Origin: an uncultured Ignavibacteria bacterium | Lineage (GTDB): Bacteria; Zixibacteria; MSB-5A5; CAIYYT01 | Assembly: GCA_964576925.1 (NCBI GenBank) | Contig: CAZNWJ010000010.1 | Coordinates: forward strand, 69,736 to 133,735 | Direction of reading: 5' to 3' | Length of the DNA stretch: 64,000 nucleotides | In this document: piece after piece, positions 1 to 64,000 of the stretch | How positions within the stretch are numbered: position 1 is the stretch's first letter | Layout of the letters: every line of letters starts with the position of its first letter | Position numbers and translations under genes: made by a program | The notes under the pieces: generated by a model | Seen by the model: only the letters and a program-made list of their open reading frames with translations | What the model was told of the DNA's origin: nothing | The model's database searches: none

Positions 1-2269
1 CGTCGGTATCGGAGCAGTCCTCGCGATTGCCGCCTGGCTTCGTTTTGAAACCGGTTACGACAGTTTCCACAGCAAGGCTGGACGGCTTTATCGCATCTAT
101 AATGTACAGGAGTATTCTTCCGGCAATCTCGATGTCGCTGTTACGCCTTTTCCGCTTGGCCCGGCCTTGTCGCGGGAATTTCCCGAAGTAGAAGCATCAT
201 TGCGCCTGTGGTATGGGCCCGGCATTGTGCTCAGCCGCGGCGCGACACGTGCCTTCGAAGCCGGGTTGATTTATGCCGACAGCAACTTCTTCGAGCTCTT
301 TGACTATCCGCTGGTCGCCGGTGACGCCGCGACTGCGCTCAATCGCAAGTCATCCGTCGTTATCTCCACAACGCTTGCGGAGAAATACTTTGGCGATGAG
401 GATCCGGTCGGAAAGACCTTGCAGGTCAACAATCAAAGTGACCTCGTCGTTACCGGCGTCATGACCCCACTGCCTTCCAATAGCCACCTCTCGACATCGC
501 TGGTGATCTCGCTGCCGACAGTCAGCGATGACTGGTCGGAGCAGCGCCGCGAAAGCTGGGGTTCCAATGCCTACTCAACCTATGTCCTGCTCCGGCCCGG
601 ATCCGATTTTGCTCATTTTGCTGGTCGGCTCGAGTCGGCGCTCAAACAATTTCGCCGGAATGACACCACAACCCGGCTCTACGCGCAATCCGTGTCCGAA
701 ATTCATCTCGGTCCCGCGTTGGTTGCCGACAATGCCAATGTCTCGGATCCCCGCCGGCTCTGGTTGTTTGCCACCGTCGCCGTTATGATTCTCCTTATCG
801 CGTGTATCAACTATGTCAATCTGGCTACGGCCCGTGCCGGATTGCGACTGCGTGAATTCGGCGTCCGAAGCTGCCTGGGCGCCGCCTTGGGGCAGATTCG
901 CCGCCAGATCGTCTGGGAGGCGCTGATCGCATCGGCCGGTGCTATCCTCATTGCGCTCGCATTGATCGAACTGGCCTTTCCGATCCTTCGCGACATTCTC
1001 AATCCAGACCTGCCGCGCGAGGCACTGCGCGATCCCTTTGTGCTCGTCATCATGCCGTTGGTGTGGCTCCTGACCGGCGCGGCCGCGGGCATCGTTCCCG
1101 CCTTCACGCTGGCGCGTCACTCACCCTCCAGGATGCTTCGCGATCATCGCCAGAGTGGCCGGCAGGTAAGGCGGGTCCTGGTAATCCTCCAGTTCGGCGC
1201 ATCAGTCGTCCTCATCGTTTTTACCGCCGTCATCTTCCGCCAACAAGAGTTCATGCTTGCGACGGCCCTGAGCACGCAAGCTGAACAACTCCTCGTGATT
1301 CCCTTGCGGGGCGAGGAAGCGCGCCAGCACTACGAGACTCTCCAACAGCAATTGTCGCAGCTTCGAGATGTCAATAATGCGACTGCCGTCGCGCAACTTC
1401 CTCACCAGATCGTCTGGTCATCGACCTACAATTGGGAAGGGCAGAATCCCGGGGAAGAGATTCTCTTCAACACCAATAACGTCGACGCGCAGTTTCTCCA
1501 GACTTTCAATCTCTCGCTGACCGCAGGTCGCAATTTCCGACCCGGCGAAGATGCTGTCTGCCTGATCAACGAGACCGCCCGCAAACGCATTGGTTGGGAC
1601 GATGCGGTAGGGAAGACGATGTTCCTTGAAGATAGCCTCCCTGCCACGGTGGTTGGTGTCGTGCAGGATTTCCATTTCTCGTCTTTCCGGGACGCCATTG
1701 CTCCGCTCGTGTTGCTTCCGCAAAACGGCGGCTACGCCAATCTTGTGCTGCGACTCGCCGGCTCCGATCTTCCGAAAACCCTTGCTGCCATCGAATCGAC
1801 CGCCGACCGCGTTTTGCCGAACACGCCGTATCGTTCGTTCTTCTTGGATCAGGCCTTCGATCGTCTCTATGCGCAGGAAATTCGCATGCAAAAGACAATC
1901 GCCGTCTTTGCGATTCTGGCTATCACCCTGGCTTGCCTCGGCCTCTTCGGCTTGGCCTCTTTCAGTATTGAACGCCGCACCAAGGAAGTCGGAATCCGAA
2001 GAGTCATGGGTGCCTCTACCTTGAGCTTGATTCGTTTGCACGTTCGGGAGTACGTCAACTGGCTATTGCTTGCCAACCTCATCGCCTGGCCCGTGGCTTT
2101 GTTCCTCAGCCGAAACTGGCTGGCCGGATTCGCCTATCGTACATCCACCCCCTGGTGGTTGTTTGTCTGCGCCGGCCTCGCTACACTCGTGCTCGCGCTT
2201 GCCACCGTGATTATCCAGACTACTCGTGCAGCGACCGCCAACCCTGTCCAATCACTGCGCTATGAATAA
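1..2269 (+). CDS. FtsX/MacB-type ABC transporter permease, 5'-truncated at window edge (reading frame open from nt 2; C-terminus ...NPVQSLRYE)
   Basis: Frame of ORF 167..2269 stays open back to the window start. Upstream translation (…AWLRFETGYDSF…) aligns with the N-terminal region of the paralog at 2288..4666. Duplicated FtsX architecture; conserved C-terminal 'ANPV.SLRYE'. Confidence 0.8.
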   Translation, partial: VGIGAVLAIAAWLRFETGYDSFHSKAGRLYRIYNVQEYSSGNLDVAVTPFPLGPALSREFPEVEASLRLWYGPGIVLSRGATRAFEAGLIYADSNFFELFDYPLVAGDAATALNRKSSVVISTTLAEKYFGDEDPVGKTLQVNNQSDLVVTGVMTPLPSNSHLSTSLVISLPTVSDDWSEQRRESWGSNAYSTYVLLRPGSDFAHFAGRLESALKQFRRNDTTTRLYAQSVSEIHLGPALVADNANVSDPRRLWLFATVAVMILLIACINYVNLATARAGLRLREFGVRSCLGAALGQIRRQIVWEALIASAGAILIALALIELAFPILRDILNPDLPREALRDPFVLVIMPLVWLLTGAAAGIVPAFTLARHSPSRMLRDHRQSGRQVRRVLVILQFGASVVLIVFTAVIFRQQEFMLATALSTQAEQLLVIPLRGEEARQHYETLQQQLSQLRDVNNATAVAQLPHQIVWSSTYNWEGQNPGEEILFNTNNVDAQFLQTFNLSLTAGRNFRPGEDAVCLINETARKRIGWDDAVGKTMFLEDSLPATVVGVVQDFHFSSFRDAIAPLVLLPQNGGYANLVLRLAGSDLPKTLAAIESTADRVLPNTPYRSFFLDQAFDRLYAQEIRMQKTIAVFAILAITLACLGLFGLASFSIERRTKEVGIRRVMGASTLSLIRLHVREYVNWLLLANLIAWPVALFLSRNWLAGFAYRTSTPWWLFVCAGLATLVLALATVIIQTTRAATANPVQSLRYE

Positions 2270-2287
2270 CCTTGAGGAGGATGCCCG

Positions 2288-4666
2288 ATGATGAAACACT
2301 ATCTGATGGTCGCTTGGCGCCAGTTCGCGCGGCAGCGGGCTTACTCCGTCCTCACGATCTTGGGGCTGGGTCTGGGTCTCGCCTGCTTCCTGGTCACGAC
2401 AAGTTGGCTCCGCTTTGAAACGAGCTACGATCGTGATTGGCCCAACGGCAATCGGATCGTGCGCATCATCGGCAAGCTGGGCTTTGCTGCCGGCGATTTC
2501 CATATCGCTCCGTTGCCCTTCAATCTTGCCCCTATCTTGGCTGCCGAGTTCCCCGAACTTGAACAGATCGCCCGCGTTCAGGCGCCGGCGTCGCTGTTGT
2601 TCGCGGTCGGCGAGCAGCGTTTCTATGAATCATCTGTATACTATGCCGACTCGAATATTTTCGAGGTCTTCGCTTTGCCGCTTCAACGGGGCGATCCCGC
2701 CACGGTTCTTCGGGGTCCGGACAAGGTCGTTTTAAGTGACGTCGTCGCCCGGCGCTACTTCGGCGATGAAGATCCGCTTGGGAAGTCCATTCGTCTCGAC
2801 AATCGTGTTGATCTGACCGTCTCCGGCATCCTCGAGCCATTACCGCAGAACCTGAGCTTTCGCCCTGAAATCGTCGTCACCATGTCCACCCATGCGGCGA
2901 CGGCCGCCGGCACCTATCTGCACGATTGGCGCACCAATGCCTATCATACGTTTGCGTTGTTGCGCAGCTCAACCGCCCCGATTGCTGCCGACGCCCGATT
3001 TGTCGACATTCTTCAGCGCTTTCGCCCCGACGGCACGCCCCCGCAGCTGCAGTTACAGCCGATACGTGAGTTACACCTGACCCCGAATCTTCAAAGTGAC
3101 TTCGGTATCCGTCGCGCTCCGGCCCTGTTGTGGATGTTTGGCATTACCGCGCTCTTCGTTCTGATCATCGCCTGCGTCAACTATACCAATCTCGCCACTG
3201 CCCGCGCGCTCAATCGTGACCGTGAAATCGGCGTCCGCAAGGTGCTCGGTGCCGGCCGCCCGCGATTAATTGCGCAGTTCCTCGGAGAGTCTCTCCTGAC
3301 CGCCGGTGTGGCAACTGCCTTTTCCCTTGTAGTCGCCGAGTTGCTCATGATCGCCGCCAATCGCTGGCTTGATAGCCCCGTCGAACGCTTCTATGCCCTT
3401 GATCTTCCAACCCTCGGCATTATTGTGGCGGTCTGGCTGTTGGTCGGTCTTGGAGCCGGCTTATATCCCGCGCTCTGGCTCTCCGCGCTGCGGCCGGCAA
3501 TAACGATACGCCGCGATCACGGTTCCGCCTCCCTGGCATCAGTGTTGCGAAGCGGCCTCGTCATAGTTCAATTCATCGCCTCAATCGTTCTGATCATCTC
3601 GACCTTGACTGTCTATCGCCAACTCGAATATTTCAACTCTCGCGACCTCGGATACAACCGCAGCCAGATCATTACCGTCCCGCTCGCCGGTCAGGAACTA
3701 AAGGACCTCGTCCCGGCGCTCAAGGCAGCCCTCGCCTCGCACTCGGCTGTGCAGTCGATTACGGCAATCGGATCGCTTCCCAGCTCGGCGCAACAGTCCT
3801 CTGCTTCGTTCAATTGGGAGGGTGGGCCTCCCGATCAACAATTGCTCTTCAATCTCAATGTCGTCGACGAAGACTATCTGGCGACCTTCGGTATCCAGCT
3901 CGTGGCCGGAAGAAATTTCGATCCGACTCAGGCTGTCTCGGAAAACTCGCTGCCTTGCCTTATCAACGAAACCGCGGCAACGCGGCTGGGCTGGACTGAC
4001 CCCGTCGGTCGCAACATCATCCAGCCGCCCGATCTCAAAATAAATGTTATCGGCGTCATGAAAGACTACAACTACGCTTCGCTGCACTTGCCGATTCGCC
4101 CGCTGATGTTGTTCATGGATCCAACCCGTCCAACCAATCTGGCAATCAAGGTTGCCTCGAGCGATCTCAATACGACCCTGGGGGAATTGCAGCAGCTCTG
4201 GAGCGGAGTGGCGCCGTCGCGCCCGTTCAACTATTCCTTTCTCGACGATTCCTTCGCAGCGACCTATCAGGCCGAGCAGACCGCAGGAAGTATCCTTCTC
4301 ATATACACGATCCTGGCGGTCCTCATCGCATCTCTCGGTCTGATCAGCTTAACATCGTATCGGATCGCCCGACGCACGAAAGAAACCGGTATCCGCAAAG
4401 TCCTTGGGGCCTCCGTTGGATCATTGATTTCTTTGCACTTGCGGGAGTTTGTCGTCGGCATCGTGATCGCCGGCATCATCGCGGCCCCCATCGGATACTT
4501 CGCCATGCAGACCTGGCTCAGCAACTTCGCCTTTCGCGTAGATATCGTCTGGTGGACATTTGTGCTCGCAGGGCTCGGGGCGCTCATTGCAGCCATTCTC
4601 ACTGTCCTGATACAGACAACCAAAGCGGCGACAGCTAACCCCGTGCACTCGCTGCGCTACGAATAG
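2288..4666 (+). CDS. FtsX/MacB-type ABC transporter permease (792 aa, duplicated FtsX topology)
   Basis: GAGGAGG RBS at 2274-2280. Paralog of the flanking permeases: N-terminal TM, large periplasmic domain, FtsX TM bundle twice; ends ATANPVHSLRYE. Confidence 0.85.
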   Translation: MMKHYLMVAWRQFARQRAYSVLTILGLGLGLACFLVTTSWLRFETSYDRDWPNGNRIVRIIGKLGFAAGDFHIAPLPFNLAPILAAEFPELEQIARVQAPASLLFAVGEQRFYESSVYYADSNIFEVFALPLQRGDPATVLRGPDKVVLSDVVARRYFGDEDPLGKSIRLDNRVDLTVSGILEPLPQNLSFRPEIVVTMSTHAATAAGTYLHDWRTNAYHTFALLRSSTAPIAADARFVDILQRFRPDGTPPQLQLQPIRELHLTPNLQSDFGIRRAPALLWMFGITALFVLIIACVNYTNLATARALNRDREIGVRKVLGAGRPRLIAQFLGESLLTAGVATAFSLVVAELLMIAANRWLDSPVERFYALDLPTLGIIVAVWLLVGLGAGLYPALWLSALRPAITIRRDHGSASLASVLRSGLVIVQFIASIVLIISTLTVYRQLEYFNSRDLGYNRSQIITVPLAGQELKDLVPALKAALASHSAVQSITAIGSLPSSAQQSSASFNWEGGPPDQQLLFNLNVVDEDYLATFGIQLVAGRNFDPTQAVSENSLPCLINETAATRLGWTDPVGRNIIQPPDLKINVIGVMKDYNYASLHLPIRPLMLFMDPTRPTNLAIKVASSDLNTTLGELQQLWSGVAPSRPFNYSFLDDSFAATYQAEQTAGSILLIYTILAVLIASLGLISLTSYRIARRTKETGIRKVLGASVGSLISLHLREFVVGIVIAGIIAAPIGYFAMQTWLSNFAFRVDIVWWTFVLAGLGALIAAILTVLIQTTKAATANPVHSLRYE

Positions 4667-4674
4667 GAGGCCTT

Positions 4675-5406
4675 GTGGACAAGAATCTTGATCGGACGAC
4701 CGCGCCCGTAGCGACGTCTCTCAGAACGCACACTGACACCGTAATCGAACTCCGGCATGCCTCGCGCTGGTACCCGTCCGGTTCTGGCCGCACCTACGTC
4801 CTTCAGGATGTCTCGGCATCAGTGGCGCGCGGGGAATTCGTTTCCATCATGGGACCCTCCGGAGCCGGCAAATCTACGCTCCTGCATATCCTCGGCCTGC
4901 TCGATTCACCTTCCGATGGCCAGCTGATTTTCCTCGGCCGGGATGTCACCGGTTTGAAAGAAAAGCAGCGCGCGGAGCTCTACAAACAGCACATCGGCTT
5001 CGTCTTCCAAAGCTACCACCTGATCGATGAATTGACCGTCTACGAAAATCTCGAAACGCCGTTGCTCTACCAGGATGTCCCTGCGTCCGAACGCAAAGCC
5101 CGGGTCGCCGAATCACTCGATCGCTTCAATATCGTGGGGAAGAAAGACCTTTTCCCGACCCAACTTTCCGGCGGCCAACAACAGATCGTCGGTATTGCGC
5201 GCGCCGTCATCAGCAATCCCGACATCATTCTTGCCGATGAACCTACGGGAAACCTCAATTCGGCGCAAGGTGAAGAAATCATGGAACTGTTCACCAGGCT
5301 CAACCGCGCCGGAACGACAATTGTGCAGGTAACGCACTCCGAAAAAAATGCTGCTTATGGCTCGCGCATTATCGCCTTGCTCGACGGGCGCGTGGTGAAG
5401 TCATGA
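4675..5406 (+). CDS. ABC transporter ATP-binding protein (MacB/LolD-type ATPase)
   Basis: Walker A GPSGAGKST, ABC signature LSGGQQQ, Walker B ILADEPTGNLN; H-loop present (QVTHS). AGGAGG RBS upstream; GTG start. Stop overlaps the next gene's start (ATGA). Confidence 0.9.
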   Translation: MDKNLDRTTAPVATSLRTHTDTVIELRHASRWYPSGSGRTYVLQDVSASVARGEFVSIMGPSGAGKSTLLHILGLLDSPSDGQLIFLGRDVTGLKEKQRAELYKQHIGFVFQSYHLIDELTVYENLETPLLYQDVPASERKARVAESLDRFNIVGKKDLFPTQLSGGQQQIVGIARAVISNPDIILADEPTGNLNSAQGEEIMELFTRLNRAGTTIVQVTHSEKNAAYGSRIIALLDGRVVKS

Positions 5407-7781
5407 TCCGGCACTTCCTTGTCGTCGCTGCCCGCAATTCTCGCAAACACCCAGGCTACGCGCTGATTCACCTTTTCGGACTCGCCTGCGGTTTTGCCGC
5501 CGCCCTGCTGATTTTCCAGTTCATTCAGAACGAGCTCTCTTATGATCGTTTTCATTCAAGAGCTGACTACATCGCCGGCACGATTGCCTACCGCGATCAC
5601 GGTGACGGCCAACTGCTGCCAATCGTCCACATGCCGTTGCCGTTGGGGCCGGCGATTGTCGAGGAGAATCCGGCGGCGCGCAACTTCGTCCGTATCAGCG
5701 GAGCCGATCAAGTGCACGTTATCGCGGGGAATGTCCAAGCCGTCGAGTACATCACCTTTGCCGATCCGGCTCTCTTCACCATCTTCAACTTCCCGTTGCT
5801 CGAAGGCACGACGGACAGATTGTTTGCCTCGCCCACGGAAGTCGTTCTCACCGAATCTTATGCCCGCAAATACTTCGGGCGCCTCGACGTCATCGGCGAG
5901 TCCTTGGTGATGTTCTTCTACGGCGAGCGTCGTTCATTTACTATTGCCGCTGTCGCCGCCGATGTCCCGGCCACTTCAACCATCCAGTTTACAATCGTTG
6001 TGCCCATGACTGCCGTCTTCCGCTTCGAACAAGCATCTACGCGATGGAACTGGTGGCGCGTTCGCACATTTGTCGAGTTCGACCGGCCACTGGCGGAACT
6101 CGACACGACCCGGCTCACCGGGATCATCGAGCGCCACTGGACTGATCGCCAGAGCGCTTCACCTATGCCGCTGTCGTTGCGTCCCCTCAAGGAACTTCAT
6201 CTCGATCCAGCCGCCGGGGGCACCGATCCTCGAAGTTCCTACATCCTCGGCGCGATCGCGCTGGCTATTCTTCTGATCGCGGGAATCAACTATGTCACTC
6301 TGGGAATCGCGCGCGGCGCTGCCCGGGGCAGGGAAGTCGCCGTCCGCAAGCTCTTCGGCGCTGCCCGTCGTCAACTCCTCGGACAGTTTCTGGCCGAGTC
6401 GCTTCTACTCGCGCTCGCCGCTTTGATCCTCGGCGCTGCACTCGCTGAAGTCTCGCTTCCCGCGTTCGGCGAGTTTGTCGGCCGCACGCTCCAGTCGTCG
6501 GGCCACTCCACCTCTCTTCTGATCGTCTTCGGCCTTGCGATCGCCCTTTTCACTGGCCTTGGCGCGGGCCTCGCGCCCGCCTTGTTATTGTCGCGTCCGC
6601 AACCGGCGGCGATGTTTCGCCGCGCCGTCACTGTCGCGCGCTCGGGGATCGTTATGCGCGGTATGATCGTCGTGCAACTTGGCCTGTCGCTCTTTCTGGT
6701 CGCTGCTACAATTGTAATGCACCAGCAAAGCCGCCATCTGAGTTCTAGGCCGCTGGGCTACTCGCCTCAGGCCGTCATGGTGGTCCAACGCCCGCCTGAC
6801 AACAGCATCTCGGACATCGACTTTCTGCAGCGCCTTCGTCATGAGCTCTCCGGCGCCCCCGGTATTGTCAGTATCTCCGCCACCTCCGCATCATTCAATC
6901 GCGGCTACGACGCCACCGGCTGGACCTCCGACAACAAACACTTCACGGCCTATCTCTACCGCGTTGATCCCGCCTATATCTCAACACTCAACATGACCCT
7001 TGTGGCCGGGCGCGATTTCGCTGCTGATCCCGCCGCCGATGTCGCCAATCCCATCATTGTGAACGAGTCGCTATTGAAGGAACTCGGCCCGCGCTACTCC
7101 GTCGGCTCAACGATTCCGGCTCTCGACACCACCTTTGAACAATTCGGCACTCCGACTATCGTCGGCGTTGTCAAAGACTACCACTTCCTCTCGCTCCACG
7201 AACAGATCGGACCGGCCGTGCTGTTCACGAAAGAGCTTTATCCCTATTTCCAGTTACTGGTGCGCATTGATGAGTCAAACATCTCCGTAGCCACCGCTGC
7301 AGTGGAACGCGCCTACGAGAAGGCTACCAACGGACTAAAGTGCGAATGGAGCTTCCTCGAAGACGATCTCGCGCAGCAGTATCAAGCCGAGCGCCGCTGG
7401 TCCAGGATCATAACGAGCTCTGCTGTCTTTGCCGTCGGGATTGCCGCGCTCGGCATCTTCGGCCTTGCAGGTATTACCGCCGTTCGCCGCAGCCGCGAAG
7501 TCGGCATTCGCAAAGTGCTCGGCGCCTCCATCCCACAGGTACTCGCCACAATCAACCGCGAGTATGTAATACTTGTTCTCGTCGCTAACCTGATCGTATT
7601 ACCGCTGGCGTGGTATGCAGCCCGCCGCTGGCTGGAGAACTTCGCTTACCACATCGACCTGTCTGCGGGAAGTTTTCTTCTGGCGGCCGCCTTAACCTCC
7701 GCCGTGGCCCTGACAGCTGTCAGCATGCACACCCTGCGCGCTGTTCTCGACTCGCCCGCCAAAGTGCTGCGACAAGATTAG
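5403..7781 (+). CDS. FtsX/MacB-type ABC transporter permease (792 aa)
   Basis: 4-nt overlap with the ATPase gene (translational coupling); duplicated FtsX topology; paralog of the two upstream permeases. Confidence 0.8.
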   Translation: MIRHFLVVAARNSRKHPGYALIHLFGLACGFAAALLIFQFIQNELSYDRFHSRADYIAGTIAYRDHGDGQLLPIVHMPLPLGPAIVEENPAARNFVRISGADQVHVIAGNVQAVEYITFADPALFTIFNFPLLEGTTDRLFASPTEVVLTESYARKYFGRLDVIGESLVMFFYGERRSFTIAAVAADVPATSTIQFTIVVPMTAVFRFEQASTRWNWWRVRTFVEFDRPLAELDTTRLTGIIERHWTDRQSASPMPLSLRPLKELHLDPAAGGTDPRSSYILGAIALAILLIAGINYVTLGIARGAARGREVAVRKLFGAARRQLLGQFLAESLLLALAALILGAALAEVSLPAFGEFVGRTLQSSGHSTSLLIVFGLAIALFTGLGAGLAPALLLSRPQPAAMFRRAVTVARSGIVMRGMIVVQLGLSLFLVAATIVMHQQSRHLSSRPLGYSPQAVMVVQRPPDNSISDIDFLQRLRHELSGAPGIVSISATSASFNRGYDATGWTSDNKHFTAYLYRVDPAYISTLNMTLVAGRDFAADPAADVANPIIVNESLLKELGPRYSVGSTIPALDTTFEQFGTPTIVGVVKDYHFLSLHEQIGPAVLFTKELYPYFQLLVRIDESNISVATAAVERAYEKATNGLKCEWSFLEDDLAQQYQAERRWSRIITSSAVFAVGIAALGIFGLAGITAVRRSREVGIRKVLGASIPQVLATINREYVILVLVANLIVLPLAWYAARRWLENFAYHIDLSAGSFLLAAALTSAVALTAVSMHTLRAVLDSPAKVLRQD

Positions 7782-7796
7782 CCCACAAAAAAACAA

Positions 7797-7817
7797 GCCG
7801 GAAGCAGCTCGCTTCCG
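7797..7817. terminator. Bidirectional intrinsic terminator between convergent genes (GC stem cggaagc/gcttccg, A-run upstream giving a U-run on the - strand)
   Basis: Inverted repeat read directly. On the - strand it is followed by a T-run (complement of 7785-7793), so it is strongest for the peptidase gene. Confidence 0.4.
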
Positions 7818-7853
7818 ACTCGTTTGTCATTTGGACTATAACACTCGAATTGA

Positions 7854-10100
7854 CTAACAGGGCGCTGGACCACCCGAGAAGATATAGCTGATTAAGTACA
7901 CCGCATCCGAAACCGTGATGATTCCGCTACAATCTGCATCACCGGCAAACAGCGGGCTGGGTGCCGGTCCGCCGCTGAAGATGTAGCCAATCAGATAAAC
8001 GGCATCGGAGATGTTCACCATGCCGTTGCCGTCCGCATCGCCTTTGACAAAGCTCTGCGGCTCAATCCGGATTTCGAAGTCCTTGGTGTCCGAGCCGCCG
8101 CTCACTCCGGTCGCTCGAATTGAGACCAAGAAGTTCCCCGAATCGCTCGGTGTACCGCTGATGATCCCGGTCGATGAACTCAATACAAGTCCGGTCGGAA
8201 GGCTTCCGCCCGCGATCTGGAACGTATACGGCTTGGTCCCGCCACGCACGATTACCGAGTCGCTGTAACTCACATTTTGTCCACCGGCCCGCAGGGTATC
8301 GTAGATGATATGCACCGCGTAGGCTTCCGTGCTTGTCGTCTTCAAAATCCAGTCATTGCGATCAATACTCACCGACGTAGGCGCAGAGCCGGTGACTTCA
8401 AATATGTAGTCCTGGTCGCGCTGCGTGTTGGGAACGCTGAAATCGTGATACGTACCGTTGTATACCGAGATATCGACACTCGGCATATCGAACACCAGGG
8501 GAGTCGTCGTCTGGAACTGCCTGATATGTACGTACACGCGGTACACGCCCGGACTGACTTGGTCATAAGTGTACGACACGGCATAGCGCGGATAGTACGT
8601 CCCGTAGATCCAGTCTTCGAAGAACGGATGCAGATCCATTCCTGTCACTTCTTCGCACAAATCGCGGAACCCCTCGGTTGTTACATCTTTCCACTTGAAG
8701 CGCGGATCGTCGTAGTAGGCCGCCAAGATATCAAAGAAATTCTCGTCGCCCACTACGCCGCGAAGCATGTGCAGCGCCCAGGCGCCTTTGTCGTAAACAC
8801 GCGAACTAAAGATCGCCCACACATCGGTCGTGTCGACGCAGTAAATCGATCCTCCCGAAGTGTAGCGCATACCGTTCATGTAATCGCGCAGCGCTGCGAA
8901 TCCACCGGTCGATTCAAACCACAACGCTTCAGTATACGAGGCAAAGCCCTCGTTCATCCAAATATGATGCCAGTCGCGGCAGGTAATCATATCCCCATAC
9001 CACTGGTGTCCCATTTCGTGGACGATGATCGATTGGTACATGGCGCTGCTGACAATCGACGTGTTTGTCTGGTGCTCCATTGCGCCGCCCCAGTTGAACA
9101 TCGACATCCCGTACTTTTCGTTAACAAACGGATAGAGCCCGAACAGGCGCGACAGCGTATCGAGCATCGGCACCGTCGGCGCGTAACCTGATTGCGCCGC
9201 TGCCAATTGCGACGGATACACCCAGAAATCCACCGGCATCGAATCAGTCGGCGTGTATTTGAACCAGTCGCGCCACGTCGAGTAATTCGACATCGCCAGG
9301 CTGATCAAATATGTGGCGATCGGGTAGCGCACCTTCCAGTAGGTCTCGCGCGTGCCGTTCCCCAGGTCGAGATTCCCGATCAACTTGCCGTTCGAACTGC
9401 AGAACAAATTGCTGGGATAGGTGATGATGATATCAACCGAATCCGCCTTGTCGTCCGGGTGATCCTTGCACGGCCACCAGGTGCGCGCCAGGTACGGCTC
9501 CGACAAGGACGAGATCACCGGATTGCCTCCGTAAGTCTCGAACGAGAAGGCTTGGAATCCGCCCTCGATCGGATGGCCGTTGTAGTAGGTCGAGACCGTA
9601 AAGACTTCGCCGCTGTCCTTTTGAACCGGCAGATTCACCGTCACGACATTCCCGTTTCGCGTATAGGTCGCCGGGGCGCCGTCGACGCGAATCGAATCAA
9701 TAATCATATTTGAGAACAGATCGATCTCGCAAAAGGTTACGCTGTCCTGGGTTGTCGTTGAAGTCATGTCAACCCCTGCGGTAATGATCTCCGTCGTGAT
9801 ATTGACGTTCATGTCAATGCGGTAGAAATTCACATCATATTGATATTGCGTCGGTATTGCCCCTCGCACAGCCGATTCCGCTTGTGCTTGGCGGACAGCC
9901 TCTAATCGCCTTGCCTTCGCGATTCGTTCCAAGTCGTGGGCTTCTCGAGATTCTCTAATCGCCTGTTCGATCGGAATCACCTCAAACTCATGCGCCATGA
10001 TAACGGCGGTGCCGACAATCGTCAGCAGCAGAACTAAGAGTGTGAAATACTTTAGAAATCTCAACGGTGCGGGCACGAAGTCCTCCTCTGTTGATGGCAC
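7854..10100 (-). CDS. Secreted/anchored M1-family zinc aminopeptidase with He_PIG-type Ig domain and C-terminal tandem dockerin-like module
   Basis: GAMEH(Q) exopeptidase motif; HEMGHQWYGD…WMNEGFASY (HExxH-X18-E). N-terminal hydrophobic anchor/signal. C-terminus is two repeats of D-x-D-x-N/S-G-x-x-x-I-S-D-AVYLI.YIFSGGPAP (dockerin type-I-like Ca loop plus helix). Confidence 0.85.
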   Translation of the reverse strand: MPSTEEDFVPAPLRFLKYFTLLVLLLTIVGTAVIMAHEFEVIPIEQAIRESREAHDLERIAKARRLEAVRQAQAESAVRGAIPTQYQYDVNFYRIDMNVNITTEIITAGVDMTSTTTQDSVTFCEIDLFSNMIIDSIRVDGAPATYTRNGNVVTVNLPVQKDSGEVFTVSTYYNGHPIEGGFQAFSFETYGGNPVISSLSEPYLARTWWPCKDHPDDKADSVDIIITYPSNLFCSSNGKLIGNLDLGNGTRETYWKVRYPIATYLISLAMSNYSTWRDWFKYTPTDSMPVDFWVYPSQLAAAQSGYAPTVPMLDTLSRLFGLYPFVNEKYGMSMFNWGGAMEHQTNTSIVSSAMYQSIIVHEMGHQWYGDMITCRDWHHIWMNEGFASYTEALWFESTGGFAALRDYMNGMRYTSGGSIYCVDTTDVWAIFSSRVYDKGAWALHMLRGVVGDENFFDILAAYYDDPRFKWKDVTTEGFRDLCEEVTGMDLHPFFEDWIYGTYYPRYAVSYTYDQVSPGVYRVYVHIRQFQTTTPLVFDMPSVDISVYNGTYHDFSVPNTQRDQDYIFEVTGSAPTSVSIDRNDWILKTTSTEAYAVHIIYDTLRAGGQNVSYSDSVIVRGGTKPYTFQIAGGSLPTGLVLSSSTGIISGTPSDSGNFLVSIRATGVSGGSDTKDFEIRIEPQSFVKGDADGNGMVNISDAVYLIGYIFSGGPAPSPLFAGDADCSGIITVSDAVYLISYIFSGGPAPC

Positions 10101-10340
10101 CGGGCCGGTCGCGGGGCAGGCTCAATGCGCAGGGTGACCAAAGTTGGTGACGAGGCTAAACTCACGCCTGGGCTTTTGACAGGAGTAGATCAGTCGTCGC
10201 AAGCTCGTCCACTTCTGGTGCGACGAATTTAGACCAATATACCCATTCTTGATTTTTAGTCAATAGTCGTTGTGTTGGCGCGTATGGTGTTGTCTTGTAA
10301 ATAGTTACAAAGAAGACAAATATTGTGGACAGATAGGAAA

Positions 10341-11594
10341 TTATTCGTATCGCAGCGCCACGATTGGATCAATTCTGGCCGCCCGCCATGCCGGATACAT
10401 CCCGGAGATTATGCCTGTCCCGGCCGACATCACCAGCCCGATCATTGCCCATGCGGGGGAGAAGAAGTAGCGCCATTCGAGTATCGTCGTCACCACCCAG
10501 CCCAGGCCTGCGCCGAATATGATGCCGATGCCGCCCCCCAACATCGTCAAAGTCGCCGCTTCAACCAGGAACTGGAACAGGATATTTTGCTTGCGCGCCC
10601 CCACCGCTTTCCGTACGCCGATTTCCCGAGTCCGCTGCGTCACTGCGACGAGCATGATGTTCATGACGCCGATCACACCCACCAACAGCCCGACGCACGC
10701 CACCGCTGTCGCCCCCAACTGCACTTTGGAAGTAATATTCGCTACCTCATCTTTGAATCGATCCTGCGTGAGGATCCCGAAGTTGTTCTCCTCGTCGGGG
10801 CGTACCTGCCGCACCCGTCGCAGGGCGTTGATCACCTGGTCCATCGCCTCGCCAAACTGCGTGCGCGACGTCGCGCTGCACATCAGCGTCACCGAGGTCG
10901 TATTCGGATACAGGCGGTCAAAAGTTGTCATCGGGATATAAATGAAGTCGTTCTCACTGATTCCGAACAAGTCGTCAACCCGCGCCTGAACACCGATCAC
11001 CGTGAACTTCCAGCCGTTGATCCGCACTTCCTTGCCTACCGCCTCTTCGTGCACATCAAACAACGCATCCGCAACTTCCGGCCCGATCACACAGACCATC
11101 GCTTCACGCCGCATGTCGTTCTCATCGATGAACCGTCCGAATGTGATCTCGCGGTTGGTAACCACCATCTGGCTTGGCCAGCAACCCCGGAAATCGTCCG
11201 GGTTGCGGATCGACTTGCTACCGTACTTGGCGATGTTGTTCATCGCGCGTTTCTGCGGCGCCACCGCCTTGACCAGCGGACACCATTCCTCGATCGCTTC
11301 GGCTTCGAGCATCGTGATATCTTTGCGCCGCCGCTGCTCCTCGGTCAAATTGTCAAAATCAGTGTGTTCATCCCATTGCGTGATGTACATCACGTTGCTG
11401 CCGATCTTGTCGATTGAGGACTCGGCGTATGCGGTAAAACCGTCCATGATCGTGTTCACCAGGATCACTGCGCCGACACCAACCATGACCCCGATTATCG
11501 TCATCAGACTGCGGAACTTGTTCGAGCGTACGGCATCCAGTGCCAGCCGCATCCCTTCGCGCGTCTCCCAAACACGCTGCGTCCATTTAGTCAT
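10341..11594 (-). CDS. FtsX-family ABC transporter permease (MacB-like, no fused ATPase)
   Basis: N-terminal TM, ~250-aa periplasmic domain, C-terminal FtsX 3-TM bundle; ends VALRYE. Confidence 0.85.
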   Translation of the reverse strand: MTKWTQRVWETREGMRLALDAVRSNKFRSLMTIIGVMVGVGAVILVNTIMDGFTAYAESSIDKIGSNVMYITQWDEHTDFDNLTEEQRRRKDITMLEAEAIEEWCPLVKAVAPQKRAMNNIAKYGSKSIRNPDDFRGCWPSQMVVTNREITFGRFIDENDMRREAMVCVIGPEVADALFDVHEEAVGKEVRINGWKFTVIGVQARVDDLFGISENDFIYIPMTTFDRLYPNTTSVTLMCSATSRTQFGEAMDQVINALRRVRQVRPDEENNFGILTQDRFKDEVANITSKVQLGATAVACVGLLVGVIGVMNIMLVAVTQRTREIGVRKAVGARKQNILFQFLVEAATLTMLGGGIGIIFGAGLGWVVTTILEWRYFFSPAWAMIGLVMSAGTGIISGMYPAWRAARIDPIVALRYE

Positions 11595-12810
11595 AGCTCA
11601 AGGCCTTGATCGGGTCAAAACGCGACGCGCGCACCGCAGGATACATACCAAAGAATAATCCCACCGCCATCGAGATACCGAACCCCAGCGTGATCGCCAG
11701 CGTGGTCGGCGTGACATAGATATCCAATAGGGAAGTCAGCACCTGCTCGCCGATCATCACGCCAAACAGAATCCCGGCCGACCCGCCCAACAGCGAGAGG
11801 ATCGTCGACTCGTACAGGAATTGTATCAGGATATGCCGCCGGCGCGCGCCGATCGACTTGCGAATACCGATTTCCCGGGTCCGCTCCGTTACCGAGATCA
11901 TCATGATATTCATGATCACGATCCCGCCGATAATGATCGACAGCAGCGGCAGCGAAATCATCACCACGCGAAATCCGCGTGTCAGGTCGTTGATGAAGCT
12001 CAGTATCGCATCCGGCGTCATAATCGTAAAATCATCCGCATCGTCGTATGAGATATGCCGCGCCGATCGCAGCACCGTTCGTACCTGGTCCATCGCCGGT
12101 TCGCGCCGTTCCATCGAAACTGCGCTGATCACGAGATTGACCGGATTGCCCGGCTGCTTGTAAATCTTCTGGTGCGTCGACAAGGGAATCGCAATAAACT
12201 CGTCCATGTCCTCGCCCAGCATCCCGCCCAGTTCCTCCGCCACGCCGATCACGACAAACTCGTTCTGTCCGATGCGAATTCTCTCGCCGATCGCGTTCAT
12301 CTCCTCAAACAGCCGTTCTTTCACCCGTTGCCCGATAAACGCGACCTGCTTGCGCCGGGCATCATCTTCCCAGGAAAGATAGCGGCCCGCCGCCACGTCC
12401 AGATCTCGCATCGCAAGCATGTTTGGTGTGTGTCCCTCGACCGACACCCACGGCATCCGCGTGTCCGCATATTTGACCATGTCCGATCCGTAGGCTTCCG
12501 CTCCCACTTCCGCACAATCGGGACAACCCTCCTCAATCGGCTCGATCAGTCCGCGCGTCAACTTCCGCCGTTTCATTCGCTCGAGGTATTCCTGCATCGT
12601 TAGACCGAAACCGAAACGCGTCACCATGAACGTGTTCGAACCCAGCGAAGCAAACGCGTCTTCGAGATTATTCTGCATCCCCTCAACCGTCGATACGATC
12701 GCGATTACCGAGGTTACCCCCATCGTCATCCCCAGCACGGTCAACGCCGAACGCAGGCGATTCGCCCACAGCGCAGCCAGTGACTCTTTGATCAGCGAGA
12801 AAAATACCAT
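11587..12810 (-). CDS. FtsX-family ABC transporter permease (MacB-like, no fused ATPase)
   Basis: Same architecture as 10341..11594; 8-nt overlap with it; ends KALSYD. Confidence 0.85.
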   Translation of the reverse strand: MVFFSLIKESLAALWANRLRSALTVLGMTMGVTSVIAIVSTVEGMQNNLEDAFASLGSNTFMVTRFGFGLTMQEYLERMKRRKLTRGLIEPIEEGCPDCAEVGAEAYGSDMVKYADTRMPWVSVEGHTPNMLAMRDLDVAAGRYLSWEDDARRKQVAFIGQRVKERLFEEMNAIGERIRIGQNEFVVIGVAEELGGMLGEDMDEFIAIPLSTHQKIYKQPGNPVNLVISAVSMERREPAMDQVRTVLRSARHISYDDADDFTIMTPDAILSFINDLTRGFRVVMISLPLLSIIIGGIVIMNIMMISVTERTREIGIRKSIGARRRHILIQFLYESTILSLLGGSAGILFGVMIGEQVLTSLLDIYVTPTTLAITLGFGISMAVGLFFGMYPAVRASRFDPIKALSYD

Positions 12811-12840
12811 AGCGCAGCGTCTTGTGCCAAACCGTCGTCT

Positions 12841-14169
12841 CTACTTCTCATTCATGCGGTCGAGCGAAGATTGCTCGATCGTCACGGCTTCACCGGCCTT
12901 GATCTTGCGTAAAGTCTGGTAGGAACCGGATATCACCGTGTCGCCCGGAGTTACGCCCGACAGCGCGACAATATTGCGTTCATCCGCGATCCCGGTGCTT
13001 ATCTCGACGAATTCCGCTTTCCCGCCGCGGATCACGAATACCCCCGTCTTCTTGGTCTTGTCGCTTTTCTTGCGCGAGCCGGCCTTGTCGGTCGCGGGAT
13101 CAGCTTGAGCAGCGTTGGCCTGTTGCACCAGGCCGCCATCTTCTTGCTTCGCCTCAGCTCTTGTCTTGAGTGAGTCAGGATCAAACTCCCGCGTAACTAA
13201 TGCTGCGTAAGGAACAAGGAGGGCGTCCTCAGCCTGGCTGGTTGTAATGTCTACCGTCGCCGACATCCCGGGACGGAAAGTCACTTCAGCGGCGTCAAAG
13301 CGCACCTTGACGCGAAAACTGGTAGTGTAATTGTCGGTCCCCTGGCCCGCCACCAGCGCCGAGTTGCCGATCTCCACGACCGTGCCGACAAAACTCGTGT
13401 CGCGGAACGCGTCCACCTTAATCTTGGCCTTCTGCCCGATCCCCACCTTGGCAATCTCGCTCTCGTCTACGTCGATCTCGACCTCAAACACCGACAGGTC
13501 GGCAATCGTCATCAGCGTCTGTCCCTGTGTGAATGCCGTCTGGGCCTGGGCGATTTCCCCGACTTCGACGCTCAGATATGTCAGTACACCGTCCATCGGG
13601 GCCCTGATCGATGTCTTGGAAAGATTGTCTTCGGCCTTTTCCAGTCTGGCGCGCGCCGTTTCTACCTGTGCCAGCGACGCCCTGTAGTTGGCCTCCGAGT
13701 TTTCAAAGTTGTAGCGAGCCGTGCTCGCGGCATTCTCCGAGCCAAGATTCTGCTCATAGAGCTTTCGCTGCCGCTCGGCTTCCAGCTTGTCGATCTCCAA
13801 TTGCGCCTTACCCGCCTCCGCTCGTGAAGATATCTCGTCGAGGCTATAACGCGCCTGCGACACATCCGACTGCAGCTGAATCGTGTCGAGTAATAACAAT
13901 AGGTCGCCGCGCGCAACCAGATCGCCCTCTTTGACATAGATCTTGATGATCTGGGCCGATACTTCCGCTGTGATGTCGACCTTGGTCTGCGGCTGGATGC
14001 GACCCGAGGCCGATACGATTTCTGAAATATCATCTCTATACGCCAGATCGGCCTGCACTGCCGTCGCCTCATTGCCGGAGCCCATGTTCATCGCAATGAC
14101 CAGGATCAGGACAACAACAACACCTAGCGTGATAAAAAGCGCCTTTTTCGATCGCCACTTAAAAGCCAT
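12841..14169 (-). CDS. Efflux transporter periplasmic adaptor subunit (HlyD/MacA-type membrane fusion protein)
   Basis: N-terminal TM anchor, long coiled-coil segment, beta-barrel/lipoyl-like C-terminal half; directly upstream of two FtsX permeases. Confidence 0.8.
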   Translation of the reverse strand: MAFKWRSKKALFITLGVVVVLILVIAMNMGSGNEATAVQADLAYRDDISEIVSASGRIQPQTKVDITAEVSAQIIKIYVKEGDLVARGDLLLLLDTIQLQSDVSQARYSLDEISSRAEAGKAQLEIDKLEAERQRKLYEQNLGSENAASTARYNFENSEANYRASLAQVETARARLEKAEDNLSKTSIRAPMDGVLTYLSVEVGEIAQAQTAFTQGQTLMTIADLSVFEVEIDVDESEIAKVGIGQKAKIKVDAFRDTSFVGTVVEIGNSALVAGQGTDNYTTSFRVKVRFDAAEVTFRPGMSATVDITTSQAEDALLVPYAALVTREFDPDSLKTRAEAKQEDGGLVQQANAAQADPATDKAGSRKKSDKTKKTGVFVIRGGKAEFVEISTGIADERNIVALSGVTPGDTVISGSYQTLRKIKAGEAVTIEQSSLDRMNEK

Positions 14170-14427
14170 GGGGGACTCCCTAACAAGACAACACGTTATC
14201 GAGACTATTCAATCATATATGACTGCCTCCGCATCCCAGATGTTTCAGCTTCCTCAGAAGTTCTTCTCGCTTTCTGCCTTCGCTGTCAGTCGGCTCCTGG
14301 CCATCACAGCCGCACCGGACGTCACTCTCGAGCCGCCGGAAAATGTGATTGCGCCGCCTTCCGTTCGTGCCTATGCTGAACCGAGAGCTAAATGGGCCAC
14401 AATGTCTCAACTAAAGGAGTCCGGTCT

Positions 14428-14937
14428 ATGCACGATGTCTGGAAAAACCTGGTCTGGCAGCAATTCGGAGGCAGCATCGATATGCTGGAGAATGCAATTC
14501 GTGCCTGCCCCGAGAAACTTTGGTCTGATCGTTCGCGCAATCCTGAGTTCTGGTACACCGCCTTCCACGCCCTCTTCTGGCTCGATCTCTACCTCTCGCC
14601 CTCCGAGCATGGATTCGCCCCGCCAGCTCCCTTCGGTCTGGAAGAACTCGATCCCGCCGGCGTTCTGCCCGATCGGGTCTACTCAAAGGATGAATTACTC
14701 AGCTATTTAGAGCACGGGCGCCAAAAATGCCGCCGTACCATCGCGGCTCTGACCGAGGAGTCCGCCCACCAGGCGTACCGCGATTTCGGTCAGAGCGACT
14801 TCAGCTTCGCCCAACTGCTGCTCTACAATATGCGCCACGTGCAACATCATGCCGCCCAACTAAATCTGCTTCTGAGGCAGCACACCGACTCGGCGCCAAC
14901 CTGGGTAAGACGGACGAAGTTGCCGCTCAAAGAATAA
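14428..14937 (+). CDS. DinB/YfiT-like (DinB_2 superfamily) metal-dependent four-helix-bundle protein
   Basis: AAAGGAG RBS 9 nt upstream of the ATG at 14428. Conserved His pattern (…FHALFW…, …MRHVQHHAAQL…). The track ORF begins earlier at 14392 but lacks an RBS. Confidence 0.65.
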   Translation: MHDVWKNLVWQQFGGSIDMLENAIRACPEKLWSDRSRNPEFWYTAFHALFWLDLYLSPSEHGFAPPAPFGLEELDPAGVLPDRVYSKDELLSYLEHGRQKCRRTIAALTEESAHQAYRDFGQSDFSFAQLLLYNMRHVQHHAAQLNLLLRQHTDSAPTWVRRTKLPLKE

Positions 14938-15021
14938 CCCATCGCCAGGAATCGGTTCGGAATCCGGCGAATCTATCCTGCAGTCAGCCTTCAGTAGGGC
15001 AATGAAACTTCATTCCTGCCC

Positions 15022-15049
15022 TTGACAGCCCTCCCCGTCTGGCTATATT
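15022..15049 (+). promoter_or_regulatory. Putative sigma70-like promoter TTGACA-N16-TATATT upstream of the 1040-aa dockerin protein gene
   Basis: Hexamers read directly, about 85 nt upstream of the start at 15134. The organism's promoter consensus is unknown. Confidence 0.3.
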
Positions 15050-15133
15050 CATTCCAGGTAACTCTTCTAAAATACGGTCGCAAAGTCCACAATTTCCCGT
15101 CTGCCCGGTTGCGGCAGGGAAGGGAGTCAGGTC

Positions 15134-18100
15134 ATGAATCATTGGTCAAGACCCGCATGGCTGTTTGCCATCGCATTGCTGGTAACCGCTTCTGCCATGG
15201 GCCCGGTCGGTGAAGCCTCACCCCGCGCCTGGACTATCGTGGCAACCTATGAGATTCCGGAGGGCGCCTCTGGCCTCGCCTGGGATGGTACCAACATCTA
15301 CTTCGGCATCTATGGTGTCAACGGCAGCAACGTCTACCGACTGAATCCCTCCAACGGTAGCTATGTCCTGCAATGTACCGGCACGCACGAGGATGCATAC
15401 GGTCTCACCTTTGACGGCACCAATCTCTGGACCACCGATCACCCCAGTTCTTCGCAGCCGGCCAAGGCAATGCAGTTTTCTTTGAGCGGGTCGTTGATTA
15501 CGCAGTTCAATCTGCCCGTGACATACATGTCCGGCATTGCCTACGACAACGGCAACTTCTGGGTAACTCGGTATTATCCCGACCCCGGAACCGTCTACAA
15601 GGTGAACTCCGCTGGCACCGTCCTTAAGCAATTCGCCGCTCCCGACAATCAGCCCTGGGACATCTGCCTGGCGAACGGCAACCTCTGGATCGCCGACTAC
15701 TGGGGCGACATGCTCTATCTTGTCGACAGCACGACCGGCGCGCTGCTCGACAGCCACGCCGCCGAAGACGTCGATCCTGCCGGAATTGTCTGGGACGGCA
15801 CACACCTTTGGTACTGCGACAACGGCGGCTCGAATAGTTTCGACAAGATCTACAAGATCAATCTCTCCGGCGCCGGGACTCCCGATATCGAAATCCCCGA
15901 AACAGATCACGACTTCGGCTCTGTGGTCCTTACATCGCCCGCGACCTGGCACTGCATCGTCCAAAATGTCGGCACTGCCGATCTACAAGTTGATAGCATG
16001 CTCATCAGCGGTCCGGCGAGCGTAACGAGTTCCGCCACCTTTCCGATGCTGATCGCAGCCGGCAACGTTGATACCATCTCGATAGTCTATCAACCCACGG
16101 TGATAGGGGCCATCTCTGCGACTGCGACGGTATTCTGCAATGATTTGATTACACCCACGGTTGGCCTGACCATGAGCGGTTTTGGCGTCAACTCCGGTCC
16201 CGATGCCACCCCCTTGGCCGATGAGCACGAGTATGGTAACGTCCGCATGCGTTCTTATCCACTCTGGACTCTGCTCATTCAAAACACAGGTACAGAACCT
16301 CTCTCAATCAGCTCCGTCTCGTCGACCGATCCGCAGTTCACAATCGACTCTCGCCTGGTGTTTCCGATCGTCGTCGACTTGCTCGACACGCTGCGTGTAC
16401 CCATCTGGTTCTATCCGCAGGCCCCAATTACTTACAAGACGACTATCATCATTGCCAGCAACGATCCCACCAGCCCGGCTCAACTCGACCTCGGTGGTAC
16501 CTGTGTCTTGGAGATGCAGGAACTCGGCGACACGCTCTGGAGCTACACCGTCGACACAGGCTTCGACAACAGCCCCAAGGCAATCATGCCGATTGCTGAT
16601 GTCAACGGCGACTCTATCCCGGACGTGATCATTTGCACCGAAGACAATTATATTCGCGCCTTTAATGGCAACGCCTCCGGCAGCGGCGATATCATCTGGG
16701 AGCATTATATCTCGGGCGGCTCGATCTATAATCAGAACAGCTTGATCGTCATCCCGGACATTGACGAGGACGGCTACCCCGACGTGATTGTCGGCTCCTC
16801 CTGGGGCGGCAGGCTAATTCGCGCCATCTCGGGACGATTCGGCACAACCATCTGGACCCACACGACCACCAACTACGGAGATGGCGGTTCAATCTATCAA
16901 GTTGATGCCCGCTTCGACTTCAACAACGACGGCTCTGTCGATGTCCTCGCCGCCACCGGCGACGATGGCAATGACACCGGTCCTCGCCGTGTCTATTGCT
17001 TAAACGGGCTCTCCGGCGTGCCCATCTGGGAATACCCGGTCGGCGCACCGGTCTTCGGCGTCATCGGCGTCTCTGACTTCACCGGCGATGGTCGCCCCGA
17101 TGTTGTCGCCGGCGCATCCAATGCCCTCGAAACACAAGGTATCGCCTATGGCCTCAATGGTGTCAACGGCGCCTTCGTTTGGAGCTACCCGACTCCCGGC
17201 TCTTCCGTCTGGGCGATTGAACAACTTGGAGACGTCAACGGCGACACGACTCCCGATGTCATGATCGGCGACTTCAGTATCACAACCGGCAACCTTTTCA
17301 TCCTTAACGCCCGCACCGGCGGCATGCTGCATCAGCAGTCGGCAATCGGCTCCGTCATTCGCCTCGAGCCGATCGGCGACATCAACAGCGACGGCTATGT
17401 CGATATCATGCCTTCACACGCCGCTGCAATGGCCTATGCGGTCAACGGCAAGGACTGCAGCAACATCTGGTCGCAACCGCTCCCCGACAAACCCTGGTGC
17501 GTTTCTGCCGCCAATGACCTGAATTCCGATGGCTTCAAAGACATCATGCTCGGGACATTGTTCAGTCAGAACTACGCCAGCTTCGTTAATGCGGTCGGTG
17601 GCGCTACCATGCTCAGCATCCCCTTCTCGTCGCCCATCGATGCGCTCCATTCGATCCCTGACATAGTCGGCGACGTCTCCATGGAAATGGTAGCTGGCGG
17701 CCGGGAAGGCGAAATCGTATGCTTCTCCGGCGGAACGGCGGCCTCACCCAATCAGGCTCCGTTGCAGGCCTCCGATCCAGAGCCGGCGGATGGTGCTCCC
17801 AACGTGCCAACATCGGCTGTGCTTTCCTGGACCGGCGGCGACCCCGATGCTGGAGATGTCGTGTTTTATGATGTCTACCTTGGCACTTCACTGCCGCTCA
17901 ACCTGGTTAGTCCAAACCAATCGACGACGACCTTTGCACCCGGTGCCCTGCAGGACGACGAGACCTACTTCTGGCGTGTTGACACCAAAGACCAGTTGGG
18001 CTTGATGACCGGCGGCACTACCTGGTCATTTTCGACGGCCGCGGGCTATCTCTGCGGCGACGCCGACGGCAGCGGCATCATCACAATCTCCGATGCAGTC

Positions 18101-18256
18101 TACCTGATCGGCTACATCTTCGGCGGTGGCCCGGCGCCCAACCCCCTGGCGGCCGGGGACGCCGACTGCACCGGCATCGTCACAATTTCCGACGCCGTCT
18201 ACTTGATTAGCTACATCTTCGGCGGCGGCCCTGCGCCTTGCGCCACTTGCCCCTGA
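15134..18256 (+). CDS. Large secreted protein: N-terminal beta-propeller, two Ig-like domains, 7-bladed FG-GAP-type beta-propeller, FN3 domain, C-terminal tandem dockerin-like module
   Basis: Signal peptide (AIALLVTASAMG). Repeated D-x-N/D-x-D-G-x-x-D-[VI] FG-GAP-like Ca loops (DVNGDSIPDV, DIDEDGYPDV, DFNNDGSVDV, DFTGDGRPDV, DVNGDTTPDV, DINSDGYVDI, DLNSDGFKDI). FN3-like segment. C-terminal GDADGSGIITISDAVYLIGYIFGGGPAP x2. Confidence 0.8.
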   Translation: MNHWSRPAWLFAIALLVTASAMGPVGEASPRAWTIVATYEIPEGASGLAWDGTNIYFGIYGVNGSNVYRLNPSNGSYVLQCTGTHEDAYGLTFDGTNLWTTDHPSSSQPAKAMQFSLSGSLITQFNLPVTYMSGIAYDNGNFWVTRYYPDPGTVYKVNSAGTVLKQFAAPDNQPWDICLANGNLWIADYWGDMLYLVDSTTGALLDSHAAEDVDPAGIVWDGTHLWYCDNGGSNSFDKIYKINLSGAGTPDIEIPETDHDFGSVVLTSPATWHCIVQNVGTADLQVDSMLISGPASVTSSATFPMLIAAGNVDTISIVYQPTVIGAISATATVFCNDLITPTVGLTMSGFGVNSGPDATPLADEHEYGNVRMRSYPLWTLLIQNTGTEPLSISSVSSTDPQFTIDSRLVFPIVVDLLDTLRVPIWFYPQAPITYKTTIIIASNDPTSPAQLDLGGTCVLEMQELGDTLWSYTVDTGFDNSPKAIMPIADVNGDSIPDVIICTEDNYIRAFNGNASGSGDIIWEHYISGGSIYNQNSLIVIPDIDEDGYPDVIVGSSWGGRLIRAISGRFGTTIWTHTTTNYGDGGSIYQVDARFDFNNDGSVDVLAATGDDGNDTGPRRVYCLNGLSGVPIWEYPVGAPVFGVIGVSDFTGDGRPDVVAGASNALETQGIAYGLNGVNGAFVWSYPTPGSSVWAIEQLGDVNGDTTPDVMIGDFSITTGNLFILNARTGGMLHQQSAIGSVIRLEPIGDINSDGYVDIMPSHAAAMAYAVNGKDCSNIWSQPLPDKPWCVSAANDLNSDGFKDIMLGTLFSQNYASFVNAVGGATMLSIPFSSPIDALHSIPDIVGDVSMEMVAGGREGEIVCFSGGTAASPNQAPLQASDPEPADGAPNVPTSAVLSWTGGDPDAGDVVFYDVYLGTSLPLNLVSPNQSTTTFAPGALQDDETYFWRVDTKDQLGLMTGGTTWSFSTAAGYLCGDADGSGIITISDAVYLIGYIFGGGPAPNPLAAGDADCTGIVTISDAVYLISYIFGGGPAPCATCP

Positions 18257-18274
18257 TCAAATCTGTTCCTGGGT

Positions 18275-18296
18275 CGGAGTCCCTTCCCGGACTCCG
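18275..18296 (+). terminator. Putative intrinsic terminator hairpin (cggagtcc/ggactccg, 8-bp stem) downstream of 15134..18256
   Basis: Inverted repeat read directly; weakly T-rich tail (cctatttagg). Confidence 0.3.
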
Positions 18297-18431
18297 GCCC
18301 TCCTATTTAGGCGAGCACGCCCGAGAACCTTCAACAATTGCGGCTATTCGGTAAGCTGCAGAAGTACTTGCTAACTCGATTCAAGCAGATTATCGTGTAA
18401 TCTATCGATTTATCTCACTACGAGGCATTCG

Positions 18432-18815
18432 GTGACGATCAATATCTACGCCGCGTGGATCGGGCTCTGTCTGGCCTGTTTGGCAGGTATGGTTGCGGGG
18501 TTGTTTTTTCACCGCGAGGATTTTCTCGGTGGCTACGGAAGCTGGGCACGCCGGCTTATGCGTCTCGGCCACATCTCTCTTTTCGGTCTGGCATTCGTCA
18601 ATTTCATCTTCTACGCAACCTGCCGGTTCCTTGACCTCCAAGCCGGGCTGGCCTTGGTCTCAACTCTCTTCATCATTGGCGCGGTAACGATGCCTTTGGT
18701 CTGCTACACAGCGGCATTCTATCGCCCCGTCCGTAATCTCTTCTTCATCCCGGTGCTGTCGATCACTGGCGGCGCCGTCATCTTTACTGTCAAAATTCTC
18801 GAGGCATCCTTATGA
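18432..18815 (+). CDS. Small integral membrane protein (4 predicted TM helices), hypothetical
   Basis: GTG start with GAGG 6 nt upstream; hydrophobic profile; stop overlaps the start of the radical SAM gene (ATGA). Confidence 0.5.
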   Translation: MTINIYAAWIGLCLACLAGMVAGLFFHREDFLGGYGSWARRLMRLGHISLFGLAFVNFIFYATCRFLDLQAGLALVSTLFIIGAVTMPLVCYTAAFYRPVRNLFFIPVLSITGGAVIFTVKILEASL

Positions 18816-20140
18816 ACATCGGCTTGATCGCTATGAGCGGAATTCGCGTCCTCGACCAGCAACTCGTCGAAGTTGGTCTCACGTTGCCGGGCTTTCTCGA
18901 ACGCAGCCAAACCATCGCCTCGCTACCCAGTCTCGGCTTGCTCACCTTGGCCGGTATGACCCCGCCGCACCATCACGTCGAATATCTCGAAGTCCCCGAC
19001 CTGAAATTGCTGGATGGCGTTCCTGCTCGTTTCGACCTGGTCGCGATCTCCAGTTACAGCGCCCAGATCGACGAGGCTTACGAACTGGCCGATCGCTATC
19101 GCGCCTTGGGTGTTCCCACCGTGATCGGGGGGCCGCATGTTACCGTGCTGCCCGATGAAGCTCTGCAACACTGTAGCAGCGTCGTCATCGGCGAGGGAGA
19201 GGCAACCTGGCAACAGCTGCTTGAAGATGCCGGGCGCGGGCGGTTGCAGCAGCGCTACGGGACGCGCGAATGTGACTTCGATCTTGAAGACTCCCCGCTG
19301 CCGGCCTTCGAATTGCTCAACATCAACAGCTATAACCGCCTGACAGTCCAGACCAGCCGCGGCTGTCCCCATTGTTGCGATTTCTGCGCCGGATCAAGAT
19401 TGCTCACTTCCCGCTACAAGCAGAAGCCGGTCTCGAAGGTAATCGCGGAGATCGACAAAATCTGCTCAATCTGGCCGCATCCGTTTATTGAGTTCGCGGA
19501 TGACAACTCGATGGTCAATCGCAGCTACTGGAAGGAACTGCTTTCGGAACTCGTTCCGCGCCGCATACGCTGGTTTACTGAAACCGACGTCGCCGTCGCC
19601 GACGACCCCGAACTCCTAACGCTTATGCGCGAGGCTGGCTGTGCGCAGGTACTTATCGGCTTCGAGAGCCCTCGTGCTGATGAACTAACCGGGATTGAAC
19701 TCAACAGTGACTGGAAATCCAAACGCGCCCCTCGTTATGCCGAGGCCATCAAGACCGTTCAGTCGCATGGCGTCACGGTTAACGGCTGCTTCGTTCTCGG
19801 TCTTGACTCGCACTCAACCGATATTTTCGACCAGGTCTACGAATTCGTCCATCAGACGGAGCTCTATGAGGTCCAGATCACGATCATGACACCGTTCCCG
19901 GGCACGTTGCTTTACGAACGGCTCTCGCGCGAGAAACGCCTGATCGCGCCGGAAAACTGGAAAGCCTGTACGCTTTTCGATGTCAATTTTCTGCCCGCGC
20001 GCATGTCTCCCGAAGAACTGCGTGCGCGTTTCCGCAAGCTGATAGCCCGCATCTACAGCGATGAGTTCACCGCCTCCCGCCGGGCAGCGTTCAAGAAAAA
20101 TCTGAGGCAAGCACACCACATGAAAGGTGGATCACTGTGA
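18812..20140 (+). CDS. Cobalamin-binding (class B) radical SAM protein
   Basis: N-terminal B12-binding-like Rossmann segment (…DLVAISSYSAQ…GVPTVIGGPH…). Radical SAM cysteine triad C-PH-C-C-DF-C (CxxxCxxC). Translationally coupled to both neighbours. Confidence 0.85.
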   Translation: MNIGLIAMSGIRVLDQQLVEVGLTLPGFLERSQTIASLPSLGLLTLAGMTPPHHHVEYLEVPDLKLLDGVPARFDLVAISSYSAQIDEAYELADRYRALGVPTVIGGPHVTVLPDEALQHCSSVVIGEGEATWQQLLEDAGRGRLQQRYGTRECDFDLEDSPLPAFELLNINSYNRLTVQTSRGCPHCCDFCAGSRLLTSRYKQKPVSKVIAEIDKICSIWPHPFIEFADDNSMVNRSYWKELLSELVPRRIRWFTETDVAVADDPELLTLMREAGCAQVLIGFESPRADELTGIELNSDWKSKRAPRYAEAIKTVQSHGVTVNGCFVLGLDSHSTDIFDQVYEFVHQTELYEVQITIMTPFPGTLLYERLSREKRLIAPENWKACTLFDVNFLPARMSPEELRARFRKLIARIYSDEFTASRRAAFKKNLRQAHHMKGGSL

Positions 20141-20517
20141 ACAAACGACCAATGATTGTAGCGCTCTATTACGTGGCGGCCCTTTACGACGGCATCCTGG
20201 GTCTGGGATTTCTCTTCGCCGCCCCGCTCGTCTTCGACTGGACCGGTATCACGCCGCCCAACCACTTCGGCTATCTCCATTTTCCGGCAGCGCTGTTGCT
20301 GACCTTCGGCTTGCTTTTTCTTGCCGTCGCGCGCCATCCCGAGCGCAACCGCAACCTCATCCCTTTCGGCATCATGCTGAAGCTATCCTACTGCGGCGTA
20401 GCCTTCTATCACTGGCTGTCTGCGGATATTCCCTGGATTTGGAAACCTTTTGCGATCGTCGATCTGCTGTTTCTCGCCGCCTTTGTCTGGTCCTACCGCA
20501 GCCTTCCGCGGCAATGA
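20137..20517 (+). CDS. Small integral membrane protein (4 predicted TM helices), hypothetical
   Basis: Overlaps the rSAM stop by 4 nt; strongly hydrophobic. Confidence 0.5.
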   Translation: MNKRPMIVALYYVAALYDGILGLGFLFAAPLVFDWTGITPPNHFGYLHFPAALLLTFGLLFLAVARHPERNRNLIPFGIMLKLSYCGVAFYHWLSADIPWIWKPFAIVDLLFLAAFVWSYRSLPRQ

Positions 20518-20589
20518 TTTTGCTCCAGCCCGGGCGTGATGCTGCAGTACTCTTCTAAGCTTCCGAATGGGGTCGCGATGTTCCGCCCG

Positions 20590-22485
20590 TTACTTGTCGA
20601 TGCCGACACCAATCTCGAACGGCCCCGGCTCCGTTGAATCCGGTTTTGCACTGATCCAGCGCGCGTTGTTTCTTGCTGCTGTGCCGGAATAACTATCGTT
20701 GCCTCCGCCGTCGGCAAACACGCCGAATGTATACAGAAACGCTCTTGCCCCTTGCTCGAGTCCCCGCGCGCCGCCGACATTGAATCCGCCTGAAGCTTGG
20801 TAGTTGTCGTCACCGCTCCAATCGTGAAAGATACCGATCCCCTGAAAATTGCCGCCGCCCAGGGACAATCCCGGTGCCAGATACGTGTCGTTTCCGGCGC
20901 GCTCGTTAAGATAGCCAATCGTGAAGTCGTGCCCCGATCCCAACGACATGTTCATCGTCGCGTTGTATATGTCATCTCCGGCAAAATCGTCAAGATACCC
21001 GATCGCGAAATGCGCCCCTGACCCGAGCGCGTACCAAACACTGTAGTAGTTGTCAGCGCCATCGCCGTCCAGGAGCATCCCGACTGCAAACCAGTAGCCG
21101 CAACCTTGGGCAAACAACCCCGCCGAGTACCTGTCGTTGCCGGCAACATCGCACAGGATCCCTACGCCACCAGCCCAACTGTGGCCGTCAATAAAATCAG
21201 CCCGTCGCCCAAACGCTGCACCCTGCGCTAGCGACGAATTGTGCTCTTGTGTCTGTTGTCCGGGGCTGAAAAGAGTCGCGTCCTCAGCCACGTACTTGTC
21301 GTCGCCGGTAAGATTTATACACAGCCCGCAGCCTTTCGTATACCCGTAACCCTGCGATGTCGCCCAGCAGTATAAGGAGTCATTGCCGGCAACGTCTGAA
21401 CAAATTCCTGCGCCGAAACTTCCGCTCCCTTGCGACAGCGTGCGCGAGCTGTAGACGTCATCCCCGCTTTGGTCAAGCATCAGCCCGACGCCGAACACAC
21501 CGGCGCCCTGCGCGATATGCACAGCCTCGTAGCGATCGTTACCGCTCTTGTCGATCACAACAGCCATCCCGAGTACCGCTCCGCCGATTCCCGGCCGGGT
21601 CGAGTCCGGCGATACATAGCGGTCGTTCCCTGAGAGATCGATGATCGCGCTGAGGGGATAGTTGTTTGCATACCCGGAAATCTGGTAAACGTCGTTGCCG
21701 CCCGGATCGAGAATCAACAGCGGAGGTGTACCGTACGCAAAATCATCGTCACCGCTTGTCCCGAAGACAATCAAGCCGTAGGGCGTTGCAATCTCCGTGA
21801 AGGCTGCCGGGAACGCGCAATACTCCAGCGAGTCGGCGGCCCGCTTCAGTGCTTCACCCAGGTCCTGCGCGCCGCCGATCAAACGGTTGAAATCCAATTG
21901 TGTGGCGTACATCTCAACGACATCGTGATACTCCTGGCTGTCCGCCACGAAATATTGAAATAGTTGATTGCGAAATCGCGAGTTGGCAAAACCGAGCAGC
22001 ACTTTTCCGAAACTAAACTGCGTGTCGGCCACCAACTCGTATATCAATCCGACCTTCGCCCGCATCCGCTCCAATTCCGGCTGCATCATCTTTCCGTTTC
22101 CGCGCACCAACTGCGTAAACGCCAGAGAATCGCTGGGCCGAAGGTACTTCTGGAGCGGGTCATCTATCAAGCCGCGGCGTACCGGGCAATCGATCTTGCG
22201 CCCGGCGTCCGCCAGCAAAGCGCTGATATTATCGCAAGCCACGGTGTAAGCCTCCAGATTCATCTGGCCGTACTTGGGTAGCTTAAAGGGATTTTTGTGC
22301 AGCATCGTGAAAAAGGACAAGCGCCACAAGTCGCCGCCCCAGGTGGCCATCTCGTCCTGATCGATCTTGATATCCTCCGCCGTCATTCCTAACTGCGCCA
22401 TCGCCGAGTCAATCAGGCTTAGGTCTTGTGCAAGAATGGCATCAGGCGCCAGCAATAACAGCGCTGCGAGCAATATCCGCTTCAT
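20590..22485 (-). CDS. Secreted repeat protein: ~250-aa N-terminal domain followed by ~12 tandem ~26-aa 'D-x-x-G-N/D-D-x-Y … Q-G-x-G … G-x-G' repeats (beta-helix/solenoid-like)
   Basis: Signal peptide MKRILLAALLLLAPDAILA. Repeats read directly: SGNDRY, SGDDVY, AGNDSLY, TGDDKY, AGNDRY, GADNYY, AGDDIY, AGNDTY, SGDDNY, GGNDSY. Confidence 0.7.
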   Translation of the reverse strand: MKRILLAALLLLAPDAILAQDLSLIDSAMAQLGMTAEDIKIDQDEMATWGGDLWRLSFFTMLHKNPFKLPKYGQMNLEAYTVACDNISALLADAGRKIDCPVRRGLIDDPLQKYLRPSDSLAFTQLVRGNGKMMQPELERMRAKVGLIYELVADTQFSFGKVLLGFANSRFRNQLFQYFVADSQEYHDVVEMYATQLDFNRLIGGAQDLGEALKRAADSLEYCAFPAAFTEIATPYGLIVFGTSGDDDFAYGTPPLLILDPGGNDVYQISGYANNYPLSAIIDLSGNDRYVSPDSTRPGIGGAVLGMAVVIDKSGNDRYEAVHIAQGAGVFGVGLMLDQSGDDVYSSRTLSQGSGSFGAGICSDVAGNDSLYCWATSQGYGYTKGCGLCINLTGDDKYVAEDATLFSPGQQTQEHNSSLAQGAAFGRRADFIDGHSWAGGVGILCDVAGNDRYSAGLFAQGCGYWFAVGMLLDGDGADNYYSVWYALGSGAHFAIGYLDDFAGDDIYNATMNMSLGSGHDFTIGYLNERAGNDTYLAPGLSLGGGNFQGIGIFHDWSGDDNYQASGGFNVGGARGLEQGARAFLYTFGVFADGGGNDSYSGTAARNNARWISAKPDSTEPGPFEIGVGIDK

Positions 22486-22587
22486 GACTTACTCCGGGTT
22501 CGATTTTTGCGTGAATATAGGCGCCACAAAGTAGTCAACAAGCGGATTCTCTTCTATCGCGTGGCCTTGACTCGTGGAGAGATCGAA

Positions 22588-23775
22588 CTAAGATCCACCG
22601 TCCCCAAACAGATCGCCCCCAGAGACTTTGTCGCCTGACTGGTAAGTCGCCGGCCGCTCCTTGATTCGCACAATCTGATTTGCCGTCAATGCCTCCTTGA
22701 TCAACTCCCGCGTCGCAGCCATGGACAAACCCAACGCCTCGCTGATCTCCGATGTCCGGTGCGGTTGCTGCAGGTACTCGACCAATCGCAACAATCGTTC
22801 GTCTGCTCGATTCGTGCCTTGGCCATCGTTCCTTGCCCGCAGCTTGCTCTCCAGTAGCTCCGGCAGAGCATCTCCCGACCTGAGCTCATCGATCGTCAGC
22901 GCCACCGCCCCGCGGCGGATCAAATGCTGATTCCCGGGACCGCTGTCAGCAGACTCACGGACGAAGAGCGGTGCGAAGCCGTGCCGTAAGTTCTCAATCG
23001 CTCCGTTCCATGTACCGCCCTTTTCGTAATCGCTGTCGACTACGAGCGCGTAGTCGGACAGGGCATAAATGATTTTGTTCCTGCCCATGGCACTCGCTAC
23101 CGAAAACGGCAGCGAAGGAGAATTAGGCGTGATGACACAAAGCGAGCCGTACTCCATCAGTTCCAGCGTCTCGCGTTCCTTGATCGCACGCTCGAGACTG
23201 TCCGCGAGCACGCCCAGCGCATTGCCGCCCGCAGACACCGCCGCCCGCATCGCTTCTTGATCAATACCGCGCGCTCCGCCCGAGATCACTGTCATCCCTG
23301 CGGCCGCTGTCGCCGTGCCCGCGCCCTCGGCAAATTGCCGCGCCCCTTCGCTCATGTTGCGTGCACCAACAATAGCGATGCCGCCTTCACTGAGAAGCTG
23401 CTCTCTGCCCGCGCCAAAAACGACCATCGGACAGCGCGTCCCCAATCGTTCGACAAGCCGGGTCGGAAAGCGCACGTCAAATCGTGTAAGCATCCAGATC
23501 CCGGCACTCGCGAAACGATCCATTCGCACAAGCAGTCGATCTGCTCCGCCGAGCAAGTGCGCCAGTCGGTCGGCTACCTGCTGCTCGCAACCGAGGTGAC
23601 GTATGATCTCCTCCGCCGCTAGGCCCAACAGCTCGCCCGGTGATGTTCGCGATTCACCGATTACACGCTGCCACTCTGTCGGCGTTACCGGCGCAACCAC
23701 CGCCTCGTCACTCAAACCAAGCGGAGTACACAAAAGCGCCGCAGCCAGGCTATCATTACTTAGCATATGTCTCAC
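22588..23775 (-). CDS. dprA: DNA-processing protein DprA (Smf family)
   Basis: Rossmann DprA core with GGARGID…A and downstream pattern; C-terminal winged-helix-like tail; 22-nt gap to the upstream helicase gene on the same strand. Confidence 0.8.
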   Translation of the reverse strand: MRHMLSNDSLAAALLCTPLGLSDEAVVAPVTPTEWQRVIGESRTSPGELLGLAAEEIIRHLGCEQQVADRLAHLLGGADRLLVRMDRFASAGIWMLTRFDVRFPTRLVERLGTRCPMVVFGAGREQLLSEGGIAIVGARNMSEGARQFAEGAGTATAAAGMTVISGGARGIDQEAMRAAVSAGGNALGVLADSLERAIKERETLELMEYGSLCVITPNSPSLPFSVASAMGRNKIIYALSDYALVVDSDYEKGGTWNGAIENLRHGFAPLFVRESADSGPGNQHLIRRGAVALTIDELRSGDALPELLESKLRARNDGQGTNRADERLLRLVEYLQQPHRTSEISEALGLSMAATRELIKEALTANQIVRIKERPATYQSGDKVSGGDLFGDGGS

Positions 23776-23796
23776 CAGACTCCCATTCCACGCACC

Positions 23797-25914
<2,118 letters not shown>

Positions 25915-26156
25915 TCGCCGTGGTCATCGAATCACAAAATCGCTCGATTGTCAGCTTCGCAGAATTAGCAAATATTGTCAATCACATTTGGAGCACGTTG
26001 CAAGTACCAGCGGCTGCGGCAAATCGACGAGTGACCGTCAGTGCCAAGTGAATCGTAGTAAACTGAGGGCGCAAACCTCCGATTTCATGAATTGTCGCGC
26101 GCCCCGGCACTCGAATAAGTATCTTAGTCGACACCTGCAACTATGGAGAACTAGAA

Positions 26157-26696
26157 TTGACCTCGATTCATAGACCCATTGACCCCAGTCAGATTCCGGA
26201 CAATCTGATTCGTCTGGTGGCGTCCGACTGGATGTTGATAACAGCCGGTGACATCACCAGCTTTAATACCATGACCGCTTCCTGGGGCGCCTTCGGTGAA
26301 CTCTGGAACAAGACAGTCTGCATCTGTTTTGTGCGTCCAACGCGGCACACTTATCAGTTTATCGAGCGCACGGAGCTGTTTACTCTGACGTTCTTCGAGG
26401 AGACGTCTCGCGAGATTCTCAGGTATTGCGGTTCGGTGTCAGGTAGAGATGTCGACAAAATGCAGATTGCCGGGTTAACCCCGGTGGCATCGAGCCAGGG
26501 ATCAGTCTATTTTCAAGAGGCACGACTGGTGATAGAGTGCCGCAAAATCTACTGCGATGATTTGGATCCAGGTAGATTCCTCGATCCCTCGATCGAGCAG
26601 AACTACCCCCGCAAAGACTATCATCGCTTCTATATAGGGGAGATCCTGTCTTGCCTTGAGAGACAGCCGGAAGAGATGTTGCTGAGACGCTCTTAG
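26157..26696 (+). CDS. Flavin reductase-like FMN-binding split-barrel domain protein
   Basis: …NTMTASWG… motif typical of the flavin reductase-like domain. Start uncertain: TTG at 26157 or an internal start. Confidence 0.55.
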   Translation: MTSIHRPIDPSQIPDNLIRLVASDWMLITAGDITSFNTMTASWGAFGELWNKTVCICFVRPTRHTYQFIERTELFTLTFFEETSREILRYCGSVSGRDVDKMQIAGLTPVASSQGSVYFQEARLVIECRKIYCDDLDPGRFLDPSIEQNYPRKDYHRFYIGEILSCLERQPEEMLLRRS

Positions 26697-26998
26697 AAAG
26701 CCTCGCAGATTGGGGCGGCAGAACCATCTCCGCCTCTGCCGCATGCTCAAGCGGGCGGTATTGACGTTTCATCGCTGTAGCCAAAGCAGCGACGAATCGC
26801 GATTAGTCCCTGGGAGCACTGCCCTCAGTCTTGCCGCGGGAAACTCCAACAGTCACAGTGCTTCCCGTGAGATCTTTGTCGATGAAGCCGGCAATGGAGG
26901 CTTCGCCCTCGCCAGGCTACTGATGCGAATGTTCACGAAAACCCCATACTGTGTCACTGAGTCAGTCGCGCCACGGCTGCAGGCCTCTGCCAATAAGC

Positions 26999-27032
26999 AA
27001 GACGCCCGGAATCTCGCGATTCCGGGCGTCTT
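26999..27032 (-). terminator. Strong hairpin (15-bp perfect stem aagacgcccggaatc/gattccgggcgtctt, loop tcgc) immediately downstream of the C25 peptidase gene stop
   Basis: Perfect inverted repeat read directly, 28 nt past the stop at 27060; T-rich stretch follows on the - strand. Confidence 0.5.
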
Positions 27033-27059
27033 GTTCAAAATGAAGTGACAGCCTGCCGG

Positions 27060-30000
27060 CTATTTTCCACCACAGGGAGCCGGCCCCCCGGTGAAGATAT
27101 ACGAAATGAGATAAACGGCGTCAGAGATGTTCACGATGCTGTTGCAATCGGCATCTCCTGCTTCCATCGGCTCCGGTGCCAGGCCGCCGGTGAAGATGTA
27201 CCCGATCAGGTAGACCGCATCGCTGATGTTCACGATCTCGTCGCCATTTGGATCACCAGCCATGTAAGTGTCCCCTACACGCAGCGTGACGGGAATCTCA
27301 AGCAGCGGCAATATCGGATCATTCGAGGTAACCTCGATCGCGCCGCCACAGGTGCTGTCACCCATGTCGAGAGCATCAAAATACAGCCAGATATTCGCCG
27401 ACGAGTTCGGTGCAATTTCTCCCGCCATCGGACTGGCATGCAGCCAGGTCGGAATCGGATCGCCCAGCGCGATCGCCAATTGATTGTGCAGGTACGCCGC
27501 GTTGTAGACGACCATGAGTCCGTCGCTGCCGCCCGCATCCTCCATACCGATCGTGCAGCCGAGGACGTCGAACCCCGGAGCAATCGCTTGGTACTGGATC
27601 TTCACGTTGCCGTCCTGCGCTAAGATCACCTGTGCCGTGATGACGTCGCCGGGATTCACCAGGCTCTCGTATTCCGGGTAGTTCAGGAACGAAACCACTA
27701 ACTGGCCATCAACGAACTGGTACACCACGCGTCCGCCGGGGTTGTCGGCGTCGGCAATGTTCAGATCATCCCAACACCAGGCAATGATATTGTTCGGCGT
27801 CGCCGTGTTCGGCAGTCCGGTGTTGTTGCGGCTGCCGAAATCGGTGGTGGCGCCGAATCCGATGAAACCATTCCCGCTCACATAGAATTCGGTGTAGTTG
27901 TTGCTATAGAACGGGAAGGTAAAGCCGATTGGGAACGGTCCGACGAAATTGTCGTCGGTCAATCCCGTGATGTCGGTACCTGTCGACGCGATGTCGATCC
28001 ACTCGTACTGCGGACCTTGCGGATCATCGGAGTCAATCCAGATATTACCGGCGCCATCAGGACCGCCGCTTCCCTTCGTGACCTCGGCGAAGTACGGCTC
28101 TTCTGTCGTACCCTTGTCGGATTCATCGATTCGGTAACCGAGCGGCACGGGCGCGGGTTCTGCCGTCGCTTTTGCCAGCACCGGCTTGCCGTAAGTCTCG
28201 CACAACAACTCGAAACTGAGCTTCCCAAGTCCGGTGTTGTTAATCGCAACCGCCACGGAATCGCGGCCGCCGATCGGGATCGACTCGCTGACCGAACTCG
28301 GATTCACCGCCATCTGCGGTGCGTGTACATGCAGCCCGACATTGACATTGCCGGTCGCATGAGTCGGATCATTCGTCGCGTACGCCAACAGACCCGAATA
28401 GTCACCCGGATTCATGTTCGTGGCGTTAAACGTCACTGGATACACCAGGCTATCGCCGATCGGTATGTAATACTGGGTCGTCGCGCACTGGATCCAGCTC
28501 ACTCCCGGCGTGAACCTTACCCGCAGCGTCGCCTCGCCAACATTCCTGATCACCAGGTTCTGTTGGTGCTGAGTGTCTTCAACAAGGCTGTCAGCAAGCG
28601 AAGTCGTCGACATCTGCATCGTCGCCGTAGCACCGGAACCGCTGACATAACCCTTCAACGAAATGTCATCGATGCTCCAGCCGTTGTACTGCACGGAACC
28701 GTCGGTCGGACCCAATCCGAACCGAATCTGGAACTCGGGATTGTTGTCCGCCACCGCGGTCAGTTCGTATACCGACTCCGTCCAGGTAGCTTCGCTGTTC
28801 GTCGCGCCGTTCGCATAGAGCTGTATCCATTCGGTTCCGTTGAAGACCTCAAGATACGCATGGTCGTACGACGACGACTCGCAACCCAACTGGTGGTAAT
28901 AGGTCATGAAAATGCTGGTGGCATTGCTGCAATCGATAATCGGCGAATAAACCCAGTTCGTTGCGCTGATATTGGCGCTGTAGGAAGCGCTCGTCGTCAG
29001 GTCGTTGCCAAGAATCATGTTCTCCGGACCGGGAGTATGGTCATCCGACGGGTCGGGACTTCCCGATGTTCCAGTACCGCCGATCGCCGGACCAATCTGC
29101 CACTCGGAAGTGCTGCCCAATCCGGTCCAGCCCTGTTCGACCGTGAAGTCTTCCAGGAAGAACACCACCCGGTCGCCCACTGTGATCGAGAAGTACTGCG
29201 TCACGGCGAATCCGCCGCTGCCGACGATGTCCAGCTTGCAATTTACGCCGTGCCCCATCGGCGTGTTGGCTGCGGCACTGACGGTGAAGACATCGCCGCT
29301 GTTCGACGCCGTACCGCCGTTTGCAGCTATCGTGCCAAACGTACCGTTCGCATCACTAATGGTTAGATAATTGTCGAGTTCGCTGATCGTGGCCGTTGTA
29401 TTGAAAGCCGTCCCCGTGCCGTTGTTCTGTACGGTCACGACAACGTTTGCTGTCTCCCCCGGGTCGATCATGCCATTGTTGTTACCTGTCGGATCGCTGA
29501 CCGCGAACGAGACATACACCACGTTCGGCGCGTGCACCGTCACTGTGAATGAACTCTCCCAGGTATCTTTCTCCGTCCCGTTTGCGGTCACAGTGAACGT
29601 CACTTTGTGGCCGTCGGGAGTCAACGGACTTACATTAAAGGCGAAAGCATCGGCAATATTGACGTTGCCAAAATTCCCGGCAATCGAACCATAGTTTTCG
29701 GAATCATCAGTGATCGTAATGTAAGAGTCTTCTGCCGAGAGCGTCGCGACGACGTCCTGGGCGTCATCCGGACCGACGTTCTGAAGCTGCAGGCCCAGCA
29801 CGATCGATTCGCCAAAGTCAATCAAGCCGTCGCCGTTTCCGGACGCGTCGTTGATCGCGTGACTCTGGTAAATGACGTATGGACCGGATGGCGCAATCAC
29901 CTGCACCGTGCCGATATACGGAACGCGATTCTGCGCCGTGACAATGACATCAGCAGTCACCGGCTGGTCAAACGGCGTCACCGCCATTTGCACCATTCCG

Positions 30001-32042
30001 GTCTGGTCGACATAACCGGCGCCATGAAGCACGCCGTTGGCCGACAGACCCACATACGAACCCGGATCGGCATTGACCGTAAACGTCGTGGAGGTCATCA
30101 GCAGCGAACCCGCATAGCTGACGTTATTCACCGTCGGGACTCTCAGGTAAGTCGTTACCGACGGGTCGCCCATCAAGTGGTACATCTCCCAGTAGTAAGC
30201 CTTACGCGAACTGCTGGACTGCTGTACCGCCAGGTTGCCACACATATTGATCGCGTAGTTCGTCACGTAGTGCGACGACACCGGTTCGCCATGATCGTGG
30301 AACATCCCGTCGTAGGCACCTAGCTTGGTCGCATCGTACGGTGGACCGGCGGCCACAACCGCCTTGCCGCCGCCGACACCCCACCAGTAGTCTTCATCCC
30401 AGTACGAGTTGTTGCTCGCGCCGATATAGCCCACGCCGCCCTTATTGGCTGCCTGCAACCAGGCCTCGGCAAATGACGGCGTGCTCTCTCCAAACGTGCT
30501 CGACAAACAGCAGTTGCCGATGCCCAGCCCGTACTTGTGCGCGTTCGTCAAGTTATTGATATCGCTGACCGTGAACGACGGATCACCCCAGCTGTCGTGC
30601 CCGCAATGCGCGGTGTAGTTCGCAATGCCCACACCATTGCTGACCGAGGCGATTACCGCCGCCGAAGCACCCGGAGCATCCGATGCCGGATAAAGCCACA
30701 CATGCGGCGTGATCCCGTGGGCGGCGTTGAAGTAAAGATTGGTACCGTAGTTGATCTGGCCGTTACCGTAAGTCGGCGCATACGACGCGTCGACACCGGC
30801 AATCAAAGTGACCTCATTCAGGTACGCCGGATTCGGCATCGTGTACTGCTCGTATTCCAGCGTCTTGTCGATTTGTGGTTGAAGCTGCGCCGTATTCTGC
30901 GCGGAGAAACGGCCGTAGTAGACTTCTGGAATATTGTCACCGGTGTATTCGGCATAACGCAAATCGGTAATATGCGAGCCCGCCGAGCCGGACCAGGCCG
31001 GAATCTGCGGTGTGTCGCCCACAAACAGCACGAAGGTCGGCGCCGGATCCTCAACCGTGCCGGCAGTATACAATCCCTGGAGATAGGTCTTAATCGCCGT
31101 CGTCGTCGAGCCGATGACGTCGGTGTAAGCAACGATGACTTTGAAGCCCTTCTTGATCTTCCAGGCGATCAACGGCTGCAACTGCGCCTCGAACATCCGC
31201 GCCGACACGATCACCATCTTGATCGGGTACTTCGTGAGATCGGCCTTCTCGTTTAGCGCCAGCATCTCATAGTTGGCCAGTTGCGCGTAGGCCGCCTCAA
31301 AGGCTGGCGAATAGGTCGCTTCAAACTGCTTCTGGGTCGCAGTCCAATCGGGATGATCGAAATTCAACCGGACCGTCACCTGCTTTTGCACACGGATCCG
31401 GTTCGTCGTCGCGTCGTACTCAATCGGTGCAACCGATACATGAGCTACGCGAAGCCCGCGCATCACACCTTCGATCGAAGTGGAGGTCACCGGCAGGGAA
31501 TAGTACCCGGCTTGCTGATACACCGCCTGCTTGAATTCGAACGGCACCGAGTTCGGGTCGTCCGACTTCGATAGCGAAGGCTGGGCGGGCATAATCACGC
31601 TCGTAACTCCATATGTCGCCAGATCGTACTCTGCCGTCTCGGTGGACAACACCTCCGCCTTCAGTTCCGCTCCTTCCGGGACGGCAATCAACTGATTGGC
31701 GGTCGGCAGCGCCGGCTCACCCACGCGGCTCGAAAGATCCAGCCCCTTCGCGCTCAAAACGGTAAACTCGCCCGCCCGCGTTGTCACCGGGACAATCTCC
31801 AACTCGCCGACATCCACACGAATCGTCATGCCTGTCGGGTCGTGTCCCAGAATCGTAATTCCACTGTTGGCATCGCTCACCTTGATCGTGTTGGCTGCCA
31901 ACGCCGTTGCTGATAACAATACCAGCAATAGCAGACTCACCTTGGTAGCAAGCTTGCTCAAAGGTACCTCCAATGATGCTTGGGATTCTTGTTGGGGATT
32001 CCCAATAATTGAGTGAAACCGGAAATGTTGCGTCATTCTCAA
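27060..32042 (-). CDS. Very large secreted peptidase C25 (gingipain-like cysteine peptidase) with multiple Ig-like/beta-sandwich domains and C-terminal tandem dockerin-like module
   Basis: Gingipain-type His motif Y-T-A-H-C-G-H-D-S-W-G and Cys motif G-I-G-N-C-C-L-S-S-T-F. C-terminal GDPNGDEIVNISDAVYLIGYIFTGG…GDADCNSIVNISDAVYLISYIFTGGPAPC. A probable true start is an internal TTG (…LSKLATKVSLLLLVLLSATALA, about 27 codons in) preceded by GGAGG, giving a clean signal peptide. Confidence 0.8.
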   Translation of the reverse strand: MRMTQHFRFHSIIGNPQQESQASLEVPLSKLATKVSLLLLVLLSATALAANTIKVSDANSGITILGHDPTGMTIRVDVGELEIVPVTTRAGEFTVLSAKGLDLSSRVGEPALPTANQLIAVPEGAELKAEVLSTETAEYDLATYGVTSVIMPAQPSLSKSDDPNSVPFEFKQAVYQQAGYYSLPVTSTSIEGVMRGLRVAHVSVAPIEYDATTNRIRVQKQVTVRLNFDHPDWTATQKQFEATYSPAFEAAYAQLANYEMLALNEKADLTKYPIKMVIVSARMFEAQLQPLIAWKIKKGFKVIVAYTDVIGSTTTAIKTYLQGLYTAGTVEDPAPTFVLFVGDTPQIPAWSGSAGSHITDLRYAEYTGDNIPEVYYGRFSAQNTAQLQPQIDKTLEYEQYTMPNPAYLNEVTLIAGVDASYAPTYGNGQINYGTNLYFNAAHGITPHVWLYPASDAPGASAAVIASVSNGVGIANYTAHCGHDSWGDPSFTVSDINNLTNAHKYGLGIGNCCLSSTFGESTPSFAEAWLQAANKGGVGYIGASNNSYWDEDYWWGVGGGKAVVAAGPPYDATKLGAYDGMFHDHGEPVSSHYVTNYAINMCGNLAVQQSSSSRKAYYWEMYHLMGDPSVTTYLRVPTVNNVSYAGSLLMTSTTFTVNADPGSYVGLSANGVLHGAGYVDQTGMVQMAVTPFDQPVTADVIVTAQNRVPYIGTVQVIAPSGPYVIYQSHAINDASGNGDGLIDFGESIVLGLQLQNVGPDDAQDVVATLSAEDSYITITDDSENYGSIAGNFGNVNIADAFAFNVSPLTPDGHKVTFTVTANGTEKDTWESSFTVTVHAPNVVYVSFAVSDPTGNNNGMIDPGETANVVVTVQNNGTGTAFNTTATISELDNYLTISDANGTFGTIAANGGTASNSGDVFTVSAAANTPMGHGVNCKLDIVGSGGFAVTQYFSITVGDRVVFFLEDFTVEQGWTGLGSTSEWQIGPAIGGTGTSGSPDPSDDHTPGPENMILGNDLTTSASYSANISATNWVYSPIIDCSNATSIFMTYYHQLGCESSSYDHAYLEVFNGTEWIQLYANGATNSEATWTESVYELTAVADNNPEFQIRFGLGPTDGSVQYNGWSIDDISLKGYVSGSGATATMQMSTTSLADSLVEDTQHQQNLVIRNVGEATLRVRFTPGVSWIQCATTQYYIPIGDSLVYPVTFNATNMNPGDYSGLLAYATNDPTHATGNVNVGLHVHAPQMAVNPSSVSESIPIGGRDSVAVAINNTGLGKLSFELLCETYGKPVLAKATAEPAPVPLGYRIDESDKGTTEEPYFAEVTKGSGGPDGAGNIWIDSDDPQGPQYEWIDIASTGTDITGLTDDNFVGPFPIGFTFPFYSNNYTEFYVSGNGFIGFGATTDFGSRNNTGLPNTATPNNIIAWCWDDLNIADADNPGGRVVYQFVDGQLVVSFLNYPEYESLVNPGDVITAQVILAQDGNVKIQYQAIAPGFDVLGCTIGMEDAGGSDGLMVVYNAAYLHNQLAIALGDPIPTWLHASPMAGEIAPNSSANIWLYFDALDMGDSTCGGAIEVTSNDPILPLLEIPVTLRVGDTYMAGDPNGDEIVNISDAVYLIGYIFTGGLAPEPMEAGDADCNSIVNISDAVYLISYIFTGGPAPCGGK

Positions 32043-32259
32043 CGGCTGTAAAAAACGTGCAAGTAGCTCATTTCAATATAGTAAATCGAGTATTAAATCC
32101 AACAAGTAAATGGAGTTTTTTGTCGCTTCCGCAAGTCCCAAAGCGCACCGCCTGCCTTGATGCCGGTTAGGAGCTGTTAACTTCCAAACTTGCGGCTGAG
32201 GCCGTAGCGGCTCGGGAGCTGTTGAGTGGAATTTTCTGCTCGAGTGAGAGATTCTGCTG

Positions 32260-32616
32260 GTGTTAGGGCTGGATTCCGGAGAGATTCTGTTGGTGTCGTA
32301 TCGAGTTTACATCTTGCGTTGTGGAGACGGGACTTACTATACCGGCCAAACAACTAACCTTGACAAACGTCTTGAACTGCACTCCTCCGGCCGTGGCGCC
32401 CGCTATACGCGCGGTCGCGGCCCTCTCAAGTTGGTCTATCAAGTGGGTGTTGAGACTCTGCGCGAGGCTTTCGTTCTTGAAAGGAAGATCAAGCGCTTGC
32501 CCCGCACCGGCAAAGAAAGACTAATCGCATCCTTTGAAGTCGCTTGCACAAGTCCTCAAGATTCGAGAGGGAAGAAGCAGAAGACGAAGCGGCGATCTCA
32601 AGAGCGTACGCAGTGA
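32260..32616 (+). CDS. GIY-YIG nuclease-family small protein (UPF0213/YhbQ-like)
   Basis: VYILRCGDGTYYTGQTTNLDKRLELH GIY-YIG core; GTG start (a later GTG is also possible). Confidence 0.7.
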   Translation: MLGLDSGEILLVSYRVYILRCGDGTYYTGQTTNLDKRLELHSSGRGARYTRGRGPLKLVYQVGVETLREAFVLERKIKRLPRTGKERLIASFEVACTSPQDSRGKKQKTKRRSQERTQ

Positions 32617-33572
32617 TGCACAACTTCCTGCGCCCGCAGAAAGCTCTCGGCGTCCTTGCCGCTCAACATGGCCATCGTCGCGAGAAACCCCGCTTCACTG
32701 CACGTGTCTGATACAACCGTCACACTCCGCGGCGCATCCGCTACCGGCCATCCTGTGCGTGGATTGAGAATGTGCCCCAGTCGTTTTCCGCCGACCAGGC
32801 AGAACCGCTTGCTGTCCCCGCTGGTCGCGACAGCGCCGTTTTGTAGTTCCAGCGATCCCAGAATGGCCCCGTCCTCTCCCGGCTTTTCGATACCGATCAC
32901 CCAGGGTTCGCCAGGGCGGTCCGGTGCCAGGCAGCGGATATCGCCGCCAAAGTTGACCATTACCGGGCGCAAGCACGCGCGAAAGACAAGGTCCGCTACT
33001 CGATCAACGGCGTATTCCTTCCCAATCCCGCCAAAATCAATCTCCATTCCGGGAAGCAACTGGATCGAGTCGCTTTTCAGCGCTACTCTATCCCATCCCA
33101 CCAACTTCAGTAATCCCTGAATCTGCTCTCGATCGGGAGCAAACTCCCCGCCGTCAAATCGCCAGGCCCGCCGGAGAATGCCCGAAGTTACGTCGAACAG
33201 CCCTTCGCTCAGTCCGAAGCACTGCTCAGCGTAATGCAGTAGCTTGTGAGTTTCTTCATCAAGAGCTACCGCCTTGCCTTCGCTGTTATTGATCCTGTGG
33301 ACAATGTTGTCCTTGAGGTACCGGCTGTATTTCTGCTCGATCCGCTTGGTCTCATAAAAGGCGAGCGAGGCCAATTTCTCGACCTCGCTCTTGTCGTTTG
33401 TCTTTATCAAGACCTCACAGGGGCTCGCCATAGCGGTGAATTCCACCGTCCAGTAGCCCTCGTGCCGTTGCAGCGCGAATCCCTGACCTTGCTCACAGAC
33501 CACGTTCAAACCCCACTCTGAGCATGAACGCATCCATCTGCGGAAACAACTCATAGTCACGCAGCGTGCCAA
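32598..33572 (-). CDS. apbE: FAD:protein FMN transferase (ApbE family)
   Basis: …F.AMAS…, …DVTSG…, …IDFGGIGKEYAVD… ApbE motifs. The track start overlaps the upstream gene by 80 nt; the true start is probably downstream (around 33434) and unresolved. Confidence 0.75.
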   Translation of the reverse strand: MARCVTMSCFRRWMRSCSEWGLNVVCEQGQGFALQRHEGYWTVEFTAMASPCEVLIKTNDKSEVEKLASLAFYETKRIEQKYSRYLKDNIVHRINNSEGKAVALDEETHKLLHYAEQCFGLSEGLFDVTSGILRRAWRFDGGEFAPDREQIQGLLKLVGWDRVALKSDSIQLLPGMEIDFGGIGKEYAVDRVADLVFRACLRPVMVNFGGDIRCLAPDRPGEPWVIGIEKPGEDGAILGSLELQNGAVATSGDSKRFCLVGGKRLGHILNPRTGWPVADAPRSVTVVSDTCSEAGFLATMAMLSGKDAESFLRAQEVVHHCVRS

Positions 33573-34770
33573 AGGCTTCCGGCGGACTGCTGTCGCCCCT
33601 CTGTATGTAGTACTCTGCGCCGAAACGCGCCTGCATCAGGCCGCCAATCGGCAATACGAACTGTACTCCGGTCGTCACCGCGTCGAAGTTTGCCAGCCGA
33701 TAATCTGCAGAAGCATATTGTGGCAGTTCCTGTCCGCTGACCAGAAACCACTTATAGAAGTCCGCCGCAGTTTGGTGATACCAGCGCAAATGCGGCTCGA
33801 TCGCTCGCCCGCTCTTGAACTGCCAGCGGTAAAACGCCTCTACGGTATGCGATCGAACACCCCAGTTGTCCCAAAAATACCTGTAGGCAAAATCGACGGT
33901 GTTTCCGGTGAAATAGTGCCTCACCTGTCCGTACAAAGCGTGCTTGCTGCGCGACCGCGGCCGCGACTCAAACACATAATCCGTCGGCTCGCCCGCCTCC
34001 GGCGCTGCGGGACCTTCCACTACGCTGAGTATCTTGAAAGGGTCAGTCATGTAGCCCTCGGAGCGGCTGAACGAGTAGTTCATCCGGGCGACTGTCGAGC
34101 GGTTGAGCACCTGGCTGACATTGAACACCAGGTCGTACACATTCTTGTTATCTGTGCCTCGCAGGCGCGGCTGCGTTTCACCCGGTCCTGCCATCGACCC
34201 CAGTGGAATCGGTATACTGCCCTCGGGTCGAATCCGATCGCGTGAATAAGCGCCGGAAATACCGATGGTCGTGTTTTTGCGATTGAAGTCGCGCGCCAGC
34301 GTGCCGTTTACGCCATACGAAACATAATCGTACTCGTTCGAGAACTGCCCGCCAAGCGCCGCGGCTGTCGTGGAACCAATCCTGTCCGACAAGCCAATTC
34401 CGAAGCTGAAGCGCGTATCGTGGAAGGTATCGTCGAGCGGGATCTTCCCGGGAGCGATCGTATACTGCCCGCTGCCGGATGGACGAGTGAACGTCTGTAC
34501 ACGTTGCGCTGGTGTGGCGCCGTTCGGGGAAGCGCCGGTGAGTGCGTCGTAGGTCAGTTTGAGGTCGAGACCAAGTTCGCCTCGGAGCTGCTTTTTGATG
34601 TCAAACACACCCTCGAACGCGCTGACTCGATCCGATTCCGAGTAAAGCAAGAACGACGACTCAACCCGGTTTACCGGCTGTGCCTGTCCTGAAGCCGTCC
34701 CGAGTAGCGCCGCCGCGAACGTTGCCAGCGCACCCTTGAGCGGCGTTTTGCGGTTTAGTTGCACCCGCAT
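33493..34770 (-). CDS. Outer-membrane beta-barrel protein, DUF3570-like
   Basis: Signal peptide; alternating amphipathic beta-strand pattern; C-terminal aromatic residue; conserved neighbourhood with DUF4266, TlpA and ApbE. Confidence 0.55.
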   Translation of the reverse strand: MRVQLNRKTPLKGALATFAAALLGTASGQAQPVNRVESSFLLYSESDRVSAFEGVFDIKKQLRGELGLDLKLTYDALTGASPNGATPAQRVQTFTRPSGSGQYTIAPGKIPLDDTFHDTRFSFGIGLSDRIGSTTAAALGGQFSNEYDYVSYGVNGTLARDFNRKNTTIGISGAYSRDRIRPEGSIPIPLGSMAGPGETQPRLRGTDNKNVYDLVFNVSQVLNRSTVARMNYSFSRSEGYMTDPFKILSVVEGPAAPEAGEPTDYVFESRPRSRSKHALYGQVRHYFTGNTVDFAYRYFWDNWGVRSHTVEAFYRWQFKSGRAIEPHLRWYHQTAADFYKWFLVSGQELPQYASADYRLANFDAVTTGVQFVLPIGGLMQARFGAEYYIQRGDSSPPEAFGTLRDYELFPQMDAFMLRVGFERGL

Positions 34771-34988
34771 CCTCCGCCGCCAAAACCACGTCCACCGCTG
34801 GAAGCTTCCTTACTGAAGTAAACGTGATCATCGATGCCGCGATCGATCGCCCCGGCATCAAGCTGCATCGTCGGTTTGGCCAGGACATCCCGCTCCCACA
34901 CTTCAACCCCCATGTGCGCGCAGCCGCTCAATACGGTCAGAATCGCCAATCCGAACACAGCTGCTTTCAGCAGAGCATTGCGCGTCAC
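34755..34988 (-). CDS. Small lipoprotein, DUF4266-like (C-terminal GGGCGCN)
   Basis: Lipobox LSGCA; characteristic Gly/Cys-rich C-terminus …SSGGRGFGGGGCGCN. Confidence 0.6.
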   Translation of the reverse strand: MTRNALLKAAVFGLAILTVLSGCAHMGVEVWERDVLAKPTMQLDAGAIDRGIDDHVYFSKEASSGGRGFGGGGCGCN

Positions 34989-35527
34989 TTGCCCGCCTTC
35001 TCCGCCAGCAACGCCTTGATCGACTCCTCAATCTTCAACGTGTCCTTCGGATTGAACCCGCGGTGGGATTCGCGGAAATTGCCGTCGCGCCCGAAGACGT
35101 AAGATGTCGGCATCGCCTGTAGCTCGAACAGCTTGGCCAGCTCGCCGCGCGCATCGTAAATCACCTTGAACGGCGCCTTTGTCTCGGCCAGGAACGTCTT
35201 GGCGGCCTCCGCGTCGCGATCGACATTGACGGTGATGATCTGCAGACCCTTGTCGGCATACTTTGTCTGCAGCGTCTTCATCCAGGGAAACGACCTCCGG
35301 CAAGGAGCGCACCAAGAGGCCCAGAAATCGACATAAACCACCTTGCCGGTGAGCTCTATCGAGTCAGGCAGCGCGGCCTTAATCGCCGCCAACGATTTCT
35401 GGTTGTCTTCCGAGCGGGCTGATGGCGTTAGGAAGACCAGCGTAATGACGGCGTAAAGCCCGATTTTCACAACTTGTGATCCCAATGAATTGACCTCAGC
35501 TAATGGTTTCTGAATATCGGATAGCAA
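34985..35527 (-). CDS. TlpA-like thiol:disulfide oxidoreductase (thioredoxin fold, WCAPC active site), membrane-anchored
   Basis: CxxC motif WASWCAPCRRSFP; N-terminal hydrophobic anchor. Confidence 0.8.
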   Translation of the reverse strand: MLSDIQKPLAEVNSLGSQVVKIGLYAVITLVFLTPSARSEDNQKSLAAIKAALPDSIELTGKVVYVDFWASWCAPCRRSFPWMKTLQTKYADKGLQIITVNVDRDAEAAKTFLAETKAPFKVIYDARGELAKLFELQAMPTSYVFGRDGNFRESHRGFNPKDTLKIEESIKALLAEKAGK

Positions 35528-35735
35528 TCATGTAGTTTTTTATATACACTCCATATATCGACCAGTTCCCTCTCTCGGAGAGGTTAGCGCTACAAACTTT
35601 TCAACGATTTTCGCCGGCAGCGGCGTAGCAAACAATTCTTATTGCTCAGAAACTCCAAGAAATCTATCGTGATGTTATTGACTAAGATCGGAATATTGTG
35701 TTGGCGGCAGAAACACGCCACGGAGGGTAATTCAA

Positions 35736-36511
35736 TGAAGAAACTGATGGTGGGCTTAATCCTGACTTGCCTCGCGCTCTTCGCCTGCGGCTGTATTGAT
35801 TACAGCGAACTGCTTGAGATCAACGCTGACGGCACCGGCACCATGACCCTGCAGATGGTCATGCACAAGAGCTACTTTGAAGGCCTGATGGCGCTGGCGG
35901 AAATGTCCGACTCCACCGCGGATACGCCCGACAGCGTCTTCAGCTTTATGAAACGCAAGGACCTCGAAGACCGCACCAAGGCCAGCAACGGGAAGGTCAA
36001 GTTGATTGACTTCAAAGAGAACATCAGCGATTCGACGATCGCTTATGAGGTGAAATTCTCTTTCACCGATCTGCAGGAAATGCTCGCGGTCAGCGGCGAT
36101 GTCGGCCAGGATGAGAGTATGGCGGCGCCTCGCTTCAAGCGCGACGTCAAGTTTGTCAAAGAGTCTTCGGGCAATTGGCACTATAGCCGCGCGCTCGGCG
36201 ATTCAACCATGAATCCTTTTGCCCAACCGCAAGGCTCGGAGGAGTCGGAAAGTGTCGATCCCGAACCGGCGACGGCTGAGGACTCGCTGGCGCAAGGCAT
36301 GGCGGAGGGAATGAAGGACATGGGAAAGGCGATGATGCAGATGTTTGAGGGCGCCTTCGCCGGCAGGAAAATCAAATTGGCCGTCAAGTTCCCGGGCGAC
36401 ATTATCGAATCCAACGCCACCAGCACCGAGGGACGCACGGCGATTTGGGAGTATGCCTTTATGGATCTCTTCAACGCGCCGCCGAAGCTCACCGCCGTCG
36501 TGAAACCGTAA
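35736..36511 (+). CDS. Hypothetical lipoprotein
   Basis: GGAGGG RBS, then the ATG at 35736; lipobox LALFACGC; acidic, low-complexity C-terminal half. Confidence 0.5.
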
Positions 36512-36723
36512 GCTCCTTCTCGCGAGCAGGTTCTGCACGGTTGCGTTGGTTCGCTATCTGGCGACGCAACGGGAGGTCTTCCGATTGAAAGCCCGCGGTT
36601 GCGGCGCTCCTTGATTTCGCGCGCCGTATCCAATGATCTTTGATGTTTGCGGCAGTTGAACGCGAAATGGTGAACCGGCGCCGCGCCATGATGCACCATG
36701 GCCCGCCGCTGAGACGAAATCAT

Positions 36724-36746
36724 TGGCCGAATCGTGCCGATTCGGC
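36724..36746 (+). terminator. Intrinsic terminator: perfect 10-bp stem ggccgaatcg/cgattcggcc, loop tgc, followed by atttgatttcg
   Basis: Read directly, about 210 nt downstream of the lipoprotein gene stop. Confidence 0.45.
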
Positions 36747-36936
36747 CATTTGATTTCGAGTTGAACCACTTGGCAAATTCCGCATCGTCTCCGGATCAAC
36801 TCTATGATCACAGGGACACCCGCCATCCTCAATCTTCGCCCCTTCTGGTCGATACTTCTGGGGGGACTGAAGGCCGACTTGGCCGTCCAGTCACCAATTC
36901 AACTTGAGGACTCTAAGGGAGGTCTGCTTGAAATCC

Positions 36937-38637
36937 ATGTCAGTTCGATTGAAGGTTGCCCTCTGGGTGGGTTGCTGCTTGATCCTCATCACCGGCAGCG
37001 TCGCTGTAGTCAACAATCGCCTGCAGGTCGCCGCTCTCGATAAACTGCACTCCGAGACTGTTCGCTCACTCGAGTGGTCGCTCACCCGTCATATCGAACA
37101 AATCATGCTGAATGGCGAAAATGAAAAGCTCCAGCCTCTCACCGAGGAAGCCGTCACCAATGAAATCGCTATCGAAGTGACGGTTGTCGACGCCGATCGC
37201 CGGGTTGCCCGGTCCTCCGAAAATGCCTTACTATCCCAGCCGTCGCGCGATCCGATCTGGCCAGGGGTCTTCTCGTCAACGAACGATACTACCGTTCTCA
37301 TCGATCGCGACGGCATTCCGGCTGAAGCCAGTTATCGCGTGTTTCTCAACTCAAGAGACTGCGTTCAGTGCCATGACGTTGCCGAAAACAGCGTCCTCGG
37401 CGGACTGAAGATCGTCACCTCGCGCGCAGCCATTACTCAAGCCGGCACAAAGAGTTTCGTCACCAACCTCCTCCTGACTTTTGCCGCCGCACTCATATTG
37501 CTCGTCGGTATTCTAAGAACACAAAACCGCCTGATTTTCAAACCTCTGGAAAGTGTGAAGCAGAAACTGCAGCAGGCCACCAGCGGAGACATTGATCAGA
37601 CGCTCGATGCGCGCAGTGACGACGAGATCGGCAGCTTCCTGAAATCACTTCAAGCACTGATCAACTACATGAAGGCCTTTATCGGTGCCTCCGCGCGCAT
37701 CGCCGAAGGCGACCTGCAGGTCAAGGTCGAACCGCGCTCAGAGCGCGACGAATTAGGCCGCGCTTATCAAACCATGATTGCGCGGCTCGAAGACCTGGTT
37801 TCGCGTCTGCGCGGCATCTCCGGTAGTCTCGCCTCCGTCTCGCAGGAAATCACGAGTGTCTCTCACGACACCGCCCGCAACACCGAAGACCAGGTTAACC
37901 GGGTCCAACAGGTGTCCGCGGCCATTCAACAAATGGCGGCGACCATTGCCGAAACCAGCCGCAATACGACCCAAGCCACCGGCGCCGCCTCACAGGCCGC
38001 ATCGACCGCTGCCGAAGGTGCGCGCGTTGTCAAAGAGACCATCGACGGAATGCGCCTCATCGCAGAAACCGTCAGTCACTCCGCCGACTCAATCAGCCAG
38101 CTCTCCCACGCGGCTTCAGAAATCTCCCGCGTCATCGAGGTCATCTCTGATATCGCCGACCAGACCAATCTGCTGGCCCTGAATGCCGCCATCGAAGCAG
38201 CCCGCGCCGGCGATCATGGTCGCGGCTTTGCTGTCGTGGCCGACGAAGTTCGTAAGCTCGCCGAGAAGACTAGTCAGGCCACCAGTCAGATCGTTAACAT
38301 GGTCAAGGGTGTGCAGTCACAGACCCAATCCGCCGTGCAATCCATGGAGAGCAGTGTTGCAAAGGTCCACGCCGGGACCGAGCTCGCCGATCGCGCCGGT
38401 AGTCAATTGCAGTCGATCGTCGAGCTAGTCCACCAGGTCTCAAATATGATACACCAGATAGCTGCGGCAACCACGCAGCAATCCGCTGCCGCTGATGAGA
38501 TCAATACCAATATCGAGCAGTTCGCCCGTCTAACCCGCGAAACCGCGACCAATGCTGAGCACTCGGCTCGCGGCGCCGAGAATCTGAATCGCCAGGCGGA
38601 TGAACTCACCACCATCGTCCGGGGATTTCGAGTCTAG
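36937..38637 (+). CDS. Methyl-accepting chemotaxis protein with periplasmic sensor domain carrying a CxxCH haem-c binding motif, HAMP and MCP signalling domain
   Basis: TM1 ([18 protein letters not shown]), periplasmic ~150 aa including …[10 protein letters not shown]…, TM2, HAMP, then the conserved MCP signalling core …[32 protein letters not shown]…. The start was chosen at the ATG after GGGAGG; the track begins at an upstream TTG (36904). Confidence 0.85.
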
Positions 38638-38863
38638 TTCGTCTTCCCGGTGAACGCTCTTCGCAGCGACCCCGGCCGTCGCGATCCGATCGCGCCTGCT
38701 CAGTTCCTGCCGACAGGAACCAGACCGAACTTTCCGTTTGTCGAACTCCATCAACTCGCTTACTCTCACACCTGACAATTCTGTATCATCTTTGATCCGA
38801 ACCTGAATATCCAGCCGAAGCAATCCCTTCGGTTTGGCTCAACCTCTGCGAAAGGAGCACTCG

Positions 38864-39565
38864 ATGTCTCTCGGAAAACGCGCCGTCGCCGAGTTTCTCG
38901 GCACGTTCTGGCTCGTACTCGGCGGTTGCGGCAGCGCCGTCCTTGCGGCAGCCTTCCCCAACGTCGGAATCGGCCTGCTCGGCGTTGCCCTGGCCTTTGG
39001 TCTGACCGTCTTGACCATGGCCTTCGCCATCGGCCACATCTCCGGCTGTCACTTGAATCCCGCCGTTTCCCTCGGGTTGCTGGTCGGCGGCCGATTCAAA
39101 GCAGCTGAGTTCGTACCCTATGTGATTGCCCAGGTCATCGGCGGCATCGTCGGAGCTGGCGTCCTCTACTTCATCGCCAGCGGGCAAGCCGGTTTCGATA
39201 TTGCCGGCGGCCTCGCCAGCAACGGTTACGCCGAACACTCCCCCGGCGGCTATTCGCTCGCGGCCGGCCTGGTGACCGAGATTGTAATGACCTTCATGTT
39301 CCTGATCATCATCCTCGGCGCCACCGACGAGCGCGCTCCCAAGGGTTTCGCGCCGATCGCCATCGGCCTTGGCTTGACCCTGATCCACTTGATCAGCATT
39401 CCGGTAACGAACACTTCCGTCAATCCGGCCCGCAGCACCGGCCCCGCGATCTTTGTCGGCGACTGGGCTCTATCGCAGCTTTGGCTGTTCTGGGTCGGAC
39501 CTTTGCTTGGCGCGGCATTGGCAGGTCTGGTCTATCGCTGGCTCGGTGGCAATAACAAAGCCTGA
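38864..39565 (+). CDS. aqpZ: Aquaporin Z (MIP family water channel)
   Basis: Two NPA boxes ([17 protein letters not shown]); N-terminal …[18 protein letters not shown] typical of AqpZ; AAAGGAG RBS upstream of the ATG at 38864. Confidence 0.9.
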
Positions 39566-39726
39566 GACGCGACTCGCCGCCGCTTAATGCAGATGCTTAG
39601 CGAAAGATCGAACACCGGCTCTTGGACACGGGTCGCTTGTTTGCCGCTGTGCGCTAAGCGATCACATCACGGCAGGTAAGGTTTGCCGAAAACGCGACTT
39701 GACGTCATCGCCCCGGCGAATAACTT

Positions 39727-40578
39727 GTGGCGTTCCCGGGCGGCTTGAACCGCACGGGAACACATCCGACAGTACTCGAGAGAAGCCAAGGAGTCAGTCT
39801 GCGTAGCGAAAAATGGACATTTAACGTTAATAGTAAGCTCGATCTCAATAGTTTCTACTTTGCCTTGTGCGAGTTCTGGCTCTCTGGTCAGACCAGCCGC
39901 TCTCAAGCCTCTGCTTCGCTGGTGCAAATCGCGCGCCAGGGCCAGCCTGCGCTCGAAATGCTCCGGCGCTGCCTGCCGTTGCTCGAAAGGGAAGTGCGCC
40001 AACTTTCTGCGCCCGGCTCGGTTGCCGGGGCTCGCGCCCTGACGCAGCTCTATCTGGAAATCAAACGCCTGACGCAGGGGCACTCATACGTCAAAGTCCA
40101 GGTCTCGCTTCCCAAACGGGGCCGCTTCCGCAAGAGCACCAAAGGTCCCCTGCGTGAAGTCGGTGCTCCGGCCTCCTTCGATCGCCGCCACGTCCTCGCC
40201 GATTTCTTCTTCAAGAGCGACATCATCCCGACGATACTCAACCAGCTCGCAACTGGCGACGAACAGGCCGAGTACCTACGCGAGGTCGGCTGCGACCCCG
40301 CGCTCTTCTGCGGCAATATCCAGGTTGCCGCCCGCAAGTGGCAACTCAATATCTTCAATCATCTCGACAATCTCCACCTGGGCCCCAGTCACGCCAATCG
40401 CGTCCTCGGCGCCCGCGGCGTCGTGCTCGATCTGGCGCCCTGGCAAAACGACCTCCTCACCGTTTTGCGGCGTGATCTCGCCGACATCCTCGGCACCTAC
40501 CGCCGCCTGAACGCGGCGATCGCGCACGATATCGAACAGCAGGTGATCCACGCTCTCCGGCAAGCCCGCCTGGGCTAA
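39727..40578 (+). CDS. Hypothetical protein (start uncertain; possibly begins about 39958)
   Basis: Longest ORF in a region with competing antisense ORFs. The 5' ~200 nt are AT-richer than coding DNA elsewhere, suggesting a later start. No recognisable motifs. Confidence 0.35.
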   Translation: MAFPGGLNRTGTHPTVLERSQGVSLRSEKWTFNVNSKLDLNSFYFALCEFWLSGQTSRSQASASLVQIARQGQPALEMLRRCLPLLEREVRQLSAPGSVAGARALTQLYLEIKRLTQGHSYVKVQVSLPKRGRFRKSTKGPLREVGAPASFDRRHVLADFFFKSDIIPTILNQLATGDEQAEYLREVGCDPALFCGNIQVAARKWQLNIFNHLDNLHLGPSHANRVLGARGVVLDLAPWQNDLLTVLRRDLADILGTYRRLNAAIAHDIEQQVIHALRQARLG

Positions 40579-40800
40579 TACGCGTTGAAGTCGGACGTTT
40601 CTCCCCGATACGTTCGCGAAGCTCCGTTCCATTCCGCAACGGCAGATTGCCGTTCTTGCGTCTCGCGCAGATACACTATTCAGGGAATCTTACAGCTACC
40701 GATAACTTAACTAGCTAGGCCCGATCCTGTATCTTCACCTCGCGTCATCACCTCGAAGGATTCGGGAAAACGATCGGCTCCACAACTGGGACGGAAACCA

Positions 40801-43092
40801 TTGGGACGGAACGGATCGGCACGGCAGGCAGCTCTCCGCATTGCCGTAGTCTACCTGATCGTCGGCGGACTCTGGATTCTCCTCTCTGACCGTGCGCTCA
40901 CCGGCATGCTCGGCGGCGACGAACAGATCCTGCAGCTTACCTGGCTGCAAACGGTTAAGGGTTGGTTCTATATCTGTGTCACGGCTGTAATGGTCGGGTT
41001 GCTCGTCTACAATCACATGCGCGACCTCGAGAAGTCGAAGGCGAAGGTGGTTCGAAGCGAGGAGCACTATCGCAGCCTCTTCACCAATTCGCCGATCGCT
41101 ATCTGGGATCTGGATCTCTCCCAAATCCGTGAACAACTCACTGTTAACTGCAACCACGAGTGTGTCGAAACCTGCACCATCACGGCCAAGCTGCCGGTAA
41201 TTCAGGAGAGATACTCAGCGTTGATCAAATTGAACGACGTCAATCGCGCTGGCCTGGCCCTGGTGGGGGCCGAAGATGTCGGCGAACTGCAGGCCTTCTT
41301 GCCCCAGGCCCTGACGTTCGGGGCGCTTAAGGCCATTGCGCGCATGGTCTGCAGCCGTGTCAACCGGGAGGCTGACAATCTTTGGGAGCTGCCGGTGCGA
41401 ACGATGAGTGGAAAGCAAATGATCACGCTTACCTCGATGGTGTTTCCCCCGGGATCTCGGGCGAATTGGCGCTCAGTGCATCTTTCGCTGATCGACATCA
41501 CCGAACGTAAACAGATCCTGAGCGAACTTCAAACCCACCAGAAACTGCTCCTCGAAGCCGAGCGCATTGCCCAGGCCGGCAGTTGGGAATGGCGGGTTGG
41601 CCAGAAGACGATGCGTTGGGATTTGAATATCTTCCGGCTCTTTGGACTCACTCCCACTGAAGCTGTCCACGTGGACGAGTTTTGGAAACGAGTCCTTCCT
41701 GAAGACTGCGCTGAATTGCGCGCGAAGATCATGAAAGCCGCAATCAGCCCCGGTCGCTTCACAAACCAATTCCGCGTCCAGCGCGAACCCAACGATGTCC
41801 GTCATCTCTGGCTCAGCGGCGAATCGTTTACCGATGAAAACTTCCATCGTCTTCGTCTCGTCGGGTGGGTTCAGGATGTTACCGCGCGGATCGCCGAAGA
41901 GGATGAGCGTCGCAAACTGGAAGCCCAGTTACGCCATGCGCAGAAAATGGAGTCCCTTGGCGCCCTCGCCGGCGGCATCGCCCACGACTTCAATAACATC
42001 CTGACTCCGCTCTATGGCTATACCGAACTGTCAATGCAAGCTCTCCCGGATGGTCATCCGGTCAAAGAGGACCTCCGGCACGTCATCAAGGCCGCCGGCC
42101 GCGGCAGAGAACTCGTCCAGCAGATTCTCGCTTTCAGCCGCCAAATCGAGCAGGAACGCAAACCCATCTTTGTGCACCATATCGTCAAAGAAGTACTAAG
42201 GCTCTTGCAGGCAACGATCGCACCCAACATCAAACTCGTGCAACGCATCGACTCCCAGATCGGTGCCGTACTCGCCGATCCTGCGCAGATCCATCAGGTC
42301 GTTATGAATCTCTGTATCAATGCCACCTATGCCATGAAAGACGCGGGCGGGGTCTTGACTGTTGATCTCGGTCTCGAAGGGCCTTCTCACGGCGAGTCGC
42401 ATTTGGCGAGCGACCCGAGTGCCCGTCAACTGCGATTGAGCGTGAGCGACACCGGTTGCGGGATGGACGAGACCACCATGGCCCGTATCTTCGAGCCCTT
42501 TTTCACTACGAAGCCTGCCGGCGTTGGCACCGGCCTCGGGCTCTCCGTCTCCCGCCAGATCATAGCCAACCACGGCGGAACGATTCAGGTGAAGAGCAAA
42601 CTCAACGAAGGCAGCACCTTTACCATCACCTTGCCGTTGGCTCCTTCATTACCGGTCGTGGAGCACACCGAGTCACCGTTCCTGGCTTCGGCTAACCAGC
42701 GCCTGCTCTTCGTTGATGATGATCCCGAAATCGTCGGCATGGCGGAACAGATGTTGCGCCGGCTCGGCTATCGTGTTGAATCCCGGACCAAGGCTGAGGT
42801 CGCAATTCAACTCCTCAGCCGCGACCCTGACTTCGACCTGATCATCACCGACCAGAGCATGCCGGGTATGACTGGTCTGCAGTTGGCCCGCGATGTTCTG
42901 CATCTCGAACTCAATATTCCCGTTATCCTGATGACCGGAGAGGGCATTCGTCTCTCCGACGCCATCGCCCGTAAGAACGGCATCACCGAGTACCTGCCCA
43001 AACCATTCAGCGCGTTCGAACTTTCGCGCGTTACGCACCGGGTTCTGAGCGAACACCGCAGAGCCCCGCACACTCTTCCGGCAGATTCCTGA
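40801..43092 (+). CDS. Hybrid sensor histidine kinase/response regulator (2 TM, PAS domains, HisKA, HATPase_c, C-terminal receiver)
   Basis: H-box [19 protein letters not shown] boxes (…DTGCGMD…, GTGLGLSVS…); receiver [13 protein letters not shown]…[20 protein letters not shown] start. Confidence 0.85.
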
Positions 43093-43206
43093 ACACACCC
43101 GACCTTGGGCTAACAGATCAATCGTCGCCTAAGAAGTTCGCCCGCGCCGGGCTAACTTGTGCCACGTGTATTCCGTATTCCTAAGCAGCCGTTTGAAAGG
43201 ATGCTA

Positions 43207-44160
43207 ATGCGTAATACACTCTATCCCGAAATCGAACCGTACAAGATAGATACCTTGGCAGTCAGCGACCTGCATACGGTCACCTATGAAGAAGTAGGCA
43301 AGCCTGACGGCACGCCGGCGCTCTTCCTGCACGGCGGTCCCGGGGTCGGAATCCTTCCCGGTTATCGCCGGTTTTTCGATCCGGGTCGCTATCGCGCCAT
43401 CCTGCTCGATCAGCGCGGCGCCGGACGAAGTCGCCCTCACGCCGAACTGCGCGAAAACGATACCTGGCAACTCGTCGACGACCTCGAGAAACTCCGGCGA
43501 CATTGCGGCGTCGAGCGTTGGATCGTTTTCGGCGGAAGCTGGGGAAGTACCCTGGCTCTTGCCTATGCCGAAACCTATCCCGACAGCGTCGCCGGTCTGA
43601 TCTTGCGCGGCGTTTTTCTGGGGCGTCGCTCTGAAATCGACTGGCTGCACCGATTCGGCGCCTCCGAAGTCTGGCCCGATGCCTGGCACGAATTCCAGTC
43701 AATCATCCCCGAAAGCGAGCGCCACGATATGGTCGCCGCCTACTACCGTCGCCTCACTTCCAACGATCTTTCGCTGCGCAAACAAGCCGCCGTCCGCTGG
43801 GCAAGTTGGGAGGCCTCGACGATGTGCCTGATACCCGACCCCGAGGCCATCGCCGAGATGGCCGACGGCGATTCGGCCCTTGCCATCGGTCGCATCGAGT
43901 GCCACTTCACTCATCACGGCTTCTTCATGAACCCCGACAACTTCCTCCTCGAAAATGCTGCGAAGATACTTCACATTCCTTGCCGCATTGTTCAGGGACG
44001 CTACGATCTGATTTGCCCGATGCGCTCCGCCTGGGAGCTTCACCGGGCACTGCCGCAATCGGAACTGCGCATCGTCCCCGATGGCGCCCACTCTCCCATG
44101 GACGCCGGCATGGTGCACGAACTGGTTCAGGCCACTATCGACTTTGTGTCACTCCGGTAA
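43207..44160 (+). CDS. pip: Prolyl aminopeptidase (proline iminopeptidase, S33 alpha/beta hydrolase)
   Basis: N-terminal …LYPEIEPY…, HGGPG oxyanion motif, nucleophile elbow GGSWGS, catalytic D and H positions; start at the second ATG, which has a better RBS spacing. Confidence 0.85.
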   Translation: MRNTLYPEIEPYKIDTLAVSDLHTVTYEEVGKPDGTPALFLHGGPGVGILPGYRRFFDPGRYRAILLDQRGAGRSRPHAELRENDTWQLVDDLEKLRRHCGVERWIVFGGSWGSTLALAYAETYPDSVAGLILRGVFLGRRSEIDWLHRFGASEVWPDAWHEFQSIIPESERHDMVAAYYRRLTSNDLSLRKQAAVRWASWEASTMCLIPDPEAIAEMADGDSALAIGRIECHFTHHGFFMNPDNFLLENAAKILHIPCRIVQGRYDLICPMRSAWELHRALPQSELRIVPDGAHSPMDAGMVHELVQATIDFVSLR

Positions 44161-44228
44161 TTTTTTATCGTTGCTCGAGGCGCGACAAAGTATAATTCGC
44201 CCGTCTTCGACCTATCGGGAGGGTAGAC

Positions 44229-44585
44229 TTGATACGATTTATTCTCATCCGTTTGATCGTTAACGCCGTTGCGCTCTGGGCCGCGGCATCCTGGATCGAC
44301 GGAATTCACCTCAACGGCACCGTAGGCCAAATCATCCTCGTGGCTCTGATCTTCGGCCTCGTTAACGCCATCATCAAGCCAATCATCAAGCTCTTGGCTT
44401 TTCCATTTATCATCCTGACTCTCGGCCTGCTAACCTTGGTGATAAATGCGCTGATGCTCATGTTGACCGCCGCCCTGACCTCGATCCTGACCGTCGACGG
44501 TTTCTTGCCGGCTCTGCTCGGAAGTATCGTGATCAGCTTGGTGAGTCTCGTCCTCAGTCACTTTCTCGACAAGAAAGCCGACTGA
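44229..44585 (+). CDS. Holin-like 4-TM membrane protein (phage holin 4_2 / YvlD-like family)
   Basis: TTG start after GGGAGGG; four hydrophobic helices; overall similarity pattern to YvlD-type proteins; TATAAT at about 44193 upstream. Confidence 0.55.
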   Translation: MIRFILIRLIVNAVALWAAASWIDGIHLNGTVGQIILVALIFGLVNAIIKPIIKLLAFPFIILTLGLLTLVINALMLMLTAALTSILTVDGFLPALLGSIVISLVSLVLSHFLDKKAD

Positions 44586-44603
44586 AGACGGTGTCGCGAT
44601 AGC

Positions 44604-45437
44604 TTAGCCGCTTTGTGGTTGGGTGTAGTCGAGTTCCGACCCAAAGAGACTGTGGGGGATAAGATAAACCAGCAGGTGAACCGCTGCCGCCGTGATATAC
44701 CATCCGCGGCCGCGCCCTTCTTTGCGACCCCGCCAAAGGGCAATCAACCAGAAGATCATCGCCACGGCCGTCTTGTTATCGGTCATGTCGTGGCCAAACG
44801 GCCAGCCGGTCCAGAACGCCCCAAAAGCGTACTTCTGCACAATCGGCCCCAGAATCAACCCTCCGATCAACAGCAACACTGAGGTCCAGACAGCCTTGCG
44901 GTGAAGGCCGTTCTCGCGGAATACCGCGCCGACACCCGTGCGCGTTCCCAACATCATGGCGGTGAACATCGCCACGATATGCGGAATCAATACTCCCGCC
45001 GGCACTGGGTCCTTAAAGCGAATCACCACCGGCTCCGGCGTCAGCTCAAACCAATCGTTCCCGTCCGTCAAAAGAATCCGATAGGCGACCTTTCCCGCCG
45101 CGGGTTGCGCCGGGATCCGGGCCAGCACCACATCGCCGTCGCGCGCCAGCGGTCGGCTATGCCACGGGTCATCGCTGTTAATTCGTCGCCACCTGAACTC
45201 TCCGCCAATCGGCGGCGCAACTTCAATCTTCACCAGTGCATCGGCGCTTGTTTCATGCGAAGTCGGCAGCCGGAAACTGACGGGATAACCGTTTAACGCC
45301 GTCTCGCCGCGCACCGGCCAGGTCGGACCGGTCAATCGCTGATAGACGACCGAACTCAATGTGATGAGAACGGACAACACCCAGAGCAGCAGCGTTCGCT
45401 TCCAGGACGATTCCAGCGGTGAGTTCGTCTGCGACAT
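44604..45437 (-). CDS. Hypothetical membrane protein (N-terminal TM, periplasmic domain, C-terminal multi-TM region)
   Basis: ORF length, hydrophobic segments, coding-like GC3. Confidence 0.45.
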   Translation of the reverse strand: MSQTNSPLESSWKRTLLLWVLSVLITLSSVVYQRLTGPTWPVRGETALNGYPVSFRLPTSHETSADALVKIEVAPPIGGEFRWRRINSDDPWHSRPLARDGDVVLARIPAQPAAGKVAYRILLTDGNDWFELTPEPVVIRFKDPVPAGVLIPHIVAMFTAMMLGTRTGVGAVFRENGLHRKAVWTSVLLLIGGLILGPIVQKYAFGAFWTGWPFGHDMTDNKTAVAMIFWLIALWRGRKEGRGRGWYITAAAVHLLVYLIPHSLFGSELDYTQPQSG

Positions 45438-45524
45438 GGCTGCGAATATCGGACTTTTCCCCCCTGCAAATCAAGTTAAGAAATCCTTGCTTTATCGCTC
45501 CCAACGCAATATCTGAACAGCGAC

Positions 45525-46652
45525 ATGCAGGCAAGTCCATCCACCTCCTCGCGACAACCGGGCTCAAAAGCCACGGCATCTGTCTTCGTCATCGTCTGCC
45601 TGTTTCTCCTGGCTTGCGGCAACACCGCTCCGGCAGGGACTCCCCTGACCGAGGCTTCCGGAATCTTCTTCGAGAACGACACCCTCTGGATCGTCAGCGA
45701 TGATGTCCCCGGAACGATCTTCGTCTATCCACTCGCCTCGGTTCCCGCATCCGGCGTCATACCGATCGATACCGCCAGCTTGCTGCGGCAGACGATTTCC
45801 TGCGCTGCCTTTATCGGCGATCTCGAAAGTATCGACCGCCAAAGCGATGGCCGCTTTCTCGTGCTCTCGGAGGACCTCCACGCTCTTTGCCGCATTGAAT
45901 CCGATCATGCGGTCAACTCGTGCAAACTCGCTGTGCAATTCGACCAAACGGTTACTGAATTAGGTAATCGCGGTCTCGAAGGACTGGCTGTCAAGGCCTT
46001 GGCTGATGGTCGTCTGCTCTTCGCTGCGGCTTGGGAGGGCGGATACCCCGAGTATTGCGCAATTCCTCACCAACTGCGTTCGTCAATCGGTCATCTGGCG
46101 CTCGAACCGATCGTGATTATCGACACGCTGCCGCCCTCCGGCACAATAGATTATCTCCACAGCCCGGCCTATTATCTGACTCTGCAAACTCCCAGACCAG
46201 ACACCGCCAGCGCTTCAGGGCAACGCTTCCGCATTTCCGACTTAGTCTGGAATCAAAATGCCGAGCTTTCCCAGGGTGACCGCTTCATCGCGCTCTTGAG
46301 TTCTGCCGACTCCCCCGACATCCAATCAGGGCAGAAACGCCGCTTCCAATACAAGTGGCTCGTCCAATACGATTTGACCGGCTTCCCCGTTTCGGCGCCT
46401 TGCGACATTACGCCTCTGCTTAAAGACTGCTGGGCGAGATTCGCTGCGAATGAGTTGAATTCTCTAAGCGCTCCACTGCAGTCACACGCCCGCGAGTTCG
46501 GCGCTCAAGCCGCTGCCGCCAATTGGGAAAATGTCAATTGGGAAGGCTTAGCGTGGTTTGAGCCGGGGAAGAGCTTGGTTCTCATCTACGACGGTTCTCC
46601 CGTCGATCCGCCCTTTGCCTTCGTCATTCACCTGCCCGAAGAATGGAGATAG
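45525..46652 (+). CDS. Hypothetical lipoprotein (lipobox LLACG)
   Basis: Signal peptide plus lipobox; 6-nt spacing to the downstream gene suggests an operon. Confidence 0.5.
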   Translation: MQASPSTSSRQPGSKATASVFVIVCLFLLACGNTAPAGTPLTEASGIFFENDTLWIVSDDVPGTIFVYPLASVPASGVIPIDTASLLRQTISCAAFIGDLESIDRQSDGRFLVLSEDLHALCRIESDHAVNSCKLAVQFDQTVTELGNRGLEGLAVKALADGRLLFAAAWEGGYPEYCAIPHQLRSSIGHLALEPIVIIDTLPPSGTIDYLHSPAYYLTLQTPRPDTASASGQRFRISDLVWNQNAELSQGDRFIALLSSADSPDIQSGQKRRFQYKWLVQYDLTGFPVSAPCDITPLLKDCWARFAANELNSLSAPLQSHAREFGAQAAAANWENVNWEGLAWFEPGKSLVLIYDGSPVDPPFAFVIHLPEEWR

Positions 46653-46658
46653 GGAAAC

Positions 46659-47843
46659 ATGCTAGGCAGGAAAGCCGGCTGGGTGGTGTCTGCAATCCTC
46701 GTTTTGCTTTGGGGCTATGGCATCTACTCTCTGGCCACGAGCGACTCATATCAATGGGATTTCAAGACCTACTATCACGCCGCCGAAGCTCACGCCCGCG
46801 GCCTTGACTGGTGGGATCCGGCAGTCCTGAGCCAGGTAGCTCAGATCGAGATCAAGCTGGCCTACGTTTATCCCCCGGCTTCGATTTGGCTATTCCAACC
46901 ATTCACTTGGTTCAACTACGACGTTGCCTACCAGATCTGGCTGTTCCTCAAGCTGTTCCTTCTAGCGGTCCTGATCTTCCTTTGGTATCGCATTATCCTT
47001 ACTGAGCACGATCTGCCTCTGTTTCTGCTCTTTGTAACATTGGCCTTTGGCTCCGCTGCCTACTGGGACCTTGTGGCAGGGAATATCGGCATTGTCGAAC
47101 AAGCCGTCATCTGGCTCGCGATCTGGGCGCTGCTGAAAGACAGACTCTGGCTATTCGTCGTCGGCGTCTTGCTCGTTTCGCTCTTTAAGTTGACCTTCAT
47201 TGCCTTCCTGCTTCTGCCGCTATTGCTCAGGCGGGGGCACAGCTATCGGCCAATTCTCGCCGGCGGAATCTTCTTCGTCGCCTATCTGGCAGCAAATCAG
47301 ATTCTCTCTGCGCGCGAATCGAGCGTCTTCTGGTCGATCCTGCGCGGTATCGACGAACGCGGCGAAGCCTATAATCACTCGCTTCTGGCGTTCTGCCGCG
47401 ATATTTGGGAAGCCATCGCCCGGCCACTGGGCGCTGAGTCTACAGCGCTCGTCGGGGGCTCGATTGTCTTTGCTGTGGCTGCATTCATCTTGGTCGTATT
47501 GAGCTGGCGTTGGTGGAAAAATAGAGAAACCTCCGAAATGTCGACCGATCCCATGGCCGCGATCGCGCTCTTCTGCGTGACGTATGCGCTGATTATGCCG
47601 CGGATGAAGACCTATTCCCTCATTCTCCTGATTCCGCCCACTTGGTACGTTATCCGCCGGTCGCTTCGCCCCTCCGTCTTTGTGCTGCTGTTTCTCGTCG
47701 TCTCTTTAACCAAGTGGACGCCGCTCCCCGTCCCCGACCTGGCGCGTTTGCTGTGGTGGTATTATCCCTGGCTGACCGCGCTTCTCATCTGGGGTGTTTT
47801 GCTTACTCACAAGAGCGCTCGCACCTCAACCATCCCGAGCTGA
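46659..47843 (+). CDS. Polytopic membrane protein, DUF2029/GT87-like (putative glycosyl/mannosyltransferase)
   Basis: ≥9 TM helices; N-terminal …YHAAEA…DPY-like loop typical of GT-C fold transferases; family assignment tentative. Confidence 0.5.
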   Translation: MLGRKAGWVVSAILVLLWGYGIYSLATSDSYQWDFKTYYHAAEAHARGLDWWDPAVLSQVAQIEIKLAYVYPPASIWLFQPFTWFNYDVAYQIWLFLKLFLLAVLIFLWYRIILTEHDLPLFLLFVTLAFGSAAYWDLVAGNIGIVEQAVIWLAIWALLKDRLWLFVVGVLLVSLFKLTFIAFLLLPLLLRRGHSYRPILAGGIFFVAYLAANQILSARESSVFWSILRGIDERGEAYNHSLLAFCRDIWEAIARPLGAESTALVGGSIVFAVAAFILVVLSWRWWKNRETSEMSTDPMAAIALFCVTYALIMPRMKTYSLILLIPPTWYVIRRSLRPSVFVLLFLVVSLTKWTPLPVPDLARLLWWYYPWLTALLIWGVLLTHKSARTSTIPS

Positions 47844-48364
47844 ACTCGGAATCGTCCAAATCGAGTTCTACCCGAAAATACAGGAACCCTGCTGAACGTT
47901 GCCAGAGGGTTCCATGCACCGATGTAGAATGACGAGACGAATTCCTTCGTCCCCTCCCTTAACAGAGTCGCACCCGCTGTTGTTCGTACAGTCTAGAATT
48001 TTCCGTTGAAGCTTTGTCGGCGCTGCGTGGGACCATAAACACAAAAGGAGTTCCTCCCTCACAAAGGAACTCCTTCATCCCCTCCTCTTCAGTACCCTTC
48101 ACCGCCAAAGTGTTTCTTAAGAGTAACTGACTTCGGCACTTTTTTAAACACATCTTGTGCCAAAGTCGCCTCAGAGTTTGAGTTCACGCAATCTGCTGTT
48201 CGTCAATAACTTACCGGAAGGCGATACGTGTGACTCTAACAAAGCACGAGATATAATCGCAGTTCATGCGCTGGTTTCTTGTAACCCATACTCTTATCAC
48301 TCGGCCAACCTTTTGATCGATAAACGCTTAACTGATCGCAAATGCTGCGGGGCACAAAACACGA

Positions 48365-48386
48365 AAGGGCGCTGCGATGCGCCCTT
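48365..48386 (-). terminator. Intrinsic terminator for lpdA (stem aagggcgc/gcgccctt; on the - strand followed by ttcgtgttttgtg)
   Basis: Inverted repeat plus U-rich tail read directly, 27 nt past the lpdA stop. Confidence 0.45.
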
Positions 48387-48412
48387 CGCTGGCCAATCTG
48401 GATAAACTTACT

Positions 48413-49822
48413 CTACTTCGTCGCCTTCTTCGGAGTGTGAACCGACATCCCGTGGACATCATGCACTGCTTCCATCAAAGCTTCTGCCAACACCGGGTGA
48501 GCATGGAAAACGTCACCCAATTGATGCGCTGTCATATCGTTCTGAATCGCCACCGCCGCTTCATGAATCAGGTCTGTCGCATGCGCCCCGACAATGTGAA
48601 CTCCCAGGATCTTGTCGGTCTTGTCGTCCGCGATCACTTTAACATGGCCCGCCAGTTCGCGCTCGGCTTTCGACTTGCCCAGGACGCGGAACATGAACTG
48701 CCCGGTCCGCACCTTGTGCCCTTTTTCTTCGGCCTTCTGCTGCGACAATCCAACTGAGCCGACTTCTGGATCAGTGAAGATCGTGATCGGTACCGCCTTG
48801 TAATTGACCTTCGTCGGTTTGCCAAGTGCGTTCGCCGCCGCCACCAAACCCTCGTGCGAAGCGGTATACGCAAGCAAGTAAACACCGGCGCAGTCGCCTA
48901 TCGCATAGATCCCCTTCACCGAAGTCTCCATCTTGTCGTTGACCTTGATCGAGCCGTTCTTGTTCAGTTCCACGCCGATCTTCTCAAGGTTGATGTCTTC
49001 AGTGTTAAACGACCGGCCAACTGATACCAGCACTTTCTCCGATGTAATCGACTTACCCGATTGCAGCTTGCAGACCGTGCCGCCGGCGCCGCTTTCGACC
49101 GAAAGCACTTTCTCGCCCGTGAATATCTCTGCTCCATGCTTCTTCAGTTCGCGCTCGATCGCTTTGGAGGTATCGATATCCTCAAATGGCAGCAGATTCG
49201 GCAGCATCTCGACGACACTCACCTTGGTGCCGAGTACAGCGTAGAGGCACGCGAATTCGCAGCCAATCACGCCCCCGCCGATAATCGTCAGCGACTGCGG
49301 TATCGCCTTCGGGTGAATCAGTTCATCCGAAGAGATGACCGAATCGCCGTTGAAGGGAAATGCCGGGATATTCAACGGCCGTGAGCCGGTCGCAATAATG
49401 ATCTTGTCGGCCTCGACCGCTTGCTGCGATCCATCCGCCATCTCGACAATCAGCCGGTCCTTGCGCTCGAAATGCCCGAAGCCGTTGTAGTGCGTCACGC
49501 CGTAAGATTTGAACAGAAACCCGATACCGCTCACCAGTTCGTTGACCACTGTGTTCTTGCGCTCCACCATTTTGGCGACATTGATCTGCGGCGTCCCAGA
49601 AAGCTCAATGCCGAACTCCGAGGCTTCCTTGATTTTCTTGAATAAGTGCGCGGTCGCAATGAATGTCTTGGTCGGTATACAGCCCCAGTTCAGACAGATG
49701 CCGCCCAGCTTGTCTTCTTCAATGCAAGCGACTCTGGCCCCTAACTGCGCCGCGCGAATCGCCGCCACATACCCGCCGGGACCGCCACCCAGAACTATCA
49801 GATCATATTTTTCAGCCATCAC
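48413..49822 (-). CDS. lpdA: Dihydrolipoyl dehydrogenase (E3)
   Basis: FAD-binding GGGPGGY, redox-active disulfide GGICLNWGCIPTK, NAD-binding GGGVIGCE, C-terminal HAHPVLAEAL dimerisation/His-Pro-Glu region. Confidence 0.9.
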   Translation of the reverse strand: MMAEKYDLIVLGGGPGGYVAAIRAAQLGARVACIEEDKLGGICLNWGCIPTKTFIATAHLFKKIKEASEFGIELSGTPQINVAKMVERKNTVVNELVSGIGFLFKSYGVTHYNGFGHFERKDRLIVEMADGSQQAVEADKIIIATGSRPLNIPAFPFNGDSVISSDELIHPKAIPQSLTIIGGGVIGCEFACLYAVLGTKVSVVEMLPNLLPFEDIDTSKAIERELKKHGAEIFTGEKVLSVESGAGGTVCKLQSGKSITSEKVLVSVGRSFNTEDINLEKIGVELNKNGSIKVNDKMETSVKGIYAIGDCAGVYLLAYTASHEGLVAAANALGKPTKVNYKAVPITIFTDPEVGSVGLSQQKAEEKGHKVRTGQFMFRVLGKSKAERELAGHVKVIADDKTDKILGVHIVGAHATDLIHEAAVAIQNDMTAHQLGDVFHAHPVLAEALMEAVHDVHGMSVHTPKKATK

Positions 49823-49935
49823 CTATCCTTTAGAATCGTTCCTATCACAGGCATATACGTCGCCAAATGGCCACTTAGGTAATATCGCCCGCAGGAAAAG
49901 TAAAGCGAATTTGCGGAGCAACCGTTCGCGGCTAA

Positions 49936-50628
49936 CTACCCACCCAGCGCAAATTCCGCTGCCGCGCGCGCATGCACCACCGCTGTATCGATCAGCGGCA
50001 GGGAACAGTCTTCCGGCTTGATCAACAGCGGAATCTCGGTGCAGCCCAGGATCACTCCGTTCGCACCTTTCTTGGTTGATTCATCAATGATGTCCAGGTA
50101 ACGACGTTTTGTTTCTGGCTTGAAAATCCCGCGCCCCAATTCCTGATAGATCGATTCATGCACGAACGTCCGCTCCGGCTCGTCCGGAATCAGGCACTCG
50201 ATCCCCTGTCGACCCAGCCGCCCCTTGATAAAATCATCTTCCATCGTGAATCGCGTCCCCAGCAGCGCCACCTTGGTCAATCCAAGTCTCCGAATCTCCG
50301 CCGCCGTCGCATCAGCGATATGAAGCAGGGGAATCGAAATCGCATCCTGGACGGCGTCGGCGACCTTGTGCGGCGTATTGGCGCAAATCACCAGACACTC
50401 GGCGCCGGCCTTTTCGAGGCTGACGGCAATCGCGCTCAGCCAGGCAGCCACCCCTTTCCAATTTCCTGCAGCACTCATGCGCGCCAGCTCTTCCAGATTC
50501 AGCGAGTACATATAGATCGGTGCCGAACTCAAGCCTCCGCGTCGCTCGGCCACGATCTGATTAATCATCCGATAGTAATCGATCGTCGACAGCCAACTCG
50601 TGCCGCCGATTAGTCCCAAAGTCTTCAT
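49936..50628 (-). CDS. Aspartate/glutamate racemase family protein (aspartate racemase-like)
   Basis: Two catalytic Cys-containing motifs (…ICANTPH…, …ILGCTEIPLL…); length 230 aa. Confidence 0.8.
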   Translation of the reverse strand: MKTLGLIGGTSWLSTIDYYRMINQIVAERRGGLSSAPIYMYSLNLEELARMSAAGNWKGVAAWLSAIAVSLEKAGAECLVICANTPHKVADAVQDAISIPLLHIADATAAEIRRLGLTKVALLGTRFTMEDDFIKGRLGRQGIECLIPDEPERTFVHESIYQELGRGIFKPETKRRYLDIIDESTKKGANGVILGCTEIPLLIKPEDCSLPLIDTAVVHARAAAEFALGG

Positions 50629-50815
50629 TGAGTCCTCGATTCAAGCAAAGTAGCTTTCCCGCGGTTTCTCATGTCGATTTCAACCGCCCGCAAACCTGTA
50701 ACACAACTGACTATACGAAGAACCCCGCCGGCTTTCCTTTCGATTCCTCAAATAAACCCAAATGCGATTGACATTCTCACCGCAGATTGTCAACATCATC
50801 CAATATCGATAATCG

Positions 50816-50936
50816 ATTCCCCTCTCGAGAGGGGTGGATCGAGCCCGCCGTTGACGATGCTCCGCTCTCGTCAGCTCGCGATAGTTTGAGAGAACACTCC
50901 TCGCGACTTTCACTGCGGGCTCGAGACGGGGTGTGT
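50816..50936 (+). repeat. 121-bp direct repeat, copy A (begins with perfect palindrome CCCCTCTCGAGAGGGG, ends …GCGGGCTCGAGACGGGGTGTGT)
   Basis: Identical but for 2 mismatches to 51679..51799 (read directly). Confidence 0.7.
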
Positions 50937-50961
50937 CGATTGCTTCTTAGAAACACGTCTC

Positions 50962-51330
50962 ATGCGTCAGAAGCACCTATCATACGACCCGAAGCTCAAG
51001 CGGCGTGCAAGTGCATTACGCAAATCAGGAAATCTCGCTGAAGTTCTCCTTTGGCAGCAACTCAAAGGGCGCCAACTGCGCGGCTATGATTTCCATCGAC
51101 AGAAGCCGATAGGGCGCTACATTGTCGATTTCTATTGCCCAAGTCTCCAGTTGGCGATAGAGATTGATGGAATCAGCCATGCGGACAGAGAAGAGTCCGA
51201 TCGAAGGCGCCAACTAGAACTCGAAGAGATGGGAGTGCGACTTCTTCGATTTTATGATTGCGACGTTCGCAATAATCTGGAAGGTGTGCTCTTGGCGATT
51301 GAGGAATGGATTGTGGCTGATTGCTCGTGA
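50962..51330 (+). CDS. DUF559 domain protein (Vsr/Mrr-like endonuclease fold)
   Basis: …LRGYDFHRQKPIGRYIVDFYCPSLQLAIEIDGISH… matches the DUF559 core (D…E-x-D… restriction-endonuclease-like). Confidence 0.7.
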   Translation: MRQKHLSYDPKLKRRASALRKSGNLAEVLLWQQLKGRQLRGYDFHRQKPIGRYIVDFYCPSLQLAIEIDGISHADREESDRRRQLELEEMGVRLLRFYDCDVRNNLEGVLLAIEEWIVADCS

Positions 51331-51336
51331 TACCGG

Positions 51337-51358
51337 GAACACACCCCGTCTCGTGCCC
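51337..51358 (-). repeat. 22-bp inverted copy (1 mismatch) of the 3' end of the 121-bp repeat, immediately after the DUF559 stop
   Basis: ACACACCCCGTCTCGTGCCCGC is the reverse complement of GCGGGCTCGAGACGGGGTGTGT apart from one base. Confidence 0.5.
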
Positions 51359-51678
51359 GCGTCTGATCTCCCAACAGTAGACCGGGGGCCAATATTCAGC
51401 ATCAATTGCCACCGTTCGCTTAGAAAGTTCCGGGCACGAGCCACCCCTCTCGAGAGGGGAATCGTTCTGATCGCGTGGCGTCATCGTGAGTGCATCGAGA
51501 GGGCCAGACGAAATCTGGAAAGTGAGAAGGGATCCTGTTGTCGGAGATCTCCTCTCGAGTGGGATTAGTCAGAAGACATAGCAAATCCCATCACGAGTCT
51601 TGGGGTTAACCGGCAACCCCTTTGAAAGGTTGAATCAGGAAGACTGCCAACTTCATTCCCGTTTCTTAGGATTAGTCA

Positions 51679-51799
51679 ATTCCCCTCTTGAGAGGGGTGG
51701 ATCGAGCCCGCCGTTGACGATGCTCCGCTCTCGTCAGCTCGCGATAGTTTGAGAGAACACTCCTCGCGACTTTCACTGCGAGCTCGAGACGGGGTGTGT
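51679..51799 (+). repeat. 121-bp direct repeat, copy B
   Basis: See copy A; the palindrome has one mismatch (CCCCTCTTGAGAGGGG). Confidence 0.7.
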
Positions 51800-51821
51800 T
51801 CCTTACTCCCGCCAGGCTGAC

Positions 51822-52310
51822 TCAGTCATCACATTCCCACTCACCACCAACCGCCTTACGACACTGCATAAATGCCGGCGCATCGAACTGCACTTCGTTA
51901 GTGTCGATCAAGTAGTAGTGCGAGAACACGAACGGGGAGGCCGGAATTTCGGCGATATAATCCGGGACAAGCTCTGCAAGTCTGAGCGCCGGTCTCCCCT
52001 CGCTGTTTTGGTGTCGCTCGAGCGCTGCCACGATCAGGTCGCCGCGCCCTTTGGCGACGTCGTAGAGCGCCGAACCAATAGATCTCGCTGCGATCACTCC
52101 TGCGGCAACAATCAGGAATCCCGTTAGAATCACGGTCTTTCGACGATGTTTATTCCAGACCGCATAATACAACCCGATCGGGATCGGTGCGAAGATGCTC
52201 AAGAACAGCAGATGGTTGAACACGGAAATTCCGACCACGTAAGCCGATCCCAACACCCCTACCACGCAAGTGACCGCCTGAGCCGCCAAAGCCAGCGCCA
52301 ATCGATTCAA
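51822..52310 (-). CDS. Hypothetical membrane protein (3 TM plus C-terminal soluble domain with paired Cys)
   Basis: ORF with hydrophobic N-terminal half; 4-nt gap to the acyl-CoA dehydrogenase gene. Confidence 0.45.
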   Translation of the reverse strand: MNRLALALAAQAVTCVVGVLGSAYVVGISVFNHLLFLSIFAPIPIGLYYAVWNKHRRKTVILTGFLIVAAGVIAARSIGSALYDVAKGRGDLIVAALERHQNSEGRPALRLAELVPDYIAEIPASPFVFSHYYLIDTNEVQFDAPAFMQCRKAVGGEWECDD

Positions 52311-52313
52311 TGC

Positions 52314-53516
52314 CTACCCCTCCCACTTCGGCGGCAAACACCTCACCTCATGATCGGTGCGGAAGCCCAAATAGTAGTCCGCCTGCATCAACTTGTGTAT
52401 CTCCCGCGTGCCCTCGTAAATCGCCGCGCCCTTCGAGTTGCGGAAGAACCGTTCTACCGGGTACTCGTCTGAGAATCCGTACGCCCCGTGAATCTGCACC
52501 GCATTGTACGCCGCCTTCTCCGCCTGATCGGTGCAGAACCACTTGGCCAGGGAAGTCTCCCGCGTCGAGCGAATCCCTTTGTTACGTAGCCAACCGACCT
52601 TCATCCACAAATGCTGGCCCGCCTCGTAACCGTAGATCATCTCGGCAAACATCTCTTTGACCAATTGGTGCGCCGCGATCGGCTGTTGGAATGTTTTGCG
52701 GGTTAGGGCATAGTCCTTGCAGGCATCCATACACGCCTTGATGAGTCCGGTCGATCCCGCTGCTACGGTGTAACGTCCGCCGTCGAGACAGGACATCGCG
52801 ATCTTGAATCCCTCGCCTTCGAAACCGAGTAGATTTTCCGCCGGCACCTCGACATCCTGCAAAGCGATCCACCCCGTCTTGCCTGCGCGCACGCCGAGTT
52901 TGCCCGTAATCGATCCTGTCGTCACGCCCTTGAAACTACGCTCGACGATAAATGCCGACAGCCCCGTGTGATCGCGCTTCTTCTGCTTGTCAGTGTCGGT
53001 CCAGGCGAAGATCAGGAACATGTCGGCGACTTCGGATAGTGATATCCACATCTTCTCGCCGTTGAGGATGTACTTGCTGCCCGCCTTCTTGGCAGTGGTC
53101 AGAATTCCCACGGCATCAGACCCCGCTGCCGGCTCGGTCAGGCCGAATGTGCCAATCTTCTCGCCCTTCGCCTGCGGGATCAGGTATTTCTCCTTCTGCA
53201 TCTCGCTTCCCCAGGTGAGCAGCGTTAGCGAATTCAAACCGATATGCACCGAGAAGATCACGCGTGCTGAGGTGTCGATATACTCCATCTCCTCGCACAC
53301 CAGGCCGAGCGAGATATAGTCCAGCCCCAAGCCGCCGTATTTCTGCGGAATACATACACCGAGCAATTCCGCATCCTTGAGCCGCTTGAGAAACTCAGGA
53401 TCATTCTTGTTGGCACGATCCAGCTCGGCAATGTGCGGCTTCAGGTACTTGTGCGCCACGTCGCGCGCCATCTGCTGCGCGCTTTTGTGGTCATCGGTCA
53501 ATTCAAAATCAATCAT
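52314..53516 (-). CDS. Acyl-CoA dehydrogenase
   Basis: ACAD N-terminal, middle (…GTFGLTEPAAGSD…) and C-terminal (…QIHGAYGFSDEYPVERFFRNSK…YEGT.EI…) signatures. Confidence 0.85.
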   Translation of the reverse strand: MIDFELTDDHKSAQQMARDVAHKYLKPHIAELDRANKNDPEFLKRLKDAELLGVCIPQKYGGLGLDYISLGLVCEEMEYIDTSARVIFSVHIGLNSLTLLTWGSEMQKEKYLIPQAKGEKIGTFGLTEPAAGSDAVGILTTAKKAGSKYILNGEKMWISLSEVADMFLIFAWTDTDKQKKRDHTGLSAFIVERSFKGVTTGSITGKLGVRAGKTGWIALQDVEVPAENLLGFEGEGFKIAMSCLDGGRYTVAAGSTGLIKACMDACKDYALTRKTFQQPIAAHQLVKEMFAEMIYGYEAGQHLWMKVGWLRNKGIRSTRETSLAKWFCTDQAEKAAYNAVQIHGAYGFSDEYPVERFFRNSKGAAIYEGTREIHKLMQADYYLGFRTDHEVRCLPPKWEG

Positions 53517-53777
53517 GATCTATCTCCATCAAGCTTTCATTTCGCAATCTTTTAATCGGAACTCCCGCTCGCTTTGCCCCAATCTACTTGACCTCGCCAT
53601 CAGGCCCTAAAGGGCGCGCTTTCGATAACGCGCTTCAATCGCAATCTTCTGGCCGGTTCACTCCTGGCGCTGCGCCCAGGTGGGCGCGGCACCGTTTGGG
53701 TTTTTCCCCTCTCCCCTTGGGAGAGGGGGCAGGGGTGAGGGCTCTTCCCAACAAACACATTTCGCCTTGTATAATCA

Positions 53778-54809
53778 ATGATGAATCGCCATCATCGCGC
53801 CATGTTCCGCATTCTCTTCGCCGTACTGATCGGCCTGTCGTCATCTGTCGGAGCTTTCTCGCTCGACTCCGCTTACGTCGCTCAACTCCGCCATGGAATC
53901 TCCCTCACCATGACCGAGCATTTCGACTCAGCCCGCGTCGTCTTCGGCGCGCTCGTGAAGCACGATCCCAACGACTTCGCCGCCCGTCTCTATCTGGCCG
54001 GCGTCGACCACGCCGAGATGCTTGATCGAGAAGAATACGACCGGAAGGACAAATTCAAGAGTGATGCCGAACACGCCATCGAACTAGCCGAGGATGCCCT
54101 CAAGCGCGGCCACGATTCCGCCTGGGCGTATCTGACTATCGGCAACGCCCATGCCTATATCGCTTCGCTCGAAGCCAAGGACGGCAGTTGGTGGACGGCG
54201 ATGCGCCGTGGCCTGAAAGCCAAAGGCGCCTATCTCGATGCGCTCAAAGTCGACCCGAATATGTATGATGCCTACCTCGGACTCGGTACCTATCACTACT
54301 GGAAATCCGCCAAGACGGAGTTCATCAACTGGCTGCCGCTCGTGGGTGACCGCAAGGATGACGGCGTTGAAGAACTGCACCTTGCTGTCGACTCGTCGCT
54401 CTTCTCCAGTGACCTCGCGCTCAATTCACTGGTCTGGATTCATCTCGATCGCGAACAGCCTGACCAGGCACTGGTCTGCGCACAGCGGCTCTCTGTCAAG
54501 TATCCGAGCAGCCGCCTGGTGCGTTGGGGGCTGGCCTTTTCCAACTATTCCGCAGGACGCTTTCATGAAGCGCTCGACCACTTCGGCGCAATCATTGCCT
54601 CGCTCGAAGCCGATTCCACGCAGAACTACTTCAACCTGATTGAGTGTCGCTTCCACCGCGCCGAGATATATGAACGGGTAGGGCAACCAAACGTGGCCCG
54701 GGATGAATATCAGCGCATGGTCGAATACCCGGCAAGTGATGAGGACAAGTCAAGACAATCCAAGAAGCTCTCACACGCCCGAAAGGCGACCAAAAAGTCC
54801 CTGCGCTGA
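53778..54809 (+). CDS. Tetratricopeptide-repeat protein with signal peptide
   Basis: Signal peptide; several TPR-like helical hairpins (…AYLGLGTYHYWKS…). Confidence 0.65.
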   Translation: MMNRHHRAMFRILFAVLIGLSSSVGAFSLDSAYVAQLRHGISLTMTEHFDSARVVFGALVKHDPNDFAARLYLAGVDHAEMLDREEYDRKDKFKSDAEHAIELAEDALKRGHDSAWAYLTIGNAHAYIASLEAKDGSWWTAMRRGLKAKGAYLDALKVDPNMYDAYLGLGTYHYWKSAKTEFINWLPLVGDRKDDGVEELHLAVDSSLFSSDLALNSLVWIHLDREQPDQALVCAQRLSVKYPSSRLVRWGLAFSNYSAGRFHEALDHFGAIIASLEADSTQNYFNLIECRFHRAEIYERVGQPNVARDEYQRMVEYPASDEDKSRQSKKLSHARKATKKSLR

Positions 54810-54827
54810 CGCTTGGCCGCGATCGAC

Positions 54828-56189
54828 TTACGCAGCACCGGCCGATGCCAGGCCTTTAGGATCGAGATTTACCACAGCGTCAGAGTTTAACATCCCCAAG
54901 AGCATCCAGAAATAGACCGCCCACGACCCGTGTCCTAAGAATCCATGTGACTCAAAGAATCCGTATGCCAGCGTGCCGAACAACATGGCAATAACCACCG
55001 AATGGACCCGCCGTCGCGTGGATGTCGGGGCATTGCGCCTGCATTTGAATTGCTGCTTGAGCAGGGAGTAATAGAATATACTCAGGATGGTGAAGCCGAC
55101 GACCCCTGTTGACATGAGGACGTAGAGATAGAGATTGTGCGGCGCAAAGCGCGTCTGGGGATCGGCATAAAGCAGATTCTCTACGAAGTCGTTCCACATG
55201 ATGCGACCCGCCACTGCCTCCTTGGGAACATTGAATCCCACGCCGAAGAGCGGATTGTCAGCGAACGCTCGCAGCCCTTTTTCCCAAAGGATCGTGCGGT
55301 GTGTCGTCCCGCCTTGCAGCCGCAGCGCCGTTACGCCCGTTTCTCTCAAGCTGGGAACTGCTATGACAATGATCAAAGCCACCACGCAGGTCCCTAGGAG
55401 AATGGCCAGTATCCTTCGCTGGCGCTCGAGCGTCAGGTAGGTTACGACCTGCACGAAGACAGCCAGATAGCCGGCTCGCGACCAGCTCAGCATCAGGGCA
55501 AGGGTGCCGAACAGAAGACAGACGAGAAAAGCGGCACGGGCAAAGCGCGAACGGACTACGATACTACCGATTGCCACCGCCGGCAGCGTGAAGGCCATGA
55601 AGACCCCGAGCATGTTTGCATTCTGAAACATGCCGCGAACGCGAATCAAACCCTCCGTGATCAGTTGGTTGTAGCTTGCTACGCTAGCGGTCAATACGGC
55701 TAACGCAAATGCCGCGAGAAGAATCAGAAACTGTGTACGCGTTGTGCAGAGACGACGGACGACGTAGTATGCCGGTATCATCGTCGCGAGGCGCGCAACC
55801 TCGCTGAGACTTCCGCCCGGCGCGATTGCCAACAGGCTGCAGACCATCGACCAGGCCAGAAACAGTGCAAAAAGCGCTTCGTGCCGATCGAGTGCCAAAA
55901 AACGAAACTGCATTCTGCCCAGCACGCGCGGCACAGCCAGCACAAAGAAAGTGATGACGATACCCCACTTGGCGTAGCGGATGAGTTCGTTGCTGAGTCC
56001 CGGAACCTCGCTGACGTGAGAGGTTAAGATCATGATCAAGGGGAGTCCGACCGCCGAAAGCATGGCAAATACGACAACACTGCTGACCGCCACAAAGGCT
56101 GCCGTCGCTGCCGGGCCCAGCACAGCCAGCAGTGACAGAAGCGTTCCATCCAGGACACCGAGTCCGATTTTGAGCCCGCGTGAATTCAT
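54828..56189 (-). CDS. O-antigen ligase/polymerase-like polytopic membrane protein (Wzy_C-type)
   Basis: ≥10 TM helices with a large periplasmic loop; context with Wzz-like and GT9 genes; family assignment tentative. Confidence 0.5.
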   Translation of the reverse strand: MNSRGLKIGLGVLDGTLLSLLAVLGPAATAAFVAVSSVVVFAMLSAVGLPLIMILTSHVSEVPGLSNELIRYAKWGIVITFFVLAVPRVLGRMQFRFLALDRHEALFALFLAWSMVCSLLAIAPGGSLSEVARLATMIPAYYVVRRLCTTRTQFLILLAAFALAVLTASVASYNQLITEGLIRVRGMFQNANMLGVFMAFTLPAVAIGSIVVRSRFARAAFLVCLLFGTLALMLSWSRAGYLAVFVQVVTYLTLERQRRILAILLGTCVVALIIVIAVPSLRETGVTALRLQGGTTHRTILWEKGLRAFADNPLFGVGFNVPKEAVAGRIMWNDFVENLLYADPQTRFAPHNLYLYVLMSTGVVGFTILSIFYYSLLKQQFKCRRNAPTSTRRRVHSVVIAMLFGTLAYGFFESHGFLGHGSWAVYFWMLLGMLNSDAVVNLDPKGLASAGAA

Positions 56190-56203
56190 GAGGCTCCCAA
56201 CGG

Positions 56204-57388
56204 CTATCCGAGAGGTCTCTTTCGCAAGTCACGCGCGATAACCTGCAGACGGTTCCAGATGTCCAGATTCTGTCTCGTCGGTCGCTGCAACTGCTCGCGG
56301 ACGAGAAACACGGTGCTCGTCAGTAGCAGCGTCAGAAAGAACGCCGCGATCACGATCATACGCTTGCTCGGCTTGACGGCCTTTGACGGCGGTCGAGCGG
56401 CGTCAAGCCGGACAATCGTTGGTGTGTCGCGCTGTTCCTGCAAACGCGACATCTCCAGCTGTTGCGAGAGCAGCTCGTAGGTCATCTCGAGAATCTTGAT
56501 ATCGCGCTTGTAAAGGGCAAACTGCAGCGACAACTCGGGTACTCGCATAAGCGGCACTTCAAGGGCCGAGATGATTGAATCGGCTCGGTTGCCGGCTCCT
56601 GATTCCAGCTCGTGAAGCTTGCCGCGAACCTCCCGCACCAGTTGCGCTTGTCTCACCACCTCCGGGTGGCTGGGGTCCAGCGAACTTTTAAGCATCTGCA
56701 GTTGAATCTCGGCGGTCGTCAATATCGACTTCTGCGTGGCGAGGATCTCAATCAAGGCCTCAGATTGCCGCTCGAGCGCAACGGCACCGTTCGTCTCCTG
56801 GAAGGCAACCAGGGTTCCTGTGGCTGCCGCCAACGAACTATCGACTTCGGCTAGACGCCGTTCCAGGAAACTGCTGAACTCGTGACCCTTGCGGTTTTGC
56901 ATCTTTCGATTCGTCGTATCAAGCAATGAGACCAACAGATTCGCGATCTCGGCGGCGCGAAATCTGTCTCCCGCATCTGCCTCGACCACGATGATTCCAT
57001 CACGCTCCACCTTGATGTTGAGGTTATCCTTCAGAATCGCCACTGCCGCGGCAGTATCTTCAACATCATACTCTGTCATCAGATCCAGAGAGTCAACCAC
57101 CGCCAACAAAACTGTCTCGGACTGCATGATCGAGGCATAGAGATCGGAGGGCGTCGCCATCAACGGTAGCGCAAAATTCGTGACGGCAAGAGCGACATGC
57201 CCCATCGACAGTCCCATCAAACCGCCGAGTGGGGATTCCGATTCAGGCGGCAAAATCGTAGCCTTGGCCCGGTACGTCCGCGGCACGACAAAACTCACCA
57301 CTACCGCTAGTACCGTGACAACGACGGTGTTGACGATGATTGTCCGCCGATGTCTGGTCAGAGTTTCAATGGCTTCCATGATCCACAT
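56204..57388 (-). CDS. Polysaccharide chain-length determinant (Wzz/GumC-like, no kinase domain)
   Basis: N-terminal TM (…VVVSFVVPRTYRAKATILPP…), long coiled-coil periplasmic region, C-terminal TM. Confidence 0.6.
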   Translation of the reverse strand: MWIMEAIETLTRHRRTIIVNTVVVTVLAVVVSFVVPRTYRAKATILPPESESPLGGLMGLSMGHVALAVTNFALPLMATPSDLYASIMQSETVLLAVVDSLDLMTEYDVEDTAAAVAILKDNLNIKVERDGIIVVEADAGDRFRAAEIANLLVSLLDTTNRKMQNRKGHEFSSFLERRLAEVDSSLAAATGTLVAFQETNGAVALERQSEALIEILATQKSILTTAEIQLQMLKSSLDPSHPEVVRQAQLVREVRGKLHELESGAGNRADSIISALEVPLMRVPELSLQFALYKRDIKILEMTYELLSQQLEMSRLQEQRDTPTIVRLDAARPPSKAVKPSKRMIVIAAFFLTLLLTSTVFLVREQLQRPTRQNLDIWNRLQVIARDLRKRPLG

Positions 57389-57441
57389 CTATGGCTCTCC
57401 CTGGCTGACGAATTCTTCGCGTAGCGCCGAAATCGCCGTAA

Positions 57442-58707
57442 TCACCTCTCCGGTGTCCCCGAATCACTCTTGGATTCGCCCGGCAGAATATACAGAGTTC
57501 TTAAACTACTTCCACCAAATACATCCAGCATGATCGCCACGACCTGCTCCGGTCGCAGTTCCCGGAGCGGAGCGGCATTCTTGCACGCCCGTCCCGCCAG
57601 GTAGCAGCAATAGAGCTTGTTCGCCGCCGGCGTACACGGCGCGTTGGTGCGAATCGCCGCGTGGCGAGACGAGAGCCGGGCGATCTTGAGGGGATTGGTC
57701 GGACCAAACAGGATGACAGAGGGGACCTCGTACAGCCGCGCCATGTGCCCGCCGACCGAATCGACGCCGAAATGGAACCGGGCTTTCGCAACGATCGCCA
57801 GTGTCTCCGCGAGTGACAGATTGCCGACAAAGTCAATCACCGGCAACGGCAGGTGTTCGACCAGTGATGACAACCTTGCTCGATCAGCCGCGCTGCCAAT
57901 GAGCACCGGCGTCAGCCCGGTGCGGCGCGCGAAAGTGGTTACGGTCTCCGCAAGCGCGGCGTCGTCCCAATCTTTGGCTTGCCAACCGGCGTAGGGTTGG
58001 ACCGTGAAGTACCCCTCCTTCAATGCTCGCAAACTCGGCTCGATCGTGGTTGCACTGTCAAGATGGTGCTCTAACGAACGAAGATTGTTCGCACTGAAGT
58101 CCTCCTCGTTGAACGCCTCCAGCCCGCACGCGCGAATGAGCTTTAGACGCCGCGAGAGCAGTTCATCGTTGAACCGGCAATGTGCAGCGCGGTGGTAGAG
58201 GAAGCCGTAGCCATGCGTCGTGTTGCCGATGCGGCGCTTGATCCCTGCTCGCCAACACGTCAAGGCCGAAAGCGCCGTCGATGTGTCGTCAACGGCAAGA
58301 TCATAGGCATTCTCGCGCAATTGCGCCGCAAAATCCGCCAGCCGCTGCGATCGCAGCACTGCCGCTATGGTCTCCCGAACAGTCCGCGGCGCTTCCGGCA
58401 GACTCAGCACATTCCGAACGGCTAAATGCAAGCCCGCAAGCTCCCTCGATTCCGGAGTCGCCCAGACATCGATTGCCGCCTCGGGAAAACGCCGATGCAG
58501 AGCGGCGATCGCCGGGAAGTTCAGCAGCAAATCACCGCGGTAGGCAAGACAGACGTAGAGTATTTTCGTAACCGCCGGCGTACGTTTGCTCCGCAGCCAA
58601 AACTCAGCGCTGACGAAGGGGCGTACCGCGATCAGTCCCGCCGCGTTTATGGCCCACTTTATGCTGCGAACGCAATAGCCTCGACAGTTTGCCAGGAAGC
58701 GTCTCAT
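57442..58707 (-). CDS. Glycosyltransferase family 9 (LPS heptosyltransferase-like)
   Basis: …KILYVCLAYRGDLLLNFPAIAAL…; C-terminal GT-B nucleotide-binding half (…VIDFVGNLSLAETLAIVAKARF…GVDSVGGHMA…). Start uncertain (N-terminal extension). Confidence 0.75.
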   Translation of the reverse strand: MRRFLANCRGYCVRSIKWAINAAGLIAVRPFVSAEFWLRSKRTPAVTKILYVCLAYRGDLLLNFPAIAALHRRFPEAAIDVWATPESRELAGLHLAVRNVLSLPEAPRTVRETIAAVLRSQRLADFAAQLRENAYDLAVDDTSTALSALTCWRAGIKRRIGNTTHGYGFLYHRAAHCRFNDELLSRRLKLIRACGLEAFNEEDFSANNLRSLEHHLDSATTIEPSLRALKEGYFTVQPYAGWQAKDWDDAALAETVTTFARRTGLTPVLIGSAADRARLSSLVEHLPLPVIDFVGNLSLAETLAIVAKARFHFGVDSVGGHMARLYEVPSVILFGPTNPLKIARLSSRHAAIRTNAPCTPAANKLYCCYLAGRACKNAAPLRELRPEQVVAIMLDVFGGSSLRTLYILPGESKSDSGTPER

Positions 58708-58902
58708 GAGGCGCTCAAGATATCGAACTGGGTCCGGATATCAAGCGGTCAATCGCCTGCAGCCGCGAAGGACCAAACCGCAAGTAAATGAGGTTGACTT
58801 GAATTCTGCGATGAGGTAATTTTGCTATGTGTCTCCGCCGCTGGGCCAGACCAAACTGACCTGGCCGCGGCTGGCAGCCACCGCATCGTATCTGGAGGAC
58901 TG

Positions 58903-59247
58903 ATGAAAGTTGCTGTAACCGAGAAAAATGGAATAAGCATCGTTTCGGTGTCGGGAAAAATGATGGGCGGCCCGGATACGGGCGAGCTCGACGAAAAGCT
59001 CTATTCACTGCTCGCCAAGGGCAACAAGAACGCCGTCGTCGATCTGCTCAATTGCGAGTGGATCAACTCGTCCGGCCTCTCGATCCTGATCCACCACTAC
59101 AAGAAATTCAAGGATGCCGGCGGCGAATTGCGCCTCGCTAATCTCACCGACAAGATCGAGCGCATCATGGTGATCTCGCGCCTCACCGAGGTGTTCTCGG
59201 TGCACGACACGCTTGACGAAGCCGTAGCGGCAGCCAAAGGCAAGTAG
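58903..59247 (+). CDS. STAS-domain protein (anti-sigma-factor antagonist-like)
   Basis: GGAGG RBS; SpoIIAA-like fold pattern (…VSGKMMGG…ELDEKL…VVDLLNCEWINSSGLSILI…); conserved Ser in …INSSGL…. Confidence 0.75.
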   Translation: MKVAVTEKNGISIVSVSGKMMGGPDTGELDEKLYSLLAKGNKNAVVDLLNCEWINSSGLSILIHHYKKFKDAGGELRLANLTDKIERIMVISRLTEVFSVHDTLDEAVAAAKGK

Positions 59248-59302
59248 TTCGAACCAGATTGGGGCTGCGGCCCCGGCGCAGCCCGGCTGCGCCGCGCGAA
59301 GG

Positions 59303-61633
59303 GTGGGAATGTCGTCGATGGGTGCTAAGTGGCTTCTCCTAATTAGCTTTTTCTGCCTGTTCCTGACATCCGGAACATACGCATATGATCCACAACTACC
59401 GGCCCTGGCCGATAGCCTCAGATCTCTCTCCCTGGACTTCACCCGTCAGGCGCGCGTTTCTAACCTGACAATTCAGCGTGGCGGCATCGAGATCGTCCTC
59501 GAAGATGGCCTGCTATTGCTTTCGCACCCAGTCGCGGGCAGGGTTCTGGCCGCCGGCTTTATGGGCCAGGGGCGCTTCATCATGACACCGCCCAATCCCG
59601 CGGAAACTTACATGTTCCAGCGCCATTGCTCTGACTCTTCTGCCAATTGGGAATTCAAAGAGATCACGCTGATCTTCACCGATTCAACTGCCGGCGAGTT
59701 TGCATCCCGGCTCGCCTTCGATGCCGATCCTTCGATCAAGTCAGAGCAGCGACAGCTCGCGGCGTTCATTAACCATCTCGAAGACGATTTCGACATGTCG
59801 TTTCCGGCGCTCTTGCTGCGTGACTTGTTTCAGCCGCAACGCCCCGGTCGTTTCTTCGCGCGCGTCAACACTCCTTGCGGCCATTGCGTCTTCATGTACG
59901 CACCCGGCGACGTCGAGGAGATTCAGCTCTACAAGCATGTTACCTCCGCCGCCTACCCCGACATCATCAGCAGCTTTCACTCCGCCGACCAGTATGCCGC
60001 CGGGGCCTGGGGACCCGATCGCGAAGACAAGGACTTGATCGACAGCCTCGATTATAGTATCGACTGCAAAATCTGGCAGTCCGCCAGGTGTGATCTGAAG
60101 GTCGATCTGTCATTTACCTCGAAAGTAGAAGATTTGCGAGTGGTCGATTTCTCGATCTTCCTCGATCTCATGCACGAGACAATCCGTATCACCGATTCGC
60201 GCGGTGATTCGCTCAATTGGCTCAAGCTCGATGACGAGAGCGCCGTCACGGTCGTGCTCACTCGACCGCTGGCGCTTGGCGAACGCGAGTCGCTGCATTT
60301 TGAGTATTCATCGAAAGGCATGCTGCGCAAGACGCCTTGGGGTAACAACGTCCTCGTCTCCTCGACGACCTGGTACCCGCGCTACGGTTACCTTAAGCGC
60401 GCGCGTCACCGTCTGAAGTTTGCGGTCCCGCAGCAATATGAATTTGTCGGCGTCGGCAAAAAGCTGAATGAAACGGTAGTCGATGACTTCAAAGTCACCG
60501 AATGGGATATCTCCGACTATCCGGTCTCGATGGTCTCGTACAACTATGGCGTCTTCGACGTTGATACCGCTTCCATTCTCACTGCCGAGGGCCGTCGCCC
60601 GCTCACGGTCTACCGCAGTAAGTCGCACCGTGCTTCTACCAAGGACATGATGGAAGACGTGATGCGCGATATCGCCGACGCCACCGCCCTCTATTCCGTC
60701 GAGGTAAGGTCTTATCCTTTTGAATCGCTCGCCGTCACCGAAATCCAGTCCGGACACGGCCAGGGACTGCCGGGGCTGCTTCACCTGGCCTACAGCACCT
60801 TTGATCGCAATACGATCAACGCCTTTGACGATGCCTTCCGTGCGCACGAGGTCGCTCACCAGTGGTGGGGGCACCTGGTCGGCTGGAAGACCTATCACGA
60901 CCAGTGGCTCTCTGAGGCATTTGCCGAATACTTCAGTGGTTGGTACATCCAGCGCAAGTACCTGAATGATAAGGAGCATCGCGGCCGCTTCTTCGAACTC
61001 CTCGATCAATGGCGCGACGATGTCTTTCAATCCGGTTCGATTACGGAAAGCGGCTGGTCGACGGACTATCAAGAGGGTAACGATGCTGGCCCGATCTGGA
61101 TGGGCTACCGCCTGCAATCCTCCAGGTCGGCGGATTACTCAACGCTGGTCTACAGCAAAGGGGCTTACGTTCTCTACATGTTGCGGATGATGATGTTCGA
61201 CTTCGTGAAACGCGACGACAGTAAGTTCCGGACAATGCTCGCCGATTTCCTGAATGAGTACCAGTGGAGTGAGGCCACCACCGCCGATTTCCAGCGCGTC
61301 GCCGAGAAGCATTACGGCGCGCCGCTCGACTGGTTCTTCCGGCAGTGGGTCTACGGCACGGACCTCCCAGAGTATGAGTGGCGGGCCTCCGTTCGCCAGC
61401 AGGAGGATGGCAAGTACACCGTCGAAGTTGGCGTAACGACGAAGAATGCCGCCGACGATTTTCGCATGCCGATATCCTTCACGATCCTGATGGAAGGCGA
61501 ATATCACACGACCACGAGACTCGACATCAACCACCCGCGCCAAACCGTGACCATTCCCAATCTCCCGCACAAGCCGGAGAAGTTCGTTTTTAACTCGTTT
61601 AAGTCGGTGCTCTGCAAGGAACACCAGAAATAG
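59303..61633 (+). CDS. Secreted M1-family zinc metallopeptidase (no dockerin)
   Basis: Signal peptide; HEVAHQWWGH-X18-E (…WLSEAFAEY). Confidence 0.8.
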   Translation: MGMSSMGAKWLLLISFFCLFLTSGTYAYDPQLPALADSLRSLSLDFTRQARVSNLTIQRGGIEIVLEDGLLLLSHPVAGRVLAAGFMGQGRFIMTPPNPAETYMFQRHCSDSSANWEFKEITLIFTDSTAGEFASRLAFDADPSIKSEQRQLAAFINHLEDDFDMSFPALLLRDLFQPQRPGRFFARVNTPCGHCVFMYAPGDVEEIQLYKHVTSAAYPDIISSFHSADQYAAGAWGPDREDKDLIDSLDYSIDCKIWQSARCDLKVDLSFTSKVEDLRVVDFSIFLDLMHETIRITDSRGDSLNWLKLDDESAVTVVLTRPLALGERESLHFEYSSKGMLRKTPWGNNVLVSSTTWYPRYGYLKRARHRLKFAVPQQYEFVGVGKKLNETVVDDFKVTEWDISDYPVSMVSYNYGVFDVDTASILTAEGRRPLTVYRSKSHRASTKDMMEDVMRDIADATALYSVEVRSYPFESLAVTEIQSGHGQGLPGLLHLAYSTFDRNTINAFDDAFRAHEVAHQWWGHLVGWKTYHDQWLSEAFAEYFSGWYIQRKYLNDKEHRGRFFELLDQWRDDVFQSGSITESGWSTDYQEGNDAGPIWMGYRLQSSRSADYSTLVYSKGAYVLYMLRMMMFDFVKRDDSKFRTMLADFLNEYQWSEATTADFQRVAEKHYGAPLDWFFRQWVYGTDLPEYEWRASVRQQEDGKYTVEVGVTTKNAADDFRMPISFTILMEGEYHTTTRLDINHPRQTVTIPNLPHKPEKFVFNSFKSVLCKEHQK

Positions 61634-61732
61634 CTGCCACGCTCCCGCCCGCGACACACTCGGCGTCGGCAAAGCAATCTTCCCGCGCGACCGAGCGTTT
61701 CCCTTTTACTCTCTCTGTCAACACCGGCGCCC

Positions 61733-62383
61733 TCACTTCAACAACACCATCTTCCGCGTCGCCGAGAACTCCCCGGCTTGGATTCGATAAAAGTACACTC
61801 CCGACGGCAATCCTCGGCCATCGCTGCTGTTTCCATCCCAATTCAGCGAGTAAGCGCCAGCCGTCATCGTGCCCAGATCATGCTTCTCGATCAACTGCCC
61901 GGCAACATTGATTACTGAGAAACTCACCGCTGCCGCTCGCTCGAGCGCGAAACTTATTGTCGTACTTGGATTGAACGGGTTAGGGAAGTTCTGTCCGACC
62001 GAGAAATCGCGCGGCTGAGCGTCACCGGGCTCGACACTCACGTCGAGACTCTGCACGAAAATCGTCCCTTGCATCGACGGATGGAAATCGCAGTGGAAGG
62101 GAAATGGTCCCGCCCCGTCACTCGCCTTGATCTCGACGTCAAACGGAACCCCGGCCTGCAGCACTCCCGAGTCCCACGATTTGGGCGAGCCGGGATCGCT
62201 GGTCGAAGTGTGCGTGCCGCCGACGCGCACAAAGCGCACGGTGTCGCCATGATTGACGGTAGTATTGACGGGGTTAAAGAAATTGCTGCCGACATTGACC
62301 GTGCGAATCGTCGCCGTCGCCGAAGTCTGCAGGCATGCCGCGCAGAGCGCGACCGCCAGTAATCGATGCATCATCCCTGGCAT
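61733..62383 (-). CDS. Cupredoxin (plastocyanin/azurin-like blue-copper protein) with T9SS-type C-terminal sorting domain
   Basis: Signal peptide; type-1 Cu ligands H…C-D-F-H-P-S-M; C-terminus …NFPNPFNPSTTISFAL…VSFSVINVAGQLI…GAYSLNWDG…LPSGVYFYRIQAGEFSATRKMVLLK matches the Por_Secre_tail consensus. Confidence 0.75.
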   Translation of the reverse strand: MPGMMHRLLAVALCAACLQTSATATIRTVNVGSNFFNPVNTTVNHGDTVRFVRVGGTHTSTSDPGSPKSWDSGVLQAGVPFDVEIKASDGAGPFPFHCDFHPSMQGTIFVQSLDVSVEPGDAQPRDFSVGQNFPNPFNPSTTISFALERAAAVSFSVINVAGQLIEKHDLGTMTAGAYSLNWDGNSSDGRGLPSGVYFYRIQAGEFSATRKMVLLK

Positions 62384-62576
62384 CGCTATGCCTCCTGGTT
62401 TCGAAGATCATTTTCCGGCAGCAGCGGCGGTGGTCACTAACTTGAATACGATATTCGTCGACAAAATCAATCAATAATTTACAACCTGCATTAACCGGCC
62501 GGCGCGGACGATTTTTGTAACTTTCGACGGGGGCGGGCAGTATGTTTACACTCGAATCTCATTTGTAGGTGGAGAC

Positions 62577-63308
62577 ATGATCGAAACACGCGACCTCTGC
62601 AAAAACTTCAAGGACAAAAAACGCGGCACCGTCAAGGCCGTCGACAGCGTCACTTTCAGCTGCAAACCGGGCGAGGTTTTTGGCCTCCTTGGGCCCAACG
62701 GCGCCGGCAAGACGACAACCCTGCGCATCATCTCGACCGCCCTGCGCCCCAGTTCGGGCACCGCACTGATTAACGGCATCGATGTCAGCAAAGACCCGCA
62801 GAAAGTCCGCGAGCAAATCGGCTTTCTCTCTGGTAACACTGGTCTATATGGTCGCCTGACCGCCCGCGAGATGGTCGCCTATTTCGGCAAGCTCTACGGC
62901 ATGGACGACACCACCATCAAGCGCCGCACCGACGATTTGTTCACCTTGCTGGACATGAACAAATTCGCCGACTCGCGCAACGAAAAGCTTTCGACCGGCA
63001 TGAAACAAAAGGTCTCCATCGTGCGCTCGGTGCTGCACGATCCGCCGGTCATGGTCTTCGATGAACCGACCTCCGGCCTCGATGTCATGAGTTCCCGCAC
63101 GATCGTCAACTTCATCAAGAAGTGTCGCGATGACGGCAAGTGCGTGATCTTCTCGACGCACATCATGTCGGAAGCGATGCGCCTTTGCGACCGCGTCGCC
63201 ATCATCCACAACGGCCGCATCTATAAGGAAGGCACCGTCAACCGGCTCCTCGAAGAGACCCAGACCAATAACCTCGAAGACGCCTTTATCAAGATCGTGG
63301 GAGAGTAA
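62577..63308 (+). CDS. ABC transporter ATP-binding protein (ABC-2/NatA-type)
   Basis: Walker A GPNGAGKTT, signature LSTGMKQK, Walker B VMVFDEPTSGLD, H-loop FSTHIM. Confidence 0.9.
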   Translation: MIETRDLCKNFKDKKRGTVKAVDSVTFSCKPGEVFGLLGPNGAGKTTTLRIISTALRPSSGTALINGIDVSKDPQKVREQIGFLSGNTGLYGRLTAREMVAYFGKLYGMDDTTIKRRTDDLFTLLDMNKFADSRNEKLSTGMKQKVSIVRSVLHDPPVMVFDEPTSGLDVMSSRTIVNFIKKCRDDGKCVIFSTHIMSEAMRLCDRVAIIHNGRIYKEGTVNRLLEETQTNNLEDAFIKIVGE

Positions 63309-63311
63309 GTT

Positions 63312-64000
63312 ATGCAACTCAAGAACATCAAGACGATCTTTGCCAAGGAACTCAAGGACACCCTCCGCGACCGCCGCACGCTGATCTTCATGCTGATCGT
63401 GCCGATTGTCGCCATGCCGTTGCTGATGACCGGCATCTCGCGCCTGATGATCTCCCAGGTCAAGAAAATCGAAGCCCAGAAGTCGACGCTCGTGGTCCAG
63501 AACATCAATCAACTGCCGGCCGACCTGCAGGACACGATCAAGACCTCCGCGCAATTCGAATTGATCGATGAAAACAAGTATGGAGATGCCGCCATCGACA
63601 CGCTCAAGGCCGGCGGCCTCGATCTCGTCGTAGTTGTCCCGGAGAACTTCGCGGCGGCGATTGAACTTGAGTCGCCCACCGATATCGAAATCTACTACGA
63701 CCGGGCCGACGATCGCTCCAATTCCGCCGAAGACAAAATGACTGATCTGCTCAACCGCTACAAAGAGCGCACGGTCGCGGCCCGCCTCGTCAAACGCAGT
63801 ATCTCGACCGATCTGCTGACGCCTTTTGAAAAGGTCCGCAACAGCGTCGCCTCGGCGCAAAAACTCGCCGGGCAAACCCTCGGCCGCATGTTGCCGTACT
63901 TCTTCATCCTGATGTGTTTCCTCGGCGCGATGTACCCCGCGATCGATCTGTGCGTCGGCGAAAAAGAACGCGGCACGCTGGAGACACTGCTGGTTGCACC
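63312..64000 (+). CDS. ABC-2 family permease (NatB-like), 3'-truncated at window end
   Basis: Translated by hand: MQLKNIKTIFAKELKDTLRDRRTLIFMLIVPIVAMPLL… with the characteristic …GEKERGTLETLL… motif. Not in the ORF track because it has no in-window stop. Confidence 0.75.
   Translation, partial: MQLKNIKTIFAKELKDTLRDRRTLIFMLIVPIVAMPLLMTGISRLMISQVKKIEAQKSTLVVQNINQLPADLQDTIKTSAQFELIDENKYGDAAIDTLKAGGLDLVVVVPENFAAAIELESPTDIEIYYDRADDRSNSAEDKMTDLLNRYKERTVAARLVKRSISTDLLTPFEKVRNSVASAQKLAGQTLGRMLPYFFILMCFLGAMYPAIDLCVGEKERGTLETLLVA

Follow-up and report, generated by a model that had tools for sequence, protein, structure and literature searches.

A duplicated module at three C-termini

Three genes in the window (the whole 64-kb stretch of Zixibacteria DNA analysed here) encode secreted proteins that end in the same duplicated module, and a fourth, used as a comparator, encodes a protein with another kind of C-terminal domain. 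The genes and the parts of each module, in window coordinates with residue numbers in brackets, are as follows:

7854..10100 (-): M1 aminopeptidase, secreted, with a He_PIG Ig domain, ending in a dockerin doublet; 748 aa, counted from a GTG start
7857..8045 (-): M1 dockerin module; repeat 1 7959-8039 (aa 688-714), linker 7941-7958, repeat 2 7860-7940 (aa 721-747), terminal Cys 7857-7859
15134..18256 (+): secreted beta-propeller protein of 1040 aa (NHL, choice-of-anchor-D Ig, FG-GAP and FN3-like domains), ending in a dockerin doublet
18053..18253 (+): propeller dockerin module; pre-loop Cys 18053-18055, repeat 1 18059-18139 (aa 976-1002), repeat 2 18158-18238 (aa 1009-1035), tail CATCP 18239-18253
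27060..32042 (-): gingipain-like cysteine peptidase of family C25, secreted and ending in a dockerin doublet; it also has a propeptide, a C25 catalytic domain, a C25 Ig domain and more Ig-like and other domains
27063..27260 (-): C25 dockerin module; repeat 1 27174-27254 (aa 1597-1623), repeat 2 27075-27155 (aa 1630-1656), tail CGGK 27063-27074
61733..62383 (-): comparator; cupredoxin-domain protein that, by Pfam, ends in a T9SS-type sorting domain

The sequence-only reading of this DNA had described three unrelated giant secreted proteins ending in two copies of a ~25-aa unit. All three ORFs are present as described, and each closes with a doublet of 62-68 aa. The duplication was read correctly and the size of its unit was not: the register is 33 aa, made up of a 27-aa unit and a 6-aa linker. 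With the module excluded, the best BLASTP match between any two of the three proteins had E = 0.06, and their Pfam contents differ, which upholds their unrelatedness. The M1 protein, at 748 aa, hardly merits the label 'giant'. The C25 peptidase, taken to be 1660 aa, is probably 1633 aa long with its start at 31961, because a 100% identical database protein (P0090) has 1633 aa.

The M1 protein, whose N-terminal hydrophobic signal or anchor is readable in the translation, matched the Pfam families Peptidase_M1 (E = 1.9e-27), Peptidase_M1_N, He_PIG and Dockerin_1. A signal peptide is likewise readable in the propeller protein, which matched NHL, Ig and FN3-like domains, FG-GAP_3, FG-GAP, HYDIN_VesB Ig, DUF1573 and Dockerin_1 in Pfam, and choice_anch_D in NCBIfam at 69 bits. 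The C25 protein matched Peptidase_C25 (E = 1.6e-57), Propeptide_C25, Peptidase_C25_C and Dockerin_1.

Within the window the repeat unit is confined to these three genes, as judged by a regex scan of all six frames. Identity among the three modules is 74-82% at the protein level and 69-75% at the nucleotide level, and 25-29 of the 46-51 residues identical between modules are specified by different codons. Recent gene conversion or domain shuffling was excluded as the source of the likeness, because the modules keep their peptide sequence despite scrambled synonymous sites. We conclude from this codon pattern that the likeness of the modules is selected and does not reflect recent copying. A chance or compositional motif was also rejected as an explanation of the doublet.

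Relationship to type I dockerins

The three C-termini had been proposed to resemble type I dockerins, and an HMM search with Dockerin_1 (PF00404) agreed. The M1 (25.7 bits) and C25 (24.5 bits) modules scored above GA (22.9 bits), the propeller module alone falling below it at 19.3 bits, and in all three proteins the alignment spanned model positions 1-2 to 56 of 57. Across carriers more broadly, 30 of the 39 families matched Dockerin_1, with a best E of 1.1e-9. A profile of the family matched solved type I dockerins at E = 3.8e-8 to 1e-3, and its top match was the dockerin protease Clo1313_0689 (E = 3.8e-8).

The fit to the calcium-binding loop at positions 1, 3, 5, 9 and 12, noted in the sequence-only reading, was confirmed in both repeats of 155 unique modules. 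Position 1 is D in 99-100% of these, position 3 is D or N in 100% and position 12 is D in 100%; position 5 is S, N, T or D, and position 9 is T, N or S. From the conserved ligand residues, both loops are predicted to bind Ca2+. An AF2 model made with the propeller sequence as query (pLDDT 84.8) predicted a dockerin fold of loop-then-helix repeats, with helices at 25-37, 45-48 and 58-70. When this model was compared with the PDB by Foldseek, the best 33 matches were all dockerins (target-normalised TM ~0.5-0.8, rmsd mostly ~2 A). By HMM, profile, calcium-loop residues and predicted fold, the module is a bona fide relative of type I dockerins.

NCBI annotation of these Zixibacteria proteins already reads 'dockerin type I'. 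NCBIfam holds no model for the module, and our literature search found no paper joining Zixibacteria with dockerin or cohesin.

Several features set the module apart. GGPAP follows the helix in both repeats, and the terminal motif GGPAPC-xx-CP is fixed; the M1, propeller and C25 proteins end in GGPAPC, GGPAPCATCP and GGPAPCGGK, respectively. Two pairs of cysteines co-vary: Cys(-2) with the terminal Cys (126/0/9/20, p = 1e-18), and loop-2 Cys4 with Cys28 (148/2/0/5, p = 3e-8). This pairing suggests two disulfides. The propeller module belongs to the 4-Cys subtype, which its orthologs in loci L002, L003 and L004 retain. The M1 module is of the 2-Cys subtype, with loop-2 Cys4 and Cys28 only, and its orthologs in L046 and L048 likewise keep a 2-Cys dockerin; the C25 module is also 2-Cys. 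The module is a divergent, probably doubly disulfide-stapled type I dockerin.

The helix faces (I10-S11, V14, I17 and position 18) are nearly invariant and the same in both repeats, and conservation extends, symmetrically in the two repeats, to the canonical recognition positions (10, 11, 17 and 18). Position 18 is genome-characteristic: the three window proteins all have G/S there, and most other genomes have N/N. This pattern is partly confounded by recent paralogy and locus selection. We count the conservation of these recognition positions as likely partner-driven constraint. A mere structural cap, stabilised by Ca2+ and disulfides against proteolysis or unfolding, would need no specific partner; its carriers are proteases in a protease-rich milieu, and the predicted staples hint at selection for stability. 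Such a cap, however, would require neither near-invariant surface positions shared by both repeats over 39 unrelated carrier families nor genome-characteristic residues at a known specificity position, and there would be little reason for it to trade places with anchoring signals. We therefore give the structural cap very little credence.

Carriers and the C-terminal anchor slot

Related modules were followed through 76 loci; the Zixibacteria DNA sampled came to 1.275 Mb, ~5% of each genome. The 76 loci contain 163 carriers, which sort into 39 unrelated homology groups, and a dockerin is present on 158 of the 1004 genes called in the sampled DNA. Dockerin-tagged enzymes are numerous per genome, with three in the 64-kb window and at least 28 distinct carriers within the ~240 kb sampled from one related genome. 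The reference genomes, mostly Zixibacteria MAGs, contain at least 562 copies of the module. The 33-aa repeat spacing holds in 146 of 155 copies, and the module forms the end of the protein in 154 of 162 cases; one protein in L051 has an internal copy besides the terminal one.

The carriers are mostly peptidases (M43, M14, M4, M28, M1 and C25). Among the best 25 of 60 Pfam families across the 39 groups, the other enzyme families are PAD_porph, PhoD, CotH and GSDH, and the non-catalytic domains include TSP_3, He_PIG, fn3, Big_9 and propellers. No GH, PL or CE catalytic family occurs among those best 25, so the cargo is not dominated by CAZymes. No recurrent gene family was found adjoining dockerin genes in the related loci, where these genes most often lie beside those for regulators, for M16, HtrA and S8 peptidases or for TonB.

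The T9SS-type CTD ascribed earlier to the cupredoxin protein (61733..62383) is well founded, Por_Secre_tail scoring 32.2 bits (GA 27) and FlgD_ig reaching E = 4e-12; the protein also matches Cupredoxin_1 and CHU_C, and relatives of its CTD lie in L073, L074, L030, L034 and L011. The dockerin had been viewed as a tag separate from this CTD, and that part of the view stands, since both coexist in this and related genomes; the complex-forming role ascribed to the tag is still a hypothesis, no multi-cohesin scaffoldin having been found in 1.275 Mb of related DNA. C25 homologs end variously in a dockerin, in a T9SS CTD or in an IPTL-CTERM-like anchor (IPTLSQWGL... in some). Because the tag alternates with these anchors, we propose that the dockerin fills the surface-anchor slot. 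The propeller protein's 'choice-of-anchor D' domain was counted alongside the anchor-slot evidence.

The module itself was also considered as a T9SS CTD and as a CTERM signal (PEP-CTERM, IPTL-CTERM and others), and both were rejected. No CTD-family HMM matched the three proteins, whereas the cupredoxin protein does match, and the predicted fold is helical. There is no hydrophobic stretch or TM helix at the three C-termini.

The doublet might still be primarily a secretion or sorting signal, read by dedicated outer-membrane export or processing machinery in the fashion of a T9SS CTD. Its nearly invariable place at the extreme C-terminus and its fixed terminal motif would suit such a signal, as would its exchange, among homologous C25 peptidases, for true sorting signals (the T9SS CTD and an IPTL-CTERM-like one) and a cargo that parallels that of the Porphyromonas T9SS (C25, PPAD-like deiminase, M14 carboxypeptidase). 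We nevertheless consider this improbable: the module matches neither Por_Secre_tail nor CHU_C, has no C-terminal hydrophobic helix, in contrast to CTERM signals, and is predicted to fold as a helical dockerin, not as a beta-sandwich CTD. Recognition of a dockerin by any secretion system is not known, the dockerin genes show no linkage to any conserved machinery gene, and the L051 protein carries its copy internally as well as terminally.

The docking partner and comparison with known systems

The sequence-only reading had reported no cohesin in the window, and this proved correct. Pfam found no Cohesin on the 34 ORFs, and a custom HMM, built from 150 diverse cohesins gathered in an exhaustive representative search, gave a best six-frame E of 4.4. 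The CipA cohesin, its sequence checked against the PDB, had no match in the related DNA when used as query, and a screen for internal repeats of at least 70 aa found none in 277 secreted proteins that lack a dockerin and are 250 aa or longer. One metagenome scan returned nothing, and another a single ortholog. A secreted tandem-repeat ORF (20590-22485) was examined as a scaffold candidate and set aside: it matched nothing in Pfam, and the loci contain a single homolog.

Seven weak cohesin-like domains do occur in the sampled DNA, each single and every one fused to a dockerin. Those in L042 and L051 scored 23.9 and 16.5 bits against Pfam Cohesin, both below GA (24.1 bits); hhalign gave them probabilities of 87% and 42%, compared with 0.1-0.9% for ten control domains. 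A small-protein cohesin-like family is linked to Cohesin only transitively, and its 6-sequence profile matched no solved structure. The 'proteolytic cellulosome' proposed from the window is supported in its protease-centred cargo, and its cohesin-dockerin complex is at most hinted at: no multi-cohesin scaffoldin was found in the 1.275 Mb of Zixibacteria DNA. This absence is weak evidence, because ~5% of each genome was sampled.

These searches bear on whether the dockerin fold is used here without a cohesin. The module might anchor its enzymes to an outer-membrane or S-layer protein, to LPS, to a capsule glycan or to substrate, and no scaffolded multi-enzyme complex would form. The 158 dockerins in 1004 called genes, set against seven weak cohesin-like domains, fit such a use, as do the failure to find a scaffoldin in the 1.275 Mb of related DNA and helix faces (I, V, Y, L, I, Y, I, F) that are unusually hydrophobic compared with clostridial dockerins. 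There is also precedent, in that dockerins occur without scaffoldins in many non-cellulolytic organisms, according to the summary of Peer 2009 given in PMC9012536. All solved close relatives, however, bind cohesin, and the cohesin-like domains present in these genomes are clearly apart from control beta-sandwich domains; with ~5% of each genome sampled, the missing scaffoldin weighs little. We judge a non-cohesin target to be unlikely, though a serious contender.

The explanation that we favour, with somewhat better than even confidence, is that the divergent stapled dockerin is a general C-terminal docking or retention tag on Sec-exported hydrolases, chiefly peptidases, in Zixibacteria. Export would proceed via Sec by the N-terminal signal peptides, which are readable in the translations. 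Folding would follow in the oxidising periplasm or the exterior, where two Ca2+ would be bound and up to two disulfides would lock the module, as Ca-ligand conservation and cysteine co-variation suggest. The helix faces (I10-S11, V14, I17 and position 18) would then bind one conserved partner per genome, most likely a cohesin-like domain by analogy with cellulosomes and the Cloacimonadota model, and the enzymes would be kept at the cell surface or within an extracellular assembly. The tag would stand in for the T9SS CTD or the IPTL-CTERM anchor that paralogous enzymes have in the same slot. A weak point of the docking model is that the host is a diderm, and a dockerin leaves the crossing of the outer membrane unexplained.

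A bolder form of docking, which we regard as speculative and on balance doubtful, would be a 'proteolysome' on the diderm surface that has no multi-cohesin scaffoldin. Small adaptors, each with a single divergent cohesin-like domain and its own dockerin with altered specificity positions, would daisy-chain or network the stapled, tagged peptidases, and for most exo-enzymes the dockerin would have assumed the surface-retention role that falls to the T9SS CTD in Bacteroidota.

Zixibacteria are widespread uncultured bacteria of sediment and soil, thought to recycle detrital protein. If one conserved tag does keep dozens of their secreted peptidases together or on the cell, their extracellular proteolysis would be cell-associated and co-localised, and not the work of freely diffusing enzymes, and the cohesin-dockerin principle would extend to a protease-dominated diderm system. 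The divergence of the cohesin-like domains suggests that partners may escape standard Pfam thresholds. A compact, probably disulfide-locked and highly uniform dockerin variant may also interest engineers of cohesin-dockerin pairs.

The T9SS of Porphyromonas gingivalis carries gingipains, PPAD and CPG70 as cargo, and in Bacteroidota the T9SS CTD, a beta-sandwich, acts as a secretion signal and is removed by cleavage, a lipid anchor then taking its place. The Zixibacteria tag resembles this system in its cargo (C25, a Porphyromonas-type peptidyl-arginine deiminase and M14), in its extreme C-terminal position and in alternating with the CTD on Zixibacteria C25 peptidases. It differs in being, by predicted fold, a helical dockerin that matches no CTD-family HMM.

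We know of no canonical dockerin with conserved-Cys disulfide pairs, and the up to four conserved cysteines of the Zixibacteria module, probably forming two disulfides, distinguish it from clostridial type I dockerins (PF00404; PDB 1OHZ_B, 4UYP_B, 3UL4_B, 4DH2_B), as does the GGPAP turn after each helix. The recognition residues also differ, being I-S and I-N here (hydrophobic or neutral) and S-T and K-R there. The two share a duplicated F-hand in which a 12-residue Ca loop is followed by a helix, a length of ~60-70 aa, a mostly C-terminal position, matches by profile and predicted fold, and an internal two-fold symmetry compatible with dual binding. Compared with clostridial cellulosomes, the host is a diderm of an uncultured phylum, the cargo is peptidases and not CAZymes, and no matching canonical cohesin was found in the sampled DNA.

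The closest profile match, Clo1313_0689 of C. thermocellum (PDB 8X39 / 8X3A), is itself a dockerin-bearing cellulosomal protease. It is, however, one accessory part of a CAZyme-dominated cellulosome in a monoderm, and it has a double dockerin (two complete modules) that lacks Cys staples. Non-cellulosomal repertoires (archaea, ANME, amylosome, mucinolysome) offer a second parallel, with many dockerin proteins in non-cellulose degraders, scaffoldins that are often absent or small, and functions inferred from domains (PMC9012536). Their cohesins are Pfam-significant, with sometimes up to five per protein, whereas those of Zixibacteria are sub-threshold, single and fused to dockerins.

The peptidase-dockerin concept is not new, having a precedent in Cloacimonadota (PMC8542988). 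Williams et al. 2021 proposed a cellulosome-like complex for 'Ca. Stygibacter', in which C25 and S8 peptidases with C-terminal dockerins, together with GH18 and GH57 cargo, dock to a T9SS-anchored cohesin scaffoldin, a CBM-bearing, multi-cohesin protein of 3,755 aa with a T9SS CTD (PMC8542988). Like Zixibacteria, this organism belongs to an FCB-group diderm candidate phylum, pairs signal peptides with C-terminal dockerins on its enzymes (a gingipain-like C25 peptidase and a serine peptidase among them) and has T9SS CTDs as well; the role stated for its complex is polypeptide degradation. Zixibacteria differ in having no such scaffoldin in 1.275 Mb and no GH catalytic domain among the best 25 of 60 Pfam families, and in a much larger dockerin repertoire, which comprises at least 28 carriers in one genome and at least 562 copies across the reference genomes.

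A dockerin doublet on three unrelated secreted proteins

The three ORFs singled out by the sequence-only reading are present, and their translations all end in one tandem unit. A six-frame motif scan found no further copies in the window.

C-terminal modules of the three carriers, from translation
7854..10100, minus strand, M1 aminopeptidase: ...KGDADGNGMVNISDAVYLIGYIFSGGPAP-SPLFAG-DADCSGIITVSDAVYLISYIFSGGPAP-C
15134..18256, plus strand, propeller protein: ...CGDADGSGIITISDAVYLIGYIFGGGPAP-NPLAAG-DADCTGIVTISDAVYLISYIFGGGPAP-CATCP
27060..32042, minus strand, C25 peptidase: ...AGDPNGDEIVNISDAVYLIGYIFTGGLAP-EPMEAG-DADCNSIVNISDAVYLISYIFTGGPAP-CGGK

Outside the module the carriers are unrelated (lowest pairwise BLASTP E-value, 0.06). 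The first combines M1 aminopeptidase and He_PIG domains; the second NHL, choice-of-anchor-D Ig, FG-GAP propeller and FN3-like domains; the third a C25 propeptide, catalytic domain and Ig domain. Each begins with a hydrophobic, signal-peptide-like segment, as read from the translations. The TTG start listed for the C25 gene (32042) is probably too far upstream; P0090, a database protein 100% identical to this peptidase, is 1633 aa long, which points to a start at 31961, immediately ahead of the signal peptide.

The modules share 74-82% identity in protein and 69-75% in DNA, and 25-29 of the 46-51 codons for identical residues differ between them. High protein identity combined with frequently different codons for the shared residues indicates that purifying selection on the peptide has kept the modules alike. 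Recent gene conversion or domain shuffling as the source of the likeness was ruled out by the differing codons.

Pfam Dockerin_1 scored 25.7 bits for the M1 module, 19.3 for the propeller module and 24.5 for the C25 module (gathering score 22.9); the matches span nearly the entire model in all three, and one copy taken by itself is under threshold. A profile built from these modules and 63 homologs matched type I dockerins of solved structure, with E-values from 3.8e-8 to 1e-3, led by 8X39, a double dockerin from a cellulosomal serine protease of C. thermocellum. An AlphaFold2 model (mean pLDDT 84.8, core above 90) shows a pair of loop-helix units plus a short linker helix, and the first 33 matches in a Foldseek search of the PDB were dockerins without exception (rmsd mostly ~2 A, target-normalised TM ~0.5-0.8). 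Across 155 unique copies, both repeats carry the Ca ligands D1 (99-100%), D/N3 (100%) and D12 (100%), with S/N/T/D at position 5 and T/N/S at position 9. The sequence-only reading had staked its dockerin call on a profile match and a conserved Ca loop; given these Dockerin_1 matches and conserved ligands, the call stands, and the module almost certainly belongs to the dockerin family.

Unlike canonical dockerins, the Zixibacteria module carries a near-invariant G-G-P-A-P after each helix. Loop-2 position 4 is Cys in 97% of copies and co-occurs with a Cys right after the second GGPAP (148/2/0/5, Fisher p = 3e-8), and a Cys two residues ahead of loop 1 co-occurs with the last Cys of a C-x-x-C(P) tail (126/0/9/20, p = 1e-18), in counts over phylogenetically non-independent copies. 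All four cysteines are present in the propeller module, and the outer pair is missing altogether from the M1 and C25 modules. The window modules thus obey the pairing rule, the outer pair being either complete or wholly absent. These pairs point to two putative disulfide staples, an inner one and another joining the module's two ends, an arrangement that fits a periplasmic or extracellular location.

Cohesin specificity of clostridial dockerins reportedly lies at positions 10/11 and 17/18 (Pages 1997, Mechaly 2001, Carvalho 2003). In the module these are I-S and I-N, strongly conserved and the same in both repeats. Several variable positions are genome-characteristic: position 18 is N in both repeats in most genomes, A/A in one assembly, and G (repeat 1) and S (repeat 2) in all three unrelated window proteins despite their scrambled synonymous sites. 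Such a pattern is expected from a common, genome-specific binding partner and hints at co-evolution with one; recent paralogy and selection of loci also contribute.

Distribution, cargo and the C-terminal slot

The module's nearest homologs carry the label Candidatus Zixiibacteriota and already bear the NCBI name 'dockerin type I'. Homologs of the C25 peptidase are assigned to Zixibacteria or GN15 and include the identical P0090, which makes a Zixibacteria MAG the most likely origin of the window. Scanning species-representative genomes gave at least 573 pattern matches, at least 562 of them confirmed. The best 76 loci (17 assemblies, 1.21 Mb, with titles including Zixibacteria and 'uncultured Ignavibacteria' (TPA)) hold 163 module-bearing ORFs. 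Loop-to-loop spacing is 33 aa in 146/155, and the protein ends 28-33 aa past the start of loop 2 in 154/162, so the module is the extreme C-terminus. The 144 complete carriers (73 to 1915 aa, median 675) sort into 39 homology groups, and a single genome has at least 28 distinct carriers within the ~240 kb sampled. Tandem clusters of carrier genes are frequent, with seven, six and six at loci L017, L036 and L075. Orthologs of the M1 and propeller proteins in other genomes retain the dockerin, cysteine subtype included.

Many genomes richest in this dockerin (e.g. those of loci L001-L004 and L006-L008) are titled 'uncultured Ignavibacteria bacterium' (TPA); their proteins are nearest Zixibacteria-labelled sequences, and the titles may be taxonomically imprecise. 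At L078:4467-6181 (the same region as L011), a 118-aa 'dockerin-only' protein (P0001) lies immediately downstream of a Transposase_mut gene and looks like the remnant of a transposon-interrupted carrier gene; the arrangement is repeated on a second assembly (L079).

Pfam analysis of one representative per carrier group matched Dockerin_1 in 30/39. The biggest group (31 members) combines Peptidase_M43, TSP_3 and He_PIG. Further enzymes include M14, M4, M28 and M1 peptidases, Porphyromonas-type peptidyl-arginine deiminase, PhoD, CotH and GSDH, and the non-catalytic modules include beta-helix, Laminin_G_3, LVIVD, LTD and FG-GAP. Neither Cohesin nor any glycoside hydrolase catalytic family was among the best 25 of 60 Pfam families, and the peptidase-heavy cargo agrees with the earlier proposal of proteases rather than CAZymes. 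Together with C25, this enzyme list resembles the T9SS cargo of Porphyromonas. Tagging of secreted peptidases is not universal in this genome, since a second M1-family peptidase (59303-61633, plus strand, 776 aa) has a signal peptide and ends without a dockerin, CTD or any other tag that can be recognised.

Among the best 120 homologs of the window C25 peptidase (49-100% identity), at least 64 end in the dockerin doublet, with more carrying divergent variants; ~25 end in a T9SS CTD (PF18962 with or without PF13860, some named 'T9SS type A sorting domain'), 3 in an IPTL-CTERM-like transmembrane anchor and ~9 in a single dockerin-like unit plus tail. The single-unit termini (P0119, P0133, P0139, P0144, P0151, P0159, P0164, P0165 and P0202) read AGDVNGNCxFNGIDITYxVxYFKG, then CPxCPP, then a Pro-, Ser- and Gln-rich tail of ~30 aa. 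Dockerins and T9SS-type CTDs occur together in the window, as first noticed there, and in related genomes. This coexistence, the alternation on C25 homologs and the 'choice-of-anchor D' domain of the propeller protein argue that the dockerin is an alternative to surface-sorting or anchoring signals. The interchange supports a role in retention or anchoring, and docking or anchoring is the module's probable function. The same interchange is the main argument for a dedicated secretion or sorting signal, a reading we consider improbable; that the doublet is purely a stabilising cap is more improbable still. No model, the docking tag included, accounts for the passage of the enzymes across the outer membrane.

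An envelope polysaccharide set at 54828-58707 (minus strand; O-antigen ligase/Wzy-like protein, Wzz chain-length determinant, GT9 heptosyltransferase) fits an LPS-bearing diderm envelope and bears on how tagged enzymes would reach the surface.

Candidate partners of the module

The reported lack of a cohesin in the window held up: neither Pfam analysis of 34 ORFs nor a custom cohesin HMM found one. By Pfam, other window genes encode MacB/FtsX-type ABC transporters, a radical-SAM enzyme, DprA, a helicase, ApbE, DUF3570, chemotaxis, two-component and LPS proteins and the second, untagged M1 peptidase. MacB-like density is unusual: the M1-dockerin gene is flanked (167-7781, plus strand; 10341-14169, minus strand) by five MacB/FtsX-type permeases, one ABC ATPase and one HlyD-type membrane-fusion protein. 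Between the dockerin genes lies a secreted 631-aa protein (20590-22485, minus strand) with no Pfam match and ~12 tandem repeats of ~23-25 aa (signature 'sGNDxY...G.G..G.G'); it looks like a beta-helix and has a single homolog in related loci (L061).

The cohesin HMM was seeded with a CipA cohesin confirmed against the PDB, widened to 150 mutually diverse cohesin proteins and iterated to 352 domains. Run on the window plus all loci, translated in six frames (1.275 Mb), it gave just two weak matches (E ~0.003), both within dockerin-bearing proteins.

Cohesin-like proteins in related loci
L042:9347-10270, 308 aa: Pfam Cohesin 23.9 bits (GA 24.1), E = 5e-5
L051:7016-10207, plus strand, 1064 aa: Pfam Cohesin 16.5 bits, E = 0.01
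L036:3013-3894, L009:72-893, L016:5059-5853, L018:11073-11891 and L011:6325-7062, ~245-295 aa: small cohesin-like family

The L051 protein, one of the few with an internal module copy, comprises a Sortilin/BNR propeller, an internal dockerin (aa 774-827), a cohesin-like domain (aa 836-995, covering Cohesin model positions 17-119 of 139) and a terminal dockerin (aa 999-1064). Its cohesin-like domain is homologous to the five small secreted proteins (phmmer E = 2e-17 to 2e-8), which consist of a signal peptide, a Cys-rich cohesin-like domain of ~165 aa and a dockerin doublet, and have no Pfam matches themselves. Their dockerins carry V/I then T or A at positions 10/11 (motifs such as 'TDITD' and 'NIAD'), versus I-S on the enzymes, a change that would suit adaptors possessing a second specificity.

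hhalign against the cohesin alignment (probability, E-value)
L051 domain: 87%, 4e-6
L042 protein and its ortholog: 42%, 3e-4
Small family alone: 9%, 0.0035
Controls (ten beta-sandwich domains of window proteins): 0.1-0.9%, 0.07-0.6

On this profile evidence, related genomes appear to hold cohesin-like domains that score below threshold, occur singly and in every case so far are joined to a dockerin. The loci, ~5% of each genome, contained no multi-cohesin scaffoldin, a negative that is weak at this coverage, and no gene family recurring beside dockerin genes.

We lean, by a little, towards an account in which a Sec-exported, Ca-binding, disulfide-stapled dockerin would serve as a general docking and retention tag, mainly for proteolytic exo-enzymes, its two symmetric helix faces binding a conserved partner. 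A cohesin-like domain would be the most likely partner, an identification that we make tentatively; anchoring to a non-cohesin target we judge unlikely.

Comparison with known dockerin systems

The occurrence of dockerins beyond cellulosomes, on peptidases among other proteins and in the absence of scaffoldins, has been under discussion since Peer et al. 2009, as related in PMC9012536 and PMC8542988. For Cloacimonadota, Williams et al. (PMC8542988) proposed a 3,755-aa cohesin scaffoldin with a T9SS CTD as the docking site for C25 and S8 peptidases and for GH18 and GH57 enzymes, all bearing C-terminal dockerins. The concept of a protease-based dockerin complex, put forward in the sequence-only reading, is therefore not new. 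Our literature search found no paper tying Zixibacteria to dockerin or cohesin. What is new is the GGPAP dockerin variant with its putative cysteine staples, its expansion across the phylum, a cargo made up almost exclusively of proteases and hydrolases, the interchange of this dockerin with T9SS and IPTL-CTERM-like tags, and the proteins that join a divergent cohesin-like domain to a dockerin.

Follow-up and report, generated by a model that had tools for sequence, protein, structure and literature searches.

The window analysed here, a 64-kb stretch of DNA, comes from the metagenome-assembled genome of a diderm, Zixibacteria-like bacterium of the FCB group. It holds a real and well conserved gene whose product, read from the sequence, is predicted to be a 1633-aa precursor of a cysteine endopeptidase of the gingipain K (Kgp) type (MEROPS/Pfam C25), ending in a dockerin at the place where gingipains carry the type IX secretion system's (T9SS) C-terminal domain (CTD). 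The best explanation of the whole, to which we give moderate credence, is a Kgp-type zymogen that is translated from a TTG codon and would be tethered to a cohesin through its dockerin. The coordinates of the features discussed are collected in Table 1.

Table 1. Features of the C25 peptidase gene and of related genes in the window
Feature	Coordinates	Strand	Basis or remark
Corrected CDS, predicted 1633-aa C25 peptidase precursor, TTG start	27060..31961	-	Stop codon 27060..27062; P0001 100% identical; orthologue lengths 1620-1633 aa
First 27 codons of the track ORF, most probably a non-coding 5' leader	31962..32042	-	Frame-breaking indels and in-frame TAG in orthologue L004
Shine-Dalgarno GGAGG	31967..31971	-	5 nt before the TTG start; invariant in 5/5 orthologous loci
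Predicted Sec signal peptide, residues 1-22	31896..31961	-	Direct sequence reading: K in the n-region, hydrophobic core of 14 residues, cleavage motif ALA|A
Propeptide_C25 prodomain, residues 33-212	31326..31865	-	Pfam 2e-19; Kgp prodomain 5mun
Lys132 in PSLSKSDDP	31566..31568	-	Aligned counterparts: Lys129 (PSMSKSDDP) in the Kgp prodomain, Arg in that of RgpB
Peptidase_C25 catalytic domain, residues 249-602	30156..31217	-	Pfam 1.6e-57; 4rbm (Kgp) E=1.7e-88
Asp391 = Kgp Asp388, predicted third triad residue	30789..30791	-	Alignment to Kgp
Predicted catalytic His452 = Kgp His444	30606..30608	-	HMMER alignment to 4rbm
Predicted catalytic Cys485 = Kgp Cys477; preceding Cys484 = Kgp Cys476	30507..30509	-	Alignment to 4rbm
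Asp524 = Kgp Asp516, S1 pocket floor; predicts Lys specificity	30390..30392	-	Alignment to Kgp
Peptidase_C25_C Ig-like domain, residues 609-687	29901..30137	-	Pfam 1.5e-14
Beta-sandwich array, residues 685-1560	27282..29909	-	Two CARDB/DUF11-like, one InhA-type MAM-like, HYDIN/VesB Ig-like, one NIDO-like and one further Ig-like domain
Single type I dockerin, residues 1568-1630	27072..27260	-	Two Ca-loop + helix repeats, 27192..27254 and 27093..27155
Cys1606 and Cys1630, probable disulfide staple	27144..27146 and 27072..27074	-	Cys covariation in alignment A2
M1 aminopeptidase + He_PIG + same C-terminal dockerin (paralogous tag use)	7854..10100	-
FG-GAP/ASH-Ig protein ending in same dockerin (paralogous tag use)	15134..18256	+
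Cupredoxin-like protein with T9SS-type CTD	61733..62383	-	FlgD_ig 4e-12, Por_Secre_tail 1.4e-7, both above threshold

The gene and its translation start

The ORF of the longest-ORF track, 27060..32042 on the minus strand, was confirmed in the sequence as 1660 codons counted from a TTG, and it contains both motifs by which the original prediction had recognized it, AHCGHDSWG and GIGNCCLSSTFG (residues 478 and 507 of the long ORF). The length of 1660 aa assigned there to the protein does not hold, the gene product having 1633 aa. A second in-frame TTG is located at 31959..31961 with GGAGG 5 nt upstream, and this GGAGG-N5-TTG arrangement is invariant across the five orthologous loci. Read from this codon, the product begins MSKLATKVSLLLLVLLSATALAAN; the predicted signal peptide is without a lipobox Cys, and the maximum 11-aa hydropathy, 2.85, is reached at residue 8. 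The 27 codons that precede it in the track are polar, with a hydropathy of -1.0 in the first window, and in the orthologous locus L004 there is an in-frame TAG 22 codons upstream of the TTG with no alternative start. We consider it very probable, from these sequence features, that translation starts at TTG 31961. Two suggestions made earlier were thus borne out: that the start of the track ORF had been mis-called and the TTG behind GGAGG is the real one, for which the invariant TTG and GGAGG of the five orthologues and the upstream TAG of L004 speak, and that the first 27 codons are non-coding, in keeping with their polar character and with the frame-breaking indels and TAG of L004. The 100% identical NCBI protein P0001 (1633 aa) already uses the short start, so the error is confined to the longest-ORF track; in practical terms, such tracks over-extend the C25 gene by 27 codons.

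Initiation further upstream, at an ATG (32034..32036) or at the first TTG of the track ORF (32040..32042), would give a protein of 1658-1660 aa with 25-27 residues ahead of the signal peptide. This longer form is judged highly improbable. In its favor, the upstream ATG is kept in frame in four of the five orthologous loci, a Logan gene call (P0003, 1657 aa) does start at this ATG, and the nucleotide sequence of the leader is conserved among the orthologues. However, the ATG of L004 lies in another frame and opens a 25-codon uORF whose TGA overlaps the TTG, in addition to the in-frame TAG noted above; the ATG is not preceded by GGAGG, whereas GGAGG-N5-TTG is invariant; the polar N-terminal extension would leave the signal peptide buried; and nearly every homologue, the NCBI entry for the same protein among them, begins at the signal peptide.

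At the other end of the gene, a promoter and terminator scan found a terminator-like hairpin spanning the stop codon. The conserved block upstream of the gene was not flagged by the sigma-70 promoter scan, the -35 element of this block being weak, and an Rfam search of the 5' region of the C25 gene gave no match.

The gingipain-type protease core and its accessory array

The original prediction of a gingipain-like C25 peptidase agrees with three Pfam profiles, all with scores far above chance: Propeptide_C25 (PF08126; 2e-19, 70 bits), Peptidase_C25 (PF01364; 1.6e-57, 195.9 bits against a cut-off of 23, over 372 of 374 profile positions) and the Ig-like Peptidase_C25_C (PF03785; 1.5e-14, 54 bits). 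It agrees equally with the HMMER match to the catalytic and Ig domains of Kgp (4rbm; E=1.7e-88, ~300 bits, 38.6% identity over 446 aligned residues). The Kgp prodomain, 5mun, was matched with E=8.8e-38 by the isolated N-terminus and with E=2.7e-36 in the full-length search.

When the sequence was aligned with Kgp, the His and Cys of the two motifs, His452 and Cys485, fell on Kgp His444 and Cys477, to which catalytic roles have been assigned (PMC5266723), and Asp391 fell on the third Asp of the Kgp triad (PMC12385285). These three residues, together with Asp524, are invariant in 120 of 120 homologues. The corresponding pocket residues of Kgp are Asp516, Thr442, Asn475 and Trp513 (PMC13266019); in the same 120 homologues, the S1 pocket residues Asn483 and Trp521 are invariant, and position 450 is T in 117 and S in three. 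Lys132 of the prodomain is K in 119 of the homologues, with a gap in the remaining one. De Diego et al. in 2014 reportedly found that Asp516 and the pocket residues of Kgp determine its Lys specificity, and Pomowski et al. in 2017 are said to have identified Lys129 of the Kgp prodomain as the inhibitory-loop residue. Judged by alignment and covariation, on which activity, specificity and latency all rest here, the protein is with high confidence an active C25 zymogen of the Kgp type, and its specificity is likely to be for Lys. Two substitutions count against a Kgp-like model, Cys for Kgp Gly445 and Tyr for Kgp Trp391. The protein has neither adhesin domains nor a CTD, and is therefore Kgp-like in its protease core but not a gingipain in the full-architecture sense. 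We envisage that, after Sec export, the prodomain would hold the enzyme latent, with Lys132 in the S1 pocket as in Kgp, and that prodomain cleavage would then release an activity cutting after Lys.

That the protein is instead a PorU-like C25 sortase or transpeptidase, processing other secreted proteins rather than acting as a degradative endopeptidase, is very hard to credit: the PorU structure 6za2 is weakly matched (E=0.0014) and PorU-type NCBIfam models give E values of about 1e-7, but at 29-31 bits these miss the family cut-offs of 420-450 more than tenfold (29.4 against 420 for NF033707), PorU scores 19 bits where Kgp scores ~300, and the protein has both an S1 Asp like that of Kgp and a prodomain of gingipain type that bears the inhibitory Lys.

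The many beta-sandwich domains predicted earlier were recovered as some 880 residues of such modules, for which the AF2 model is all-beta with a pLDDT of 87.2. Homologues carry precomputed NIDO, MAM and BACON assignments. Segment-wise Pfam searches of the middle region gave DUF11, MAM and Ig matches that were all below threshold, and Foldseek searches with the 876-residue array returned generic Ig, ASH and MG (macroglobulin) arrays alone, with no cohesin and no specific function among them. Matches of the whole protein to the NCBIfam models MXAN_5808, PorU and myxo M36 were far below threshold and were rejected as identities; they are attributable to shared accessory domains.

The C-terminal dockerin and its possible partners

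As a single sequence, the C-terminus matches Pfam Dockerin_1 (PF00404) only marginally (E=3.2e-5 and 24.5 bits, the cut-off being 22.9, over positions 1-56 of the 57 in the profile); the support from a family profile is stronger. Searched against the PDB, this profile found 30 solved dockerin-containing chains at E<0.05, the best at E=8.5e-10, with E down to about 1e-7 for single solved dockerins, and its matches include the cohesin-bound dockerins 4dh2_B, 4uyp_B and 3ul4_B. The two putative Ca-binding loops, DPNGDEIVNISD and DADCNSIVNISD, have D or N at positions 1, 3, 5 and 12 and are each followed by a helix; in alignment A2, the first and twelfth residues of each loop are conserved to more than 90% or do not vary at all. 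The AF2 model of the module has a pLDDT of 88.9, and the first 33 Foldseek ranks were all dockerins, most with a probability of 1.00. Superposed on solved dockerins the model gives TM values of 0.6-0.8 and an rmsd of 1.6-2.5 A; the Foldseek E value, given the small size of the domain, is no better than about 1e-3. By sequence and by model, the C-terminal module is a type I dockerin with its predicted Ca-binding positions intact, and Cys1606 and Cys1630 probably form a disulfide. Tandem dockerins had been proposed at first. The dockerin itself stands on its Pfam match, PDB profile matches and fold, but the presence of several at the C-terminus is ruled out: there is one domain, made of two canonical repeats.

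The accompanying suggestion, that the dockerin takes the place of a T9SS CTD, is supported by both the domain searches and the orthologues. Neither Pfam nor NCBIfam gave a CTD match (PF18962/TIGR04183) in the C25 protein, even when the last 99 residues were searched at E<=10. The same NCBIfam search, run on the C-terminal 99 residues of all three window proteins that end in the dockerin, found no model, so that the module does not belong to any curated sorting domain. Window ORF 61733..62383 served as the positive control for the CTD search (32-46 bits); since this ORF carries a CTD, the same genome also uses T9SS-type CTD tags. Orthologues in other Zixibacteria have a CTD instead of the dockerin; the CTD-bearing orthologues of the peptidase include P0117, P0118, L048, L050, L051, L054, L059 and L061, and some others end in an IPTL-CTERM-like tail. 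The surface-attachment module is thus interchangeable among dockerin, T9SS CTD and IPTL-CTERM-like tail.

The dockerin tag is a lineage-wide device. Three window proteins carry it, the C25 peptidase included, and the orthologue of the 15134..18256 protein adjoins the C25 gene in locus L002. In 1.44 Mb of related loci together with the window, 124 ORFs bear the dockerin, and it ends no more than 9 residues from the stop codon in 117 of them, as it does in 84 of 90 homologues. Consecutive genes with the tag form arrays of 7-9, and peptidases of the M14, C25, C1 and M1 families abound among the tagged proteins. The dockerin occurs on at least 60,057 representative protein clusters, and some proteins hold 9-18 tandem copies; when proteins were searched with this dockerin's profile, most matches were short fragments, and they gave no domain context.

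We propose that the dockerin, stapled by the Cys1606-Cys1630 disulfide, would bind in a Ca2+-dependent manner to a cohesin on a T9SS-anchored surface protein. It would in this way substitute for direct anchoring by a CTD, and would join the peptidase with the many other dockerin-tagged peptidases of the lineage in a cell-associated protein-degrading complex. This cohesin-mediated tethering is put forward tentatively, with nearly as much speaking for it as against it. In its favor, a 900-aa protein in locus L049 combines Big_13, Cohesin (4e-8, 34 bits against a cut-off of 24.1) and a T9SS CTD; beside it is a 270-aa cohesin-like protein that also has a CTD, and a C25 gene is located within 1-4 kb. 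The larger of these two cohesin proteins is found again on CP070813.1, a chromosome of Zixibacteria (L046), and the gene pair on the metagenome contigs L084-L087, L088 being cut at the contig end. In all, 23 cohesin-like matches were retrieved; the cohesin search was limited by its word index and reached only small portions of the genomes. Among the small CTD-tagged ORFs scanned, the first ten had no cohesin, and the match came in the second batch. Several results count against tethering. The cohesin profile gave weak matches to solved cohesins (E about 0.01). The cohesin-bearing genomes carry another dockerin-like variant ("...YFKGG...CxxCPP"), and their C25 enzymes are mostly CTD-tagged. Neither the window nor the +/-10 kb loci of its closest relatives yielded a cohesin, and T9SS machinery genes were not observed. 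To our knowledge, there is no known outer-membrane route for dockerin-tagged proteins in diderms.

The main alternative is that the dockerin-like module acts without a cohesin as a general C-terminal tag of the lineage, either as an export or sorting signal like the T9SS CTD or IPTL-CTERM, or by Ca2+-dependent sticking to the envelope, to polysaccharide or to other dockerins. The position of the module so close to the stop codon resembles that of sorting signals, and the orthologues have bona fide sorting signals at the very same place; however, clostridial dockerins are likewise mostly C-terminal, and we know of no secretion machinery that recognizes a dockerin. The conserved near-terminal Cys and the paired Cys patterns also suit such a tag, but sequence and fold make the module an ordinary type I dockerin whose Ca loops are intact. 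The absence of cohesins from the window and the closest loci, and the difficulty of squaring tagged clusters and tandem copies in such numbers with so few cohesin-like matches, have to be set against the limited coverage of the word-index search and the cohesin + CTD proteins that adjoin C25 genes in Zixibacteria. On this evidence we regard a cohesin-free tag as rather unlikely.

A broader reading, for which we claim only low probability, is that in Zixibacteria and allied uncultured FCB bacteria the disulfide-stapled dockerin with its near-terminal Cys might stand in for the T9SS CTD across the phylum. It would then serve a peptidase-dominated 'proteolytic cellulosome' displayed on T9SS-anchored cohesins. 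In a more radical form of this reading, it could represent a new outer-membrane export or anchoring signal, or folded cohesin-dockerin complexes could pass together through the T9SS. In the 'proteolytic cellulosome' reading, the tagged secreted proteins would number tens of thousands, chiefly C25, M14, C1 and M1 peptidases.

Comparison with known systems

Nearly all work on gingipains has dealt with them as virulence factors that a single oral pathogen anchors by way of the T9SS. Among environmental Zixibacteria-like bacteria the gingipain protease core is common, 547 related stretches having been found in species-representative genomes. Literature searches that combined Zixibacteria with dockerins, cohesins, the T9SS or cellulosomes turned up no relevant paper. 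For 'Ca. Stygibacter' (Cloacimonadota; Williams et al. 2021, PMC8542988), a gingipain-like C25 peptidase that ends in a dockerin has been reported, and the fusion is therefore not unprecedented; the same paper proposes its attachment to a cohesin scaffoldin that itself bears a T9SS CTD. The likeness, drawn from the published description, extends to signal peptide, C25 domain and C-terminal dockerin in an uncultured FCB bacterium. The scaffoldin logic is paralleled by the cohesin + CTD proteins of Zixibacteria, although no scaffoldin was found in the window. Cloacimonadota are, however, a different phylum, and the Cloacimonadota C25 relatives retrieved here (L078) carry T9SS CTDs.

The clostridial type I dockerins (4dh2_B, 1daq, 2mte, 2ccl_B, 1ohz_B) consist, as does the module described here, of two repeats of ~22 residues, each a Ca-loop and a helix. 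In contrast to these, the present module has a Pro-rich 'GGPAP' after each helix and a Cys 0-9 residues from the end of the protein, with paired Cys patterns that suggest disulfide staples; its host is a diderm, and the enzymes to which it is attached are mostly peptidases rather than glycoside hydrolases. If the proposed tethering is correct, uncultured bacteria of sediment and soil build cell-bound protein-degrading complexes that parallel cellulosomes, which would bear on the recycling of detrital protein.

T9SS cargo proteins with a type A CTD (TIGR04183/PF18962) are likewise large, secreted, multi-domain hydrolases of the FCB group. Their CTD is a beta-sandwich, whereas the C-terminal module of the C25 peptidase is alpha-helical and predicted to bind Ca. 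The use of two kinds of tag by one diderm is a natural experiment, in which the secreted proteins sent by way of a T9SS CTD can be compared with those sent by another tag.

A further close counterpart is Kgp of Porphyromonas gingivalis (4rbm, 4tkx; prodomain 5mun), in which prodomain, catalytic domain and Ig-like domain follow one another from the N-terminus in the same way. The protein studied here has counterparts of the triad and the S1 Asp of Kgp, of its Thr442, Asn475 and Trp513, and of the Lys in its prodomain that acts as inhibitor. Beyond the Ig-like domain the two diverge: Kgp has haemagglutinin/adhesin (cleaved-adhesin) domains and a T9SS CTD, for both of which Pfam and NCBIfam gave no match in the present protein, and this protein instead has the CARDB-, MAM-, Ig- and NIDO-like modules and the dockerin. 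The hosts differ as well, Kgp belonging to a pathogen of the Bacteroidota and the present peptidase to an environmental Zixibacteria-like bacterium.

Translation start and protease core

The long minus-strand ORF of the C25 gene runs for 1660 codons from TTG; residue numbers below are those of the 1633-aa protein from the internal TTG (long-ORF numbering, +27). The original prediction took the first 27 codons to be non-coding and placed a signal peptide behind this in-frame TTG and its GGAGG, and both points were supported. When the window was aligned with four orthologous loci (86, 79, 73 and 70% protein identity), GGAGGT and the TTG were invariant in all five, and the leader contained indels that were not multiples of three. 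In one of these loci, L004, the frame is closed by a TAG 22 codons 5' to the TTG with no alternative start, so this ortholog must initiate at TTG. An NCBI protein (P0001) that is 100% identical has exactly 1633 aa, and orthologs span 1620-1633 aa, with an N-terminus in which a hydrophobic core comes after M-(S/R/K)-K. An upstream ATG is in frame in 4 of the 5 loci, the exception being L004, where it sits in another frame and starts a 25-codon uORF whose TGA stop overlaps the TTG. This ATG has no GGAGG ahead, and the N-terminal extension it would add is polar. We are confident that translation starts at the TTG; the predicted N-terminus is then a standard Sec signal peptide (K3, K7; VSLLLLVLLSATALA; ALA/A) with no lipobox. 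Farther upstream is a strongly conserved block that could be a promoter, resembling TTG-N19-TAnnTTG with Bacteroidota-like spacing; a sigma-70 scan does not flag it. A conserved leader that includes the upstream ATG follows, and Rfam had no match in the 5' region.

Features of the C25 gene, the window and related loci
Feature	Position	Strand	Evidence or remark
Long ORF	27060..32042	(-)	
TTG start	31959..31961	(-)	in frame, GGAGG ahead
GGAGG	31967..31971	(-)	5-nt spacer to TTG
Upstream ATG	32034..32036		24-25 codons 5' of TTG
Conserved leader	31962..32073		~100 nt
Conserved block	32074..32102	(-)	TTGGATTTAATACTCGATTTACTATATTG
Propeptide_C25	long-ORF residues 60-239	(-)	Pfam E=2e-19
Peptidase_C25	long-ORF residues 276-629	(-)	Pfam E=1.6e-57, 372/374 profile positions
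Peptidase_C25_C	long-ORF residues 636-714	(-)	Pfam E=1.5e-14
HYDIN/VesB Ig-like domain	in C25 ORF	(-)	Pfam
Dockerin_1	long-ORF residues 1595-1649	(-)	Pfam E=3.2e-5, 24.5 bits vs gathering score 22.9
Dockerin cysteines	27144..27146 and 27072..27074	(-)	module alignment
MacB/FtsX permease cluster	167..14169		
M1 aminopeptidase with He_PIG	7854..10100	(-)	C-terminal dockerin near-identical to that of C25
FG-GAP/ASH-Ig protein	15134..18256	(+)	C-terminal dockerin near-identical to that of C25
Repeat protein, 631 aa	20590..22485	(-)	signal peptide
Cupredoxin-like T9SS-type cargo, 216 aa	61733..62383	(-)	signal peptide; FlgD_ig 4e-12, Por_Secre_tail 1.4e-7, both above threshold
Dockerin-gene arrays with C25, related genomes	L016:354-25387, L017:781-22521, L080:4482-26928, L068:4507-27061		many genes are M14 carboxypeptidases or other C25 paralogs
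Big_13 repeats + Cohesin + T9SS CTD, 900 aa	L049:6610-9309	(-)	1-4 kb from C25 gene
Cohesin-like/CTD protein, 270 aa	L049:5726-6535	(-)	jackhmmer
Ortholog of the 900-aa protein	L046:1-2385	(-)	jackhmmer; Zixibacteria chromosome CP070813.1

That the gene encodes a gingipain-like C25 peptidase was confirmed by its Pfam C25 domains and by its top PDB match, the catalytic plus Ig domain of Lys-gingipain (Kgp) of Porphyromonas gingivalis (4rbm, E=1.7e-88; 4tkx, 7.7e-88). The Kgp prodomain (5mun) and then Arg-gingipain, RgpB (1cvr, 4ief), ranked next; PorU reached only E=0.0014. Identity to Kgp is 38.6% (172/446 aligned residues). The His and Cys motifs quoted in the original prediction exist, at long-ORF residues 478 and 507, and in the 4rbm alignment (chain offset 228) His452, Cys484/Cys485, Asp391 and Asp524 fall on Kgp His444, Cys476/Cys477, Asp388 and Asp516, the last within YWDEDYWW here and YWGEDYYW in Kgp. 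In Kgp the catalytic residues are Cys477 and His444 (PMC5266723), the triad is described as Cys477-His444-Asp388 (PMC12385285), and the pocket is lined by Asp516, Thr442, Asn475 and Trp513 (PMC13266019). When the 120 best homologs were aligned with MAFFT, the H, both C, both D, the N and the W were invariant. According to a 2014 structure paper, Lys specificity of Kgp is reportedly set by Asp516. The prodomain sequence PSLSKSDDP aligns with PSMSKSDDP of Kgp, and its Lys132, kept in 119 of these 120 homologs, falls on Kgp Lys129 (chain offset 14), where RgpB has Arg. Since the protein combines an S1 Asp with this prodomain Lys, and the Arg-specific enzyme has Arg there, the protein is predicted to be a Lys-specific, prodomain-latent zymogen.

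The many beta-sandwich domains that had been proposed agree with a model, built from a 57-sequence alignment, in which residues 685-1560 are all-beta (~60 strands, pLDDT 87.2). Foldseek against PDB matched this region only to generic Ig/ASH/macroglobulin-type sandwich arrays (e.g. hydin, CFAP65, alpha2-macroglobulin), with no cohesin among them. Segment-wise Pfam matches were all sub-threshold (DUF11/CARDB-like, InhA-type MAM, HYDIN/VesB Ig); homologs carry precomputed NIDO, MAM and BACON assignments. Presumably these modules serve substrate binding or act as a spacer.

The C-terminal dockerin and alternative endings

The C-terminus had been described as tandem and dockerin-like. Its dockerin nature holds by Pfam, profile and fold; the presence of several dockerins was rejected, the end being a single domain with two repeats, DPNGDEIVNISDAVYLIGYIF and DADCNSIVNISDAVYLISYIF, and GGxAP after each of them. 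Searched against PDB, a profile built from 36 of these C-terminal modules matched type I dockerins, among them the double dockerin 8x39 (8.5e-10) and 4dh2_B (9e-8), as well as the cohesin-bound 4uyp_B, 3ul4_B and 2ccl_B, and 1daq and 2mte. For an AlphaFold model of the module (pLDDT 88.9), all 33 of the 33 best Foldseek matches were dockerins (TM 0.6-0.8, rmsd 1.6-2.5 A, ~60 residues). Positions 1 and 12 of both Ca-loops are invariant or nearly so in the module alignment, where Cys at loop-2 position 4 (DxxC) co-occurs with PAPC, and a terminal xC accompanies Cys ahead of repeat 1 (CGD); both pairs are present in some modules. This covariation suggests one or two disulfide staples. To our knowledge, such staples are not known from clostridial dockerins.

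As originally proposed, the protein lacks a type IX secretion (T9SS) C-terminal sorting domain (CTD): none was found by Pfam, or by NCBIfam in the whole protein or its last 99 residues (E<=10). Among the 120 closest homologs, 90 end in this dockerin (84 of them <=9 residues from the end), and about 20 (P0039, P0075, P0090, P0103 etc.) have a single dockerin-like helix, then CxxCPP/CPxxPP and a tail of 30-40 residues. Two have a FlgD_ig + Por_Secre_tail CTD (P0117, P0118), two an IPTL-CTERM-like tail (EEIPTLSQWGLI + TM + RRK; P0109, P0119), and a few have divergent double repeats. The 79 C25-type ORFs in genome loci comprise 46 with a dockerin end, 8 with a T9SS CTD and 25 truncated. The window itself encodes a cupredoxin-like cargo with a T9SS-type CTD. 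Thus the genome uses both tags, and the dockerin is a choice in a CTD-using lineage rather than a consequence of CTD absence. No gene for the T9SS machinery itself was observed.

Spread of the dockerin tag and candidate cohesins

Relatives of the C25 protein are encoded by 547 stretches (one genome per GTDB species), and named homologs are 'C25 family cysteine peptidase' of candidate division Zixibacteria / Candidatus Zixiibacteriota. In a third-party assembly the nearest relative (L005, 96%) bears the label 'uncultured Ignavibacteria bacterium'; most others are labeled Zixibacteria. Further genomes among the closest (L006-L008, L011, L014, L017-L019 etc.) are likewise labeled Ignavibacteria/Ignavibacteriales, with equally related genomes labeled Zixibacteria, so that the taxonomy in these titles is probably inconsistent. 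The host is a diderm, since the window encodes a heptosyltransferase, O-antigen ligase and Wzz.

Elsewhere in the window, an M1 aminopeptidase and an FG-GAP/ASH-Ig protein share the ending ...ISDAVYLISYIFxGGPAPC; an ortholog of the latter adjoins the C25 gene in L002. Flanking the M1 gene, five MacB/FtsX-type permease genes are densely clustered with genes for an ABC ATPase and an HlyD-family adaptor, an arrangement that looks ordinary. The 631-aa protein has short G-[ND]-D-x-Y repeats throughout (GNDVY, GNDRY, GDDVY...) and no Pfam match; the repeats suggest that it forms a beta-helix or beta-roll. When the 64-kb window is taken together with 1.44 Mb of related loci, the dockerin is present in 124 ORFs, in 117 of them <=9 residues from the stop codon, and some loci have runs of 7-9 consecutive tagged genes. 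Pfam on 53 tagged ORFs found Peptidase_M14 (n=11) and Peptidase_C25 (n=7), and also Peptidase_C1, GEVED, TSP_3, He_PIG, MAM and NIDO. Across 1.84 billion representatives, scanned exhaustively with HMMER, the dockerin occurs in 60,057 proteins when the limit is E<=0.001 and in 20,868 when it is E<=1e-10. Some of these (P0241, P0243, P0350 and others) are mostly tandem dockerin copies: 9 copies in 720 aa, 12 in 1187 aa, 18 in 2637 aa.

No cohesin was found within the 64-kb window. Among 26 CTD-tagged ORFs from related loci there was one Pfam Cohesin match, in a 900-aa protein of L049 (residues 675-773, E=4e-8, 34 bits vs cut-off 24.1). Jackhmmer added three cohesin-like domains: one N-terminal in this 900-aa protein, one in the 270-aa CTD protein encoded next to it, and one in an ortholog in L046. 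The resulting profile retrieved 23 proteins, mostly ~263-aa 'T9SS type A sorting domain-containing protein [Candidatus Zixiibacteriota]'; its four best PDB matches were cohesins, at E of only 0.01-0.03. Metagenome contigs L084-L087 carry a gene for an 890-aa Cohesin + CTD protein (precomputed PF00963) and then the 263-aa gene; in L088 the contig end cuts this unit, leaving the upstream gene unannotated. Some Zixibacteria have a conserved two-gene unit of ~890-900 aa (two cohesin-like domains, Big_13, CTD) and ~263-270 aa (cohesin-like/CTD). In the large protein a dockerin-like stretch (WLGDVAGSGGLNAYDGLVYFQDLLIL...TTDDAINFEDLVIFAINF) directly precedes the C-terminal cohesin. These cohesins are not assignable as the receptor of the window's dockerin subtype, because the genomes bearing them belong to another clade, most C25 enzymes in those genomes carry a CTD, and L046 has a single dockerin-like ORF, which represents the CxxCPP variant.

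A cohesin-dockerin 'proteolytic complex' is nevertheless plausible for the window genome, if tentatively so, given four features that go beyond routine annotation: dockerin, T9SS CTD and IPTL-like tails are swapped among orthologs, CTD and dockerin tags occur together in one genome, the tagged set is peptidase-rich, and CTD-anchored cohesins exist elsewhere in the phylum. That the dockerin is instead a tag working independently of cohesins seems less likely.

Relation to known systems

The original prediction was correct in its overall reading. The gene is real and of a kind already known, encoding a Kgp-type C25 zymogen that bears a dockerin as its putative anchor. The NCBI pipeline already labels such proteins 'C25 family cysteine peptidase' and 'dockerin type I repeat-containing protein'; in the literature searched, no paper connected Zixibacteria to dockerins, cohesins, T9SS or cellulosomes. 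The protease core, a member of family C25, probably works like that of Kgp, but the protein lacks the adhesin domains and CTD, so that by its full architecture it does not count as a gingipain. In the Cloacimonadota 'Ca. Stygibacter', as in the window protein, C25 is fused to a C-terminal dockerin; there a cohesin scaffoldin bears a T9SS CTD, and a cellulosome-like complex degrading polypeptide and polysaccharide has been proposed (PMC8542988).
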